Source: a virus
Lineage: Duplodnaviria; Caudoviricetes
Direction: 5' to 3' (one strand)
IMG/VR virus record: IMGVR_UViG_3300038315_000297
Location: 1 to 53,389 of that record
DNA: 53,389 nucleotides
The notes under the pieces: generated by a model
Database searches by the model: none
Told to the model about the DNA's origin: nothing
The model's input: only the letters and a program-made list of their open reading frames with translations
Program-made: the position numbers and the translations under genes
Shown: positions 1 through 53,389 of the stretch, one piece after another
Layout: every line of letters begins with the position of its first letter
How positions within the stretch are numbered: the first letter of the stretch is position 1

Positions 1-1
1 A

Positions 2-2617
2 GCTAATAACATAAATAAGCAGGATAAATCACATAGTTCCAAGTGGTATGGAATGATTGATAGAACACTATTTCAAGGAACTGATGAAACATTAGGAGTA
101 AAGACGATTACTGCAGATTTTTATGAAGAGCCTCAAAAGCTTGAAGCACCAGAAGGTATTAGTGTTTGGAATATGTCAAGTGCTGACATGGTTCTTGGAT
201 CAGATAAGAGCTTCTCGTATGGTGATGGAGTAGTTGCTACTACTGGTGGTGCATACTCTACTACTACTGGGCTTTTAATACGGGGAAATACTACTGTAGA
301 TGGCAGATCAAATGGATTTAACCATGGTGATACTGTTAGCTCCTTTATAGAAAAAGCAGTGGTAAGGGTATCAATTTTGGCTAAGAAATCAAATGAGGTT
401 AATTCAGGAGATTTAAATTTTGAAATACTTGTTACAGCAGGTGAAATGGATGGAGCAGAGTCGTTTGTAACGGATAATAGCCAGATTGTTAAAGAGACTG
501 GAACTGGTGACGGAAAACAAACGATAGATATAGAAGTTCCACTCAATTTGCGATCTCATGATGGCGGTGGATCAGGTTCTTCTTATGAGACAAAGATATG
601 GGGAGTGAAAATATCATATAATACAAATAACACATCCGCTCAGATAGATTCGATCTACATTGTCCCTAATGGTATTACATTTGTACAGAGAACTACTGGA
701 GACGATGCATGGGATATGCCTTCATATACACAGGCTACAAGGAATAGTGTATTTCTTGGTGCAAAGTTTCAAACTGATGATGCCGCTCATGACGGAAGTG
801 AAGGAGCTTATGGATGGGACAAGACATGGAATATGGGAGTATCATTCTTATATGATGACTTTGGACCCTTACAACAAGAAAGTCTTATTACTCAAATGGG
901 TAACTCAGCTAGACCAGATTTGAAAGCAGTAGGTCCAGGTAATTTTGGGACTGGAGAGGATAAGGCTCCTACTATGTATCTAGGACTCAGATGGCGTGAT
1001 GATGGTGATTCTATTTGGAATAGAAGAATTACAGGAGCAAGAATTTATATGAAGACTGAGGATGATAGAGAATGGCATCCACAGGCTACCTGTAATTTTG
1101 TAGATGGTACGATAGCGTCAGCTTCTACGGGTAGGAAACAAAAAGCTAAGTTTGTAAATGAGGACTCTGGTATGGCTAGTGGCGTCTCAGGGTGGATATT
1201 CCATTTAGATAGAAGGAATCTCTTAACTCCACACTTAATTGATACTTATAGAAGTATGACTGGGTATGATGATGAACAAGATTTTATTAATCCTAATTAC
1301 GGATCATCAGTTGTTGTTGGTCGTACAGTTTATATAGGAAATCTTAGAGTAAAGGGTGCAAAGGGTAAAGATTTGGTGCTTCCAGATACAATGCTCAAAT
1401 GTGTTCCCAATAGATTTGACACTTTTCCATCCAAGAGGAAGGTAGATGTTGCTATAAGGGATGGAGAATCAATAGTAACTCTCATGGAGTTTGCTGATAG
1501 AGTTCTTCAGTTCAAAGAGAGTACGTTATTTATTATTAATGTTTCTGGTGATTCAGAGTTTCTTGAGGATGTTCATCACTTTAAAGGGGTAAAACATCCA
1601 GGCTCTGTATGTAAGACTGCATTTGGAATATTTTGGGTGAATGAATTTGGTGCGTATCTATATGATGGTAGAAATATTACAGACCTGACTGAGCCTAAGG
1701 GAATGAGAAAGATCAAGCAGACTACGTGGGCTACATTTATTACAGGCAATTCTACTGTGTGTTATGTTCCCAAGAGAAAGCAAGTCATTGTAGTTTCTGA
1801 TGCTGACGCAGCTGGCCAACATGAAATATATGTATATAACTTTACTACCCAAGGATGGGTAAGAGGTGTTAATAGAATAGGAAGCGGAGATATAACTAAT
1901 ATGGTTATTGACTGGAATGGTGATCCGTGCTGGAGTAATGGAAGTGATTTAAAATCTTGGGATTTAAACACAGGAAAATCACTAAAGACTGCATTAACAA
2001 CAAGAGATATTGACTTTGGAGAACCTGGTGTTACTAAGAAGGTTACAAAAGTTCTTCTTACATATAAGACTGGTATTGGAGATGCGTTTACACAAACAGG
2101 AAATACTACCAACGGAGATGCAACTGTGGTAGTAGGTTCTAATCCTGGCACTGGGGCTTTTAATGTTGGGATGGCTGTTTCAGGGACGGGAATACCTACG
2201 GGAGCAACAATACTTTCTATTGCATCTCAACAGTTTGAACTAAGTGTTAATGCAACTGCGACATCTGGTAACAATGGTGAAACACTTACATTTACCAATC
2301 AAGGTCATTCTAATATGGTTATAAATTATGCAATAAATGGAATTACTGATGTATATAGTGGAACATTTTTAGATACGAGTCATAATTACGCAGCTGCAAC
2401 TGGGTTGGTTCAGTCTACAAATTGGACTGTAGCCGAATTACTCCCATCAAGTACCATTGATGCAAATAAAATATATTCAATGCAGTTAAAGTTTTCTGTT
2501 AGATCGTCCACTCCAGTTTCTTATACACCACCTGGGTTTGCCATTAACGATATATCACTTATATATAGACCTAAACCTATAACAAATGCTGTCATAGTAC
2601 AGTTAGTCCCTGATTAA
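2..2617 (+). CDS. Tail tubular/nozzle (stabilisation) protein, 5'-truncated
   Basis: The frame of ORF 53..2617 is open back to base 2, so the gene starts outside the window. The C-terminal half has beta-propeller-like podovirus tail-tube features (GVKHPGSVCKTAFGIFWVNEFGAYLYDGRNITDL; LTTRDIDFGEPGVTKKVTKVLLTYK; GFAINDISLIYR). It lies just upstream of the ejection cluster. Confidence 0.65.
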   Translation, partial: ANNINKQDKSHSSKWYGMIDRTLFQGTDETLGVKTITADFYEEPQKLEAPEGISVWNMSSADMVLGSDKSFSYGDGVVATTGGAYSTTTGLLIRGNTTVDGRSNGFNHGDTVSSFIEKAVVRVSILAKKSNEVNSGDLNFEILVTAGEMDGAESFVTDNSQIVKETGTGDGKQTIDIEVPLNLRSHDGGGSGSSYETKIWGVKISYNTNNTSAQIDSIYIVPNGITFVQRTTGDDAWDMPSYTQATRNSVFLGAKFQTDDAAHDGSEGAYGWDKTWNMGVSFLYDDFGPLQQESLITQMGNSARPDLKAVGPGNFGTGEDKAPTMYLGLRWRDDGDSIWNRRITGARIYMKTEDDREWHPQATCNFVDGTIASASTGRKQKAKFVNEDSGMASGVSGWIFHLDRRNLLTPHLIDTYRSMTGYDDEQDFINPNYGSSVVVGRTVYIGNLRVKGAKGKDLVLPDTMLKCVPNRFDTFPSKRKVDVAIRDGESIVTLMEFADRVLQFKESTLFIINVSGDSEFLEDVHHFKGVKHPGSVCKTAFGIFWVNEFGAYLYDGRNITDLTEPKGMRKIKQTTWATFITGNSTVCYVPKRKQVIVVSDADAAGQHEIYVYNFTTQGWVRGVNRIGSGDITNMVIDWNGDPCWSNGSDLKSWDLNTGKSLKTALTTRDIDFGEPGVTKKVTKVLLTYKTGIGDAFTQTGNTTNGDATVVVGSNPGTGAFNVGMAVSGTGIPTGATILSIASQQFELSVNATATSGNNGETLTFTNQGHSNMVINYAINGITDVYSGTFLDTSHNYAAATGLVQSTNWTVAELLPSSTIDANKIYSMQLKFSVRSSTPVSYTPPGFAINDISLIYRPKPITNAVIVQLVPD

Positions 2618-2619
2618 TC

Positions 2620-5328
2620 ATGCCTAGAAACGAACGAGCATTACAACATAAAACAGAACCTAGACTTGAGTTCTTTCGTGGGATACCATCAGATAAAGAA
2701 GGTCAAGATGGAGACAAGAGGTTCTGTTACATCCCAGATAAGGGATTATATCACTATGTAAGGTATTTAGGTAAGTGGATGTCTAGCCCCGTATATGAAG
2801 AGACTTTAGGAAAATTGAATAAGAGTGGTTTAAATACAGAGAACGTGTCTTCTGACCATGATATAAGACTGAGACCAGCTAGAAACGTAGAGATTAAAGA
2901 GAAGAAAGATATAGGCACTGGAGACTTCACTGCTGGGTTTGTTAGCGGTGCTGGTTGGCGACTACGGCATGTAGACAATGAGTACAATATGGAAGTAGAT
3001 AGCATGACAGTACGTGGTACTCTCCATGTATACGAAATGCTTATTCAACAGTTGAGAGCTACTAATGGTACTGTAGTTGTATCGTCAGCAGCTAAGACAG
3101 AATCTGCAACTTCTAGCACTATTACTTTTGATGACCCTTCAGGTCATGGAGTGTGCCCATTTGCGGATAATGATATTATTATGTGTCAGAGGGTGAATCT
3201 AAATAGTACTACAGTTGTTAAAAGAATTGTAAGAAGAGTAACTGATGTTAATGGTAAAACTGTAACTATTACAAGAGATGGTGACCTCCCATCTGATACG
3301 TTAACTATTGAAAAGGGTGATGACTTTGTAAGAATTGGTAATACTACTAATACTGATAGACGGGGTGGAGTTCTTATTACATCTGATCTAGCTAATGCTC
3401 CCTTCATAGAGATATTTGATGGAGTGAGTAGCTGGAGTACGTGGCAAGGTACATCAAAGATTAAAGCAAGACTGGGGCAGCTGAGTGGTATTGTTGATTC
3501 AGATGCAAACCTTAATGATGATACAAAGTTTGGATTATATACTAATGATGTAAACCTAAAGGGACATCTTTTCTCACAATCTGGTGAGATAGCAGGGTGG
3601 ACGTTGGGGGCCACATCATTATCTAAAAATAGTGCTACACTATCCTCAAGTGGTGTATTAACACTAGGAAGTGGAGATGCAATCGTTAAGCTGAGTGCTG
3701 TTGATGATTATTATAGAATATGGGCTGGAAACGCTGATCCTTCTGGGGCTGATTTTAAGGTGCATAAGGATGGCACTCTCACAGCTACTGGCGCAACTAT
3801 ATCAGGGGCTATTACATTAACAAATAGCATATCATCTTCTAATATTTCTGATGTAAGTGCTTATACAACGAATCAAGATAAACAGAAACTTAGTACACTG
3901 GTAGGTGATTCACCTACTGGCTCTGGGTTATTTATGACATCATCTTATCTTGGATATTATCAAAATAGCGAATGGACAAGTTATCTTGGTAGTAATGGTG
4001 ACTTTTTCTTAGCTAAAGATAATGGGGCTGGTGGTACAGGAGGTCTTTCTTGGGACTCTAGCGCAGGTAACCTCACAATATCTGGCTCTATAACTGTTTT
4101 AGGTGGAAATGCAGAAACTACAACAGGTTCTCAGACTAAGGCAACTGCCGCTCAAGTGGCGGCAATATCCGCAGCGGCTGGTGATGCCACTACAAAAGCT
4201 GACGCAGCTGAAGCTTCTGCTGAGGCCGCTTCTCTTAGTAAGGCTACATATCTTTCAAGTGGAGTAACTACTATTGATGGTGGAAACATTACAGCTGACA
4301 CTGTCACAGCGGGTGCAATTCTTGTTAATGCCGCCTTAATTGGTAATTTGTTTGCTGAAGAAGCTACAATAGGAGCAAGTGGATTTATTCAGTCCAGTAA
4401 CTTTAGTGCTGGTAGTGCTGGATTTAAAATACACGGGAACGGCACAGCAGAGTTTGATAGTGTAACAGTTAGGTCAGGTTCAGCAGGATGGAATTTACAA
4501 ACTGACGGAACAGCATTTCTTGGTAACAATCGTGTTAAGGCACATACTGATGGGAATCTTAGTATACATGGAGATGAAGATGGAACAACAGCCCTAGTCT
4601 TTTATCCTGGCACAGATGATCCACCAGATCACACTGGCACTAGCTGGAATATATTTCGTGATGATACCAATGACTTTGGGATCAGTTATTCGGGAAATAC
4701 TAAGATGTTATTTAGCACTGACAAGGTAGAGATAGGTTCTGGTAACAAGTTATTTTTGGGAGTAGGTGCTGACGCAGATACAGGATTTAGGAGAAATAGT
4801 GGTAGTTTAGACTTTTATGCAAATGATTCTATAAATACGAAAATGACACTAGATACAAGTGGCAATATTTCTCTAGCAGGTGGAAGTATAAGTGGAGTAG
4901 AAGGAATTACATTTTCAAGTGCTGTTAATAATGGAAAGGGTATAACAAATGTGACAGATACGGGCCCTTGTCATAGTAACGTAGTCTATTCTGTGGCAAG
5001 TGCTGATGCTTCTAATGTGTGTGTAATAACATTTAATAATGCTAGTTGGGGTACTGTTGTAGTAGAAATGGTTATAGCTCGTTCCACAGGCTCAACAGGT
5101 GGCACAATACTTGATGTTATTAAAGGATATAGTGGTGCCAATCCTACAGTTGCAAGTACCGATACACAAGGAAATGACCAGACTGCTTATCGTGAGTGGG
5201 CTTTTAGCACTGGATCAGCAACCTTGAAACTCAAATCTTCGGGTACCACTAATACAACAACAGCTATGATAAAATTAGTATCTTCTAATAGACCAGCTAA
5301 TAGTGATATAACGGTAGCATGGAGTTAA
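2620..5328 (+). CDS. Tail fibre/spike-like structural protein
   Basis: 902 aa, rich in G/S/T. It has an MEVDSMTVRGTLHVYEMLIQQLRATNG module and repeated beta-rich fibre motifs (SGEIAGWTL, FKVHKDGTLTATGATISG, TTIDGGNITADTVTA, SSNFSAGSAGFKI). Confidence 0.65.
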   Translation: MPRNERALQHKTEPRLEFFRGIPSDKEGQDGDKRFCYIPDKGLYHYVRYLGKWMSSPVYEETLGKLNKSGLNTENVSSDHDIRLRPARNVEIKEKKDIGTGDFTAGFVSGAGWRLRHVDNEYNMEVDSMTVRGTLHVYEMLIQQLRATNGTVVVSSAAKTESATSSTITFDDPSGHGVCPFADNDIIMCQRVNLNSTTVVKRIVRRVTDVNGKTVTITRDGDLPSDTLTIEKGDDFVRIGNTTNTDRRGGVLITSDLANAPFIEIFDGVSSWSTWQGTSKIKARLGQLSGIVDSDANLNDDTKFGLYTNDVNLKGHLFSQSGEIAGWTLGATSLSKNSATLSSSGVLTLGSGDAIVKLSAVDDYYRIWAGNADPSGADFKVHKDGTLTATGATISGAITLTNSISSSNISDVSAYTTNQDKQKLSTLVGDSPTGSGLFMTSSYLGYYQNSEWTSYLGSNGDFFLAKDNGAGGTGGLSWDSSAGNLTISGSITVLGGNAETTTGSQTKATAAQVAAISAAAGDATTKADAAEASAEAASLSKATYLSSGVTTIDGGNITADTVTAGAILVNAALIGNLFAEEATIGASGFIQSSNFSAGSAGFKIHGNGTAEFDSVTVRSGSAGWNLQTDGTAFLGNNRVKAHTDGNLSIHGDEDGTTALVFYPGTDDPPDHTGTSWNIFRDDTNDFGISYSGNTKMLFSTDKVEIGSGNKLFLGVGADADTGFRRNSGSLDFYANDSINTKMTLDTSGNISLAGGSISGVEGITFSSAVNNGKGITNVTDTGPCHSNVVYSVASADASNVCVITFNNASWGTVVVEMVIARSTGSTGGTILDVIKGYSGANPTVASTDTQGNDQTAYREWAFSTGSATLKLKSSGTTNTTTAMIKLVSSNRPANSDITVAWS

Positions 5329-5336
5329 AGCAGAGG

Positions 5337-5365
5337 TTGAAGAATTAAAGAGTAATGGTTAAATT
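5337..5365 (+). promoter_or_regulatory. Putative sigma70-like promoter for the ejection-protein operon
   Basis: TTGAAG-N17-TAAATT in the intergenic gap, followed by an SD (GGGAG) and ATG at 5384. Confidence 0.45.
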
Positions 5366-5383
5366 ATCTTGGGAGTTAATATA

Positions 5384-6163
5384 ATGGCTAGTTCAGCAGA
5401 AAAACTATTTAGATTACAAGCAAAAGGTATCTCAGCTAAGAAAAAGCTTGAGAAACAATCCACAGCTGCAGGTAAAAAGGCAAAGAAATGGGGTATGTGG
5501 GGAAACATAGGAAGGGGACTAGGTACGATAGTAGGTGGAATGGCTGCTGCCGCATTTGTGCCAGGCTTAGCAGCTGGAGCAGGAGTCTCTGGGTTGTTAG
5601 GAATGATGGGTAAGAAAGCCCTTATAACAGGACTTACTACGGCAGTAGGTGGAAAGCTTGCTCAAGGAGCTGGTGTTGGAATAGCGTCTGGAAAGACAGG
5701 AGCTGGAGCTGCTAAGAAATGGATGCAAAGTGACCTAACATATAAAGGCCCTCTTTATAAAGGATCACAGGCTGGAGTAAAATCAGATATTGCTGATATG
5801 TATTCTGGTGGATTAAAGGCAGGTAGGGATCAATCTTTGATGGCGGGTGCGATGGCAGGATTAGCAGCTGGAGCAAAGACAATTGCTGGTAGTCCTACAT
5901 TTAAGAAGGCAATTGGTAAAGATTCTATGTCGTGGGATAAATTAACGGGGCCAACAGAGACACCAAAAATAAAAGCTCTCAACAAAGTACCAGCCCCTCA
6001 AGTGTCGCGTCTTGAATTACCTAATACAGATAAATTTGCAAGCTTAGGATCAGACCAGTCTTCATTTCAATTTTCAGATCAATTTAAATCGATTGTAAAA
6101 GCAGGGAAAAAGAGACAATTCAAGGAGGCAGCTTCAGCTTGGCAGGGTGGTAGCATAGGATAA
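5384..6163 (+). CDS. Putative internal virion / DNA ejection (pilot) protein
   Basis: G/A-rich hydrophobic stretches (GLGTIVGGMAAAAFVPGLAAGAGVSGLLG) and basic. ATG 5384 with SD GGGAG is preferred over TTG 5369. The position after the tail genes is typical of podovirus ejection proteins. Confidence 0.55.
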   Translation: MASSAEKLFRLQAKGISAKKKLEKQSTAAGKKAKKWGMWGNIGRGLGTIVGGMAAAAFVPGLAAGAGVSGLLGMMGKKALITGLTTAVGGKLAQGAGVGIASGKTGAGAAKKWMQSDLTYKGPLYKGSQAGVKSDIADMYSGGLKAGRDQSLMAGAMAGLAAGAKTIAGSPTFKKAIGKDSMSWDKLTGPTETPKIKALNKVPAPQVSRLELPNTDKFASLGSDQSSFQFSDQFKSIVKAGKKRQFKEAASAWQGGSIG

Positions 6164-6166
6164 ATT

Positions 6167-6730
6167 ATGGCATACGGAGATTATTGGAAAACAAAGTCAG
6201 GACAAGGTGGTGAAGACTGGTCTGGGCAGGGATGGACAGGTGGTACTTATAATCCCCAGCAAAGTCAAGGATCATTTGATATGTACTCCGCTAGTCAATC
6301 ACAATTGGCGGGTCATTATGGTATAAGCTCTGAAATGTCAGAGTTCCTACCAACATACGCAGAGGAGTATGGACAAAGAGAGGAGTTACTTGGAAGAAGG
6401 GAGGCCGCTGGAACAGAGAGTTTGTATGCGGGAGCAGAAACACAAGCAGGTGGACTCATGGCAAGTACGGGAACGAGTCTATTTGACTTAGCTGAGCAAG
6501 AACGTGGTATGGTTGCACAAAGGGGTATGAAAACAGGAAGAAGGTCTGGACAGGCTGGTAATATTTATAATCAATACATGGCTAGTATGCAAGGGGCAGC
6601 ATCTCAGAGAACTGGTGGATTACAAGAGATGGGATTCGCAGGTGAAGAAGAGAGACTTGGATACGAGTCTGGGTTTAGAAGTAACTTGTTTGATATGATG
6701 TTAAGATTAAAACAGATGGAAGAAGACTAA
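6167..6730 (+). CDS. Putative internal virion / ejection protein
   Basis: 187 aa, G/Q/S-rich and helical, tightly coupled within the ejection cluster. Confidence 0.5.
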   Translation: MAYGDYWKTKSGQGGEDWSGQGWTGGTYNPQQSQGSFDMYSASQSQLAGHYGISSEMSEFLPTYAEEYGQREELLGRREAAGTESLYAGAETQAGGLMASTGTSLFDLAEQERGMVAQRGMKTGRRSGQAGNIYNQYMASMQGAASQRTGGLQEMGFAGEEERLGYESGFRSNLFDMMLRLKQMEED

Positions 6731-9474
6731 TGGCTTATATAGGCGAACAACAGTTTAGACAGCAGCAAGGAGGAGGGTTTGATCCTTATAAACTCCTATC
6801 CATTATGGCTCTTCTTAATAGAATGGGAGGAACTCAACAAACAGGGGTCACTGATGCTAGTGCGCTATTAACAGGATTAGGTCAGTTGAATGCTGATAGT
6901 CCTCCAGAGCTAGCAGACGAATTAATAAATAGAGCTAAAGATTATGATTGGGGAGAAAATGATGGAATGGAGAATTTAGCGGATATAGTAATCGATAAAT
7001 ATACCGCTGGCGCAGAACAGAGAAATGTCCTATTGACTAAGCTAAAAGATTTAGATGCGGTGGGAAATGTAGTGGAGAAAGCGGCGCAGACAGGCAATCC
7101 ATTCACTTCAGAAGAACGCAACTCTCTAATGAAGTCTATAGATTGGATAGAAAAAAATGAACTTGTTATAGACGATTTTGGTGGAAAGATGTTGAATCAG
7201 AAAATGGATAATTATCTCTCTGGATTCCAATTAGGACTGGAGATGGAACATGCGGTAGATATATTGGGCAAGGTTCGTGACCCCAGAAAAGAGACATTGC
7301 TGAATATTTTTAAGAAGGGTGGTGATCTAATGACTCCTGATGTTCCATTCGGCCCTGGGTCAGGTTTTGTTCTTCCTGGGGGAGATGAGGCAGAAAAGTA
7401 CTTAGCTGAAATTAAAATAAATGAGATTGCATCAAAGATACCAATTATAACGAAATCAGATAAGATTTCTAGTGATGTTGATTGGCTTCGGAGAGATTTA
7501 AAGTTTACAAAAGAAGGTCTTGAATTTGAGGGAGAGGTACTTCCTGATGATTTTGTTGAAAATTCTTTAAAAGGAGAATGGTTTCCTGCTCTTAGAAAGA
7601 GCATCGAAGAAGTTGAAAGAGAAATGGCAAAAAGTACTGATTTGTGGGATGGGCCATCTGGAACTTTTGTAAAGAGAATAAATCTAGATAATCAACAAAC
7701 GATGGATGCCTTAAATGTTGTTATGAGAGATATTAGTGGAGGGAAAGAACATCTTGCAATCATGTGGAATGAAGGAGCAGAGCCCTCTTCTATCCTTGCT
7801 GTAAATCAAGCATGGCACATGCCAAGTGCTCAAAGAGGTGGTGGGGGAGCAACTGACGAACAAAGAATGAAGCGAGTCGGTGATATGGTTAGAGCGCATT
7901 CAGAATTATATAAAAACACTATAACACAAACTCTAAGCGTTATTCCTGGTATGAAAGATGATATGGAAAGGATGGCTACTTGGGGTATATCTGGAAATCC
8001 AACATTTGAAATCCTCGGGAATCAAAGAAATCTGTCTGCTGTAGCAACTGTAAAGATGCTTGATGCAAATGGTGGCCTTAAAAAGCTAGGAGCTGGAGCC
8101 TGGTCTATGAATAAGGAGACAGGTGAACCTGTAAATGTAAAAAAACTAATTGAATCTGCTATACTTGGTAATAAAATGGCAGCTAATGAAATAATGAATA
8201 AATGGTATAATCTATATGTACATCAGGGTGGTGCCGCAGCGGGAGAGTGGAGAACTGATGTGAGCATGCAACGATATGACGAGGGAGTACCACAGTATAA
8301 TTATGTAGCAAATATAGACCTTTCATGGGCGCCAAAAAATATGGGTGACAATAAGAAAAATGCGTTAAAGGCGTATGTAGATTATTGGAAGTTCCATGAT
8401 GATATGATGAAATATCCGTGGGGTTCCATACATGATTATCTAGGCGGTGTATTTCCTGGGCAGTCAGAAAGAAATGTACGAAATGCACTAGATAATATTG
8501 ATCCAGCGACACTCTTAGAAGACACTCAATCTTTGTCTATGGAAAGGATTAGGGAGAGGTTCCCTGTAAAGTCAGACGCAATTGATAATTCTATTTCTAT
8601 GATTTCTTCTGTCAGTGATTCTAGTGTTGCCCCACCAGGCCCACTAGACAGTGTAATGGACAGTCTAACAACAGCCTTTTCTTCATCTCCTTTAGATTCC
8701 CTTTCTTCTTCATTAGATACATTAGAAGCTCAACCTGATTCTATGTATGCTCTGCAGGCAGAGCCAACTATGGAAGAAAGAATAGCGGAATACGAACAGA
8801 TAAAGAGTGACGCTCCCCTACTTGGCCCAGGTTCTAATGTTCGACATCTTGATCCTAGATTAGAGTATGATATGACTACAATGGAAATGACTAAAAAAGA
8901 TAGTGCTTACATTAAGAATACGACACAGGAAATGCTGGCTAGCCCTACAGCAATGAATGAAAAAGAAATAAAGAAGATGCTTACAGATGATTTGATGGAT
9001 CAGAAACAAATGTATCAATATAGGATGGACGCTGGCCCCAGATTAGACGAAGCTCTCTCTAAACTTGACAGAGAATCTAGGGCTATGGCATATGCACAAC
9101 GAGATGTATCTAACCAGCGCCTCAGTCTTGAAAATTTAGAAGAAGTTTCGGACATAAGTAATCCTCAAAATATGAAAGATGTTGTGAGGTTTGCAAAAAG
9201 GGACTTAAAAGAAGCTAGAAAATGGTTTTTAGAAGTTAAAGATATACCTGGCGCTAGAGATGCTCCCTATGCATATGCAAATCAGCTCTTACAGCTTTCC
9301 AAGTCTATAGAAAGAATGAGAGATATTGATATGAATCCAGCGGTAGCAAAGGAATTTAAAAAACTTATGAAAGTGTTAACATCGCATACAAAGAACTTAT
9401 CACCCGAGATAGTAGAATTAATAGAGAGTCTTCGATCACTTCCATCTGGTGGCATAACAGCTTCATCTTCTTAA
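6730..9474 (+). CDS. Putative large internal virion / ejection protein
   Basis: 914 aa and predicted helical, with an S/D-rich linker at about 8580-8740. TAATG coupling to the upstream gene. No catalytic motif recognised. Confidence 0.5.
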   Translation: MAYIGEQQFRQQQGGGFDPYKLLSIMALLNRMGGTQQTGVTDASALLTGLGQLNADSPPELADELINRAKDYDWGENDGMENLADIVIDKYTAGAEQRNVLLTKLKDLDAVGNVVEKAAQTGNPFTSEERNSLMKSIDWIEKNELVIDDFGGKMLNQKMDNYLSGFQLGLEMEHAVDILGKVRDPRKETLLNIFKKGGDLMTPDVPFGPGSGFVLPGGDEAEKYLAEIKINEIASKIPIITKSDKISSDVDWLRRDLKFTKEGLEFEGEVLPDDFVENSLKGEWFPALRKSIEEVEREMAKSTDLWDGPSGTFVKRINLDNQQTMDALNVVMRDISGGKEHLAIMWNEGAEPSSILAVNQAWHMPSAQRGGGGATDEQRMKRVGDMVRAHSELYKNTITQTLSVIPGMKDDMERMATWGISGNPTFEILGNQRNLSAVATVKMLDANGGLKKLGAGAWSMNKETGEPVNVKKLIESAILGNKMAANEIMNKWYNLYVHQGGAAAGEWRTDVSMQRYDEGVPQYNYVANIDLSWAPKNMGDNKKNALKAYVDYWKFHDDMMKYPWGSIHDYLGGVFPGQSERNVRNALDNIDPATLLEDTQSLSMERIRERFPVKSDAIDNSISMISSVSDSSVAPPGPLDSVMDSLTTAFSSSPLDSLSSSLDTLEAQPDSMYALQAEPTMEERIAEYEQIKSDAPLLGPGSNVRHLDPRLEYDMTTMEMTKKDSAYIKNTTQEMLASPTAMNEKEIKKMLTDDLMDQKQMYQYRMDAGPRLDEALSKLDRESRAMAYAQRDVSNQRLSLENLEEVSDISNPQNMKDVVRFAKRDLKEARKWFLEVKDIPGARDAPYAYANQLLQLSKSIERMRDIDMNPAVAKEFKKLMKVLTSHTKNLSPEIVELIESLRSLPSGGITASSS

Positions 9475-9477
9475 TGT

Positions 9478-12400
9478 ATGCAGAATTACTATTCTATTAC
9501 TGAATTTGCGGATGTACTAAGAAATAAATATCCTGGCCAGTTTGATATTTTCGATGATGATAATTTCTTAGTAAGAAATCTTCTCCTAAAATATCCTGAT
9601 TTATCTAAACGTCTAAATCCAGACGATCTCTACGAAATATTCCCTGAGTATAAGCCTATGTCTGTTGAGATGTATGAAGATTATGGAGAGAGTGCTAGAG
9701 CTCCATTTGGAACGAGGTTTATGCATAGTTCTAAGTCGATGTTGCTTGACGTTGTTACGACTGGCGGTGACTTACTTGGTGTAGACAATATAAGAGAATG
9801 GTCTAAGGGTATTAAAAATGATTGGATGAGACAAGACCCATCGCTTCAGGCTTATATGCTATGGAGAGAAGACGAGCCAGTTAGTCGAGAAAACTTCATG
9901 GATTTAGACATGATAGAGCGTGGTTTTGGCGAAATGCTACCCTCTTATGCAGCTATGTTTGCAGCCGCTGGCATAGCTACTGTTGCTAGTGCTCCTGTTG
10001 GACTGGTAACTTTAGCAACAATAGGTACTTTGGAAGGTACTAGTGAGTATGTGGAGGCCAGAGATATATTAGAGAAAAAGGGTGTTCCCGATAATGAAGC
10101 TAAATTGACTTCTGGATTAGCTTCACTTGCTTATGGAATTATAGCAGGATACCTTGAGCGCATTCCATTCTTCCATGCTATTAGAAGATTTCCAGGCCTT
10201 AAAACTGAGGTTGGAAAGAAGATGCATAGCAGACTTATGAACGCTATTACTAATAAGGTGTTTTCAAAAGGTCTTGGGTCTCAGAGTTTCTGGGCTAGGC
10301 TTGCATCTAAGGGTGGAGTTATTGGTACTGAGGCTATTGATGGTATGTTTACTGAAGCTGTGACCGAGGCTGCGCAGGGTCTATCACAGAATGTTATCAA
10401 CTGGGGACTAGAGAATGGTTGGGGTGATACTCCTGATGAAGTGATGTCTAATATAACAAAGGCTACTAGAGAGGGTCTAAAGGATCAAGAATTAATAGAG
10501 CAGGCATACGGTGGTGCAATAGGTGGTGGTATATTTAGTGGATTTGGAGGAGCAGTTGGGGGAGCTAAGAGACAGAAGGAAACAATAGATTACATTGATG
10601 ATTTTGGAGAGACTGTAGCACAGAAAGCTTCTGATGCAGCGCATGGTGTACCCCCAACATCTGCTCCCGCGGCCCCACCTGTAGGTGATGGAGAGTTTAC
10701 AGCTCCAACCTTTCTAGAATCACTTGCATTTGACGCTCCTGTATATAATTACTCTACCCTTGCAGTTGATGAAGATAAAGCAGCTGCGGCTGCTGAATCC
10801 ACTAAGGATATTGAGTCATATCAAGAAAGAGCAGTCAAATTCATTGAAGAGATGGGTGATCCGACACTAATAGATGAGCTCTCAGAATCCGCCAGATCGA
10901 ATCTTCTTCATGGAGTGGGTAGATGGTTCAAAGAAGAAGGAATATTACCCGCAGACGCTAAAATATCAACGGAGAAGGTACGTTCTATGTTGGATCGGAT
11001 AGCCACTGGCAAGGCAAAGATAGGAACTTCTATTGAAACAGCTCCAGGCGGTGATTTAGTAGGAGTTGTTAAGACATTACTAGCTGATGATATTGTTAAA
11101 GCTAAGCTAGAAAGCGACATCCAATTTATGATGGAAGATTCTCAAGTGAACATGGCTGATTTAAATATAGGAGACATGGTTGTAGAGGAAGACCCATCTA
11201 TTACAGCGGTTGAAGGGCAAATAGATGTAGTTACAGAAGAAGCCGTGCAGGCTATATCTGATGAACAAAAAGCAGATATGTTATCCGTTGGTGATAATGT
11301 AACAATAGTTGGAGTTGATAAGCATCAGGGGAAATCAGGTGAGATATTAAAGAAGACAAAGAAAGGGGTAGTTTTAAAGGTAACATTACCAGATGGTAAG
11401 AGTAAGCAAATTACATTCCCTTACAAATTTATAGAACCAGCAGACATAGTAACAGAGAAGAAATCCGCTAGGGATTTAATAGAGGATGAGATAGAAATCT
11501 ATAATGTAAAAGGTGAGAAATATACGGCAAAAGTAACAGCAAGAAGTGAGGCGGGATCAATAATGGTTCTCAATCAAGAAGGGGAGGAGGTTATTCTTGA
11601 TGATGATCTCACGGCTGTAACTCAGGATGTGAATAGTCCTACTTATCAAATACAATCTGCTGGTCTTAGTGCTACTAGTCAGGGCGAAGTGGTTAGTGAA
11701 ATGTCTAATGAGCAGTTAGCAGAGATAGAAAGCGAATTAGCTGAAAGATTGCAAAAAGTGGCTGGGTCAGGGCAGGGTGCCGAGCAATCAGCATTTATGG
11801 ATTTAAATGCAGTCAAGCTGGCGGCTAGGAAACCTGCAGAAGAAAGAGCTGAGGAAGAGCCACCACCAAGATTCTTTCCTAAGCCTGGTATTGGCGCAAT
11901 GGAAAAAGCAAGGGCTAAGGATAAAGCGGTACCACCCCTTACTCTTGAAGACATAGACAATGAATTAAGACCAGACCCTAAACGTACAGTCGCAGCTATT
12001 GTAAAAGCTCACGAAGGTGAATTTACTAAAAGCCAAGCTAAGTCTGTTTATGATAGCATGCGAAAAAGATATGCAAAATTTAAAAAAGACCCTATTGCAT
12101 ATCTTAAAGCTGAAATTAAACAGAAAGAAGATGGTCTGAAAAAAGGTACATACAAAAAAACAAATACTAAAAAGTATGTACAAGAAAGATTGGCTCAAGA
12201 GAAAGCTCTCCTTAAGAATCTAGAGGGAGCTCCAACAGAAAAGGAGGAAGAACCTCAAGAGACAGTTATAGCTGAAGCTCCTGTTGAAGCTAAAGAAGGT
12301 GTGTCCTTTGATGAGTCTGGTGCTATGGTGATTAGGCAGTCCCCTATGAGTGGAAAGAAACATATGATGTTTATTCCTGGGGCTACTGAGCAGCAGTTTA

Positions 12401-15400
12401 GAGACTGGCAAGAGAAGGGATTACATATTCAAGATGCATTTCCCAATCTAGATGCACCAGAAAGAGAGTTTTTACTAAGTGGGATGACTCCAACTGAATG
12501 GGAAGCTGCTTTCCCACCAGAGCCAGATGAGACTCCGTATAAAGTTATTGATGGCCCATTCAAGGGAGCTATAGTTGTTACCGATGAAGATGGAATAGTT
12601 ACAGCATTTGACAAACCACCAGATGTAGGGTGGAATGCGGATATGCAAGAGAAGGATGTCATTGGACAGCCACTTGACTTTATAGGAGACCCGAATGAGT
12701 TAAAAGAGATAGGGGGTACTCTAGAAGATGTCGCTGCGAGAAAAGCCGCAGAAGAAGAGGGAGATAGTCCAGAGTTTGATAAGTTACCTGATCCTGTTGA
12801 GGGATCACCAACAATGACATATACTGGTGTTGGGTCTAGGGATACTCCATCTGATATTAGAAAACAGATGAATGAAGTATCTAAAGTTTTGGAAAAGGCT
12901 GGATATACTGTAAATACTGGTAATGCTAAAGGTGCTGACGCGGCATTCAGATATGGCGTAGAAAAGAAAAATATATTTACACCGAAAGATGCTGATGATG
13001 ATACAAGAAAGATCGCAAAGGAAATACATCCTCTTAAAGAAAAGTTAACAAAAGAGAAGGGGTTAGACTTACATGCTAGGAATACATTCCAAGTTTTTGG
13101 TAAGAACCTAGATACTCCTGTTGATTTTGTCCTAACTTGGACTAAAGATGGTGCTGTTAGGGATGAGGATGCACCTGGGAGCGGTAATATAAGAACTATA
13201 AAAACTGGAGGTACTGGACAGGCAATATCTCTAGCTAGTCTAAAGGGTATCCCAGTTATAAATATGGCTAACGAGGGGTGGCAGGATCAGTTGATTGCGG
13301 TAGTTGGAGATCAAGCAGGAAAAGCTGGTAAGAATGCTCTTGTTGAACTTTTCAAGACAACACCTATGGTGGCAGAGGATGAGGAAGAGGACGTAACAAA
13401 TGTTGATGAAATAAATGATATAAAATTAGATAGAAGCATAGCGGCAGCTGAAAGATACAACAAAACTGGTAATCTGTCTATGATAATAAGAGGAGAGATA
13501 CACGATCTTACTGATGAAGAACTTAAAAAGATGGATGAAATTGAAAAGGCAGAGGGGGGCATATATAAACTGGGCCCTAAGGAAGTTGCTCAACAATTAG
13601 AATTTTTTCAATTAAAGGTAACCGTATTTAAAAGAGTTACGGGAGAAAGTGTTCGTAAGGATACACCTAAAGCTGAGAAGCCTCTTACTCCTGCTGGTAT
13701 TAAGACGAAAAATTTTCGTACCATGACGGAGAGAAAAAAGGAAGCTGCTGTACAGGGTGACAAGTCTGCTCAAGCTGAGTGGGCTGTAGAGGAAGTGAGT
13801 GAATTTTATAGTGCTGTTGAGGATGGTAATATTTCTGAGATAAGAGAAGAAGCTATGGGTTTGCTACGTTTAGCTCAGCACTGGCCCGATAATGCTGATG
13901 TTCGTCTTACAGTACGGAAGGTTATAAAAGATATAAATAAAGTATTCCCAACTAAGGAGTCTTTTAATGAGGCTTTTGATAAATGGAAGGCTGCTAAGAT
14001 AAAAAAGGGGCAAGCCCAAGAAGGTGTATATGTTGAAGATTTAAAAAAGACTTTAGAAGAAATTGGGCAAAAAACGCCACCAGATAAGGGAGAGTCTGGT
14101 AAGTTTGGAGTCATGGGTGAACCAGCGCCCAAGAAGAAAGAAGTTCGACTTCCCGAAGAGTCATGGTTAAAAGCAGACATCATTAGCTTTGCTGATTCTA
14201 GAAACATTAAGATTAATAAGGGTGCGAATAAGGCATCTCTTGTTAAGGCAATACTAAAAGAGGTTAAGCTCAGAACTTCTGGTAAAAAGACGGTAGCTGG
14301 AGAAGCTAAAAAAGCTGTAGAAGAGAAGAAGAAAATCACAAAGGTAGAAGCACTAAAAAGATTTAAAGAAAGATTGTCTGGCAAGAGAGAGTTCCCAAAG
14401 AGAACGAAAAAAGATAAAGATGTAATGCCGATAGACAAGGATAAGAAAAGGAAGAAAAAGGATGACGATAATACCAACTCATTTGTAGACGTATCTCATA
14501 TTAGAAAGAAGAGTCGACACAGCCTTAAAGGTAATAACATTAAAGAGACACGCAAGATTAGGCGGGTTATCTTTAGAAGATTAAGAAGGAAGATGCCCTT
14601 CATTAAGCCATTCGAGAAAGGGTTCGTAGTTAATGCTAATGAGTTACCTGTGGGTATTATGGGACAATCTCTTGGTGATCTAGTAAGATTTGCTAATATC
14701 ACCCCAGAGGGGAAAGAAGCATCTCTAGAGATTATTCCTCACGAATATTTCCATGCTTACTGGAATCTTTTAGGAGAGACCAGCCCTCTAGTTAGACAGG
14801 CTGTGAAGATGTTTGGAACAGAAGCAATGGAGTGGGCTGCTACTGAAGAGACTGGAGAATACAGAAATTTAGATAAGTTCCAAGCTGTTGGAGAGCGTCT
14901 AGCACAGGCCGTTGGTCAAGTATATGCTCATAGAGCCGTGAGAGAGTTCAATCCTAAAGGACAATTACTTGAGAAGATGAAAGCATGGTTAGTAAGATTT
15001 TGGAGAAAATTAAAAGCGATGGTGGCTCCTTCAAAACTAACATCAGATCAAGTAGTTACTCTTATTGCTGAAGAGTTCTATGAGGATGCTCCTATGGAGA
15101 TTGGAGTTAGACCAGTAAGTATAAGTAAAGAAGTCAGGAAGAGATATAAACATAAATATTCTAAAGAAAAAATGAAGGAACTAAAGGCTGGTAGGTCTAG
15201 ACGTGCAGCAAATCTATTTGCAGATGAGAACGCAGACTTTTCATCTACTATCGCTGATGAGGAGGAAAGGGATTATGATGACTGGGCATCTAACTCTGAA
15301 TCTGAAGCGGATTGGGGGTACAAGAGGTTCTTAGAGACTGGTGTTAGCGTCTGGGGAGTCTCAATGGATAGGTCTGAGTTCTTGAAGATGATAGATTTTG

Positions 15401-18400
15401 CTAAGTCGTTACATAAATCAGGTTTTGATGTTCGATCCAATAGAATGAGGTTTATGAAGTATGTAACTCAGGGAGACTGGGCCAGTAAAGAGAAACAAAT
15501 TAGGATTCTAGCAGAGAATGCTCTTCGAGAGCAAAGGCATCGTAGGCCAGCGGCGCAACATCTAAGACAGGTTGTTAATAGGTTATACACTCACGCTCAA
15601 GACAGTATACCAAGATCAGACAAGGTAAGCTTTGAAGTCCTTGATGGCGAAATGACATTACAGGGAGACAAAGAATCTATTACTGGCCGCAAGCTTTCTA
15701 TGTTCCAAAGGAAATCATTTATTGATGAGACTCCTCTGGGAGATAAGACTGCTTACCTTAAATTCTCTGATATAAATAAGACATTTACATATACAGACTC
15801 GGATGGGCAGGATAAAACCAGCTATTACAATGTTGGTAATCAATGGGTAGCAAATAGATTTGACAGACTTGAAAGAGATATTTCAAAATGGGTTGACTCT
15901 GGTGGATTAGATACTCCTTACTCTATCGTAGGTGTTAGAGGAGCAAATCAATCGACACTAATTTTGACTGAGGTATCTCAGGAGTGGGTAGAAAACAGTG
16001 ATAATATGGAAGCTATAAGTGAATACTTTGAAGCTGAGAAGAAAGCGGGGAATGTATCTCAACAAGATATAGATAACTGGATAGTATATGCAGAGAATCA
16101 GATAGTTGAGTGGAATAATCCCATAGCCTACGCTCAAGCTATCTCCAGACATGAATGGTGGAAGGCTGCTTACGGAGAACAATATTTACAGGAGTCTAGA
16201 AAATTAAGGAGAGAAGACCCCGAATCTTATAAAGGTATTGCAGATGAGTTCAGCAGAACTAGATCAATATTAGCTGAGGGATGGAGACCTTACGGATGGA
16301 CAGGTAATAAGGGTACATATGATATGGTAGTCATTGATCCTAGTGAGGTTGAGATAAGAATGGTTGTCGATGGGGTAGAGAAGACAATCTCAGCAGAGGA
16401 GGACTTCTTACAGATCGGAAAGAAAAGGTATAGATTTGATGGATTTATGCCAGTAGATAGTCGGTCTATGGGAAAGATAGCTCATGCTATAGGTAGAGAG
16501 CCAGAGAGAGGAGAAAGACTTACTGAGTTTAAGCCATATATATATCATGTTGATGGTGAAGGTATGATAATGGAAAAAATGAATATGTCTGAAGCCCCAT
16601 CTGGTATGCAAATTATTAATAAGGAAACTAAAGCTCCTATCATCAGTGTTCGCGGTGACACTGGTAGGATAGAGTATGTCTTTCATGGGCCTGATGGTGA
16701 CGTAAATATACAAGCTTGGGCTAGTACAGAAGAGACTAAGAAGAGTAGTGGAGCATACAGTCAAACAAACTCCGTTCTAACATTGCCCGAGTCATCTTTG
16801 AGAGTCATTAGTGCTGGTGATGAGTCTGGTAAGAGAAGTGCTCCCTTCCCTATGACATGGATGGATTTAGCTATATCTCCAGACCTTCTACAGGATGAGG
16901 ATTTCAGGGCTGGGTACAAGATAGTTGCTAATCATCTAGTAAGCCATGCAAGGAAACACATATCTAACCTAGTTAAGATGCGGTCTGACCCAGCAAGGTT
17001 ACGTGAAATGCTAGTAGAGCTGGGAGCAATAAAACATAAGACTACATTCACTGAGTTTGAGTTGATAAAAGCAATAGACGCAGCAGCTTTGCTGCATCCT
17101 GTTTACATGAAGAGACACGCACCTTCTATTATCAATAGCGTAATTAAGCAAACCGCCTTCAAAGGGAGGCGGGATGGGCAAGGAAGCTACATCGCGATGG
17201 CTCCCGATTTTGCTGACCACTTGGGTGAAGACGAGATTGCCTATGGAGATGGTAATAGAACGATGGTTAGACTCACAGCTCAGGAAGCATATGAAGATAA
17301 AGATGAGTTTCTAGATTTCTGGTCTAGATATAGAAAGAAGCGTGAAAGGGAAGCTGCTATTGCAGAACTAAATGAAAGATTGAAAACAAAAAATATAGAA
17401 CATCTCAGAGGTAGGCAGCCAGTCGTTGATATTCCTTCTCTTGCTCTAAGAAGAGTCAAGTTTATAGAGTATGATGGTGGTAACAGGGTTTTTGTAAACG
17501 CGATTGATACTTTTAAGTGGCTTCAAGGAGATTTTGATGGCGATCACTTGATGGTAGAGTCTCTTCCCCCAAAAGTGAAACAGGGAATGAAGATGATGAT
17601 GAATAGTGATGCATATAAATCCCGTGTGAAGAGTACCAGACTAGATATATTTGAGCATAGTAAGTTCAAAGGGGTTTTATCCAATTTTAATGACCTTACA
17701 AAGGTAATGGAGAATACATCAGTTGCTCATGCATCTGAGGGTATAATAAATAACTTCAAATCCATAAGGGAGGTCTTGGTATTCAAGAACCTCAAGACAC
17801 AATGGAAAGTGATGGGTAAAGATGTATCTATAGAGGTTGTCCCTCCAGCCGAGATGGTTATTATAGATTATGCCCCTCTTGATAAGAGTATAGTCTCACA
17901 GCTTGAAGTGTATAAATCATTAAAAGATGAGGGTATAAGTGTTGTTGATAAGGACGGCAAGGTCTACGGCCCTAAAAAAATAGCAAAGGCAGATGTCCCA
18001 CTATATTTAAAAACTACCTCTGCTCATGAAGCATCTATATTATTACAGGCGGCTGTAGATAATGTGAAAGAGATGTTACTCCCTCACTGGGGATATAATG
18101 GGTATTCTTTCTTGGTGGATAGAATACTTAGGAGAAGCGATGGAAAAGAACTGTCAACAATGATGAAAGAGATATATATCAAAGATATTTTTGGAGCATT
18201 TAAATATTCTCCTCTCAGAAGAGGAAGGGAAATGGGAAGAGGGCAAAGGTCTCTTAATATGATGGAGATGTATGGATATTCTCAGAACTTCCATAATTAC
18301 AATACCGCAACTGATAAAAACAAGTCTACTTTAGATAGAGCTGTAATGAGAGGTGGAATAAAAGAAAAGTCTATGGATTATACTGTAGCCAGAGCAAGAA

Positions 18401-19164
18401 CAGAGAGAGAAGGACAGAAATTAGAAGGACTTACTGTTGATGCGTACAATGAACAAGCAGGAATGGAAACTCGCACAGTATTTGAGAATATAATGCCAAT
18501 TCTTTATGAAGAAATTCAAAAGCATGAGGCAGCATACCCATTAGATACAATTTCAGAGGGAGACATCTTTGCTCTTACAAGAGACCATACTGCGAACGCT
18601 CACATAGCTGCAATAAATGAGTTTAACGAGGTGGCTCCAGCCGAAGCAGCTAAGATCGGATTAAAGATAGCACAAGAAAATGTAACAGAAGGAAGGAAGT
18701 TTGCTGACAAGATGGTCAGTGATTATCTAAATATATTTGCTAATGAAGAGTTTCAAGATGAGCATGGTAATACATTCCCATTAAGAGATAGATTTATTAC
18801 TAAGTATGAATATAGTGAGGCTATAGGTGCTTTTATTGAGAAGTGGCTACCGAAATTTAGAGCTCTTAGCCCAGAGACAAGGTGGATGGCAACACAGAGA
18901 CATTTCGATGGTGTGATGTTAAGGGTAGGCCAGAAGAAAGGAAAGACTAGGAAGAGAGATATAAAAGATATAGAGAATGTTGTTATGTTACTTCCATTTG
19001 AATTAATGGAGAAGGAAGCTGCTATTCTATACTTTAATTCCTGGGGTAAAAATCTTTTTGAGGTTCCCACTCGTGATGAGCTGATAGAGAAAGAAAAAAT
19101 GAGTTTTGAAGTACGTACTGTTCAATATGAAAAAGAGTTACAAAAAAGAGTGTGTAAAAAATAA
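9478..19164 (+). CDS. Giant polyvalent virion protein with a double-psi beta-barrel DNA-dependent RNA polymerase (virion RNAP), zincin protease and accessory domains
   Basis: 3228 aa. QGDFDGDH (DFDGD at 17530-17544) is preceded by LRGRQP (RQP 17413-17421) and FKGRRDGQGSYIAMAPD (about 17158-17208), in the same order as the bacterial beta' motifs GKRVDYSGRSVI, NRxP and NADFDGD. HEYFH at 14740-14754. The N-terminus is hydrophobic, as in ejection proteins. Confidence 0.8.
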   Translation: MQNYYSITEFADVLRNKYPGQFDIFDDDNFLVRNLLLKYPDLSKRLNPDDLYEIFPEYKPMSVEMYEDYGESARAPFGTRFMHSSKSMLLDVVTTGGDLLGVDNIREWSKGIKNDWMRQDPSLQAYMLWREDEPVSRENFMDLDMIERGFGEMLPSYAAMFAAAGIATVASAPVGLVTLATIGTLEGTSEYVEARDILEKKGVPDNEAKLTSGLASLAYGIIAGYLERIPFFHAIRRFPGLKTEVGKKMHSRLMNAITNKVFSKGLGSQSFWARLASKGGVIGTEAIDGMFTEAVTEAAQGLSQNVINWGLENGWGDTPDEVMSNITKATREGLKDQELIEQAYGGAIGGGIFSGFGGAVGGAKRQKETIDYIDDFGETVAQKASDAAHGVPPTSAPAAPPVGDGEFTAPTFLESLAFDAPVYNYSTLAVDEDKAAAAAESTKDIESYQERAVKFIEEMGDPTLIDELSESARSNLLHGVGRWFKEEGILPADAKISTEKVRSMLDRIATGKAKIGTSIETAPGGDLVGVVKTLLADDIVKAKLESDIQFMMEDSQVNMADLNIGDMVVEEDPSITAVEGQIDVVTEEAVQAISDEQKADMLSVGDNVTIVGVDKHQGKSGEILKKTKKGVVLKVTLPDGKSKQITFPYKFIEPADIVTEKKSARDLIEDEIEIYNVKGEKYTAKVTARSEAGSIMVLNQEGEEVILDDDLTAVTQDVNSPTYQIQSAGLSATSQGEVVSEMSNEQLAEIESELAERLQKVAGSGQGAEQSAFMDLNAVKLAARKPAEERAEEEPPPRFFPKPGIGAMEKARAKDKAVPPLTLEDIDNELRPDPKRTVAAIVKAHEGEFTKSQAKSVYDSMRKRYAKFKKDPIAYLKAEIKQKEDGLKKGTYKKTNTKKYVQERLAQEKALLKNLEGAPTEKEEEPQETVIAEAPVEAKEGVSFDESGAMVIRQSPMSGKKHMMFIPGATEQQFRDWQEKGLHIQDAFPNLDAPEREFLLSGMTPTEWEAAFPPEPDETPYKVIDGPFKGAIVVTDEDGIVTAFDKPPDVGWNADMQEKDVIGQPLDFIGDPNELKEIGGTLEDVAARKAAEEEGDSPEFDKLPDPVEGSPTMTYTGVGSRDTPSDIRKQMNEVSKVLEKAGYTVNTGNAKGADAAFRYGVEKKNIFTPKDADDDTRKIAKEIHPLKEKLTKEKGLDLHARNTFQVFGKNLDTPVDFVLTWTKDGAVRDEDAPGSGNIRTIKTGGTGQAISLASLKGIPVINMANEGWQDQLIAVVGDQAGKAGKNALVELFKTTPMVAEDEEEDVTNVDEINDIKLDRSIAAAERYNKTGNLSMIIRGEIHDLTDEELKKMDEIEKAEGGIYKLGPKEVAQQLEFFQLKVTVFKRVTGESVRKDTPKAEKPLTPAGIKTKNFRTMTERKKEAAVQGDKSAQAEWAVEEVSEFYSAVEDGNISEIREEAMGLLRLAQHWPDNADVRLTVRKVIKDINKVFPTKESFNEAFDKWKAAKIKKGQAQEGVYVEDLKKTLEEIGQKTPPDKGESGKFGVMGEPAPKKKEVRLPEESWLKADIISFADSRNIKINKGANKASLVKAILKEVKLRTSGKKTVAGEAKKAVEEKKKITKVEALKRFKERLSGKREFPKRTKKDKDVMPIDKDKKRKKKDDDNTNSFVDVSHIRKKSRHSLKGNNIKETRKIRRVIFRRLRRKMPFIKPFEKGFVVNANELPVGIMGQSLGDLVRFANITPEGKEASLEIIPHEYFHAYWNLLGETSPLVRQAVKMFGTEAMEWAATEETGEYRNLDKFQAVGERLAQAVGQVYAHRAVREFNPKGQLLEKMKAWLVRFWRKLKAMVAPSKLTSDQVVTLIAEEFYEDAPMEIGVRPVSISKEVRKRYKHKYSKEKMKELKAGRSRRAANLFADENADFSSTIADEEERDYDDWASNSESEADWGYKRFLETGVSVWGVSMDRSEFLKMIDFAKSLHKSGFDVRSNRMRFMKYVTQGDWASKEKQIRILAENALREQRHRRPAAQHLRQVVNRLYTHAQDSIPRSDKVSFEVLDGEMTLQGDKESITGRKLSMFQRKSFIDETPLGDKTAYLKFSDINKTFTYTDSDGQDKTSYYNVGNQWVANRFDRLERDISKWVDSGGLDTPYSIVGVRGANQSTLILTEVSQEWVENSDNMEAISEYFEAEKKAGNVSQQDIDNWIVYAENQIVEWNNPIAYAQAISRHEWWKAAYGEQYLQESRKLRREDPESYKGIADEFSRTRSILAEGWRPYGWTGNKGTYDMVVIDPSEVEIRMVVDGVEKTISAEEDFLQIGKKRYRFDGFMPVDSRSMGKIAHAIGREPERGERLTEFKPYIYHVDGEGMIMEKMNMSEAPSGMQIINKETKAPIISVRGDTGRIEYVFHGPDGDVNIQAWASTEETKKSSGAYSQTNSVLTLPESSLRVISAGDESGKRSAPFPMTWMDLAISPDLLQDEDFRAGYKIVANHLVSHARKHISNLVKMRSDPARLREMLVELGAIKHKTTFTEFELIKAIDAAALLHPVYMKRHAPSIINSVIKQTAFKGRRDGQGSYIAMAPDFADHLGEDEIAYGDGNRTMVRLTAQEAYEDKDEFLDFWSRYRKKREREAAIAELNERLKTKNIEHLRGRQPVVDIPSLALRRVKFIEYDGGNRVFVNAIDTFKWLQGDFDGDHLMVESLPPKVKQGMKMMMNSDAYKSRVKSTRLDIFEHSKFKGVLSNFNDLTKVMENTSVAHASEGIINNFKSIREVLVFKNLKTQWKVMGKDVSIEVVPPAEMVIIDYAPLDKSIVSQLEVYKSLKDEGISVVDKDGKVYGPKKIAKADVPLYLKTTSAHEASILLQAAVDNVKEMLLPHWGYNGYSFLVDRILRRSDGKELSTMMKEIYIKDIFGAFKYSPLRRGREMGRGQRSLNMMEMYGYSQNFHNYNTATDKNKSTLDRAVMRGGIKEKSMDYTVARARTEREGQKLEGLTVDAYNEQAGMETRTVFENIMPILYEEIQKHEAAYPLDTISEGDIFALTRDHTANAHIAAINEFNEVAPAEAAKIGLKIAQENVTEGRKFADKMVSDYLNIFANEEFQDEHGNTFPLRDRFITKYEYSEAIGAFIEKWLPKFRALSPETRWMATQRHFDGVMLRVGQKKGKTRKRDIKDIENVVMLLPFELMEKEAAILYFNSWGKNLFEVPTRDELIEKEKMSFEVRTVQYEKELQKRVCKK

Positions 19165-22100
19165 TGTCTAAACAACAAGATGCAATAGATTGCGCAAATA
19201 CTAACTTCTTGAAAGGTGTAGCTGAAGAAGATTGGATTTTCTATAAATCTAGGATAAAGAGCTCCCTAAATACTAGAAAGATGGTAGGTGAACCACGCGA
19301 CAGCTCTCATCTGTTTACTGGGAACAAAAAGAAACAAGAACAAAGAAGGTACGTCTGGCACAAGAGATTATATGATTCTATATACTCAACTCTTGTTGAG
19401 CTAGGTAGCCTTGATGGATTTAGGTCTACTGATCCTATTATTGAGTACCTTGATATGCTTGGGGATGCTTATCAGAAACAGTTCAATGAACCTATTGTAG
19501 ATTTTAATTCTATGGGGCCTAGTAGGGTGGTGTCTATGTCAGTTTGGTATCATAGAACTCTCAAGCAGGGAAGAGTAGGTATTACTGGACGGCATCATAA
19601 TCCTAATGCTCCTCTTACTGCATGGGAAAGGATGCTGATAGAGCCGTCAAGACTTGTGCTATCTAGGGATAAAGAGGGGTATGTATATAATCTAGTTAAT
19701 AAACTGAAGTCATTCTCTGATCTTGTTCAAGGTAAATCTTCTAGTTATAAGAGGAAGATTATTGGCATACAGACGAAATTACAGTCTGCTGTTCAAGATA
19801 ATTTTACCTACGATCAGTTAAATGATTATCTTTTTGAGGGGTTGGGAGATCATAGCAAATACATATTTACAACTGATAGTAAACCGATAAGAATAGTTGG
19901 TATAGATAATGAGTCATACCATGTCAGATTTATTGAGACTGATGAACTCAATCGTGTAAGTGAAAGTGATGTGCAAGTAATCCCTAGAACAAGAGTAGAC
20001 TTCGGGGAAGGTGATATATCAGAGTTTGTTAGTCAGTCGTTCCATAAATTTTACAAGGGAGTACTGGCGGGAAGAGTAAGATATATAGTACCTAAACATA
20101 TCCCGTCTGATCCAAAGGAGTTTGCAAAGTTTCGAGGGTCGCCTGCAGGTAAGTTTATTACTAGCATCTTAGAAGATGTAAAGAAACAACAAGAAATAAA
20201 CGAGGCTGAGGATGAGACTCTTGTACACGATAAGATTCATAGAGTAACGGATCAGAGTGGAGATGTGTTTCATTATATAATGTATAAGGAAGGGGAAGGT
20301 GGTGCTAATGAGAAGTATAGTGCATACATAGTAAAAGTTGTGAGCCCTGATGGCACATCAACATCATTTGTTAAAACGGGAAAGGTAGGCACAGAGACAG
20401 CGTTTAGTGGTGAAGAGGGGACTAGAGCTTTAGAAGATATTATTCCAGAGGGATGGTACAAGGCTCAGGGGTGGGATTTATTCCAAAGACGTAGATTGCT
20501 GGGTCGAAAGAAAGATAAAAGCCCTATATATAGTGACATGGGTAATTACAGAGCTTATCACAGATTTAATGAAAGAGTAAGAGTTCCGAGGGAACTTGAA
20601 TCACATCTATGGGATGCTGTACAAGAAAGGAGGGGAATCAATAAAGATTTTTGGAAGGAAAGTAATAAATGGATTAAGAGGATCAGGGGTAGGCTTGAAG
20701 CTATGTCCAGAAGGCTTGAGAAGAAAATGACAAATGAGGGGTATACCGATGAAGAGATAGGAGCGTTACTGGATGAAGCTATGTCTGTGGGTGGGTATAG
20801 AACAAATGTTTATAGAGACCCAAATACGGGTGTTATAAAAACTACGCTAGATTTTATTGAGCCGAAGGCATCGAACTATGATCCAAATCAATTTTATGAA
20901 GGTGATTATGAAGATGAGGCTGGGCAGAGACTCGATGATGCAAAAGAAGTTATAGGTATAATAGAAGAAGAGCTGGAGGAAGATGATTATGATTCCGCGG
21001 AGACAAGAGATGCTGTTGAGGCTGACTTAGCTGAGTGGAAGGCAGTAGAATTTGGAATAGAGAGAACTCTTAGAAGGATTGCTGGTGCCCCTGTTTCCAG
21101 TATGGAGAGCCCAGAGGATATAGATATAATTAATAAGCCTGTACACTTCAAACATATTGGCACTATGATGGATCATACAAAGAGAAGAGAAGATGCACAG
21201 GTAGATAATAACTACTTCGATAGGACAATAACTGCCCTACAGATGAATGAAATTAAAGTACAGTTATTACAATCTCTCTTATATACAACAGACAATAAAA
21301 CATTAAGTGATTATCTTATAAGGATGACTAAGGTAGCATTTGGTGAGTCTAATTATAAGTCTGATGTTATAGACAATGAAGGGATGGCTAATTTTCTCAA
21401 TAAAATTATTCCTAAAGCAATAAGGGAAGGAAGGCTGGGTGAAAATAAAGACTACACGCCAGATGATGTACAATTTTATACAACCTTTAACAACTTAATA
21501 TATACATCAAAGTTCCTTAATTGGTGGTCTGCTCTCCAGAATAATTTTCAGAGATTAAATGTATTTGTACATTTTGGATGGGAAATATCAAAAGAGTCTT
21601 TCAAGCTAAACGATCCAAAACATCCTCAGTATAAAAAGTTTAGAGAGGCTGTGGAAGAAACAGGAGTTCTTGAGCTTCTTAGCGCATTTAATGAAATGCT
21701 TATGGGTATGCATAGTGCCGATCCAACTTTTAGAGACCTCGCAATGGTTAGAAGAAAGGAAGCGTTAGCATTCCTCAATCTATCTAGAAGAAAGTTCATA
21801 GATGGAAAGGGTATGAAAAATATTGACTATGCAATAAGACGTGCTTCTGGATTAGGTGTAGGACAACAGGATTTAGTAAGATTTAAAAGACTAAAGGGTC
21901 TTTACTGGGATATTGTATCTCCTAATAGTACTATGGATAAAGCTCTCGTAGAAGATAGATTGAAGAAAATTATGAGAGGTATTAGTAAGTCTCAACTGAG
22001 AAGAGCAGCCTTCTTCACGTTGAAATGGTTTCCGCCTCCTATTAAGGCTGGGCAAGGTTATCTAACATTTTCTGGCGTTGAAGAAAACCTGAGAGCTGAG

Positions 22101-22820
22101 ACAGCTATCGCAGCAATGTTAGTAGCAGATAGAATGGGTTATCTACCAAAAGGTGAAGGTAGATTCACCAGTCCAGAGGCTATTAGTATAGGTAGAAACG
22201 CAGTATATAATTTACAGTTTGGAATGAGCCCTCAGTTCCATACTACTGCATTTGGTGGGCCAATGAAAGGTGTGATGCAGTTTAAAGGATACACATATTT
22301 TCAACATCTTCACGATAAAAAAATAGTGGAGAACATGATAAACTCTACGAGAGGACAGAGTTTAGGTGATGTGGGTCAGAGGGCAGTAGATGCTGTACAA
22401 AGACTTGGGCAGAAGGGAAAAAGAAGGCATAAAGGTGATATAGAGCTTGCAAAGATGGCTAGGTTTGCTTCTACTAGGGTGATTGCATCAGGATTGGGTG
22501 TATTTGTACAGTTTTTTAAGTCACCAGCATATCAGGCCGCAAAATTTTTAAAACAAGTTAGTAATGTTGGAATGCTTACAGGAAGACCTTTAGGTACTAT
22601 GTTTAGAGGTGGGGAGTCACCTGTACTTGGACTAATCTTCAGAGCAATGTATTACTTCACACTGTTTGGTATTTATGCTGATGAAGATGATGATGATAGT
22701 TTTATGAGAGATATGAGAAGACTGTTCTTTCCACCATTTATATCATATTGGATAGAAATGTTTATCACCGCCAAAGATGAAAAACTTTGGTGGCAACAGT
22801 ATATTGATCCCCCTTATTAA
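19164..22820 (+). CDS. Large putative internal virion / ejection protein
   Basis: 1218 aa, translationally coupled (TAATG) to the RNAP gene, with hydrophobic C-terminal segments. Last gene of the late block. Confidence 0.55.
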   Translation: MSKQQDAIDCANTNFLKGVAEEDWIFYKSRIKSSLNTRKMVGEPRDSSHLFTGNKKKQEQRRYVWHKRLYDSIYSTLVELGSLDGFRSTDPIIEYLDMLGDAYQKQFNEPIVDFNSMGPSRVVSMSVWYHRTLKQGRVGITGRHHNPNAPLTAWERMLIEPSRLVLSRDKEGYVYNLVNKLKSFSDLVQGKSSSYKRKIIGIQTKLQSAVQDNFTYDQLNDYLFEGLGDHSKYIFTTDSKPIRIVGIDNESYHVRFIETDELNRVSESDVQVIPRTRVDFGEGDISEFVSQSFHKFYKGVLAGRVRYIVPKHIPSDPKEFAKFRGSPAGKFITSILEDVKKQQEINEAEDETLVHDKIHRVTDQSGDVFHYIMYKEGEGGANEKYSAYIVKVVSPDGTSTSFVKTGKVGTETAFSGEEGTRALEDIIPEGWYKAQGWDLFQRRRLLGRKKDKSPIYSDMGNYRAYHRFNERVRVPRELESHLWDAVQERRGINKDFWKESNKWIKRIRGRLEAMSRRLEKKMTNEGYTDEEIGALLDEAMSVGGYRTNVYRDPNTGVIKTTLDFIEPKASNYDPNQFYEGDYEDEAGQRLDDAKEVIGIIEEELEEDDYDSAETRDAVEADLAEWKAVEFGIERTLRRIAGAPVSSMESPEDIDIINKPVHFKHIGTMMDHTKRREDAQVDNNYFDRTITALQMNEIKVQLLQSLLYTTDNKTLSDYLIRMTKVAFGESNYKSDVIDNEGMANFLNKIIPKAIREGRLGENKDYTPDDVQFYTTFNNLIYTSKFLNWWSALQNNFQRLNVFVHFGWEISKESFKLNDPKHPQYKKFREAVEETGVLELLSAFNEMLMGMHSADPTFRDLAMVRRKEALAFLNLSRRKFIDGKGMKNIDYAIRRASGLGVGQQDLVRFKRLKGLYWDIVSPNSTMDKALVEDRLKKIMRGISKSQLRRAAFFTLKWFPPPIKAGQGYLTFSGVEENLRAETAIAAMLVADRMGYLPKGEGRFTSPEAISIGRNAVYNLQFGMSPQFHTTAFGGPMKGVMQFKGYTYFQHLHDKKIVENMINSTRGQSLGDVGQRAVDAVQRLGQKGKRRHKGDIELAKMARFASTRVIASGLGVFVQFFKSPAYQAAKFLKQVSNVGMLTGRPLGTMFRGGESPVLGLIFRAMYYFTLFGIYADEDDDDSFMRDMRRLFFPPFISYWIEMFITAKDEKLWWQQYIDPPY

Positions 22821-23023
22821 AATCCTAAAGTAATAGTGATGAACGGCCTAAATATTTTAATATTTAATGCTACTGTATGGGAAGATAGGGTAATTGATAT
22901 GCTTGCTGGCCATAGATTTATTGTTATATGATACTGTGTTCCTAGTAAGACTGATTTAGATACTCTTATCCTTGAGTATTTACTTCCAATACTAAATAGA
23001 ACTTCCATTTTTGTATTAAACAT
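22817..23023 (-). CDS. Hypothetical protein (beta-rich, C-terminal Phe)
   Basis: 68-aa ORF with an upstream SD (AAAGGAG). Last gene of the minus block; its stop codon overlaps that of the convergent gene. Confidence 0.55.
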   Translation of the reverse strand: MFNTKMEVLFSIGSKYSRIRVSKSVLLGTQYHITINLWPASISITLSSHTVALNIKIFRPFITITLGF

Positions 23024-23055
23024 AAGATTTCTCCTTTAGATTTTGCTGGCCACAC

Positions 23056-23553
23056 CTAGTCTGAAAGGAGATTCAAATAACTATACTGACATATCAGTAT
23101 AGCATCAGATGTAGCCAGCGTTACCTTTTTATTTTTAGTTTGAAATGCATCAGAGGCTAAACTTTTTAAGTATCTCTTCCTTTTTGCCTTACTTTCAAAG
23201 GCGGAAGGTGTACTTATGTATGACTTTTGCCATACTTGTGGACTTATAAAGGTCACGTCCATATTCATAGTGCCAAATATCCCGATCCACGTACCATAAT
23301 TTGTACCAAATTTAAATAGGGAACTTCTTCCATCGTGGGGCATTGCGTGGACTTGTTCAATTGTAACCAAAATTCTTCTTTTAGGGATTCCTTCAATGCT
23401 GAAATGTCGCACTATTCGTCTGACGGAATTTGCCATCTCTCTAGCACCACTTGGGGTTTTCGACCAATTCATCTCATTTCCATCATACCAGGCGATCCCA
23501 CCGCCCATACCAGGGTCTATACTGATTACTGTCTCTTTCTCTATATCGTGCAT
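23056..23553 (-). CDS. RuvC-like Holliday junction resolvase
   Basis: RNase H-fold catalytic motifs ISIDPGMGGGIA, TIEQVHAMP, FKFGTNYG, SPQVWQK and SDAILI. Confidence 0.85.
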   Translation of the reverse strand: MHDIEKETVISIDPGMGGGIAWYDGNEMNWSKTPSGAREMANSVRRIVRHFSIEGIPKRRILVTIEQVHAMPHDGRSSLFKFGTNYGTWIGIFGTMNMDVTFISPQVWQKSYISTPSAFESKAKRKRYLKSLASDAFQTKNKKVTLATSDAILICQYSYLNLLSD

Positions 23554-23747
23554 TATTTTAATCCAAATAGTGATTTAGACTCCATGTCTTTTGGATAGAG
23601 TTTACCTGTCTTACCTCTTGTTCCGTAATATTCTCTTATACAACAGGATTTACAGACAACTCCTACATATGTCTTTGTATAAGACGATGTGAAGTCATAA
23701 TGTTCAGAATATGATTGCTTACTACACATTCGGCACCTCCTTATCAT
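23553..23747 (-). CDS. Small zinc-finger protein
   Basis: CRMC...CKSC pairs. The start is uncertain (23747 or 23729; the ORF track extends to 23831). It overlaps the 3' end of dnaB. Confidence 0.5.
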   Translation of the reverse strand: MIRRCRMCSKQSYSEHYDFTSSYTKTYVGVVCKSCCIREYYGTRGKTGKLYPKDMESKSLFGLK

Positions 23748-25095
23748 TCTCCTTCTTTCCTTTAGGAATTGTATTTTGGGTCTCATCTGCGGCTTGCTCT
23801 CTCGATGAATAGAATTTACATCTATCACCATTAAAGCCAGCCTGGTATGTAGCTACCCTTCCATATCTGGCCTTTCCTACTATGATTTCTGACTCATACC
23901 TGTCAAATCTATTGCTATCATAGTTATAACCATAGAAAACGAACATAGCTGTCTCTGCTGTTTGCTCTATTGATCCTGATTCAGCATAATCACTCATCAT
24001 AGGTCTAGGCTCTATTCTCCTCTCGATTTCTCTATTTAACTGACTTACTAGTATAGCCGAACAATTCATCTTCTTACATATCCATTTATAGTCTTGTAGA
24101 ATTTGCTCTATTTCGAATCTTCTCGCTTCAGCTCCTATTACCTGTATTAACTGTATAAAGTCGTCTAATATCACGTCTGGCTTGTGTCTACGTACCTCTC
24201 TCATTGTATCCTCTAGTCTTCTTACATCATCATATAGCATGAGATTGCTATATTTCTCAGAAAACGCACCGAATATATCAGATACTTCTTCTTCATCTTC
24301 TTTAGACAGGTCTCCATGTCTGACATTTGTATAAGATAGACTATTACTTTCAAGAACAATCAACTTCTTTATCATCTCTACATTGCTCATCTCTCTATTA
24401 AATACCATAACCTTTCTGCCAGCTTCGATCAACTTCTTGATGATATTAATCATGAATGTGGTCTTGCCGTGACCTGGCCTACCACCTAATACAGTTATCT
24501 CTTTTCTCGTCATTCCACCAGCTATATGATCTAACATAGGCCAGTTAAAACTAATCATATTACCTTTGTCCTTTATACTCTTTTGAGCTTCCTTAGCTAT
24601 TGATTCTATGTTAAGACTCTTGTCTGGTTGAAAATCAATTAGCTCTTCTATAAATTTTCTGTGTTTTTCTAGTAAGAATCCAAGTCTCTGATTATCATCA
24701 AATGATTCGTCATATAGTTTCCATGAACTTTCTATGACCTGTCTCTGTACATATTTTTCCCATATTATTCGTGCATATGAATATGCATTTGATTGTATTC
24801 CCGCATCTAGTAGTCCTGTAACAAAGTATGCTAAGTCTCCGCATGTATCTCTATTCCACTTCTTTCTAGCTTCATTTATTAATGTAACTGTGTCTATCGG
24901 TGCTTTTGATCTCGATAGTCTCTTAAGTGCCTGCCAGCATGATTTTGTATCTGAATGGTAAAATGCATCATCATCTATTATCCATATAGAAGCTTTCTCA
25001 TAAGAATCCTGACCTCCTTGAATAATTGAGGAAATCAGAGCTTCTTCCGCTTCTCTACTTGCTGGACTGACTTTCATTTCTTTGACATTTTCCAT
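23722..25095 (-). CDS. dnaB: Replicative DNA helicase, DnaB family
   Basis: N-terminal PASREAEEALISSII, Walker A GGRPGHGKT, FNREMS, Walker B ILDDFIQLI, SQLNREIERR, SGSIEQTA and KARYG. Confidence 0.95.
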   Translation of the reverse strand: MENVKEMKVSPASREAEEALISSIIQGGQDSYEKASIWIIDDDAFYHSDTKSCWQALKRLSRSKAPIDTVTLINEARKKWNRDTCGDLAYFVTGLLDAGIQSNAYSYARIIWEKYVQRQVIESSWKLYDESFDDNQRLGFLLEKHRKFIEELIDFQPDKSLNIESIAKEAQKSIKDKGNMISFNWPMLDHIAGGMTRKEITVLGGRPGHGKTTFMINIIKKLIEAGRKVMVFNREMSNVEMIKKLIVLESNSLSYTNVRHGDLSKEDEEEVSDIFGAFSEKYSNLMLYDDVRRLEDTMREVRRHKPDVILDDFIQLIQVIGAEARRFEIEQILQDYKWICKKMNCSAILVSQLNREIERRIEPRPMMSDYAESGSIEQTAETAMFVFYGYNYDSNRFDRYESEIIVGKARYGRVATYQAGFNGDRCKFYSSREQAADETQNTIPKGKKENDKEVPNV

Positions 25096-25106
25096 ATTTG
25101 CTCTCC

Positions 25107-25940
25107 TTATAGATTTAGGGTTTCCTGTGTAACTGTCTCATAGTTCGTTATGAGAAGTTCCTCGAATAGTTTTTCTCTAGATTCTGTCGCTCCAGCATAC
25201 TTTGTTTTAACTACCTGTATATTATATTGCTTGTAAGATTCTTTTATCCATTCATCACTATCATAGCTAATCATGAACTTTGCTCCACTGCTATCTATAA
25301 TGTCAGCTATATCTTTTAAGTCTTCATGGTCTTTCTCTGTAAATCCGTGGTAATAATAATCACCTCTCTTAGATACCACATAGGGTGGGTCTAGATACCA
25401 GCAATCGTTTTGTCTTGGATAGTATTTTTCTGCAAGTAATCTAAAGTCCATATTTTCTATAGTAACTCCATCAAAATATGTTCTACTGTGTTTCAGCTCT
25501 TCTGTTAATTGATCTCCCCAATCCTTCTTTGGTTGCTTAGAGAAGGCACCGTGAACACTTTTATTGAAGGCAGTTCTTATTAAGTAAAAGTATCTCGCAG
25601 CCCTTCTAGGATCAGGAATATCTATTGTTTTCCCAGAATGAATCTCTTTCCTTATCTCATCGAATAAGGTACGACTTCTAGGATACCAATATATATATGA
25701 TGCTAATTCATTAAATCTTTCTACTACACAAATATATAGATTAACAACATCATTATCAAAGTCATTCACCACATTCCATTCTACCTTCTTCTTTCTGAAG
25801 AACATAGACAGTCCGCCAGCAAACATTTCTATATACCTTGTATGAGGGGGAAGCATAGGAACCAGTTTTCTACTCAGTTCAAACTTCCCCCCCAAATATG
25901 GTATAATGACAGGACATCTCTGCCATTCGGAAGTACTCAT
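25107..25940 (-). CDS. DNA adenine methyltransferase (Dam/D12 class)
   Basis: YLGGK, YIEMFAGG (motif I), VNDFD, YLDPPY (motif IV), KFMISY and ELLITNY. Confidence 0.92.
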   Translation of the reverse strand: MSTSEWQRCPVIIPYLGGKFELSRKLVPMLPPHTRYIEMFAGGLSMFFRKKKVEWNVVNDFDNDVVNLYICVVERFNELASYIYWYPRSRTLFDEIRKEIHSGKTIDIPDPRRAARYFYLIRTAFNKSVHGAFSKQPKKDWGDQLTEELKHSRTYFDGVTIENMDFRLLAEKYYPRQNDCWYLDPPYVVSKRGDYYYHGFTEKDHEDLKDIADIIDSSGAKFMISYDSDEWIKESYKQYNIQVVKTKYAGATESREKLFEELLITNYETVTQETLNL

Positions 25941-26710
25941 GCCTGGGCTATTTCTTCATTTGCCCACTTTTTGATCTTAGGATATATAGTACTCTCCAAT
26001 TTGAAGGTACTTTCCTGTGATCTGTTCATGGCATGGGTAGTTACCCAAGTACAGGCATTAAGTAAATCCCAATATGTCTTAATCTCTTTTGCAGCGAGAT
26101 AATTGACTAATTGTTCTATAACCTGTTGTGGGAACATCTCTACAACTTTAGAGATATTATTTTTGTTTTTCAGTTCAGTACTAATCAAGTATCCTAGTTC
26201 ATTTTGTATTACGTCTTTAGTAAATGATACCATATCATAGATAATCTCTGGGAGCTTATCCAGATTAGGATTGTATATGCTATGTCGATTAGAGTTGTAT
26301 CCTATTGTATTACCAATGACCATACCATTAGAACATATTTGTCTCCACAGTCCAGCAAGAAGACTTACCTGTGTTGATCCATCATAACTGTTCTTAATGA
26401 GGATTTCGGGATTGATGAAGTCTCCCTTCTTTACTTCAACACTATCTGGAAACTTCCATTTCCATACAGTTCTGGCTCCACCACCAAATGTCCTTACTTC
26501 TGACATTGTGGCTTTTGCCTCTTTCATGATATTGTAGGAAGCATCAATTACTTCTTGATTTGTTACTAATTTGTATTCCTTTGTCATGCAACTTAGTACT
26601 TGTGATGTATCGCATCTTACTATGAACTTGTAGTCCGTTGAATTAGTCAGTCCTTCTGTCTCAATTGGCACTTCTGTCACAGGGAAGTTTCCCATACTAT
26701 ACTTCATCAT
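25937..26710 (-). CDS. DUF932/DUF945-family protein
   Basis: YKLVTNQEV, IKNSYDGS, GLWRQICSNGMVIG and TYWDLLNACT. Confidence 0.8.
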   Translation of the reverse strand: MMKYSMGNFPVTEVPIETEGLTNSTDYKFIVRCDTSQVLSCMTKEYKLVTNQEVIDASYNIMKEAKATMSEVRTFGGGARTVWKWKFPDSVEVKKGDFINPEILIKNSYDGSTQVSLLAGLWRQICSNGMVIGNTIGYNSNRHSIYNPNLDKLPEIIYDMVSFTKDVIQNELGYLISTELKNKNNISKVVEMFPQQVIEQLVNYLAAKEIKTYWDLLNACTWVTTHAMNRSQESTFKLESTIYPKIKKWANEEIAQA

Positions 26711-27119
26711 CTTTCTCCTTTATTTTGGTTATCGGTGGTGGAGAGCCATATCTCAGGCGCTCATACGCTTTTAGCTTATCTCTATCGAGATTATGTCTAT
26801 CTATTATGCCAGCAAGGTAGTTATATCCCTTACCTTCATATCGAAATTCTTTTGAGAGATATAGATTTACTCCCCATGTTATCTTGTCATCTTCTACTCC
26901 ATCTATTCTTTCAAGAAACTTTAGAAAAGACATCTTATCACTATCTGATGGAATACTTCTAGATATTGCTTTGTGAAGCTTTTTTAGAAGTTTCCTAAGT
27001 CCATCATTTCTCGGGGAAAGCAGTTCTATTATTCTCTTTGAAGAGTCATATCTGCCAGTAGACCTAATATGCACTCCCTCTATCAATTCACCACATTTGG
27101 GACATTTAAATGACATCAA
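26697..27119 (-). CDS. Hypothetical protein, possible DnaD-like replication protein with a CxxC N-terminus
   Basis: N-terminal CPKC. C-terminal KGYNYLAGII resembles the YxxxI motif of DnaD-type domains. It lies upstream of dnaB. Confidence 0.4.
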   Translation of the reverse strand: MMSFKCPKCGELIEGVHIRSTGRYDSSKRIIELLSPRNDGLRKLLKKLHKAISRSIPSDSDKMSFLKFLERIDGVEDDKITWGVNLYLSKEFRYEGKGYNYLAGIIDRHNLDRDKLKAYERLRYGSPPPITKIKEKDDEV

Positions 27120-27310
27120 TCATCCCACTTATTAATAGCTTCTTCATGTGGCGGATAGATGCCCAGTTCTTCTAGATGTTCCTGAGCTGCTATTATTTCA
27201 TCGGCACACTGTTCTGCATAAGACCAGTCTAGAACATCTGTCATATATTCTACGAGCTGATCTCTAGCCCTTTTTGCCGCTAAGTATTGTATCCACGCTG
27301 AATGACCCAT
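27116..27310 (-). CDS. Hypothetical protein
   Basis: 64-aa ORF with SD GGAGG and ATGA-type coupling to the next gene. Confidence 0.6.
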   Translation of the reverse strand: MGHSAWIQYLAAKRARDQLVEYMTDVLDWSYAEQCADEIIAAQEHLEELGIYPPHEEAINKWDD

Positions 27311-27548
27311 AAGAGCCTCCTTTTTTTCTTACCTTTTTAACCATTGCGCCAGGCGCAATATTCATCTTTTTCTTATAATAGAAATTTCTTAATTCTTTAT
27401 CTGTCTCGGGGAATCCACTATCGAACTTTGGTACTTTGTACCAGTATACTTTTGCAAAGCCTACAGAGAGTGAGAGAAGAACACCTCTCATTCCTCTTAC
27501 TTCAAAGTTATCACCAACCTTTAAAGTGTGAAGCTCTATTAGCTTCAC
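27264..27548 (-). CDS. Hypothetical protein
   Basis: 94-aa ORF (GTG start) coupled within the minus-strand operon. Confidence 0.55.
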   Translation of the reverse strand: MKLIELHTLKVGDNFEVRGMRGVLLSLSVGFAKVYWYKVPKFDSGFPETDKELRNFYYKKKMNIAPGAMVKKVRKKGGSYGSFSVDTILSGKKG

Positions 27549-27763
27549 TAATCACAGTCGTAGCAGAGTGGGCCCAGTCGACCCTCAGCTCTATCTTTTA
27601 GAGCCTCACCTTTTGCTTCTTTATAGTCTTCGATAATTTGTTTAAAATCTTTTTCTAGAGAACTGACGTGTGGATCATGTGCCTTATGTTCTGAGTTATC
27701 TAGCAAATTGTGGATTATATTTAATTCCAATTCATTTAGTTTCACTACTGTTACTCCATCCAT
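27548..27763 (-). CDS. Hypothetical protein
   Basis: 71-aa ORF with SD AAGGAG. Confidence 0.6.
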   Translation of the reverse strand: MDGVTVVKLNELELNIIHNLLDNSEHKAHDPHVSSLEKDFKQIIEDYKEAKGEALKDRAEGRLGPLCYDCD

Positions 27764-27807
27764 TTTTATTGCTCCTTATATTAAGGTTACTATTAGAGAC
27801 ACCAAGA

Positions 27808-27871
27808 GGAGAGCAGCTCAGATGAGAAGAGATTGAGAAGGGTCACGATAGAGGTTAGCGAGCCGCTCTCC
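27808..27871 (-). other. Intergenic RNA stem-loop with a 40-nt pyrimidine-rich loop
   Basis: On the minus strand GGAGAGCGGCTC pairs with GAGCTGCTCTCC (12 bp including one G-U). Confidence 0.5.
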
Positions 27872-27892
27872 CCTTAACAGAATATACTTATC

Positions 27893-28150
27893 CTAATCCC
27901 AAATATCAAGCTGAGATTCGTCCACAGGGTTCCATTTGAAGTCATTGAGAGTATATTTACTCCCATCGTATTTGCTAATGAACTCTTTAGTATGCAGACT
28001 ACTTGGATCAATTAAAGTTGAGAAAGGAATCTTCATAAATTTATCATCATGTTCTATGAGCAAATCTTCTCTTTTATTTGCACATTTCTTGACAACATAG
28101 TCTCGCACAGAGACATATCCATTAAACACCTTTTTTACTTTTACTCTCAT
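27893..28150 (-). CDS. Hypothetical phage protein
   Basis: Start MRVKVKK at 28150 has an upstream GAGGAG/AAGGTG SD (the ORF track extends to 28204). Confidence 0.6.
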   Translation of the reverse strand: MRVKVKKVFNGYVSVRDYVVKKCANKREDLLIEHDDKFMKIPFSTLIDPSSLHTKEFISKYDGSKYTLNDFKWNPVDESQLDIWD

Positions 28151-28232
28151 CACCTTTCTCCTCTTTTCTACATTTAGGGCATTTTTCACCCTTGTAGTAT
28201 CCATGTCTTGAACATATTCCAGATATTTTCAT
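28122..28232 (-). CDS. 36-aa zinc-binding mini-protein (not in ORF track)
   Basis: MKISGICSRHGYYKGEKCPKCRKEEKGDESKSKKGV, with CxxH...CxxC ligands and SD AAGGAG, immediately downstream of the tRNA. Confidence 0.55.
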   Translation of the reverse strand: MKISGICSRHGYYKGEKCPKCRKEEKGDESKSKKGV

Positions 28233-28250
28233 ACTATTCTCCTTAATTTG

Positions 28251-28322
28251 CTGGGACGGTAGGACTCGAACCTACATCCTCTCGGTTAACAGCCGAGTGT
28301 CTTGCCATTAGACCACATCCCA
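28251..28322 (-). tRNA. tRNA-Asn(GTT)
   Basis: Full cloverleaf: acceptor TGGGATG/CGTCCCA, D-stem GTCT/AGAC, anticodon arm CTCGG-CTGTTAA-CCGAG, T-arm GTAGG-TTCGAGT-CCTAC and discriminator G. CCA is not encoded. Confidence 0.95.
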
Positions 28323-28336
28323 GTGGCGAGGTAGGG

Positions 28337-28972
28337 TTAGAACGGTATGTCGCCTTCGACTTCATCCGCTGATAGAGTTTGACCATCTGGCCATTTGTCT
28401 ATTCTATCAACTTTCCAAGCTGTTCTCCAGTCTTGCTCCGCTTCTGGGAGATGCTTGGTGTTTCTGGTGACGTACTTTTCAGGCGAGAGTCTGACATAGA
28501 CAGGTTTGCCTACGACATCCTCTTCATCTAGAAGTACTAACCGTTGTACCTTAACACCTTCATCCTCCTCTTCTTCTAGTTTTACATTAAGAAGATTGAG
28601 AAGGTTGAAGTATTTCCGATTCCTGCCAGAAAGAGCTGAATCAGAGAAAACAAAATATCCTTTGTCTCCGAACTCTTTTCCAACTATGTGAGTACACTCA
28701 GCAGTCTTCTGAGTGCCATCCCCATTAACTACAGGGATTTTAGCTCCAGACTTGTCTGTTTTGTACTCAAACCCATCCATTTCCCAGACGGATTGCTGTA
28801 TTTTACCAGCTTCGTCTGCTACTTTGTATGTGAGATTAAATACTGTTGCTTGTCCAACTTTAGTATTAACCTCTCTTTCTGTGATTCCCGTTATATGGGC
28901 AGGATATGTGCCAGACTCAATTGGTATAAATTGAGACTGAGCAGGATCGAATGTAGCTTTACTTGTACGCAT
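28337..28972 (-). CDS. Single-stranded DNA-binding protein (DUF669/gp2.5-like)
   Basis: PIESGTYPAHIT N-terminus and acidic C-terminal tail EVEGDIPF, next to the recombination genes. Confidence 0.75.
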   Translation of the reverse strand: MRTSKATFDPAQSQFIPIESGTYPAHITGITEREVNTKVGQATVFNLTYKVADEAGKIQQSVWEMDGFEYKTDKSGAKIPVVNGDGTQKTAECTHIVGKEFGDKGYFVFSDSALSGRNRKYFNLLNLLNVKLEEEEDEGVKVQRLVLLDEEDVVGKPVYVRLSPEKYVTRNTKHLPEAEQDWRTAWKVDRIDKWPDGQTLSADEVEGDIPF

Positions 28973-28990
28973 CTTGTATGACTCCTTTCA

Positions 28991-29293
28991 TCATTTTGTT
29001 GTTTTTGAATTAACCTCTGTGCTAGTGACACAGTGCTTTTTGAGAAGACTTTGCCATTCTTCTCTTAAAGTATTGATAGTTGATTGTCCTTCTGTACTTA
29101 CAGTCAATCCCCTGATACCTTCAATATACATTTGTGGTTTATTGAATTGATTAGGGCCAGTCTTTATATAGTACTGTTTCGTTTGTTTCTTCTCAGTAAT
29201 CAGCCCTTCATTTTGCATTTTGGTTCTTGCTGATTTAGTGAGAACACCCTTCTTTTGAAGTGAGTCAGCCTGATCTACTGTTAGTTTGCCCAT
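28991..29293 (-). CDS. Hypothetical protein
   Basis: 100-aa ORF with SD AGGAGG. Confidence 0.6.
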   Translation of the reverse strand: MGKLTVDQADSLQKKGVLTKSARTKMQNEGLITEKKQTKQYYIKTGPNQFNKPQMYIEGIRGLTVSTEGQSTINTLREEWQSLLKKHCVTSTEVNSKTTK

Positions 29294-29295
29294 CG

Positions 29296-29544
29296 TTATC
29301 CTCCTTTTTGTTGATCTTCTTCCATCTGTATCTCTTCCAGCGTGTATGTATGAAAGCTGGGATTAACAGAGAGTTGAAGGTTATCTTCCGTTTTAAAGAT
29401 CATCATAGGTTTACCATTCATAAGTCTGGTTCCACCGTATACGACCCTTCTGAACTCTTTGCCGTCATTAGTTCCTACGGCATATACCTTACCTTCTTGC
29501 AATAGTCCTTCATCGAAGTTTATGCTACGACTGCGCATCTGCAA
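29296..29544 (-). CDS. Hypothetical protein
   Basis: 82-aa ORF with SD AAGGAGG. Confidence 0.6.
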   Translation of the reverse strand: MQMRSRSINFDEGLLQEGKVYAVGTNDGKEFRRVVYGGTRLMNGKPMMIFKTEDNLQLSVNPSFHTYTLEEIQMEEDQQKGG

Positions 29545-30175
29545 TCCTCCTTAGTTTTGCCAATGAACCCTTATAATTGAGTGCATTGACATTACCTTCT
29601 TGGATACTTCTGCCAACTTTGATCTTATAGTCATCGCTTATAGTTCCAGCTAGTCGAACCATTTCTTCTACTTGGTCATCAGCTAGTTCCATATCTTCCA
29701 CTATGTTTTTGTATACATCATCAGCAATATTCATGTACATATTCATAGCCTTTTTGATTGCATCTGTATTGGCTGCTTTTACATCATTTCCAACGTCAGA
29801 ATATTCATTCGATGATGTGAGTTTCTGGATTCGATGTGCCGCTGTGACATCACCTTCTCTCCATATACCCTCATCAAACCACTTTAGTCTACCCTGTACA
29901 AGAAATGCTGTGTCTCCAACGAACTGAGTGTTGATTATAGTCCAACTCCAGCCTGGATATTCCTTGTCGGCAACATCACGCATGTAACTGTACTCAGTAT
30001 AGTCAAATCCCTGTTTCTTTTTAACAAAAGCTTTGGGGGTTTCTATCCTTGAGACACGTTTATGTTTTCTTGTAATGGATTTTTGTATCTTCTTAACCGC
30101 GTCAAGAGATACTTCAACCCGTGAGTCTCCTACTATGGCTACCGAGGTTTCTTCCTTTTTACTACTTACTGCCAT
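29525..30175 (-). CDS. Rad52/Sak-family single-strand annealing protein
   Basis: GFDYTEYSYMRDVADKEYPGWSW and GNDVKAANTDAIKKA motifs, next to an exonuclease and an SSB. Confidence 0.8.
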   Translation of the reverse strand: MAVSSKKEETSVAIVGDSRVEVSLDAVKKIQKSITRKHKRVSRIETPKAFVKKKQGFDYTEYSYMRDVADKEYPGWSWTIINTQFVGDTAFLVQGRLKWFDEGIWREGDVTAAHRIQKLTSSNEYSDVGNDVKAANTDAIKKAMNMYMNIADDVYKNIVEDMELADDQVEEMVRLAGTISDDYKIKVGRSIQEGNVNALNYKGSLAKLRRIADAQS

Positions 30176-30968
30176 TGTCCTTTTTCTCCTTATTAGCTAG
30201 TGGTGTATCACAGATGTCTAAGAACCCACAATATCTACATTCCCAATTATAAAAGGGAACACCAATATCCTTAGTGGGAACTAGATCATCTGGACTTGTC
30301 ACGCCATCAAGTTCTTCAAGTAAATTTTTCCAGTAATCAGTTGCTTTATGAATATAATCATTACTTATTTCTACTGTCTTGATTGCAGCATTATCTTTTT
30401 TGAAATAGTCTAGATACATACGTACCAAATCTATATGTACTCCACAGGCTTCATTATCGAACCACTCCAGACCAATAGCATACGTAGCTAGTTGTAGTTC
30501 ATAATTTTCAGATGGATTAGTTTCTCTATTCTTCTTTATACCAAACATTCTCTTCCATTTGAAACTGTGAGCTGTCTTCAGATCATGTATATGAGCTGTC
30601 GTATATCCATCCTCCCGAGTGAAAAACGCAATATCGAGGTGACCTATCACTTTATACGTAGGTATCGTTATTTCGTATTCTACGAGGATTGGGAACTCAT
30701 CCTTTCTCCACTTTGATAGATGATGTTCCACTGATTTTGCTATATCATCATGAATAACTGTTCCCACTCTCATATTTCTCATAGACTGAGAGTTTGGCAT
30801 CTTTTCTTCATATCCATTTACACGATAGTACTGCTTCTTATAACAACTGCCAGCACTCGATGCACCGAACCATGTTCTATATTCATCTCTGTCTCTACGT
30901 TGTTTGTTCCTCTTTTCCTGTATGTCAGTTAGATAGTTATGATAAATGTCCTCGATATTTGTACTCAT
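30162..30968 (-). CDS. PD-(D/E)XK Cas4-like exonuclease
   Basis: ASSAGSCYKKQYY, GTVIH, GHLD, HDLKT, QLATY and C-terminal WECRYCGFLDIC. Start 30968 has an SD (the ORF track extends to 31025). Confidence 0.85.
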   Translation of the reverse strand: MSTNIEDIYHNYLTDIQEKRNKQRRDRDEYRTWFGASSAGSCYKKQYYRVNGYEEKMPNSQSMRNMRVGTVIHDDIAKSVEHHLSKWRKDEFPILVEYEITIPTYKVIGHLDIAFFTREDGYTTAHIHDLKTAHSFKWKRMFGIKKNRETNPSENYELQLATYAIGLEWFDNEACGVHIDLVRMYLDYFKKDNAAIKTVEISNDYIHKATDYWKNLLEELDGVTSPDDLVPTKDIGVPFYNWECRYCGFLDICDTPLANKEKKDNGSK

Positions 30969-31255
30969 GCTTGGTTCTCCCTTTTTGAAAATCCTTCTGG
31001 AATAGAACTTGCGAGATTTGTACACATAGGATAAGTATACTGGTGTACAGCATAAATAACATCTGCTATTCTCTGTTCTAGTCTGGTAATTTCCTTTTTA
31101 TTGAATGGTATTTCATTATCCCATTCTATAGATTCAACAACCCAATGGTTGAGACCATCGTTAGTAACTACACAATTCCAATTATATCCATTAGCTGTAC
31201 CAGAGTAGTGATGAGTAGATGCTACCAGTTCATCAACTATGATATTATCTGCCAT
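30965..31255 (-). CDS. Hypothetical protein
   Basis: Start MADNII with SD GAGGAG (the ORF track extends to 31291). Confidence 0.55.
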   Translation of the reverse strand: MADNIIVDELVASTHHYSGTANGYNWNCVVTNDGLNHWVVESIEWDNEIPFNKKEITRLEQRIADVIYAVHQYTYPMCTNLASSIPEGFSKRENQA

Positions 31256-31284
31256 TTGTGATCTCTCCTCGCTATTTAATTTAA

Positions 31285-31908
31285 TTAACATATCTCAAAT
31301 CCACCACTGTTTTCACAAAAAGTAGCGAAATTTGCGACATTTTCTACGTCAAATGCATAGTTAGCTGCCCACATTAATCTCTTTCCAACTGGGACATTTG
31401 GGTCTTTGTATTGGCTGTTACATCCATTACAATCTTTATGTCCAGCTCCTGATTCTGGTGGTGGTTTTCTATATCCCGTGCCGTCACATATATCACAGTC
31501 GACAAAGGGTAGGCTCTCTATCTCTGCGTCTCTGTTTGCTTGATAAAGATTTGCTGATTGATCGCTTAGATGTTTCTTTAATGTTTTTGCAATTTCTTCA
31601 GCCTTTGCTTTATTAATTTCATGTCCAGAGTTTTCCATACCCATTTCCATATCCTCTTCTGTTAATACATGATCGCAAGTTTCACACACAAACTCCCACA
31701 GAGGTCTCCACCACCATACATTATTTCTAAAATAGTGGCCTGGAACAGCTTCTTCATATTTGTCTGCATCTTCTATCCACTTATCTCGTTCTTTTTCTGT
31801 AAGTTTCTTTGGTTTACCACCAGATTCCATATCTATCCAGCCTGGGTACTCTGGTCTTATAAGATTATTCGGGTTGATCGGGTTTAGTCCATATACATCG
31901 AAGCCCAT
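31285..31908 (-). CDS. Phage protein with YFRNNVWWWRPLW motif and DnaJ-like Zn finger
   Basis: MGFDVYG N-terminus, YFRNNVWWWRPLW, CDICDGTG...CNGC and FCENSGGFEIC C-terminus. Confidence 0.65.
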   Translation of the reverse strand: MGFDVYGLNPINPNNLIRPEYPGWIDMESGGKPKKLTEKERDKWIEDADKYEEAVPGHYFRNNVWWWRPLWEFVCETCDHVLTEEDMEMGMENSGHEINKAKAEEIAKTLKKHLSDQSANLYQANRDAEIESLPFVDCDICDGTGYRKPPPESGAGHKDCNGCNSQYKDPNVPVGKRLMWAANYAFDVENVANFATFCENSGGFEIC

Positions 31909-32084
31909 GGCTGCTCCTCCTTCCCGAACTTGGATTTTAACTCGTCATAGTGACGTATGATTGTTATATAAACATCCTTTTCGAGACCAGTTGCTTTGCG
32001 AGCGTTTGGATCGAACATATTCCATTTGCCATATTCTCTGACTCCTTCATAGGATTCAAAGTCATTACTCGTTATCTCTATCAT
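31884..32084 (-). CDS. Small phage protein (DUF5049-like)
   Basis: YEGVREYGKWNMFD...IIRHYDELK pattern, with SD AAAGGA. Confidence 0.5.
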   Translation of the reverse strand: MIEITSNDFESYEGVREYGKWNMFDPNARKATGLEKDVYITIIRHYDELKSKFGKEEQPWASMYMD

Positions 32085-32127
32085 AGTGATGGTTCCTTTC
32101 TGTTTATCTATTTATACATAAAAATAA

Positions 32128-32202
32128 CTACCCCTACTCTCTCGTATAGAAGGAGCTAGTCTTCTGTTATAATCCGAGGTAAGGAATGAGATTTCGGGGT
32201 AG
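32128..32202 (-). other. Intergenic nested stem-loop (possible structured RNA)
   Basis: Outer stem CTACCCC/GGGGTAG encloses CTCG/CGAG and AGAAG/CTTCT inner stems. Confidence 0.4.
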
Positions 32203-32219
32203 GTATTCTTTAAAGACGA

Positions 32220-33056
32220 CTACAGCGTAATTGGCTTGCCGTCAATAGTCCAGTATCTTGCAACTATGCTAATCCTGTCGGGGTTTTGGCACTTATGATT
32301 ATAAATGCTTTCCAACATTCTTGCATACGCGAAGGTATCAGGCTGTTTCACACACTTGCTTGACAGATACTGCATCTTCTGTAACATCTTGCGATGACTA
32401 TAATCAGGATGAGTATATAGCATTATGTAGGCAACCACAAAACTTCTGTGTGTATAGAAGTTTATCCATCTAGCGAAGGAATGTACATCTTCAGCGAAGG
32501 ATTCAAGCCAATCCCACTTACGTGCGATTTTGAATGTTCCATCCTTGAAGGTTTCCACAGTTGGTTGACTTCTGTCACCATGTAATAGTATCATAGTGAC
32601 ACTGGGGCTGAATCCCCATCTGTTCATATAACCCTCAAACTGTGCATACTGGCAGAACTTGTGTTCTCCATTATTGTACCGTTTGACATATGAACGGAGA
32701 TAGTCGGTCAATAACCATCTCTTATTGAGAGCGCTGGCTTTAGGGACTTCATCCATTGTCAGTTTATCAGTAATCTGAAAATAGACAGTTCCTTTGTCCA
32801 ACTTCAGAGCCATGAATCTATTTTGACCATCCATGATTCTGAATTTCTTGTCCACAATAATTGTGAACACTTCTGTCAGGTTCCCGCGATCTTTAATTGC
32901 TTTACGCAAATTAGAGATATGTGCTGGTTTCCTGTCTCGGTTTTCATCAAAGAAAGAGAAGAGATCATAGTCCTTCGTCTTGTAAATGACTCCAGTCTTA
33001 GTGAATTTCTTCATTCTCTCCTCCTTTGACGTTTCCTTTTTTATCATGTTATCCAC
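32220..33056 (-). CDS. ParB/Srx-like N-terminal domain protein
   Basis: KTKDYDLF...ENR and IIVDKKFRIMDGQNRFMALK motifs. Confidence 0.75.
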   Translation of the reverse strand: MDNMIKKETSKEERMKKFTKTGVIYKTKDYDLFSFFDENRDRKPAHISNLRKAIKDRGNLTEVFTIIVDKKFRIMDGQNRFMALKLDKGTVYFQITDKLTMDEVPKASALNKRWLLTDYLRSYVKRYNNGEHKFCQYAQFEGYMNRWGFSPSVTMILLHGDRSQPTVETFKDGTFKIARKWDWLESFAEDVHSFARWINFYTHRSFVVAYIMLYTHPDYSHRKMLQKMQYLSSKCVKQPDTFAYARMLESIYNHKCQNPDRISIVARYWTIDGKPITL

Positions 33057-33099
33057 CTCATTGGCTAAGGGGTTTCATGAAATGCTGAGCCACCATGGC

Positions 33100-33288
33100 T
33101 TACAGCGTTAAGTTATATTTCTCAGCATACTCTTCAGACATTCTACATAAGTATGTGGGAGTAACATAATTTTTACGTATTAAAACAGCTTTTACTATAT
33201 GTTCTGCTTCTTTTAGTTGTTGTTGCAGTTTTTGTATTAAAGGTTTTTTATCATATGCATTTGCTGGCAGTGGTTTATCTTCTGTCAT
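33100..33288 (-). CDS. Hypothetical protein
   Basis: Start MTEDKP with SD AGGAG (the ORF track extends to 33372). Confidence 0.55.
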   Translation of the reverse strand: MTEDKPLPANAYDKKPLIQKLQQQLKEAEHIVKAVLIRKNYVTPTYLCRMSEEYAEKYNLTL

Positions 33289-33655
33289 TGTATATCTCCT
33301 CATATTCACACTTAGGATTCCGACACATTTCTCCCTCTTCTGATTCATCTGACTCTGTACTACCAAATTCAACAGACATTATTTCACCCTCACACAATGG
33401 ACATTTTCTATCAATTGTATGCATATTTGAAAATGAACGTGGCGTGATATATTTATCATTCATACTTATCTCCTTTTCAGCTTTAGTCTTCTTGAGATGA
33501 GGATATATCTTCTCAAGTGTTTCCTGTGATGCAGTGTCATTGAGAGTATCAGGAAGACCACATTCTTTGAGAAGTTTCTTGTGATCCATAATATCCTGCT
33601 CAGTTAACACTTTGCCATCTAATCCTCTTCTCTTGATTATTTTATTAACATTCAT
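33275..33655 (-). CDS. Hypothetical protein with C-terminal Zn ribbon
   Basis: CPLC...CRNPKC. The start at 33655 is ATGA-coupled to the upstream ORF. Confidence 0.55.
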   Translation of the reverse strand: MNVNKIIKRRGLDGKVLTEQDIMDHKKLLKECGLPDTLNDTASQETLEKIYPHLKKTKAEKEISMNDKYITPRSFSNMHTIDRKCPLCEGEIMSVEFGSTESDESEEGEMCRNPKCEYEEIYNDRR

Positions 33656-33822
33656 GACTCTAATCCAAACCATTTAAGCACTCTATACCACCAAAACCGC
33701 ATTCGATACTTTTCAAATGCTGATAATACTGCAAGTGTTCTACAGTGTCCAATCTCTTCTAGAGTTGTACTGTTCCCCCAGAAGTGATCTGCGTTTTTCC
33801 ATACGTGCCATTTAGTACTCAT
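33652..33822 (-). CDS. 56-aa Trp-rich hypothetical protein (not in ORF track)
   Basis: MSTKWHVWKNADHFWGNSTTLEEIGHCRTLAVLSAFEKYRMRFWWYRVLKWFGLES. ATGA overlaps at both ends and SD AAGGAG. Confidence 0.55.
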   Translation of the reverse strand: MSTKWHVWKNADHFWGNSTTLEEIGHCRTLAVLSAFEKYRMRFWWYRVLKWFGLES

Positions 33823-34064
33823 TCTTCACTCCTTTGTTTACAAAATTTACAGTAATACGATTGAAAAGGCTTTCCATCCAAATCTGCGTACATATTTGTA
33901 ACTATTGTGTATCTGTTACATTTACAGCAGTAGACATTTGTATCTGTGTTCCTATATCCTGTTATTCTCCAATGATTATGACCATCAAGAATAGTTGGGC
34001 CAGGAATCCACATCGGCCTCCAAATTGGGTCTCTATCGCTGTGTTTTACTTTTTTAAGATTCAT
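33819..34064 (-). CDS. Hypothetical Zn-finger protein
   Basis: CCKC...CKFC, with ATGA coupling. Confidence 0.55.
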   Translation of the reverse strand: MNLKKVKHSDRDPIWRPMWIPGPTILDGHNHWRITGYRNTDTNVYCCKCNRYTIVTNMYADLDGKPFQSYYCKFCKQRSEE

Positions 34065-34303
34065 ACTTCTCCATTCTCCTGATTGTAGGTTTCTTCTGCT
34101 AGTATGCAATATGAATCAAAATCATTTACAGACATCAATTTGTCGTGATTATAGTGTACAGTAATTAAATCTATTAGAATGTCTTCCATCGTTCTTGATA
34201 GTTTAGATGTTTCATCTGCTAGAGCTTGTTCATAGTCAGCATCTACATCATTAAATTTATCTGCACATTGACATGGGTTCTTTTGACATAGTTCACATAC
34301 CAT
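34061..34303 (-). CDS. Hypothetical protein
   Basis: 80 aa, CELC...CQC N-terminus, SD AAGGAG. Confidence 0.55.
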   Translation of the reverse strand: MVCELCQKNPCQCADKFNDVDADYEQALADETSKLSRTMEDILIDLITVHYNHDKLMSVNDFDSYCILAEETYNQENGEV

Positions 34304-34305
34304 AG

Positions 34306-34491
34306 TTATTTCTCCTTATTAGTTCTTTCCCATTCTGGTACGAAGGGTACGAATTTCACTCCCCATTCTCCTTCATGGAATGTTAGATCACAGTCTTTGT
34401 TCACACAGCATTTTACTGGTGGTGTATCTGATTTATAATCTGTTCTAAAATCGCTATTACACTTTGGACATCTCTTTTTTATATGCCTCAT
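34306..34491 (-). CDS. Small Zn-ribbon protein
   Basis: CPKC...CCVNKDC, with ATGA coupling. Confidence 0.55.
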   Translation of the reverse strand: MRHIKKRCPKCNSDFRTDYKSDTPPVKCCVNKDCDLTFHEGEWGVKFVPFVPEWERTNKEK

Positions 34492-34718
34492 CTTAAACCT
34501 CTGGGATAACCTTGTAGATTCATACGGCCACCTTGTGGCTTCTTCTTCTTATACATATCAGAAGGAGTAGACTTTGATTTAAGTCTGCCAGAGGCATTCT
34601 TGTACCACCACCATCCATTACCATTTTCTTTTGACAATTCTGCTATCTCTTTAACACTCTGGGGGTCAAATGGATAACCTTCACGAAGTTTCCAGTTCTT
34701 TATGTATGGTGCGGTCAT
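34488..34718 (-). CDS. Hypothetical protein
   Basis: 76-aa ORF with SD GAGGTG, coupled to its neighbours. Confidence 0.55.
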   Translation of the reverse strand: MTAPYIKNWKLREGYPFDPQSVKEIAELSKENGNGWWWYKNASGRLKSKSTPSDMYKKKKPQGGRMNLQGYPRGLR

Positions 34719-35158
34719 AATTGCACCTCAAATCTTTCTTTCATCGCATTGAGTGTACCATCTGGTACGTTATGCTCACTTTTACCAGCATGTCTGTTCT
34801 CAACAATGATAGAGTACACACGCCAGTTATACTTCTCGGCCAGTACATAGTATGGTTCCATTTCACGTTCTTGAGTGAAAGTATTATGTACTAATACTTC
34901 ATAACATATATTATCTTCCATCCACTCTTTAACCTGATTTATACACCTTTGGTGGTTCTCACCAAGTTTTGCTGGATCAAATTCATACACACCATCAATG
35001 TAGAAGTAGTGATCTGTTGCTATTTGTTGTGTATGTCCTGTCTCAAGATCAACAGTGCGAGTTGTATCCGTTACAAATTCTGTTTTACCCGCGCCTGGTA
35101 GTCCACGTATAAGAAATAGTGTCCCAAATGTGACTTCATTCATGATTTTATAGTCCAT
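34715..35158 (-). CDS. P-loop kinase (AAA_33 / polynucleotide-kinase-like)
   Basis: LIRGLPGAGKT, ATDHYF, VHNTF and HNVP. Confidence 0.85.
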   Translation of the reverse strand: MDYKIMNEVTFGTLFLIRGLPGAGKTEFVTDTTRTVDLETGHTQQIATDHYFYIDGVYEFDPAKLGENHQRCINQVKEWMEDNICYEVLVHNTFTQEREMEPYYVLAEKYNWRVYSIIVENRHAGKSEHNVPDGTLNAMKERFEVQL

Positions 35159-35279
35159 GTTCTATTCTCCTTCTTTTTAGTTTACGTTTGATTTGTGATG
35201 GCGTTCTGCCATGTCTACTCAAGTATTCATTCTTCTCACGTCTGGTCTGCTTTCTATTCTTTGCTTTTCTGTTAGGCAT
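35148..35279 (-). CDS. 43-aa highly basic protein (not in ORF track)
   Basis: MPNRKAKNRKQTRREKNEYLSRHGRTPSQIKRKLKRRRIEHGL, with SD GGAGG; it fills the gap between its neighbours. Confidence 0.6.
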   Translation of the reverse strand: MPNRKAKNRKQTRREKNEYLSRHGRTPSQIKRKLKRRRIEHGL

Positions 35280-35281
35280 GG

Positions 35282-35542
35282 TTATCTGTCCTCCCTTGCT
35301 AGTCTGTACCATATTGCATAGAGTTGTTTCTTACTCATCTTCAATGCTTTGCGTTCAGAACCACCAAATCTGAATAAATACCACTCAACCAATTCATATT
35401 TCCATTTATATGGACATGATATTAAACCTGCTTTGTATAAGTCCCGCCTGTCGTAATAGTCTTCCATTACATTGAGATAACGATCAAATAACTTACCCTT
35501 CTCTTCGGATGTGAGTGGCTTTGGTGCTTTATATGCTCTCAT
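35282..35542 (-). CDS. Hypothetical protein
   Basis: 86-aa ORF with ATGA coupling. Confidence 0.6.
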   Translation of the reverse strand: MRAYKAPKPLTSEEKGKLFDRYLNVMEDYYDRRDLYKAGLISCPYKWKYELVEWYLFRFGGSERKALKMSKKQLYAIWYRLAREDR

Positions 35543-35952
35543 TTGTCAAAATACCCCCATTTACCTATTAGTGTTGCGTAACCATACATCTCAAGTATCT
35601 CTTCTGGATACTTCTTCAAATATCTTCCTGTCTCTACTGGCCTTGTATTCTTATCAGTATAAAGAGTCATATGAAGTGGTACATCAGAATCTTTTTGATG
35701 TCTTAGATATTTATGACTGACGGAGTCATCTACTTTAAAAGGCCCATCTTCATCAACATCTACATCAAAGAACCATTTATATCCAACTCTGCATTGTGCA
35801 ACACCAAACTCTTTTTTAAGTACAATTCCAATGATGTCTACTGTTACTTCATCACCTTCATTTACTTCTGTTGGTAAGTATGGATGAGGAGGGTCAAAGT
35901 GATATGTTATGTGTAACCCGTTGTCAAAGAATATGCCTGAGTATAATCTCAT
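35539..35952 (-). CDS. Hypothetical protein, possible 2H-phosphoesterase fold
   Basis: Two HxT motifs (LHITY near the N-terminus, LHMTL near the C-terminus) followed by RPVETG. Confidence 0.5.
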   Translation of the reverse strand: MRLYSGIFFDNGLHITYHFDPPHPYLPTEVNEGDEVTVDIIGIVLKKEFGVAQCRVGYKWFFDVDVDEDGPFKVDDSVSHKYLRHQKDSDVPLHMTLYTDKNTRPVETGRYLKKYPEEILEMYGYATLIGKWGYFDK

Positions 35953-36239
35953 AGTGCCTCCTGTGCGTCATGGATATAATCTCTTACTGTCGTGTATCTA
36001 CCTTTACCAGATATACCTGTATCTATTGCGTCTTGGACTGCTCTGTGAAGTGTCTTGTTTAAATCTTTTATTTCTTTACCAAGTCTTTGCTCCATTCCAG
36101 TAATTGTATCGCAAAGAAAGTTTATAATTTCATCTGTTTCGTAGTCTTCAAATGTATCTGCGAACATACAATACTTATGATTGGCGTACTTATTTACTAA
36201 CGATACTACGTTCTTAGTTAACTTTTTATATAGTTTCAT
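35949..36239 (-). CDS. Hypothetical protein
   Basis: Start MKLYKK with SD AGGAG (the ORF track extends to 36293). Confidence 0.55.
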   Translation of the reverse strand: MKLYKKLTKNVVSLVNKYANHKYCMFADTFEDYETDEIINFLCDTITGMEQRLGKEIKDLNKTLHRAVQDAIDTGISGKGRYTTVRDYIHDAQEAL

Positions 36240-36423
36240 AGTGTCTCCTATGTTTATACCCAAGTGAATGGGATTTGTGTATGTATTAGTCAAACTTTGC
36301 CCGTATTGGGGTTTAACTCAAACCGAGTAACGAAGTTACGGGACTGACTCCGATTATAGTGATTCAGTTACGTTTTTATACGAACTTGCTGGGGTTAGAA
36401 GTCCCCCATCAATCCCACATCAA

Positions 36424-36669
36424 TCAGACTTTGACGTATGTGGTTGCGTTGCCATCAGAGGTCTTGACATCATCGAATCCCTTGCACTTATCGTATGCGT
36501 CCTGCAATTGGTCACACCGAAATGCAATCTTGGTAGTACCGTTGGATGCCATTGTTAGGCGAATGAACTTGCGTCCACCCCATTCATATTCCTCACCTTT
36601 GTCGAAGAATACCACGGGTTCTGCCCAACCTCTAACTAACAACAAGATAGTATCCATTAATCCTGCCAT
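36424..36669 (-). CDS. Hypothetical protein, first gene of the early block
   Basis: Start MAGLMDT with SD AAGGAG (the ORF track extends to 36789). Confidence 0.55.
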   Translation of the reverse strand: MAGLMDTILLLVRGWAEPVVFFDKGEEYEWGGRKFIRLTMASNGTTKIAFRCDQLQDAYDKCKGFDDVKTSDGNATTYVKV

Positions 36670-36780
36670 CTGAATCTCCTTTTGGTTAATTAACCTTTTA
36701 ACGAAAAGTGGGATTTCCATTTCCCACCAATTTTGTTTCCATGAGTGTATATGGCCATATATCATTGGTGTATATTTTTC

Positions 36781-36809
36781 TTGATACACTTGGGTTTTCT
36801 GGGTATATT
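36781..36809 (+). promoter_or_regulatory. Sigma70-like promoter of the late operon
   Basis: TTGATA-N17-TATATT, followed by SD AAGGAG and ATG 36834. Confidence 0.6.
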
Positions 36810-36833
36810 AGGGGCAAATAAGGAGATTACGAT

Positions 36834-36983
36834 ATGGCACACAAAGGCGTAGTAATGCTAAAAGACATCGCACAGCCCTCTGGTCACACTGGTGTTACGA
36901 ATAAGCCTCTGGCAGGCGAAGAAGAGCCAGAAGAGGTAGAACAGCAGGAATCACAGGAAGAGGAAGAAAAAGTAGAGGAATGA
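36834..36983 (+). CDS. 49-aa protein with acidic tail (not in ORF track)
   Basis: MAHKGVVMLKDIAQPSGHTGVTNKPLAGEEEPEEVEQQESQEEEEKVEE, with a promoter and SD upstream. Confidence 0.6.
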   Translation: MAHKGVVMLKDIAQPSGHTGVTNKPLAGEEEPEEVEQQESQEEEEKVEE

Positions 36984-36998
36984 TACCCATGCTCAAAA

Positions 36999-37034
36999 AG
37001 AGAGAGGGGGGGGATTATAGGGGGGGGAGAGAGA
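36999..37034. repeat. Homopurine mirror repeat AGAGAGA-G8-ATTATA-G8-AGAGAGA
   Basis: Two mirror-symmetric 15-nt purine arms flank ATTATA, followed directly by TATAAT (37035-37040). Confidence 0.8.
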
Positions 37035-37060
37035 TATAATCTTAAAGAAGGATTTATGGC

Positions 37061-37258
37061 ATGAATGAGCGCGATGCTGGAAACGGTGATCCTGACGTAG
37101 ATACCACTCTATTTCATGAGGAGTCACTTGTGAATATTGAGATAGATGGTATGATATACACGATCCCTATTGCGGTAAACGATTTGATAGATAACCTAGT
37201 CTTACAGATAAGAGAGCTTCAAACATTAGCTGGATCAGGTGGATTCAAGAGTAATTAA
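37061..37258 (+). CDS. Hypothetical protein
   Basis: 65-aa ORF with SD AAGGA. Confidence 0.55.
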   Translation: MNERDAGNGDPDVDTTLFHEESLVNIEIDGMIYTIPIAVNDLIDNLVLQIRELQTLAGSGGFKSN

Positions 37259-38021
37259 GGGGAATCGGCACTACGTCTTTGACAATGCTGAGGAATATGC
37301 AGAGCATTTCGATAAAGGGAAGGCTCCTCCTATCCATTCAAATTGGAAAGACGCACAAGAAGGGGACTGGGTATATTCTGATGATGGGAAGGTAGTTCAG
37401 TTGCTAAAAGTATCAGATATTAAACATCCTAATGACTCAAAGAATTACCAATATGCTCAAGGATGGGTAAGAACAGTTGTTGGAACATTTATCAAAACAA
37501 AAGATAGTTCTATGGACTCAGACTTCAGTAAGCACAAAGATAGATATACATTCTCAGGAAAAAAGAGTACTCCAGCCAAGAGATTAAGATCAAGAAAGAC
37601 AGTTACAAAAAAAGAGAGACTATTTGCAACAAGTGTAGCGGCTGGCCATGGAGTAGTAGCAGCTTACCAGTCTTCATTCGGAAATTCCATGCCAGATCAG
37701 AAGGCAAGAGCGAAAGCTGTAATTTTACTTAAACAGGAGAGAGTAATGAAAGAGATTGAGAAGTCTGTAATGGACGTTGCGAAAAGCATGGGTATTGACC
37801 ATCAATACGTCTTGAACAACTTAAAAATTCTATGTGAAAGTTCTGAAGATGAAAATATTGTCTTACAATCGACTAAAGAGCTGGGAAAAGCCATAGGTAC
37901 TCTAGGAGCTCCACAGAAAAAGAATGTTGAGATGGGTATTTATGGAATGATGCAACAGTTCTCGCCAGAAGAGATAGATGAAGCAAAACGTCCAATGTTA
38001 GAAGAAGTGGAGTCTGAATAA
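37239..38021 (+). CDS. Putative terminase small subunit (with N-terminal extra domain)
   Basis: C-terminal half has a TerS-like HTH pattern (TKKERLFA...AAYQSSF...ARAKAVILLKQERV...YVLNNLK). It lies upstream of terL. Confidence 0.6.
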   Translation: MDSRVIKGNRHYVFDNAEEYAEHFDKGKAPPIHSNWKDAQEGDWVYSDDGKVVQLLKVSDIKHPNDSKNYQYAQGWVRTVVGTFIKTKDSSMDSDFSKHKDRYTFSGKKSTPAKRLRSRKTVTKKERLFATSVAAGHGVVAAYQSSFGNSMPDQKARAKAVILLKQERVMKEIEKSVMDVAKSMGIDHQYVLNNLKILCESSEDENIVLQSTKELGKAIGTLGAPQKKNVEMGIYGMMQQFSPEEIDEAKRPMLEEVESE

Positions 38022-38022
38022 T

Positions 38023-38889
38023 ATGATATGTCCAAGATGTTCATCGTATCAGATCAAAAAAGATGGTACTAATAAAACTGCTCAGATATTTCAATGCAAA
38101 TCATGCCAGAGACACTTTTCAGTTCCTATGGAGAATATCCAGCTAGATTCCAGCTTGATCGAGCCTGGTAAGGTATATGAGCATAAGTCAGATGAAACTA
38201 TCAGAGTTCATGGTCTAACAGATATACATCTTGGTGCTAACGAGTTTGATCTAGATAAATTTCGTGAAGTTATCAAGATGATTTACGAAGATGACAATGC
38301 ATTATGGTTTGGTAATGGTGATATATTGGAATGTATACCACCTAACTATAAAATCAGCCAGAGAGGTCAATACATCAATCCAGAAGAACAGCATTTAGCG
38401 TTTATGGACTTAATTGCACCAATTATCGACAAGTGTTTATTCGTTAGGGGTGGAAACCATGATTATCTGAGAAGTGTAAGACTATTGGATTATGATGTAT
38501 CTCGTATTATTGCAAAAGAGATGGGAGTTCCGTACTATAGACTACCAGGCTACTCTATTATCACAGTTGGCGGTAAAAAGTGGTATCTCGTAAGTGGGCA
38601 TGGCAAGAGTGGAGCTAAGAATGGCGATTTGGAGTTGGATAAGCTATCTTCGATATACAGTCAGGGAGATATTTTCTTTCTGGGTCACAATCATCAACTT
38701 TATGCGAAACCTATTGACTCCATCAAAGTTGAGAATGATGAGGAGACTCTTCACAGGAGATGGTATATCAGAGGTGGGAGTTTTCTTAGATACGCAGAAT
38801 ATGCGAGATACTCTTTGTATACAATAGTAAGAACAGGATGGGTAACTATCGAGCTTAGTAAGGACAGTGTTAAGTGTTGGACGAACTAG
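38023..38889 (+). CDS. Calcineurin-like metallophosphoesterase with N-terminal Zn ribbon
   Basis: CPRC...CKSC, then DIHLG, GNGD, GNHD, HG and GHNH. Confidence 0.85.
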   Translation: MICPRCSSYQIKKDGTNKTAQIFQCKSCQRHFSVPMENIQLDSSLIEPGKVYEHKSDETIRVHGLTDIHLGANEFDLDKFREVIKMIYEDDNALWFGNGDILECIPPNYKISQRGQYINPEEQHLAFMDLIAPIIDKCLFVRGGNHDYLRSVRLLDYDVSRIIAKEMGVPYYRLPGYSIITVGGKKWYLVSGHGKSGAKNGDLELDKLSSIYSQGDIFFLGHNHQLYAKPIDSIKVENDEETLHRRWYIRGGSFLRYAEYARYSLYTIVRTGWVTIELSKDSVKCWTN

Positions 38890-39092
38890 CAAAATATGAT
38901 GCGTCAGGTCTTAATCTTGGGAAGTCAATTAAGGAACTAAAAAGAATATCAAAACAGATAAGTTATTCTGGCCTGGTGAGTGGTAGAGATTATGATTTCA
39001 TAAGAGTTAAATGGATAAGGTCTATTATCGATCACATAGAAATTCCAGAATTGGTGGGACATGAAGAACAAGACGACAACATCGAAGCATGA
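38874..39092 (+). CDS. Hypothetical protein
   Basis: 72-aa ORF in the operon (GTG start). Confidence 0.5.
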   Translation: MLDELAKYDASGLNLGKSIKELKRISKQISYSGLVSGRDYDFIRVKWIRSIIDHIEIPELVGHEEQDDNIEA

Positions 39093-39294
39093 CATCATTA
39101 GGTCAATTAAAGCATTACGAATTAGAATGGATAGAATATATAATATTTTGCTCATTCAGCAACAGGAGATTAAAGAGTATATCGAGTTTATGGGGAATGA
39201 GAAAGAATATGAGGAACATTTAAAAAAGAAATATGAACGTAAACAGCCAGAAGATAACGGAAGCGGAACAGACGCTGGAACTGGCGAAGAATGA
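39061..39294 (+). CDS. Hypothetical protein
   Basis: 77-aa ORF overlapping the terL start. Confidence 0.5.
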   Translation: MKNKTTTSKHDIIRSIKALRIRMDRIYNILLIQQQEIKEYIEFMGNEKEYEEHLKKKYERKQPEDNGSGTDAGTGEE

Positions 39295-40786
39295 TTTAAT
39301 CGCTTTTGGTAAACTATTCCTACCTGACGACTTTAAGAGATCAGAAACTCCTCCATTCCATTATGAGATCGCTGACCTGATAGATGATAAACTCTGTAAG
39401 CAACTTGCTATTATCGTGCCGCGTGGTCATGGCAAGACTGTACTGACAAAAGCATCCATACTTAAAGATTTTTGCTTTTCTGAGGAACTTTTATTCTATG
39501 CGTGGGTAAGTGCGACTCAGAAGTTGTCCGTAGGAAACATGGATTACATTAAACACCACTTTGATTACAACGAAAGAATTAAATACTACTTCGGAGCAAT
39601 GAGAGGTAAAAAATGGACAGAAGAAGATATTGAATTGAAAAATGGATGTAAACTAATTTCAAAAAGTAATGTTGCTGGCATACGTGGTGGCGCAAAACTT
39701 CATAAACGATACGACCTCATTGTTCTTGACGACTTTGAACATGAGGCAAATACAATAACTCATGATGCGAGGGCTAAAAATGCAAATCTTGTTACGGCTG
39801 TTGTCTATCCTGCTCTGGAGCCTCACACTGGTAGGCTTCGTGTTAACGGGACTCCTGTACATTTCGACAGTTTTATTAATAACTTGCTCAGAGGCTACGA
39901 GCAAGCGGTTAAAGAAAAAAAATCTTTCTCTTGGAACATGGTTACGTACAAAGCCTTTCTTCCAGACGGGACTCCGCTTTGGCCCAGTTTCTTCAATAAG
40001 GAAAAACTTATAGAAAAGAAGAAATTCTATAGAGATTCAGGCCAGCCATCTAAGTTCTATCAAGAGTACATGATGGAAGTCATGAGTGAAGAGGACGCTA
40101 TGTGGAAGCGTTCAGACATTAAGCATTGGAGTGGATTTTATGAGCATATCGAAGGCATTAACTATATCGTACAAGACGGAGAGAAGACACCTATCCATAC
40201 ATTTATCGGGTGTGACCCTGCTACTGATATTGATACTAAAGAGTCTGATTTCAGCGTCATTATGGTTGTGGGTGTGGACACAAATAATAATCTATTCGTA
40301 CTCGAATATGAACGGCATAGAAGTATCCCAACCATCGGATCAAAGTCACCTGACGGAACAGTATTCGGAAAGAAAGGTGTTGTAGATCATATCATTGGAT
40401 TGTATGATAAGTATCATTGTGTTAGTGCGACTGTGGAAGACGTAGCAATGAATAGGTCTATATTCCAAGCGATGAACGATGAAAAGAGAAGATTGAATAG
40501 GTTCAATTTGTCGATAATACCTCAAAAGCCTGGTGGAACTCAAAAGAGAAACCGCATTTATAGTGGACTTGCTGGTAGATTTAGCATGGGAAGCATCTTT
40601 TTGAGGGATAACCACTTTGATTTAACGCATGAAATCCTTACATTCGGCCCCAGAATGGCACATGACGATACCATAGAGGGACTTTATTATGCAAATCTGC
40701 ACGCTTTTCCTCCCAATTATGCCCAGAAAAAGGACAAAACGTGGAGAAAACCAAAGAAAAAGGTGAAAAATTGGATAATAGCTTAG
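39233..40786 (+). CDS. terL: Terminase large subunit
   Basis: Walker A PRGHGKT, Walker B LIVLDDFE, NGTPVH, FYQEYM, nuclease IGCDPA and HDDTIEG. Confidence 0.93.
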   Translation: MNVNSQKITEAEQTLELAKNDLIAFGKLFLPDDFKRSETPPFHYEIADLIDDKLCKQLAIIVPRGHGKTVLTKASILKDFCFSEELLFYAWVSATQKLSVGNMDYIKHHFDYNERIKYYFGAMRGKKWTEEDIELKNGCKLISKSNVAGIRGGAKLHKRYDLIVLDDFEHEANTITHDARAKNANLVTAVVYPALEPHTGRLRVNGTPVHFDSFINNLLRGYEQAVKEKKSFSWNMVTYKAFLPDGTPLWPSFFNKEKLIEKKKFYRDSGQPSKFYQEYMMEVMSEEDAMWKRSDIKHWSGFYEHIEGINYIVQDGEKTPIHTFIGCDPATDIDTKESDFSVIMVVGVDTNNNLFVLEYERHRSIPTIGSKSPDGTVFGKKGVVDHIIGLYDKYHCVSATVEDVAMNRSIFQAMNDEKRRLNRFNLSIIPQKPGGTQKRNRIYSGLAGRFSMGSIFLRDNHFDLTHEILTFGPRMAHDDTIEGLYYANLHAFPPNYAQKKDKTWRKPKKKVKNWIIA

Positions 40787-41007
40787 CTGTAAGACGACCT
40801 TACTTTAATAATCGACTATCTACTAGGGCAAGTAATGGTACTGACCCCTCTTTGAATAAAGGCCCTACAAAGTCTATCTGGCAAGAAGTCACCAAACGTA
40901 GAAAGATTCCTGCGAAAAGATATTCTCTGGAAAGTTTGGTTGATATGGGAATTGAAGGTATTCCAATGATACGAGCATTTAAGTACCCGTGGTCTATGCA
41001 TGCCTAG
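40741..41007 (+). CDS. Hypothetical protein
   Basis: Fills the gap between terL and the endolysin; start uncertain. Confidence 0.4.
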   Translation: MEKTKEKGEKLDNSLAVRRPYFNNRLSTRASNGTDPSLNKGPTKSIWQEVTKRRKIPAKRYSLESLVDMGIEGIPMIRAFKYPWSMHA

Positions 41008-41392
41008 ATTTGGTAAAAGGTCTAAGAAAAGACTTGCAACTTGTGATGATAGACTTCAAGACTTATTCAAAGAAGTTATAAAATATTTTGATTGTACGGT
41101 GATTCAAGGGCATAGAGGTGAAGCAGAGCAAAACCAAGCATATGACGCGGGACGAAGTAAACTTCGTTATCCTGATGGTAAGCATAATGCTGATCCTTCA
41201 AAAGCCGTGGATGTGGCTCCTTACCCTATCGACTGGAGCGATCGCGACAGGTTTCATTACTTTGGTGGTTTTGTTCTGGGCATCGCATCGCAAATGGGAT
41301 TAAAAATTCGTTGGGGCGGCGACTGGGATAGAGACACCGAAGTCAAAGACAATAGGTTCGATGACCTTCCACATTTTGAAATAAGAGAATAA
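41000..41392 (+). CDS. Endolysin, peptidase M15 (L-Ala-D-Glu peptidase, T5-like)
   Basis: FGKRSKKRL, QGHRG, KHN...SKAVD, IRWGGDW and DLPHFE. Confidence 0.9.
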   Translation: MPRFGKRSKKRLATCDDRLQDLFKEVIKYFDCTVIQGHRGEAEQNQAYDAGRSKLRYPDGKHNADPSKAVDVAPYPIDWSDRDRFHYFGGFVLGIASQMGLKIRWGGDWDRDTEVKDNRFDDLPHFEIRE

Positions 41393-41408
41393 CGTAGGAG
41401 AATGAAAA

Positions 41409-41753
41409 ATGGCAATAGTTTACGGGGTACATAAGTATACTACCTCAGAAGCACTAAACCTTCAGTTAGGACAAGCTGGATTTGATGTTGTTGGAGAACA
41501 CGATTCAACCACACAGTCTCCCCCAGATGAAAATGGGAGAGCTGGTGTATGGATTGCTCTACAATGTCTAGCCGCTGTAACTCCTGGCTCTACTGCTTAT
41601 GCAAGTCAGTTTTGTCAGTTAACAGCCGCTTGTAATGAGGGTGATGATTTAACGTCTGTATTCTTACAGCCTGGTGACATCATCTATGGAAGCTTCTCAG
41701 GGGTAGTGAATCATACCAACTCTAATGCGACTTTACTAGCTTATAGAGGATAG
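41409..41753 (+). CDS. Hypothetical (likely virion) protein
   Basis: 114 aa, beta-rich, SD AGGAG, ends LLAYRG. Confidence 0.5.
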   Translation: MAIVYGVHKYTTSEALNLQLGQAGFDVVGEHDSTTQSPPDENGRAGVWIALQCLAAVTPGSTAYASQFCQLTAACNEGDDLTSVFLQPGDIIYGSFSGVVNHTNSNATLLAYRG

Positions 41754-41754
41754 A

Positions 41755-44034
41755 GTGCCTAGACAAAGCGACAAAAAGAAAGCCGATATTAATAAAAGGC
41801 TTTGGGAGCAATCTAATGGAAGCTCTAGGCAAAAGTGGCAGAAGGTTAATCAAAGAGGGTATGACTTCTATCTTAACGAACAATTAACTGGCGCAGAAAG
41901 AGATGCGATAGAATCCTCTGGCATGCCAAGTTTCATTATTAACAGGATTACTCCTGTTATTGAGATGATGAAATACTTTGTTTCTGCTAATGATCCAAGA
42001 TGGCAAGCGGTCGGTAGTGAAGGTTCTGATACTGATGTGGCGGCTGTCCACTCAGATATTGCTGATTATTGCTGGTATCTTTCTAATGGGAAATCTATCT
42101 ATGGTCATGTCATACAGGACGCTCTAACAAAGTCTGTAGGATTTTTCTTAGTTGATGTTAATCCTGATTTAGATCAGGGAATGGGAGAGGTTATACTCAA
42201 GAGAGTTGAGCCGTTTGATGTATTTGTTGATCCTATGAGTACTGACTTCCTCTTTAGGGACGCTTCCTATGTAATCATCAAAAAGGATTTAACAAAAACA
42301 CAGTTAATGTCTCTTTATCCAGATTACAAGAGAAAGATTAAGAAAGCGGAAGGACAAACAATGTCAAGTAGAGGTGGGGTAATGTTCTCTGATAGAAATC
42401 TAGGAACATCTGATGCTATTCTTCCTGATGAGGTGGGAATACAAGCATATGATCCCCTGACGGCTGAAGAAGATGAAATGCTTGAAATCTTCGAGACATA
42501 TCAAAAGGTCAAGGTTCCATACTACAATGTTTTCATCAAGGTTCTTCCTTCTGCGCAAGAGATGGCAGAGATTAGAGAGCAGGCTGAGAAGGAGATAGAA
42601 AATTTTGTGAAAGAAACTGAAGTCTCTGTAAAGGAGACTGAAGCTTCTGTGCAACAAGCTGTAGAACGTGGAGAGATGATTCCAGAGAGAGCTGCTCTAG
42701 AAATAGAAAAGGCAGTACAGGAAGCAAAAGTTACTATTGAACAACATAGACAGTCTGTTATATCAAAGATAGAAGATGTTCAGTCGAGAGTTGAAAATAG
42801 TGTTCTTCCAGAAGACGCTTACAAAGAATTGGCCGCAACAGAAGCAGGACAGAAGAATATTGTTGAAGCTATAAAATTTTATGATACGAGAGTAAAACTC
42901 ACCTGCACTATTGGAGATAGCGTACTTTTATGGGAAATGATTCTACCATGTACTGAGTATCCGATTGTTCCATTTATGTATACTTGGACAGGTACTCCTC
43001 ATCCAATGAGTGCTGTTAGTCCCTTAGTTGGTAAACAACAAGAATTAAACAAAGCTCACCAGCTCATGATCCACAATGCGAACTTAGCGTCAAACTTGAG
43101 ATGGCTATATGAGGAAGGATCAGTGCCAGAAGAGGAATGGGAACAATACTCTTCAGCGCCTGGTGCTTTATTGAAATATAGATCAGGATTTGCTCCTCCT
43201 ACTCCTGTCCAGCCTCTTCCCTTAAATCAGGCATTCTTTGAACTCACAAGTGTAGGAAGATCAGATATGGAGTATTTATCTGGTGTATATTCTTCTATGC
43301 AAGGTGATGTGGGGACTCAGCATGAAACGTATAGAGGTCTATTAGCTGCTGACGAATATGGAACACGAAGAATTAAGGCATGGATGGAATCAACAATTGA
43401 GCCAGCTCTAGAACATCTTGGAAAAGTATTCAAGGAGATGGCGCAAAACACGTATACAGCACATAAGGTGTTCAGAATTATTCAGCCAAGTGCATTACAG
43501 GAAGAAAGAACAGTTGAAATGAACATTCCAATATACAATGATATGGGAGCGGCTATTGGTAAATGGAAGGACTATGCTTCTGCAAGATTTGACGTGAGAA
43601 TTGTATCTGGCTCGACACTCCCAGTAAACAGATGGGCTCTACTAGAAGAGTACTTCAGATGGTTCCAAGCTGGTCTTATTGATGATGTTGCTATGTTGGC
43701 TGAGACTGATGTTCGTGGCAAAGAGAATATCTTAAAGAGGAAATCAGTTTATACACAACTTCAAAGTCAGCTGGAAGAGATGGAGGCTTTATTGAAAGAC
43801 AGGGACGGAACTATCGAAACATTATCTCGACAGGTGATACAATCTGGTATCAGAACCAAGATAAAAGATGCAGAATCTGAAGTAGATAGAGATTTAGGTG
43901 AAACAAAATCGCAACAGAAGTTTTTAAGGAATATGCTGCGTGGGGAATTAGACATGATGAAGAGAGAAATGACAAGACAGGTCAAGAATGCAGTAGACCA
44001 AGAAAAAATTAAGGCGCAGAAGCAGAAGTCTTGA
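41755..44034 (+). CDS. Portal protein (P22-like)
   Basis: 759 aa between terL and scaffold, with INRITPVI, VFVDP, YPIVPF, QQELNK and FDVRI, and a coiled-coil C-terminus. Confidence 0.88.
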   Translation: MPRQSDKKKADINKRLWEQSNGSSRQKWQKVNQRGYDFYLNEQLTGAERDAIESSGMPSFIINRITPVIEMMKYFVSANDPRWQAVGSEGSDTDVAAVHSDIADYCWYLSNGKSIYGHVIQDALTKSVGFFLVDVNPDLDQGMGEVILKRVEPFDVFVDPMSTDFLFRDASYVIIKKDLTKTQLMSLYPDYKRKIKKAEGQTMSSRGGVMFSDRNLGTSDAILPDEVGIQAYDPLTAEEDEMLEIFETYQKVKVPYYNVFIKVLPSAQEMAEIREQAEKEIENFVKETEVSVKETEASVQQAVERGEMIPERAALEIEKAVQEAKVTIEQHRQSVISKIEDVQSRVENSVLPEDAYKELAATEAGQKNIVEAIKFYDTRVKLTCTIGDSVLLWEMILPCTEYPIVPFMYTWTGTPHPMSAVSPLVGKQQELNKAHQLMIHNANLASNLRWLYEEGSVPEEEWEQYSSAPGALLKYRSGFAPPTPVQPLPLNQAFFELTSVGRSDMEYLSGVYSSMQGDVGTQHETYRGLLAADEYGTRRIKAWMESTIEPALEHLGKVFKEMAQNTYTAHKVFRIIQPSALQEERTVEMNIPIYNDMGAAIGKWKDYASARFDVRIVSGSTLPVNRWALLEEYFRWFQAGLIDDVAMLAETDVRGKENILKRKSVYTQLQSQLEEMEALLKDRDGTIETLSRQVIQSGIRTKIKDAESEVDRDLGETKSQQKFLRNMLRGELDMMKREMTRQVKNAVDQEKIKAQKQKS

Positions 44035-44060
44035 CCAGAATACAAAATTTTTGTTAAATT
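44031..44060 (+). promoter_or_regulatory. Putative sigma70-like promoter for scaffold/capsid genes
   Basis: TTGACC-N18-TAAATT upstream of SD AAGGAG and ATG 44078. Confidence 0.4.
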
Positions 44061-44077
44061 AGAAGGAGAATATTAAT

Positions 44078-44983
44078 ATGTCCCCAATTGACACAGATAA
44101 CCTATTGACAGCAAATACAGTAATGGAAGGTGAACCTGCTAAAGATAGCCCTGCCGAAGGTGACAACTTTGACGTTCAAGAGTTTATGGACTCATTAGAT
44201 CAGGATGTCAATAGTGGAATAATTGATGATAACCAATCTGAAGGAGAAGTAAGGCTCTCTCCCGAAGAACCAGCAACCTTTGATGGAAGTCAGAGCCCTG
44301 GCCAGACACAAGAGCACGATTGGGAAAAGAGATATGGAGACTCTACTACGGAAGCAAGGAAGTTAAATTCCAAGCTTAATGATGTAGAGCCTTATATACC
44401 TATTCTCGATGCGATGAAAGAAGACCCTAATTTAGTTCAGCACATGCGTAACTATTTTGAGGGTAATGGAAGCGTCAACTCCTCTAGTAATTTAAAGGAG
44501 CAACTTGGCTTGGACGAAGACTTCATTTTCGATTATGACGAAGCAATCTCAGATCAAAACTCAGATTCTGCAAAGGTAATGAATACCCACGTAGATGGTC
44601 TTGTGCAACAAAGGTTAGGTGAATATGCAAATCGCCAAAACTTTGAAAACGCAAGAGCAGATGAGCAATCAAAGGTTCAACAGAAGTTCAATCTATCAGA
44701 CGATCAGATGGGACAGATGGTTGACTTTGCTAAAAATCGTTCTCTCACAATGGATGATATTTATTATCTATATACGAGAGAGAATAGAGATCAGACGATT
44801 GCTGACAATGCAAGAAAAGAAGTCGCACAGCAAATGAAGAACGTAAGGCAGAAACCTGCCAGTGTCTCTTCAGCTGGCGCACAAGACATAGATACTGGAT
44901 CATCACAAGATGACCAAGTATTCAATGCTCTCTTACATCTAGATCAAGGAGTTGAAGCCTTATCAGCTAAACTAGACAAGTAG
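44078..44983 (+). CDS. Capsid scaffolding protein
   Basis: Acidic and helical with a DWEKRYGDS..EARKL motif, between portal and capsid. Confidence 0.75.
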   Translation: MSPIDTDNLLTANTVMEGEPAKDSPAEGDNFDVQEFMDSLDQDVNSGIIDDNQSEGEVRLSPEEPATFDGSQSPGQTQEHDWEKRYGDSTTEARKLNSKLNDVEPYIPILDAMKEDPNLVQHMRNYFEGNGSVNSSSNLKEQLGLDEDFIFDYDEAISDQNSDSAKVMNTHVDGLVQQRLGEYANRQNFENARADEQSKVQQKFNLSDDQMGQMVDFAKNRSLTMDDIYYLYTRENRDQTIADNARKEVAQQMKNVRQKPASVSSAGAQDIDTGSSQDDQVFNALLHLDQGVEALSAKLDK

Positions 44984-44996
44984 GAGGTAAGTACAC

Positions 44997-46580
44997 ATGG
45001 CTTACACATCCCCCAAATATCTGGCGGTATCCAATCAAGGTGGGCTACCGACTTCAGAAGGGGCAACAGGTCGCGTAGCTGGTTCTGGTCTTTCAACTGG
45101 TCACCCAAGACGAAGATATGATTTTTCTGATAGGTTCACTGAACTTGCAGTTAATCAGACTCCGTTTTTTAGACTGGTTAGTCAGATTGGAAAACAGCCG
45201 ACTGATGATCCCCAATTTAAATACACCGAGAAAAGAGGTTCGTGGCATAAACGATATGCATACGTAGTCGGATTCCATAATGGATCGGCTGCTGTAATAA
45301 ACGAAGCTATCCTAGCAAACACATCAGATAGTACAAGTGTTTCAGTCGGAGACACTATGACTGTTTATCTTGCTGGTGATTATCTCACCGCAGGTAACAT
45401 TCAAAATAAAATAGGTCAGGAAGTCGATGCCCACATTGGTGCATCTGGCACAAGACCTAATTTTGTTGTCCCTGGCATGCTACTCAAAGTGAATGTATCA
45501 GACTCAGCTACGGATCAAGCAGCTAAAGACTACTACATTCTGAGAGTTACATCACAAGCTGCACAAGACACTGACATTGACTTAGGTAGTGTTGGAGATG
45601 GTGTTGACAATGCGGAAACGATTAAAGCAGTTTGTTCTGTTGTTCGTGTCCCATCTAGTCCAGCACCAGCTGCGGCTTATTCTACTAACCATAATACTGC
45701 TACTACGGTAGACAGTACTGGTTCAGTGACGACTAGTGATACTCTTGCTGGTCACTTTGAATCAAGACGTACATACGCTGTTGGAAGTGCCCATGCTGAA
45801 GGATCAGGACTGATCGGAGAAGTGTGGAACGATAATCCTTACAGTACCTCATATGGACAAACTCAGATTTTTCGTTCTGAGTTCGGTATGACGAATACTG
45901 CAAGGGCGACCGCTCTAAAGTACGAACCTAACGAATGGGCTCGTATCTGGAAAGACAAACTGATTGAACATAAGTGGGACATTGAGCAAGCTGCTCTATT
46001 TTCTGCTCAATATTCGCCAACTGCCAGTACTTCATCAGTGAACACCACTCAGGGTGCAATTGATTTTGTACTGAACACTGGTAACATATTCTCCTTAACG
46101 GAATCAACTAAAACATCTGATGATTTCTTGGATGATATGAGTCAGTTCCTCGATCCTAGATACAACAATGCTAACGCAACACTGTTCTTCTGTGATACTT
46201 CAACATATAACTGGTTACATAAGTTAAGTGGATACTTTTCCAATAGTTTGGAATTGAGTCCTAACTTTAGTTCCAATTTCGCAGCCCAAGGCCGCGGAAG
46301 TATGTTTGGTGTTGACTTCACAAGAATCAGTACTGTTTATGGTGATATGAATGTTGTTCGCAACATCCACCTAGATGGTTCTGTAGTGAAGATGCTCGCA
46401 ATGAACATGAAGTACGTTGGATATCGTCCTCTAGTAGGAAATGGCATGAATCGTGACACAGCTGTCTATGTCGGTGTTAGCTCTCTAGAAAATAGTGGAG
46501 ATGACAAACGAGTGGATATGATCCTTACAGAAGCTGGCTTTGAGTTCAAAATGCCCGAAGCTCACGCGATCTGGAAATAG
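44997..46580 (+). CDS. Major capsid protein (HK97 fold, DUF5309/SU10-like)
   Basis: TPFFRLVSQIGK, GQTQIFR, EHKWDIEQAALF, TTQG, FGVDFTRISTVYGDMNVV and TEAGFE...PEAHA. Strong SD AGGAGGT. Confidence 0.88.
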   Translation: MAYTSPKYLAVSNQGGLPTSEGATGRVAGSGLSTGHPRRRYDFSDRFTELAVNQTPFFRLVSQIGKQPTDDPQFKYTEKRGSWHKRYAYVVGFHNGSAAVINEAILANTSDSTSVSVGDTMTVYLAGDYLTAGNIQNKIGQEVDAHIGASGTRPNFVVPGMLLKVNVSDSATDQAAKDYYILRVTSQAAQDTDIDLGSVGDGVDNAETIKAVCSVVRVPSSPAPAAAYSTNHNTATTVDSTGSVTTSDTLAGHFESRRTYAVGSAHAEGSGLIGEVWNDNPYSTSYGQTQIFRSEFGMTNTARATALKYEPNEWARIWKDKLIEHKWDIEQAALFSAQYSPTASTSSVNTTQGAIDFVLNTGNIFSLTESTKTSDDFLDDMSQFLDPRYNNANATLFFCDTSTYNWLHKLSGYFSNSLELSPNFSSNFAAQGRGSMFGVDFTRISTVYGDMNVVRNIHLDGSVVKMLAMNMKYVGYRPLVGNGMNRDTAVYVGVSSLENSGDDKRVDMILTEAGFEFKMPEAHAIWK

Positions 46581-46592
46581 GAGGTAGCGATT

Positions 46593-46994
46593 ATGGCTAA
46601 ACTAGGTGCAAAAGCTGGTTGGAATAATAATTACTGTGAATCTGTAACGGCTGACAAGACATTGGTAGCCAAGGATTCTGGTAAGGTATTCATTCCATCT
46701 GGTGCAGCAAGGACTGTGACTTTACCCACTGTATCAAGCTCTCTCGCAGGATTTCATTGTACTATTATTAGTGGCGATGATAGTGAGCATGTGATATCTG
46801 GTGGTGCAAGCCTAATCTACTATCACGGTAGTTATGGTACTGACCACGCATCCAATACTGGTAGAGACATTCATGAGACTGTATCATCTCTTACATTAGG
46901 TGCTGGCGCAATTAATGATACGATTGATATTTCTTGTGATGGTACATACTGGTACTGTAGCGGGTCAACAAAAGCTACTGTTAATGCGGCTTAG
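46593..46994 (+). CDS. Putative capsid decoration/minor capsid protein
   Basis: Directly after the major capsid gene with SD AGGAGGT; motifs KTLVAKDSGK...TVTLP and CDGTYWY. Confidence 0.6.
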   Translation: MAKLGAKAGWNNNYCESVTADKTLVAKDSGKVFIPSGAARTVTLPTVSSSLAGFHCTIISGDDSEHVISGGASLIYYHGSYGTDHASNTGRDIHETVSSLTLGAGAINDTIDISCDGTYWYCSGSTKATVNAA

Positions 46995-47043
46995 CAATAA
47001 AGTCTAGTAGAGATAAATAGTCCTTCTAGCAATCCGAGTGTTA

Positions 47044-47087
47044 TGTGTCCCTGCTGGGTTTCCTTCCTTTTCCCTAGCGGGGACGCA
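47044..47087 (+). terminator. GC-rich stem-loop after the capsid genes (terminator, processing or stabilising hairpin)
   Basis: GTGTCCCTGCTGGG pairs with CCTAGCGGGGACGC (14 bp, 3 G-U), with loop TTTCCTTCCTTTTC. There is no U-tract, so it is not a canonical intrinsic terminator. Confidence 0.4.
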
Positions 47088-47107
47088 CTCACTCACTTAG
47101 GAGTAGA

Positions 47108-48832
47108 ATGAAACTTTGGGAAAAAGTAAATAATCTATGTGGATGTGGTGGTAAGTCTAGGATTTTGGTAGAACATCTCAATCAAGCATCAAAATGGGTA
47201 GTTAATTCCCTTCCAGAGAAATTTCTATGGTCTGTGGCTTCTACTTCAGAAGTAACTGACTCAGATGGAAGTGGAATAGCGTATGATAAAATATTATCTG
47301 TCTATAGACAACCATCATCTCCATTAACAGATGTAGTTACTAATACCCCATCAGCAGGTACAGCATATTCGTTTACAAAAGCTAGTCATGGTCTTTCTGT
47401 ATCGGATACTGTAAAATTATCTGCATTTACTCAACTTACTAGTCTTAATGGATTAGAATCACAGATAGCAACAGTTGCTGACGCAAGTACTTTCACATTA
47501 GAAGGAGTATTGTCAAATGGTTCTACGGCTGAAACAAGTGTATCTCCAGATGAGGGTGGTACTGTAACTGGCCCTAATGTGGTAAAGAGGATTGCAAAAG
47601 AAGTACCTGACTCTCAGGCATACGCTTTTGAAGACAGCAGTGGTTCTTTGAATAGAGCAACATCCTTATTTCCTAAGTATTATAAACTGGAAGGTAAAAT
47701 TTGGATAAAACCTGATCCAACAACGATACAGAAAGGAGTTATTGTATATGCGGCTCCTCCAGTTGTAGACGAAAATACAGATAGTTGGGTATTAGCAGAA
47801 TATGAGAATATAGTTCTTATGTATGCTGGCTCTTTAGATTTCCTTAGACAGAGTGAATCAAATCAGATTCTTGTAAAAACAGAATTAACAACAGTTGATG
47901 GATTGGTTTCTAGTTATAGTTCTGAGGCTCCAACATATGTTTCTCCAACTTTACCAACTTTGGCTACACTCTCGATGCCTTCCGCGCCATCTCAACCTGT
48001 GTTTTCTTACAATGCACCAAGCGGATTTACTCTTCCCAAGGCGCTTGAAAATGTTCCTTCTAATCCAGTAATGGCTGCGTTGCCTTCAGTTCCTACGGTG
48101 ACATTACCATCGGTTACATACTTTTCAACTAGTGTATCTACTGATATTGCAGATGCAAATACACATTTGACAAATGAAGACCCAGAATTAGTAGCGTCAA
48201 GGATGCAAATTATTGGTGCGCAATTACAGGAATATGGTACTGATATTCAAAATAATATGAATGACTTTAATAAGCAAAATGCAGAGCGGGAAGCAAAACT
48301 AAGACAATATCAACAGGATATTACCAAGTATCAACAAGAAGTTGGAAAGACCATACAAAAATTTGGAGCTGATGTTAGTGATTATCAGGCTCAGGTAGGG
48401 AAGGTTACACAAGATGCACAAACTGAATTAGCATCATACGACAGAGAACAAAGGGATGCGGTGCAGGCATTCACAAAAGAATTAGAACAACATCGTGCTG
48501 AAGTAGGAAGGTACCAGGCTGAAGCAGGTGCAAAAGTACAGGAACATCAAAGAAAGGTTTCTACAGAGCTAGAAAAGTTCCAAGCTTTAATTCAAGAAGG
48601 TACTGCAGCTTTTAATGTCAATATGCAAAAAGCAAAAAGGCATTTAGAGTCAGCTGCTGTAAGGATGCAAATTGCACAACAATATTCTCGAAATTCAGCA
48701 GAAGATTTTCAAAAGTCCCAAACATTGTATGGATGGGCAACATCAGAGTTAAGAGCTGTAACAGGAGGACAATCTGCTCCATCACAACAACAGGTAGAGC
48801 AACGAGGGGAAGAGAGGGCTAGCACACAATGA
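47108..48832 (+). CDS. Virion structural protein (head-tail adaptor-like with insertions and coiled coil)
   Basis: PKYYKLEGKIWIKPDP...YENIVLMYA adaptor-type motif, an HGL..SDTV insertion, a Pro-rich linker and a long Q/E coiled coil. Confidence 0.55.
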   Translation: MKLWEKVNNLCGCGGKSRILVEHLNQASKWVVNSLPEKFLWSVASTSEVTDSDGSGIAYDKILSVYRQPSSPLTDVVTNTPSAGTAYSFTKASHGLSVSDTVKLSAFTQLTSLNGLESQIATVADASTFTLEGVLSNGSTAETSVSPDEGGTVTGPNVVKRIAKEVPDSQAYAFEDSSGSLNRATSLFPKYYKLEGKIWIKPDPTTIQKGVIVYAAPPVVDENTDSWVLAEYENIVLMYAGSLDFLRQSESNQILVKTELTTVDGLVSSYSSEAPTYVSPTLPTLATLSMPSAPSQPVFSYNAPSGFTLPKALENVPSNPVMAALPSVPTVTLPSVTYFSTSVSTDIADANTHLTNEDPELVASRMQIIGAQLQEYGTDIQNNMNDFNKQNAEREAKLRQYQQDITKYQQEVGKTIQKFGADVSDYQAQVGKVTQDAQTELASYDREQRDAVQAFTKELEQHRAEVGRYQAEAGAKVQEHQRKVSTELEKFQALIQEGTAAFNVNMQKAKRHLESAAVRMQIAQQYSRNSAEDFQKSQTLYGWATSELRAVTGGQSAPSQQQVEQRGEERASTQ

Positions 48833-49119
48833 CAGTATTAGAAATTATGGAAAGAGCTGGGACTACAGATACGGAACTAGTTATTGCATATCTAAAGGAT
48901 GCATATACAGCTATTCAATCTAATGCTCCCAAGACTCACAGGGTAAAAAAACAGGATATTTCAAAAGCAACGAGTGGAACTAGTAATCAATATAACATTC
49001 CAGCTGATATGGTAAACTTAGTAAGCGTATCAGTACTTGACACGGAAGATGATAATAAATACAAAGAAATTTCCAGATTAACTGGGAACCTTATTGTGAG
49101 TGAGGATACATCTCCTTGA
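48829..49119 (+). CDS. Putative adaptor/neck protein
   Basis: MTVLEIMER...YNIPADMV pattern, ATGA-coupled. Confidence 0.5.
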   Translation: MTVLEIMERAGTTDTELVIAYLKDAYTAIQSNAPKTHRVKKQDISKATSGTSNQYNIPADMVNLVSVSVLDTEDDNKYKEISRLTGNLIVSEDTSP

Positions 49120-49604
49120 GCAGTCAAACAAATACCCAGTACATATATCAGGTTAAAAATAATAAACTCTTTTTGTGGAAGATTAGGAGTATTGGTGATA
49201 GTGTCCCTACAACATCTGGAGAGATAACGTCATCTGGAACTAATCGTGTTATTTATCCGCCAGAAAATATTACTAATGGATTAAGGATTGAATATGGTTC
49301 GCTAGATAGCTTATTTGTTGATAACGATCCTAATGCCCTCAGTTCTGATAGTAGCGAAACAAGTTGGGGTAATCCTACTCTTACTGAAGAGTCAACCCCA
49401 TCAGAGACAAGTCATTTAAATTTAAGTCGGACTCTTTCTTTAGCGATGGTTGATTATGTAAAGGCTATGATGTCTGACCAAAGCGGAGATTTAGAAAGGC
49501 GGGAAATATATATGAGAGATTTTTATAAAAAAGTTGGAGATGACAAAAGTAATACTTATAGAGTATCTCTTTCATTCCCAGCAAGTCCATACGCAGTGAG
49601 GTAG
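49116..49604 (+). CDS. Putative virion protein (adaptor C-terminal-like)
   Basis: TTG start overlapping the upstream stop; LSLAMVDYVKA helix. Confidence 0.5.
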   Translation: MSSQTNTQYIYQVKNNKLFLWKIRSIGDSVPTTSGEITSSGTNRVIYPPENITNGLRIEYGSLDSLFVDNDPNALSSDSSETSWGNPTLTEESTPSETSHLNLSRTLSLAMVDYVKAMMSDQSGDLERREIYMRDFYKKVGDDKSNTYRVSLSFPASPYAVR

Positions 49605-49610
49605 AATATT

Positions 49611-50111
49611 ATGGCAGGTAGAGTAGAATTTTCAACTAGTATAACCCCAATAGTAACCATAGCAGCTGTTTCTAATGCTTCAGCAGAGCATGATGTTATA
49701 GAATCCGATATTGGTAAATCATTAGGTGGGTCAGCAAGTATAGCCACTACATCTTCAACAGCACATACAACAGTGGGGTATTCATCTGGTACTCCTGCTT
49801 ATGGAAAAGCTATTGCAAATGGGGGCACAAAAGTTCAACTTGGAGCAGATGCCACAGATTATAAGATGGTATTTATAAAGCACACAGGATTTGAATATAG
49901 CACGTCTTCCGCATTGAGCTCAACAGCTAATACTCAGAGTTTAATTGTATATATTGAAACAACAGCAGATATGGCTACATCAGCAAAGTTTACGATACCT
50001 GATGGCGGTGCAGTTTGCATACCAAGTATAGATTTGGGAACGGCTATGGGCCTTTGGACTGAATCAGCTGGTGATGCGACTATTGCAATAGAATATGCAT
50101 TAATTACATAA
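49611..50111 (+). CDS. Putative virion structural protein
   Basis: 166 aa, S/T/A-rich beta protein in the structural operon. Confidence 0.5.
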   Translation: MAGRVEFSTSITPIVTIAAVSNASAEHDVIESDIGKSLGGSASIATTSSTAHTTVGYSSGTPAYGKAIANGGTKVQLGADATDYKMVFIKHTGFEYSTSSALSSTANTQSLIVYIETTADMATSAKFTIPDGGAVCIPSIDLGTAMGLWTESAGDATIAIEYALIT

Positions 50112-50112
50112 T

Positions 50113-50553
50113 ATGCCAGAAGCAAGTAAATCATATGCAAATTGGGAGATTCTACAGGACGCTGACTCTGATATTAGTATACAGTTCAATGATGAATATC
50201 CTATTGATAACTATACTTATAAGGCTAGGATAGTGAAGGACTTTGATGCTACTACATTTGCTCTTGGGTCTGCAGGAAGTATAGACTATATTGAGATTAC
50301 ACAAAGTGCTGTTACTGCAGCTCCTTCATCTGGTGTACAGGTTTATGGAGCTATTACTAAATCTGGTGGTGATGGTAGTTCTGGGGCTACCCCCATTCTA
50401 ACTGTAACTCTTTATGCAATTCAGACCAAAGAGATGCCCAATAGTTTTGAAGGAAAATGGGATTTACTTGAGTTAGATGATTCTGGTGGATACATAAGGC
50501 AGACACAAGGTGACGTAATAGTTAATAATAGTGCAACAGAAAGGTTTACATAA
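50113..50553 (+). CDS. Putative tail/baseplate accessory protein
   Basis: 146 aa with a GKWDLLE...RQTQGDVIV pattern seen in fibre-attachment (BppU-N-like) domains. Confidence 0.45.
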   Translation: MPEASKSYANWEILQDADSDISIQFNDEYPIDNYTYKARIVKDFDATTFALGSAGSIDYIEITQSAVTAAPSSGVQVYGAITKSGGDGSSGATPILTVTLYAIQTKEMPNSFEGKWDLLELDDSGGYIRQTQGDVIVNNSATERFT

Positions 50554-50858
50554 TGGCTGTAACTACAAAAAGTTTCGGAACTAACACTGTCTCAAAGACG
50601 ACAGATAGTTTCAGTATAAATTCATCGGCAATTCCCCATAGTAGTACGAATGTAACTGCTACGAATGTGAGAGATGCTATTGAAGAAGTCGCAACACAGG
50701 TTGCAGTGGGAACAACGGCCCCAACTGGGGAAACTGTTACCGAAGGTGATTTGTGGTACGACACAGATGACGATCAATTATTTGTGAGGAGAGATAGTTC
50801 TTGGACTGAGATGGTTCAAGAAGACCTCACAGGTGATATAGATGGTGGAACATGGTAA
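50553..50858 (+). CDS. Small tail-fibre-associated protein
   Basis: ATNVRDAIEEVA and APT...EGDLWYDTDD; ends DIDGGTW. Confidence 0.6.
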   Translation: MAVTTKSFGTNTVSKTTDSFSINSSAIPHSSTNVTATNVRDAIEEVATQVAVGTTAPTGETVTEGDLWYDTDDDQLFVRRDSSWTEMVQEDLTGDIDGGTW

Positions 50859-50882
50859 TAACAATAACAATAGGAGTTAGCT

Positions 50883-52100
50883 ATGGCTAACAAAGTAAAG
50901 TTCAAAAGAGGCGCAAATTCAGGCTATGCTTCAATGCTGGCTGCTGCGGGCTCTGTTGAAGGTGAACCACACTGGATTACAGATACATATAGTATGTATG
51001 TAGCCACTGGCACAACCACTTCTAAATGGGTAGGAGCTGAGATTCTTGATGAGGATACTTTAAACTCAGATAGCGCCACTAAGTTGGCAACTCAGCAATC
51101 TATTAAAGCCTATGTAGATGCACAGGTAACGGCACAGGACTTAGATATATCGGCTGATAGTGGTAGTAATATCGCTATTGACTTAGATAGTGAAGTCTTG
51201 GCTGTTTCTGGCGGTGAAGGAATTGATACTAGTATTACTGGTAATGCAATTACTATCACTGGTGAAGAGGCATCTGATTCAAACAAGGGAGTAGCCAGTT
51301 TTAGTTCTGACAACTTTCTTGTATCAAGTGGTGTTGTAACTGTTAAAGATGGTGGGGTAGCTAACGATGAGTTGGCTAACTCTGCTATAACGGTTACAGC
51401 TGGTGATGGATTAAAAACAGGTGGTTCTGTTTCTCTCGGTGGCACGGTCACTGTAGATGTAGATGTATCAGACTTTGCAGGAGTAGGTTTAGTAGATGAT
51501 GGTTCGGAGAACCTTGACCTCTCGCTAGACGAAGTAAGTGCGGCGACAGTAGATGTTGCTAATGACTCTATTGCAATTATTGATGCAAACGCTAGTAATG
51601 CAACGAAGAAAGAAGCAATCGCTGATTTAATTGATGCTATTGATGGCACAGGTCTAACGGCCACGGCTGGAGTTCTTTCAGTAGACGCAGCTCAGGCGAT
51701 TACTTCCGTTACTGGCAACTTTACAGTTGATGGTAATCTGATAGTAAGTGGAACTTCAGTAACTACTAACGTAGCGACTGTTGAGGTTGAAGACCCAATG
51801 ATTAAGTTGGCTCACGGAAATACAGGTAGTGATGCACTTGATATAGGTTTCTATGGTACTTATGAAGATGTTGCTGATACTCCAGAATATACTGGACTCA
51901 TAAGGGATGCTAGTGATGGTGATGGGGTATTCATTCTATTTGATAGTTTGACTACTGAACCAAGTACAGGCACGGTAACTGTCGGGTCAAACAACTTTGC
52001 CTACGCGGCACTTAAATGTGCTGATATTACAGGCATTGATGATGACGGGACTGGTAACGCTGAGTTAAGTGGCTTCAATGTTGACGGTGGTACTTGGTAA
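50883..52100 (+). CDS. Tail fibre protein
   Basis: MANKVKFKRG...GEP N-terminus, SATKLATQQSIKAYVD, NKGVASF and VEDPMIKL; ends NVDGGTW. Confidence 0.7.
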   Translation: MANKVKFKRGANSGYASMLAAAGSVEGEPHWITDTYSMYVATGTTTSKWVGAEILDEDTLNSDSATKLATQQSIKAYVDAQVTAQDLDISADSGSNIAIDLDSEVLAVSGGEGIDTSITGNAITITGEEASDSNKGVASFSSDNFLVSSGVVTVKDGGVANDELANSAITVTAGDGLKTGGSVSLGGTVTVDVDVSDFAGVGLVDDGSENLDLSLDEVSAATVDVANDSIAIIDANASNATKKEAIADLIDAIDGTGLTATAGVLSVDAAQAITSVTGNFTVDGNLIVSGTSVTTNVATVEVEDPMIKLAHGNTGSDALDIGFYGTYEDVADTPEYTGLIRDASDGDGVFILFDSLTTEPSTGTVTVGSNNFAYAALKCADITGIDDDGTGNAELSGFNVDGGTW

Positions 52101-52117
52101 TAAATAGGAGATAAGTT

Positions 52118-52372
52118 ATGGCTAATCGCGTTATCCTTAAAAACAAGGAAACAGCCAGTTCAGCTCCTACAGTTCATGCTACAGACCCTGATGGGAATGA
52201 TGACTTGATGAAGGGCGAACTAGCTCTCAACAACAGAGATGGAAAGCTATACTTTGCCAAGACTACTGATGGTATTAACTATACCGCTGGTTACTTTGGT
52301 GATTCTTCGCAGTCCCCAACGTCAGCGGTTGTATCGCAAGAAGCAGTAGCCATGGCAATAGCATTAGGATAA
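52118..52372 (+). CDS. Small tail-fibre-associated protein
   Basis: GELALNNRDGKLYF fibre N-terminal motif; ends AVAMAIALG. Confidence 0.6.
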   Translation: MANRVILKNKETASSAPTVHATDPDGNDDLMKGELALNNRDGKLYFAKTTDGINYTAGYFGDSSQSPTSAVVSQEAVAMAIALG

Positions 52373-52376
52373 AATT

Positions 52377-52721
52377 ATGGCAAACACATTCAGATTAAAG
52401 AATAAAGCAAGTTTAACTACAAGTTTAGCTGACATTTATGAAGTTGATGCTAGTACGACTACAGTTGTACTGGGAATATCATTAGCTAATAAAGATTCGT
52501 CAGCTAGGACTGCAGATGTCCTTGTTGTTTCAGATACGGCACATAGTGGCGAGACTAATGCTAATTGTTATTTAGGTTATCAATTACCAATTCCTGCAGG
52601 AGGCACTCTTGAAGTGATGAGTGGTAATAAGTTAGTTCTTGAGACGACTGATAAGATTCAAGCTAAGGCTAGTGCAGGAAGTGCGATTGATATACTAGTC
52701 TCTATAATGGAGATTACCTAA
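52377..52721 (+). CDS. Phage structural protein
   Basis: MANTF...IPAGGTLEVMSGNKLVLETTDKI...SIMEIT, a common tail-region family pattern. Confidence 0.65.
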   Translation: MANTFRLKNKASLTTSLADIYEVDASTTTVVLGISLANKDSSARTADVLVVSDTAHSGETNANCYLGYQLPIPAGGTLEVMSGNKLVLETTDKIQAKASAGSAIDILVSIMEIT

Positions 52722-53389
52722 TGGGTTATCTAGGTAACGCACCAGCTGACCAAGCAGTACAGATAGGTGATGGAGTAGTAGATACTGACCAGTTGGCTGC
52801 TGATGCAGTTACTAGTGCTAAAATAGAAGACCTTGCGGTAGACACTGAACATATAGCTGCTAGTGCGGTAGAAACTGCAAAGATAAATAATGATGCGGTA
52901 ACACTTGCTAAAATGGCATCAGGCACTGATGGTGCTATGCTTACTTATGATGCAAGTGGTAATCCCGTAGCGATTACAGGTACGGATGGTCAGGTAGCAA
53001 CTTCGGCTGGTGCTAATGCGGTATCAGCTTTTGAAGCGGCGGCTGGTGGAATAACCGAAGCAGATACTTGGAGATTGACTACTGGTGCTACTGGTAGTAT
53101 TAGTCCAATTACAACAAATCTTGAACGAGACGATACTTATGCAAATGGTTTGTTAGGAACAGGTATGTCCGAAAGTTCAGGAGTCTTTACATTTCCTTCA
53201 ACTGGATATTGGTATGTAACATTTGCTATTACCGTAGAAGTCCAAAGTGGGCAAGAAGATGATTATATATCACCCAGAATATATGTTACAACTGATAATG
53301 GAAGTAATTGGTATCAAGCGACAGAGTTATATAATGCTACATCTGGTCATAGTGGAGCCAGTTATTTATCAGTTTTAGTGTCTAAAATC
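52721..53389 (+). CDS. Tail fibre protein, 3'-truncated (not in ORF track)
   Basis: MGYLGNAPAD, then about 10-aa repeats (DAVTSAKIED, SAVETAKINN, DAVTLAKMAS), then GGITEADTWRLT...FTFPSTGYWYV. The frame is open to the window end. Confidence 0.75.
   Translation, partial: MGYLGNAPADQAVQIGDGVVDTDQLAADAVTSAKIEDLAVDTEHIAASAVETAKINNDAVTLAKMASGTDGAMLTYDASGNPVAITGTDGQVATSAGANAVSAFEAAAGGITEADTWRLTTGATGSISPITTNLERDDTYANGLLGTGMSESSGVFTFPSTGYWYVTFAITVEVQSGQEDDYISPRIYVTTDNGSNWYQATELYNATSGHSGASYLSVLVSKI

Follow-up and report, generated by a model that had tools for sequence, protein, structure and literature searches.

A marine podovirus-like phage lineage separate from Crassvirales, with a predicted two-barrel RNA polymerase and no recognisable DNA polymerase or primase

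We analysed a nearly complete genome from a podovirus-like phage that is uncultured and widespread in the sea, the whole of IMG/VR virus record IMGVR_UViG_3300038315_000297 (53,389 bp, CheckV completeness 96%), here called the window. Its marker sequences support a lineage separate from Crassvirales, and fold prediction supports a two-barrel (DPBB) RNA polymerase (RNAP) at the C-terminus of a giant protein. Because the phage encodes no recognisable DNA polymerase or primase, its DNA is probably copied by host enzymes, and its strong Shine-Dalgarno (SD) sites point to a host that is probably not a member of Bacteroidota. Taken jointly, a separate lineage, a virion-type RNAP, host-dependent replication and an SD-using host form what we consider, with reasonable confidence, the best explanation of the data.

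Genome, relatives and habitat

Genome sizes in the lineage are about 53-58 kb, and IMG/VR contains 598 relatives of the window terminase large subunit (TerL). One relative, G001, is rated 100% complete, and another, G003, spans the full genome length, at about two genome lengths. DNA nearly identical to the window was present in 15 runs from 10 studies; 14 of these runs are labelled marine metagenome, and 8 of the 15 may be source samples. Three MAG bins contain relatives, with discordant labels.

The minus-strand ORFs run from 22817 to 36669 or 36789, the GC skew changing sign across the same span, and the plus strand carries the tail-side block, with the giant-protein gene at its end, and the virion genes (Table 1). 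G001, G002 and both G003 genomes each encode an ortholog of the metallophosphatase, and the PF17236 match of the major capsid protein (MCP) scored 89 bits against a cut-off of 24.1.

Table 1. Features of the window, with strand and supporting evidence
Feature	Position	Strand	Evidence
Giant 3,228-aa multi-domain (polyvalent-type) protein, tail-side block	9478..19164	+	ORF
HEYFH (HExxH, zincin-like) motif, aa 1755 of giant protein	14740..14754	+	sequence motif only
Predicted single-chain two-barrel (DPBB) RNAP domain, aa 2150-3228	15925..19161	+	AF2, Foldseek, VIA
Putative catalytic DFDGD motif, aa 2685-2689	17530..17544	+	conservation, hhalign
1,218-aa protein 3' of giant gene; probable further internal/ejected virion protein	19164..22820	+	position only
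Early/replication-recombination block, 31 ORFs and one tRNA	22817..36789	-	ORF map, GC-skew flip, family scans
RuvC-like Holliday-junction resolvase	23056..23553	-	phrog_1770 4e-20; orthologs in 4/4 related genomes
DnaB-family replicative helicase	23722..25095	-	PF03796 1.9e-48, PF00772 5.8e-13; TIGR00665 1.7e-66
Dam-family (D12) N6-adenine DNA methyltransferase	25107..25940	-	PF02086 1.4e-29; TIGR00571 1.6e-28
DUF932 protein, conserved beside DnaB	25937..26710	-	PF06067 4.6e-17
140-aa conserved protein, N-terminal CxxC zinc ribbon	26697..27119	-	orthologs (29-33% identity) in 4/4 related genomes
tRNA-Asn (GTT)	28250..28322	-	ARAGORN
SSB-like protein, acidic ...DIPF C-terminal tip	28337..28972	-	tip conservation, G003 ortholog
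Probable Rad52-type single-strand annealing protein	29525..30175	-	position, Atlas neighbour cluster
PD-(D/E)XK / Cas4-like exonuclease	30162..31025	-	PF12705 1.4e-6; phrog_1706 1.4e-18
207-aa conserved protein, CxxCxGxG-type zinc finger	31285..31908	-	orthologs in 3/4 related genomes
ParB-like protein	32220..33014/33056	-	family scan of block ORFs
AAA_33 kinase-like protein	34715..35158	-	family scan of block ORFs
Zinc-ribbon and calcineurin-like metallophosphatase	38023..38889	+	phrog_7339 6.4e-23
TerL	39233..40786	+	phrog_38 5.2e-72
P22-type portal protein	41755..44034	+	PF16510 1.8e-50; phrog_156 1e-56
MCP, SU10 type	44997..46580	+	PF17236 SU10_MCP 5.3e-25

Replication genes

Family scans of the 31 block ORFs agreed with the original prediction that the minus-strand block encodes DnaB, an exonuclease and RuvC, each of which had a direct family match, the resolvase to phrog_1770 with no match in the Pfam scan and the exonuclease to PF12705 at 28.9 bits against a cut-off of 22. 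DnaB retains its N- and C-terminal domains, without a primase domain. The predicted single-strand binding protein (SSB) also stood: the window protein itself matched no family in the scans, but in all five orthologs the C-terminus reads as an acidic residue and then [ILV]-P-F, and the G003 ortholog matched phrog_378 SSB at 8e-8. Such an acidic tip is of the kind that docks bacterial replisome proteins. The protein predicted to be Sak is probably a Rad52-type annealing protein, although the name Sak itself was not substantiated, the candidate having no Pfam, PHROG or PDB-profile match; G001 encodes a true SSAP_Sak (6.6e-44) at the equivalent position, and one of the nearest Atlas clusters of the candidate (score 0.95) carries Rad52_Rad22 on 11% of its members. 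Neither a helicase loader nor an origin-binding protein was identified in the window, and a search for a shared early-promoter motif found none.

None of the 61 window ORFs scanned matched a DNA polymerase, primase, ligase or integrase, as had been predicted; four related genomes likewise showed none of these genes, and six-frame searches with PF00476, PF00136, PF08275, PF09250, PF13155, PF00589 and PF01068 each gave 0 of 5 records, the positive control DnaB_C being recovered in four of the five. The replication blocks of these four genomes hold 73 ORFs of at least 90 aa, and none of the 71 that were scanned matched a polymerase or primase family; the longest protein there was DnaB, at about 450 aa.

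We judge it unlikely that the conserved proteins of unassigned function or the large proteins include a DNA polymerase or primase too unusual for sequence families to recognise. There would be room for such enzymes in about 4,300 residues without assigned function (aa 1-2,149 of the giant protein, a 914-aa protein and the 1,218-aa protein), and the DUF932, 140-aa zinc-ribbon and 207-aa zinc-finger proteins are conserved in the replication block without an assigned function, the 140-aa protein having no match in family scans and the 207-aa protein no named neighbour in Atlas. However, all unassigned replication-block proteins have at most 287 aa, and the DUF932 model (pLDDT 90.6) resembled no known fold clearly (best E 4.8e-3 in Foldseek, best Z 7.8 in VIA) and no polymerase or primase fold above noise. 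The catalytic subunit of PolD is a two-barrel enzyme, and the metallophosphatase has a weak likeness to the small subunit of PolD (NF003118, E 0.0015); its 17.6 bits, however, lie far under the cut-off of 445 and reflect a generic calcineurin-like fold, also found among phosphatases of phi14:2, while the two-barrel domain of the window matches RNA polymerases, with no PolD chain in the top 50 of the Foldseek and VIA lists. Copying by host enzymes remains the probable route.

Giant protein and its RNA polymerase domain

The giant protein has hydrophobic stretches near aa 150-190, read from the translation, a DprA-like match to phrog_768 at aa 1112-1278 and an HExxH region without a match in the Pfam scan, polyvalent-protein families included; G003a has a similar motif, HEYAH. 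Its C-terminal 1,079 residues were modelled by AF2 with a pLDDT of 83.1 and a pTM of 0.82, and the top structural matches of this model were two-barrel RNA polymerases throughout: in Foldseek, 6vr4_A at 4.8e-10 (TM 0.44 on the query) and QDE-1 at 2e-8; in VIA, RDR2 at Z 14.7, QDE-1 at 13.5 and phi14:2 gp66 at 12.8 (over 671 residues). The three Asp residues of DxDxD were invariant in all five relatives and invariant or nearly so in 30 sequences, the homologs compared being highly divergent, and hhalign placed the window DFDGD onto the gp66 DFDID at an alignment E of 0.073. Profile searches against PDB sequences found nothing, the likeness to gp66 being only structural. Together, the modelled fold, its two-barrel matches and the DxDxD conservation support the predicted DPBB RNAP at fold level.

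We infer that the RNAP is carried in the virion because it is analogous to phi14:2 gp66 and N4 vRNAP. In phi14:2, gp65 to gp67 are virion proteins according to the proteomics-based record annotation, and gp65, the neighbour of gp66, has a zincin domain. That the polymerase is instead an ordinary intracellular phage RNAP, or serves another role, seems quite improbable. Packaging is read from gene position alone, and non-virion two-barrel phage polymerases also match the model (P74 gp62 at Z 12.9, and pieces of AR9 and PhiKZ). Against an intracellular enzyme, some 2,100 residues with hydrophobic segments and an HExxH motif precede the domain in the same chain, and its gene lies on the late strand, with fibre genes on one side and a second very large protein on the other, an arrangement known for the injected polymerase of phi14:2. 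The injected polymerase of N4 is arranged in the same way. Moreover, scans of the window ORFs found no other RNA polymerase or sigma factor for early transcription. The very large neighbour, the 1,218-aa protein, has weak homologs in G001 and G003a and no match in family and PDB searches.

Shine-Dalgarno sites and host

AGGAG precedes a start codon and an ORF of at least 40 aa at 39 of its 151 sites, and unrelated permutations of this 5-mer score 8-18 on the same count. With unrefined longest-ORF starts, a 5-mer SD lies ahead of 16 of the 31 block genes, compared with 16 of 421 internal ATGs, 2 of 48 genes in phi14:2 and 7 of 46 in crAss001, confirming the strong SD use claimed earlier; the block count becomes 25 of 31 after eight starts are moved to SD-preceded ATGs, and is circular for those eight. 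Such sites suggest a host with SD initiation and hence, probably, one outside Bacteroidota.

Relation to Crassvirales

A tblastn comparison of the 61 window proteins with crAss001 (1-50 kb) and phi14:2 (50-100 kb) gave no match at E of at most 0.01. The window MCP did not match PF23898 Crass_capsid, which the crAss001 MCP matched at 6e-228, and TerL and portal fall in phrog_38 and phrog_156 in the window and in phrog_6681 and phrog_6547 in crAss001; the MCPs, too, belong to different PHROGs. By family and PHROG assignment, MCP, portal and TerL are not of the crAss type. Two crAss-like reference genomes (102,679 and 100,418 bp) are each about twice as long as the window, in keeping with the prediction of a different and smaller group.

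The window shares with crAss-like phages a plan of two opposed blocks, with a giant two-barrel RNAP of the injected type ending the tail-side block and a zincin-type motif beside it, and also has a P22-type portal, together with the metallophosphatase, DnaB and PD-(D/E)XK nuclease that PMC7886860 lists for crAss-like phages; the crAss001 portal, too, weakly matches phrog_156 (6e-9). From these likenesses the phage could be taken for a reduced and strongly diverged crassvirus, similar in this respect to the epsilon group, in which DNA polymerase is also missing according to PMC7886860 and PMC11054128. We consider this very unlikely given the different marker families, the lack of BLAST similarity, the smaller genome and an SD use unlike that of both crAss-like controls. 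In addition, the window lacks a DnaG-type primase, which PMC7886860 places among four highly conserved replication genes and in most crAss-like phages; the epsilon group, too, keeps a primase. The earlier premise that Crassvirales generally encode DNA polymerase and primase should be put more cautiously for polymerase, which the epsilon group lacks. The catalytic motif also differs: its fourth residue is the canonical Gly in the window (Gly, Ala or Ile among relatives), whereas the bioRxiv text states Ile or Val for all crAss-like phages. A lineage separate from Crassvirales is thus the reading that the sequences support.

Genome ends

The window is linear and both its ends lie inside tail-fibre-like genes, whose ORFs are open at the termini; in a related metagenome contig, the last ORF stops 52 codons beyond the window end and is followed by another small ORF. 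Because the end region is broken into variant contigs in four marine runs, we take it to be a hypervariable fibre region. Polymerase and primase genes hidden in the segment between the ends, for which an estimated completeness of 96% leaves space, are extremely improbable, since that segment is flanked by fibre-like genes and neither G003 nor the complete G001 encodes members of these families.

Comparison with other systems

A close phage counterpart of the RNAP is phi14:2 gp66 (PDB 6VR4), with its crAss-like homologs; gp66 is the best Foldseek match, with no significant sequence similarity. In both, a single polypeptide with two barrels and a DxDxD metal site is part of a very large protein whose gene closes the tail-side block beside a zincin-type element; in the window, unlike phi14:2, polymerase and HExxH region form one chain, and the remaining genes are unlike those of crAss-like phages. 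The single chain with two barrels and the Gly of the catalytic motif recur in QDE-1 and RDR2, with VIA scores equal to or slightly above that of gp66, a tie within about 2 Z units; they are, however, cellular enzymes of eukaryotic RNA silencing whose aligned parts are about 10-12% identical, whereas the window domain is the tail of a multi-domain phage protein.

SPP1 (G40P/G36P/G35P/G34.1P) and P22 (gp12) combine a DnaB-family helicase, SSB, and an annealing protein with exonuclease, and use host polymerase and primase. The window replication module resembles this type, but SPP1 and P22, which are temperate or of siphovirus type, do not inject an RNAP, and the window has no recognised loader or origin-binding protein. 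N4-like phages (Schitoviridae) are, like the window phage, podovirus-type with a giant polymerase, and are among the best cultured matches of the window TerL (23-25% identity); MCP and portal had almost no matches among 50,697 phage records. N4-like phages carry their own DNA polymerase, primase and helicase, and N4 vRNAP is T7-like, not two-barrel. The giant polymerase that they inject has about 3,200-3,500 aa according to the abstract of PMC13434306. The window giant also resembles polyvalent proteins, which are large, injected, multi-domain proteins with a zincin-like peptidase and enzymatic modules and include N4 vRNAP as an example (Iyer et al. 2017, PMC5512222); the passages of that paper that were searched mention no two-barrel polymerase module.

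Proposed course of infection

The RNAP would travel inside the particle, be injected along with the DNA and transcribe those genes of the early block that come first, this block running in the opposite orientation. This block would contribute accessory proteins only, namely DnaB, SSB, the annealing protein with the PD-(D/E)XK exonuclease, the RuvC-like resolvase and the Dam methylase. The phage helicase and SSB would recruit host Pol III and DnaG for synthesis and priming, and later in infection replication may be driven by recombination.

Genome organization and related genomes

The window, an entire IMG/VR virus record, is linear (53,389 bp), has a CheckV completeness estimate of 96% and is divided on the ORF map into three gene blocks, with the sign of the GC skew flipping exactly at the block borders. 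The single tRNA, a tRNA-Asn, is located within the minus block.

Gene blocks and features of the window
Feature	Position	Strand	Basis
Fibre-like genes and very large proteins (902, 914, 3,228 and 1,218 aa)	1-22820	+	ORF map
Giant protein (3,228 aa)	9478-19164	+	
Giant protein, aa 940-1018	12295-12531	+	phrog_20898, 3.4e-18; no Pfam match
Giant protein, aa 1112-1278	12811-13311	+	phrog_768 ("DprA-like recombination mediator"), 4.4e-36; no Pfam match
Early (minus) block	22817-36789	-	ORF map
RuvC-like resolvase	23056-23553	-	PHROG support only
DnaB-family helicase	23722-25095	-	Pfam: both DnaB domains (PF00772, PF03796), nothing else
Predicted SSB	28337-28972	-	
Predicted Sak	29525-30175	-	
PD-(D/E)XK/Cas4-like exonuclease	30162-31025	-	PF12705
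ParB-like protein	32220-33014	-	direct family match
AAA_33 kinase-like protein	34715-35158	-	direct family match
Dam/D12 methylase	minus block	-	direct family match
DUF932 protein	minus block	-	direct family match
G8-ATTATA-G8 element flanked by GA repeats	37006-37027 (context 36999-37035)		
Small and large terminase, endolysin, portal, scaffold-like protein, capsid protein, tail genes	37061-end	+	PHROG/Pfam matches
Zinc-ribbon and metallophosphatase gene	38023-38889		

A search through the large terminase (TerL) yielded 598 relatives in IMG/VR (598 of the 599 candidate stretches encode one), the best 80 at 71-99% identity. Among the related genomes compared here, G001 (57.7 kb) is rated 100% complete, and its ends fall inside the giant gene. 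G003 (111 kb) is roughly two genomes long and joins two distinct though related phages, G003a and G003b, head to tail; its first 85 bases are repeated at 57,715-57,799, and its last 728 bases match 54,387-55,107 at 89%. This IMG/VR record is rated "100% complete" despite containing two joined phages (L093-L098).

Fibre-like genes are present at both ends of the window, and the final ORF stops 52 codons further on in L109, a metagenome contig of a related strain, which has only the last 343 bases in common with the window (98%), runs ~0.8 kb further and carries a different, repeat-rich fibre N-terminal part ahead of the shared bases. In the Logan contigs of four marine runs, positions 50100-53389 were represented by many variant contigs with loose ends, at depths of 6 to 455, and contigs stopped 89-194 bases beyond the window end; a variant skipping 311 bases (52390-52702) was also found in Logan contigs of marine runs. 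No contig from the four runs bridged the window ends. The variant contigs, together with the fibre-like genes at the ends, suggest that the assembly broke in hypervariable receptor-binding genes. The tail-fibre end is hypervariable in nature.

Two further observations concern the region around the terminase genes. The symmetric G8-ATTATA-G8 element occupies the intergenic region from which the early and terminase blocks diverge and was not found in G001, G002 or G003; it may serve in regulation, as an origin or in packaging, or may be an assembly oddity. The zinc-ribbon and metallophosphatase gene is located between the small and large terminase genes in the window, G001 and G002 but belongs to the replication block in the two G003 genomes; the resemblance of its metallophosphatase to the PolD small subunit is far below threshold.

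Replication genes and the absence of a DNA polymerase and primase

The original prediction held that the minus block encodes DnaB, SSB, Sak, exonuclease and RuvC, with no recognisable DNA polymerase, primase, ligase or integrase. When its 31 ORFs were scanned against PHROGs, Pfam and NCBIfam, DnaB and the exonuclease were recovered, as was RuvC, the last by PHROG only. The helicase contains no primase domain, as in the host-dependent replication modules of the SPP1/P22 type, and the exonuclease of the annealing protein-exonuclease pair expected in such a module is represented by the PF12705 protein.

The predicted SSB had no family match of its own in PHROGs, Pfam or NCBIfam, and its profile gave only chance rows against the PDB; its ortholog in G003, however, matched the phrog_378 SSB over its full length (8e-8), and a C-terminal tip consisting of an acidic residue and [ILV]-P-F is kept in all five orthologs; the window protein is a candidate SSB. 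It is by such a tip that bacterial SSBs hold replisome and repair proteins. For the predicted Sak, neither a Pfam Sak match nor anything beyond chance rows against the PDB was obtained. In G001, a true SSAP_Sak (6.6e-44) occupies this slot (L087:18536-19120, L087 being part of G001), flanked by a small conserved gene and the exonuclease, while the window, G002 and G003 carry here a protein of 204-240 aa that has no recognisable similarity to the Sak; among the Atlas neighbours of the window protein, one cluster has Rad52_Rad22 on 11% of its members. From the slot and the Atlas lead, we read this protein as a putative annealing protein, either of another type or highly diverged, exchanged at this locus.

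The DUF932 protein was considered as a hidden primase or loader and rejected, since a good model was obtained, yet no fold match rose above the noise range of the tool. Titles and abstracts of the DUF932 papers found state no function. The longest contig bearing a DUF932 homolog of this lineage measures 57,680 bp. For a 207-aa zinc-finger protein, the Atlas returned unnamed viral clusters only. The ParB-like and AAA_33 kinase-like genes, and nearly all small ORFs in 33100-36669, were not matched by any gene of the four related genomes and occupy the promoter-proximal end of the early block, where they form a fast-turnover early gene set, probably for host takeover.

No family match to a DNA polymerase, primase, ligase or integrase was found among the 61 window ORFs scanned, and six-frame searches for PolA, PolB, the DnaG core (PF08275), Toprim_2 (PF13155), Prim-Pol, tyrosine integrase and ATP-dependent ligase were negative in all five records. 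The positive control, DnaB_C, was found by the same search in four of the five; the remaining record, the 82% fragment G004, lacks a replication block and is therefore uninformative on the absence of a polymerase. Of the 73 ORFs of at least 90 aa in the replication blocks of G001, G002 and the two G003 genomes, 71 were scanned (two crossing locus borders were omitted); the core genes recurred, and none of the ORFs matched a polymerase or primase. DnaB is the longest ORF in all of these blocks. The predicted absence was thus borne out for the families searched, and neither G001, rated complete, nor the two-length G003 has any of them.

A two-barrel RNA polymerase in the giant protein

The giant protein contains the motifs DFDGD (residues 2685-2689) and HEYFH (1755). 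Its homologs in the relatives diverge extremely, with 17-29% identity to the window domain in the alignment, and two of the four were missed by BLAST; nevertheless, D2685, D2687 and D2689 are invariant in all five sequences. When 30 sequences were aligned, D538 did not vary, and conservation of D536 and D540 reached 90% or more. A wider search found 121 clusters among 1.84 billion representatives, with most matches C-terminal in proteins of ~1,400-3,650 aa.

An AlphaFold2 model of residues 2150-3228, built from the 30-sequence alignment, had a pLDDT of 83.1 and a pTM of 0.82. Foldseek ranked 6vr4_A, the virion polymerase gp66 of Cellulophaga phage phi14:2, first (4.8e-10), followed by QDE-1 (2e-8), RDR2 (5e-6) and beta-prime-type multisubunit polymerase subunits. 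By VIA, the Z scores were 14.7 for RDR2, 13.5 for QDE-1, 12.9 for P74 gp62 and 12.8 for gp66 (671 aligned residues); these best matches, with 576-671 aligned residues, are all two-barrel RNA polymerases and are effectively tied. In addition, model residues 412-571 align to the beta-prime-like chains of AR9, PhiKZ and bacterial RNA polymerase. The chain is accordingly predicted to contain two DPBB domains, with the DxDxD metal-binding motif in the beta-prime-like barrel, and the DPBB RNA polymerase named in the original prediction is supported at the level of fold. Fold, motif and gene position suggest that this domain carries out templated RNA synthesis.

Sequence comparison did not reveal these relationships. 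Phmmer searches of the giant and 1,218-aa proteins against the PDB gave no match, profiles A1 and A2 gave only chance rows there, and the polymerase domain had no tblastn match in 50,697 phage records. Against gp66, hhalign reached an E value of only 0.073, with RxP...DFDGD aligned to a gp66 stretch containing DFDID.

The window enzyme differs from gp66 in its catalytic motif and chain organization. The fourth motif residue is Gly in the window and G001 (DFDGD) and in G003a (DWDGD), Ala in G002 (DYDAD) and Ile only in G003b (DFDID), whereas the available text of the crAss-like polymerase study gives Ile or Val at this position in all crAss-like enzymes (10.1101/2020.03.07.982082); the Gly of the window is that of cellular polymerases and QDE-1. 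The same text places a zincin domain in gp65, the neighbour of gp66, whereas in the window the HExxH lies within the polymerase chain, as a motif without a Pfam match. As for the middle of the giant protein, its two PHROG-matching segments (see the table) may represent an additional injected nucleotide- or DNA-binding module.

Relationship to Crassvirales and other phages

The window major capsid protein (MCP) belongs to PF17236, SU10_MCP (5.3e-25), and phrog_1328, with no match to PF23898 (Crass_capsid) at E<=0.01, whereas that of crAss001 matched PF23898 (6.2e-228) and phrog_11589. Likewise, TerL (phrog_38) and portal (PF16510/phrog_156) differ from those of crAss001 (phrog_6681 and phrog_6547), although the crAss001 portal has a weak secondary match to phrog_156. 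BLASTP against crAss001 gave no significant E value (MCP 2.0, TerL 3.9, portal 0.30), and tblastn at E<=0.01 gave no match for any of the 61 window proteins in crAss001 (1-50 kb) or phi14:2 (50-100 kb). By family assignment and lack of pairwise similarity, the lineage is placed outside Crassvirales, as had been predicted. The two groups share, by fold and gene position, a giant protein with a two-barrel RNA polymerase that ends the structural block, but a highly conserved DnaG-family primase is described for the Crassvirales replication block in the available text of PMC7886860, whereas the window has no primase match.

Similarity to cultured phages was also low. TerL matched 252 records, all at <27% identity, the best including N4-like phages, ICP2-like vibriophages and roseophages; MCP matched one record and portal three, and the early block had no nucleotide match. 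Of the N4-like (Schitoviridae) features, neither PolA/PolB nor, by Pfam/PHROG, a T7-type RNA polymerase was found in the 61 ORFs, and the two-barrel domain is the only recognised polymerase domain in the window.

In the papers searched, injected two-barrel RNA polymerases appear only in crAss-like phages of Bacteroidota and in one Thermus phage, where the polymerase is fused to the tape-measure protein; in the openly accessible articles searched, we found no description of a non-crAss podovirus-type lineage with this enzyme. In their available texts, a report on epsilon-group phages records "no DNA polymerase" but a primase (PMC11054128), an Antarctic virome study describes marine Crassvirales defined by crAss marker HMMs (PMC11502894), and Iyer et al. 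(2017) treat polyvalent injected proteins, with no two-barrel polymerase mentioned in that portion (PMC5512222).

Translation signals, host and habitat

The 151 AGGAG sites on both strands include 39 that are followed after 3-11 bases by the start codon of an open frame of 40 codons or more, compared with 8-18 for permuted 5-mers not overlapping the Shine-Dalgarno (SD) core. At unrefined longest-ORF starts, a 5-mer SD precedes 16 of the 31 window block genes, and 22/36, 14/22 and 34/63 genes in the blocks of the relatives, versus 2/48 annotated genes in phi14:2, 7/46 in crAss001 and 16/421 internal in-frame ATGs; the strong SD use originally noted is therefore upheld. Moving eight starts to SD-preceded ATGs raises the count to 25/31, which is circular for those eight. 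None of the seven large genes of the first block has an SD, and most of them abut or overlap the preceding gene.

Bacteroidota largely lack SD use, and the low values in the two Bacteroidota-phage controls agree with this pattern; SD use in the window thus argues against a Bacteroidota host. The combination of a DnaB helicase, a Dam methylase, an SSB tip of the bacterial type and SD use suggests a bacterium with SD-led initiation as the host. Phage contigs L105, L106 and L107, one of 47 kb, are binned in metagenome-assembled genomes labelled Methanosarcinales, Dehalococcoidia and Poseidoniales; these labels are mutually discordant, and we rejected them as host evidence and read them as binning noise, probably bin contamination in public genome sets.

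Ten studies contributed 15 runs with near-identical DNA; the label is marine metagenome for 14 of these and a coded organism label for the other, and eight of the 15 are possible source samples. Five metatranscriptome runs, one of them labelled hydrothermal vent, contained only 0.07-0.10 of the sampled early-block words (window 23000-32999). Sigma-70-like sites were not enriched (44 versus 53.4 expected), and no repeated motif was found in the intergenic regions.

Proposed mode of action and implications

Its fold, motif and gene position make it probable that the giant protein is packed in the particle and injected, and its polymerase domain would probably start transcription of the early block. 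The phage would then supply helicase, SSB, a recombination pair, resolvase and methylase, and the lack of the corresponding phage genes suggests that host primase and Pol III would perform DNA synthesis, as they do for SPP1 and P22. Gene content, fold, motif and the missing gene families are observations, while packaging, promoter use and host dependence are inferred from them. Neither a helicase loader nor an origin protein was recognised, and no early promoter could be located.

A bolder reading, which we consider improbable, is that the two-barrel enzyme is the only nucleic-acid polymerase of the lineage and both transcribes the early genes and lays RNA primers for host Pol III. Such a double role would explain why neither primase nor DNA polymerase has been retained, and N4 provides a precedent, as the replication of its DNA requires the virion polymerase. 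On a linked reading, the canonical Gly motif and the probably non-Bacteroidota host would place the lineage nearer than crAss-like phages to the proposed phage source of the eukaryotic QDE-1/RDR polymerases.

The window is best regarded as representing a new marine lineage, abundant and compact, that carries an injected-type two-barrel polymerase and probably relies on its host for DNA synthesis. The same enzyme class is thus present in unrelated, smaller, widespread marine phages with SD signals and without a replicative polymerase or primase, suggesting that this polymerase type moves between phage orders or predates them, and the lineage is a small natural model in which to study the purpose of an injected polymerase in an otherwise host-reliant phage. 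In addition, the available text of one study proposes that the eukaryotic RNA-silencing polymerases came from a phage of a proteobacterial endosymbiont (10.1101/2020.03.07.982082); the window enzyme, with its canonical Gly and with QDE-1 and RDR2 scored by one aligner as being as close as gp66, bears on this proposal.
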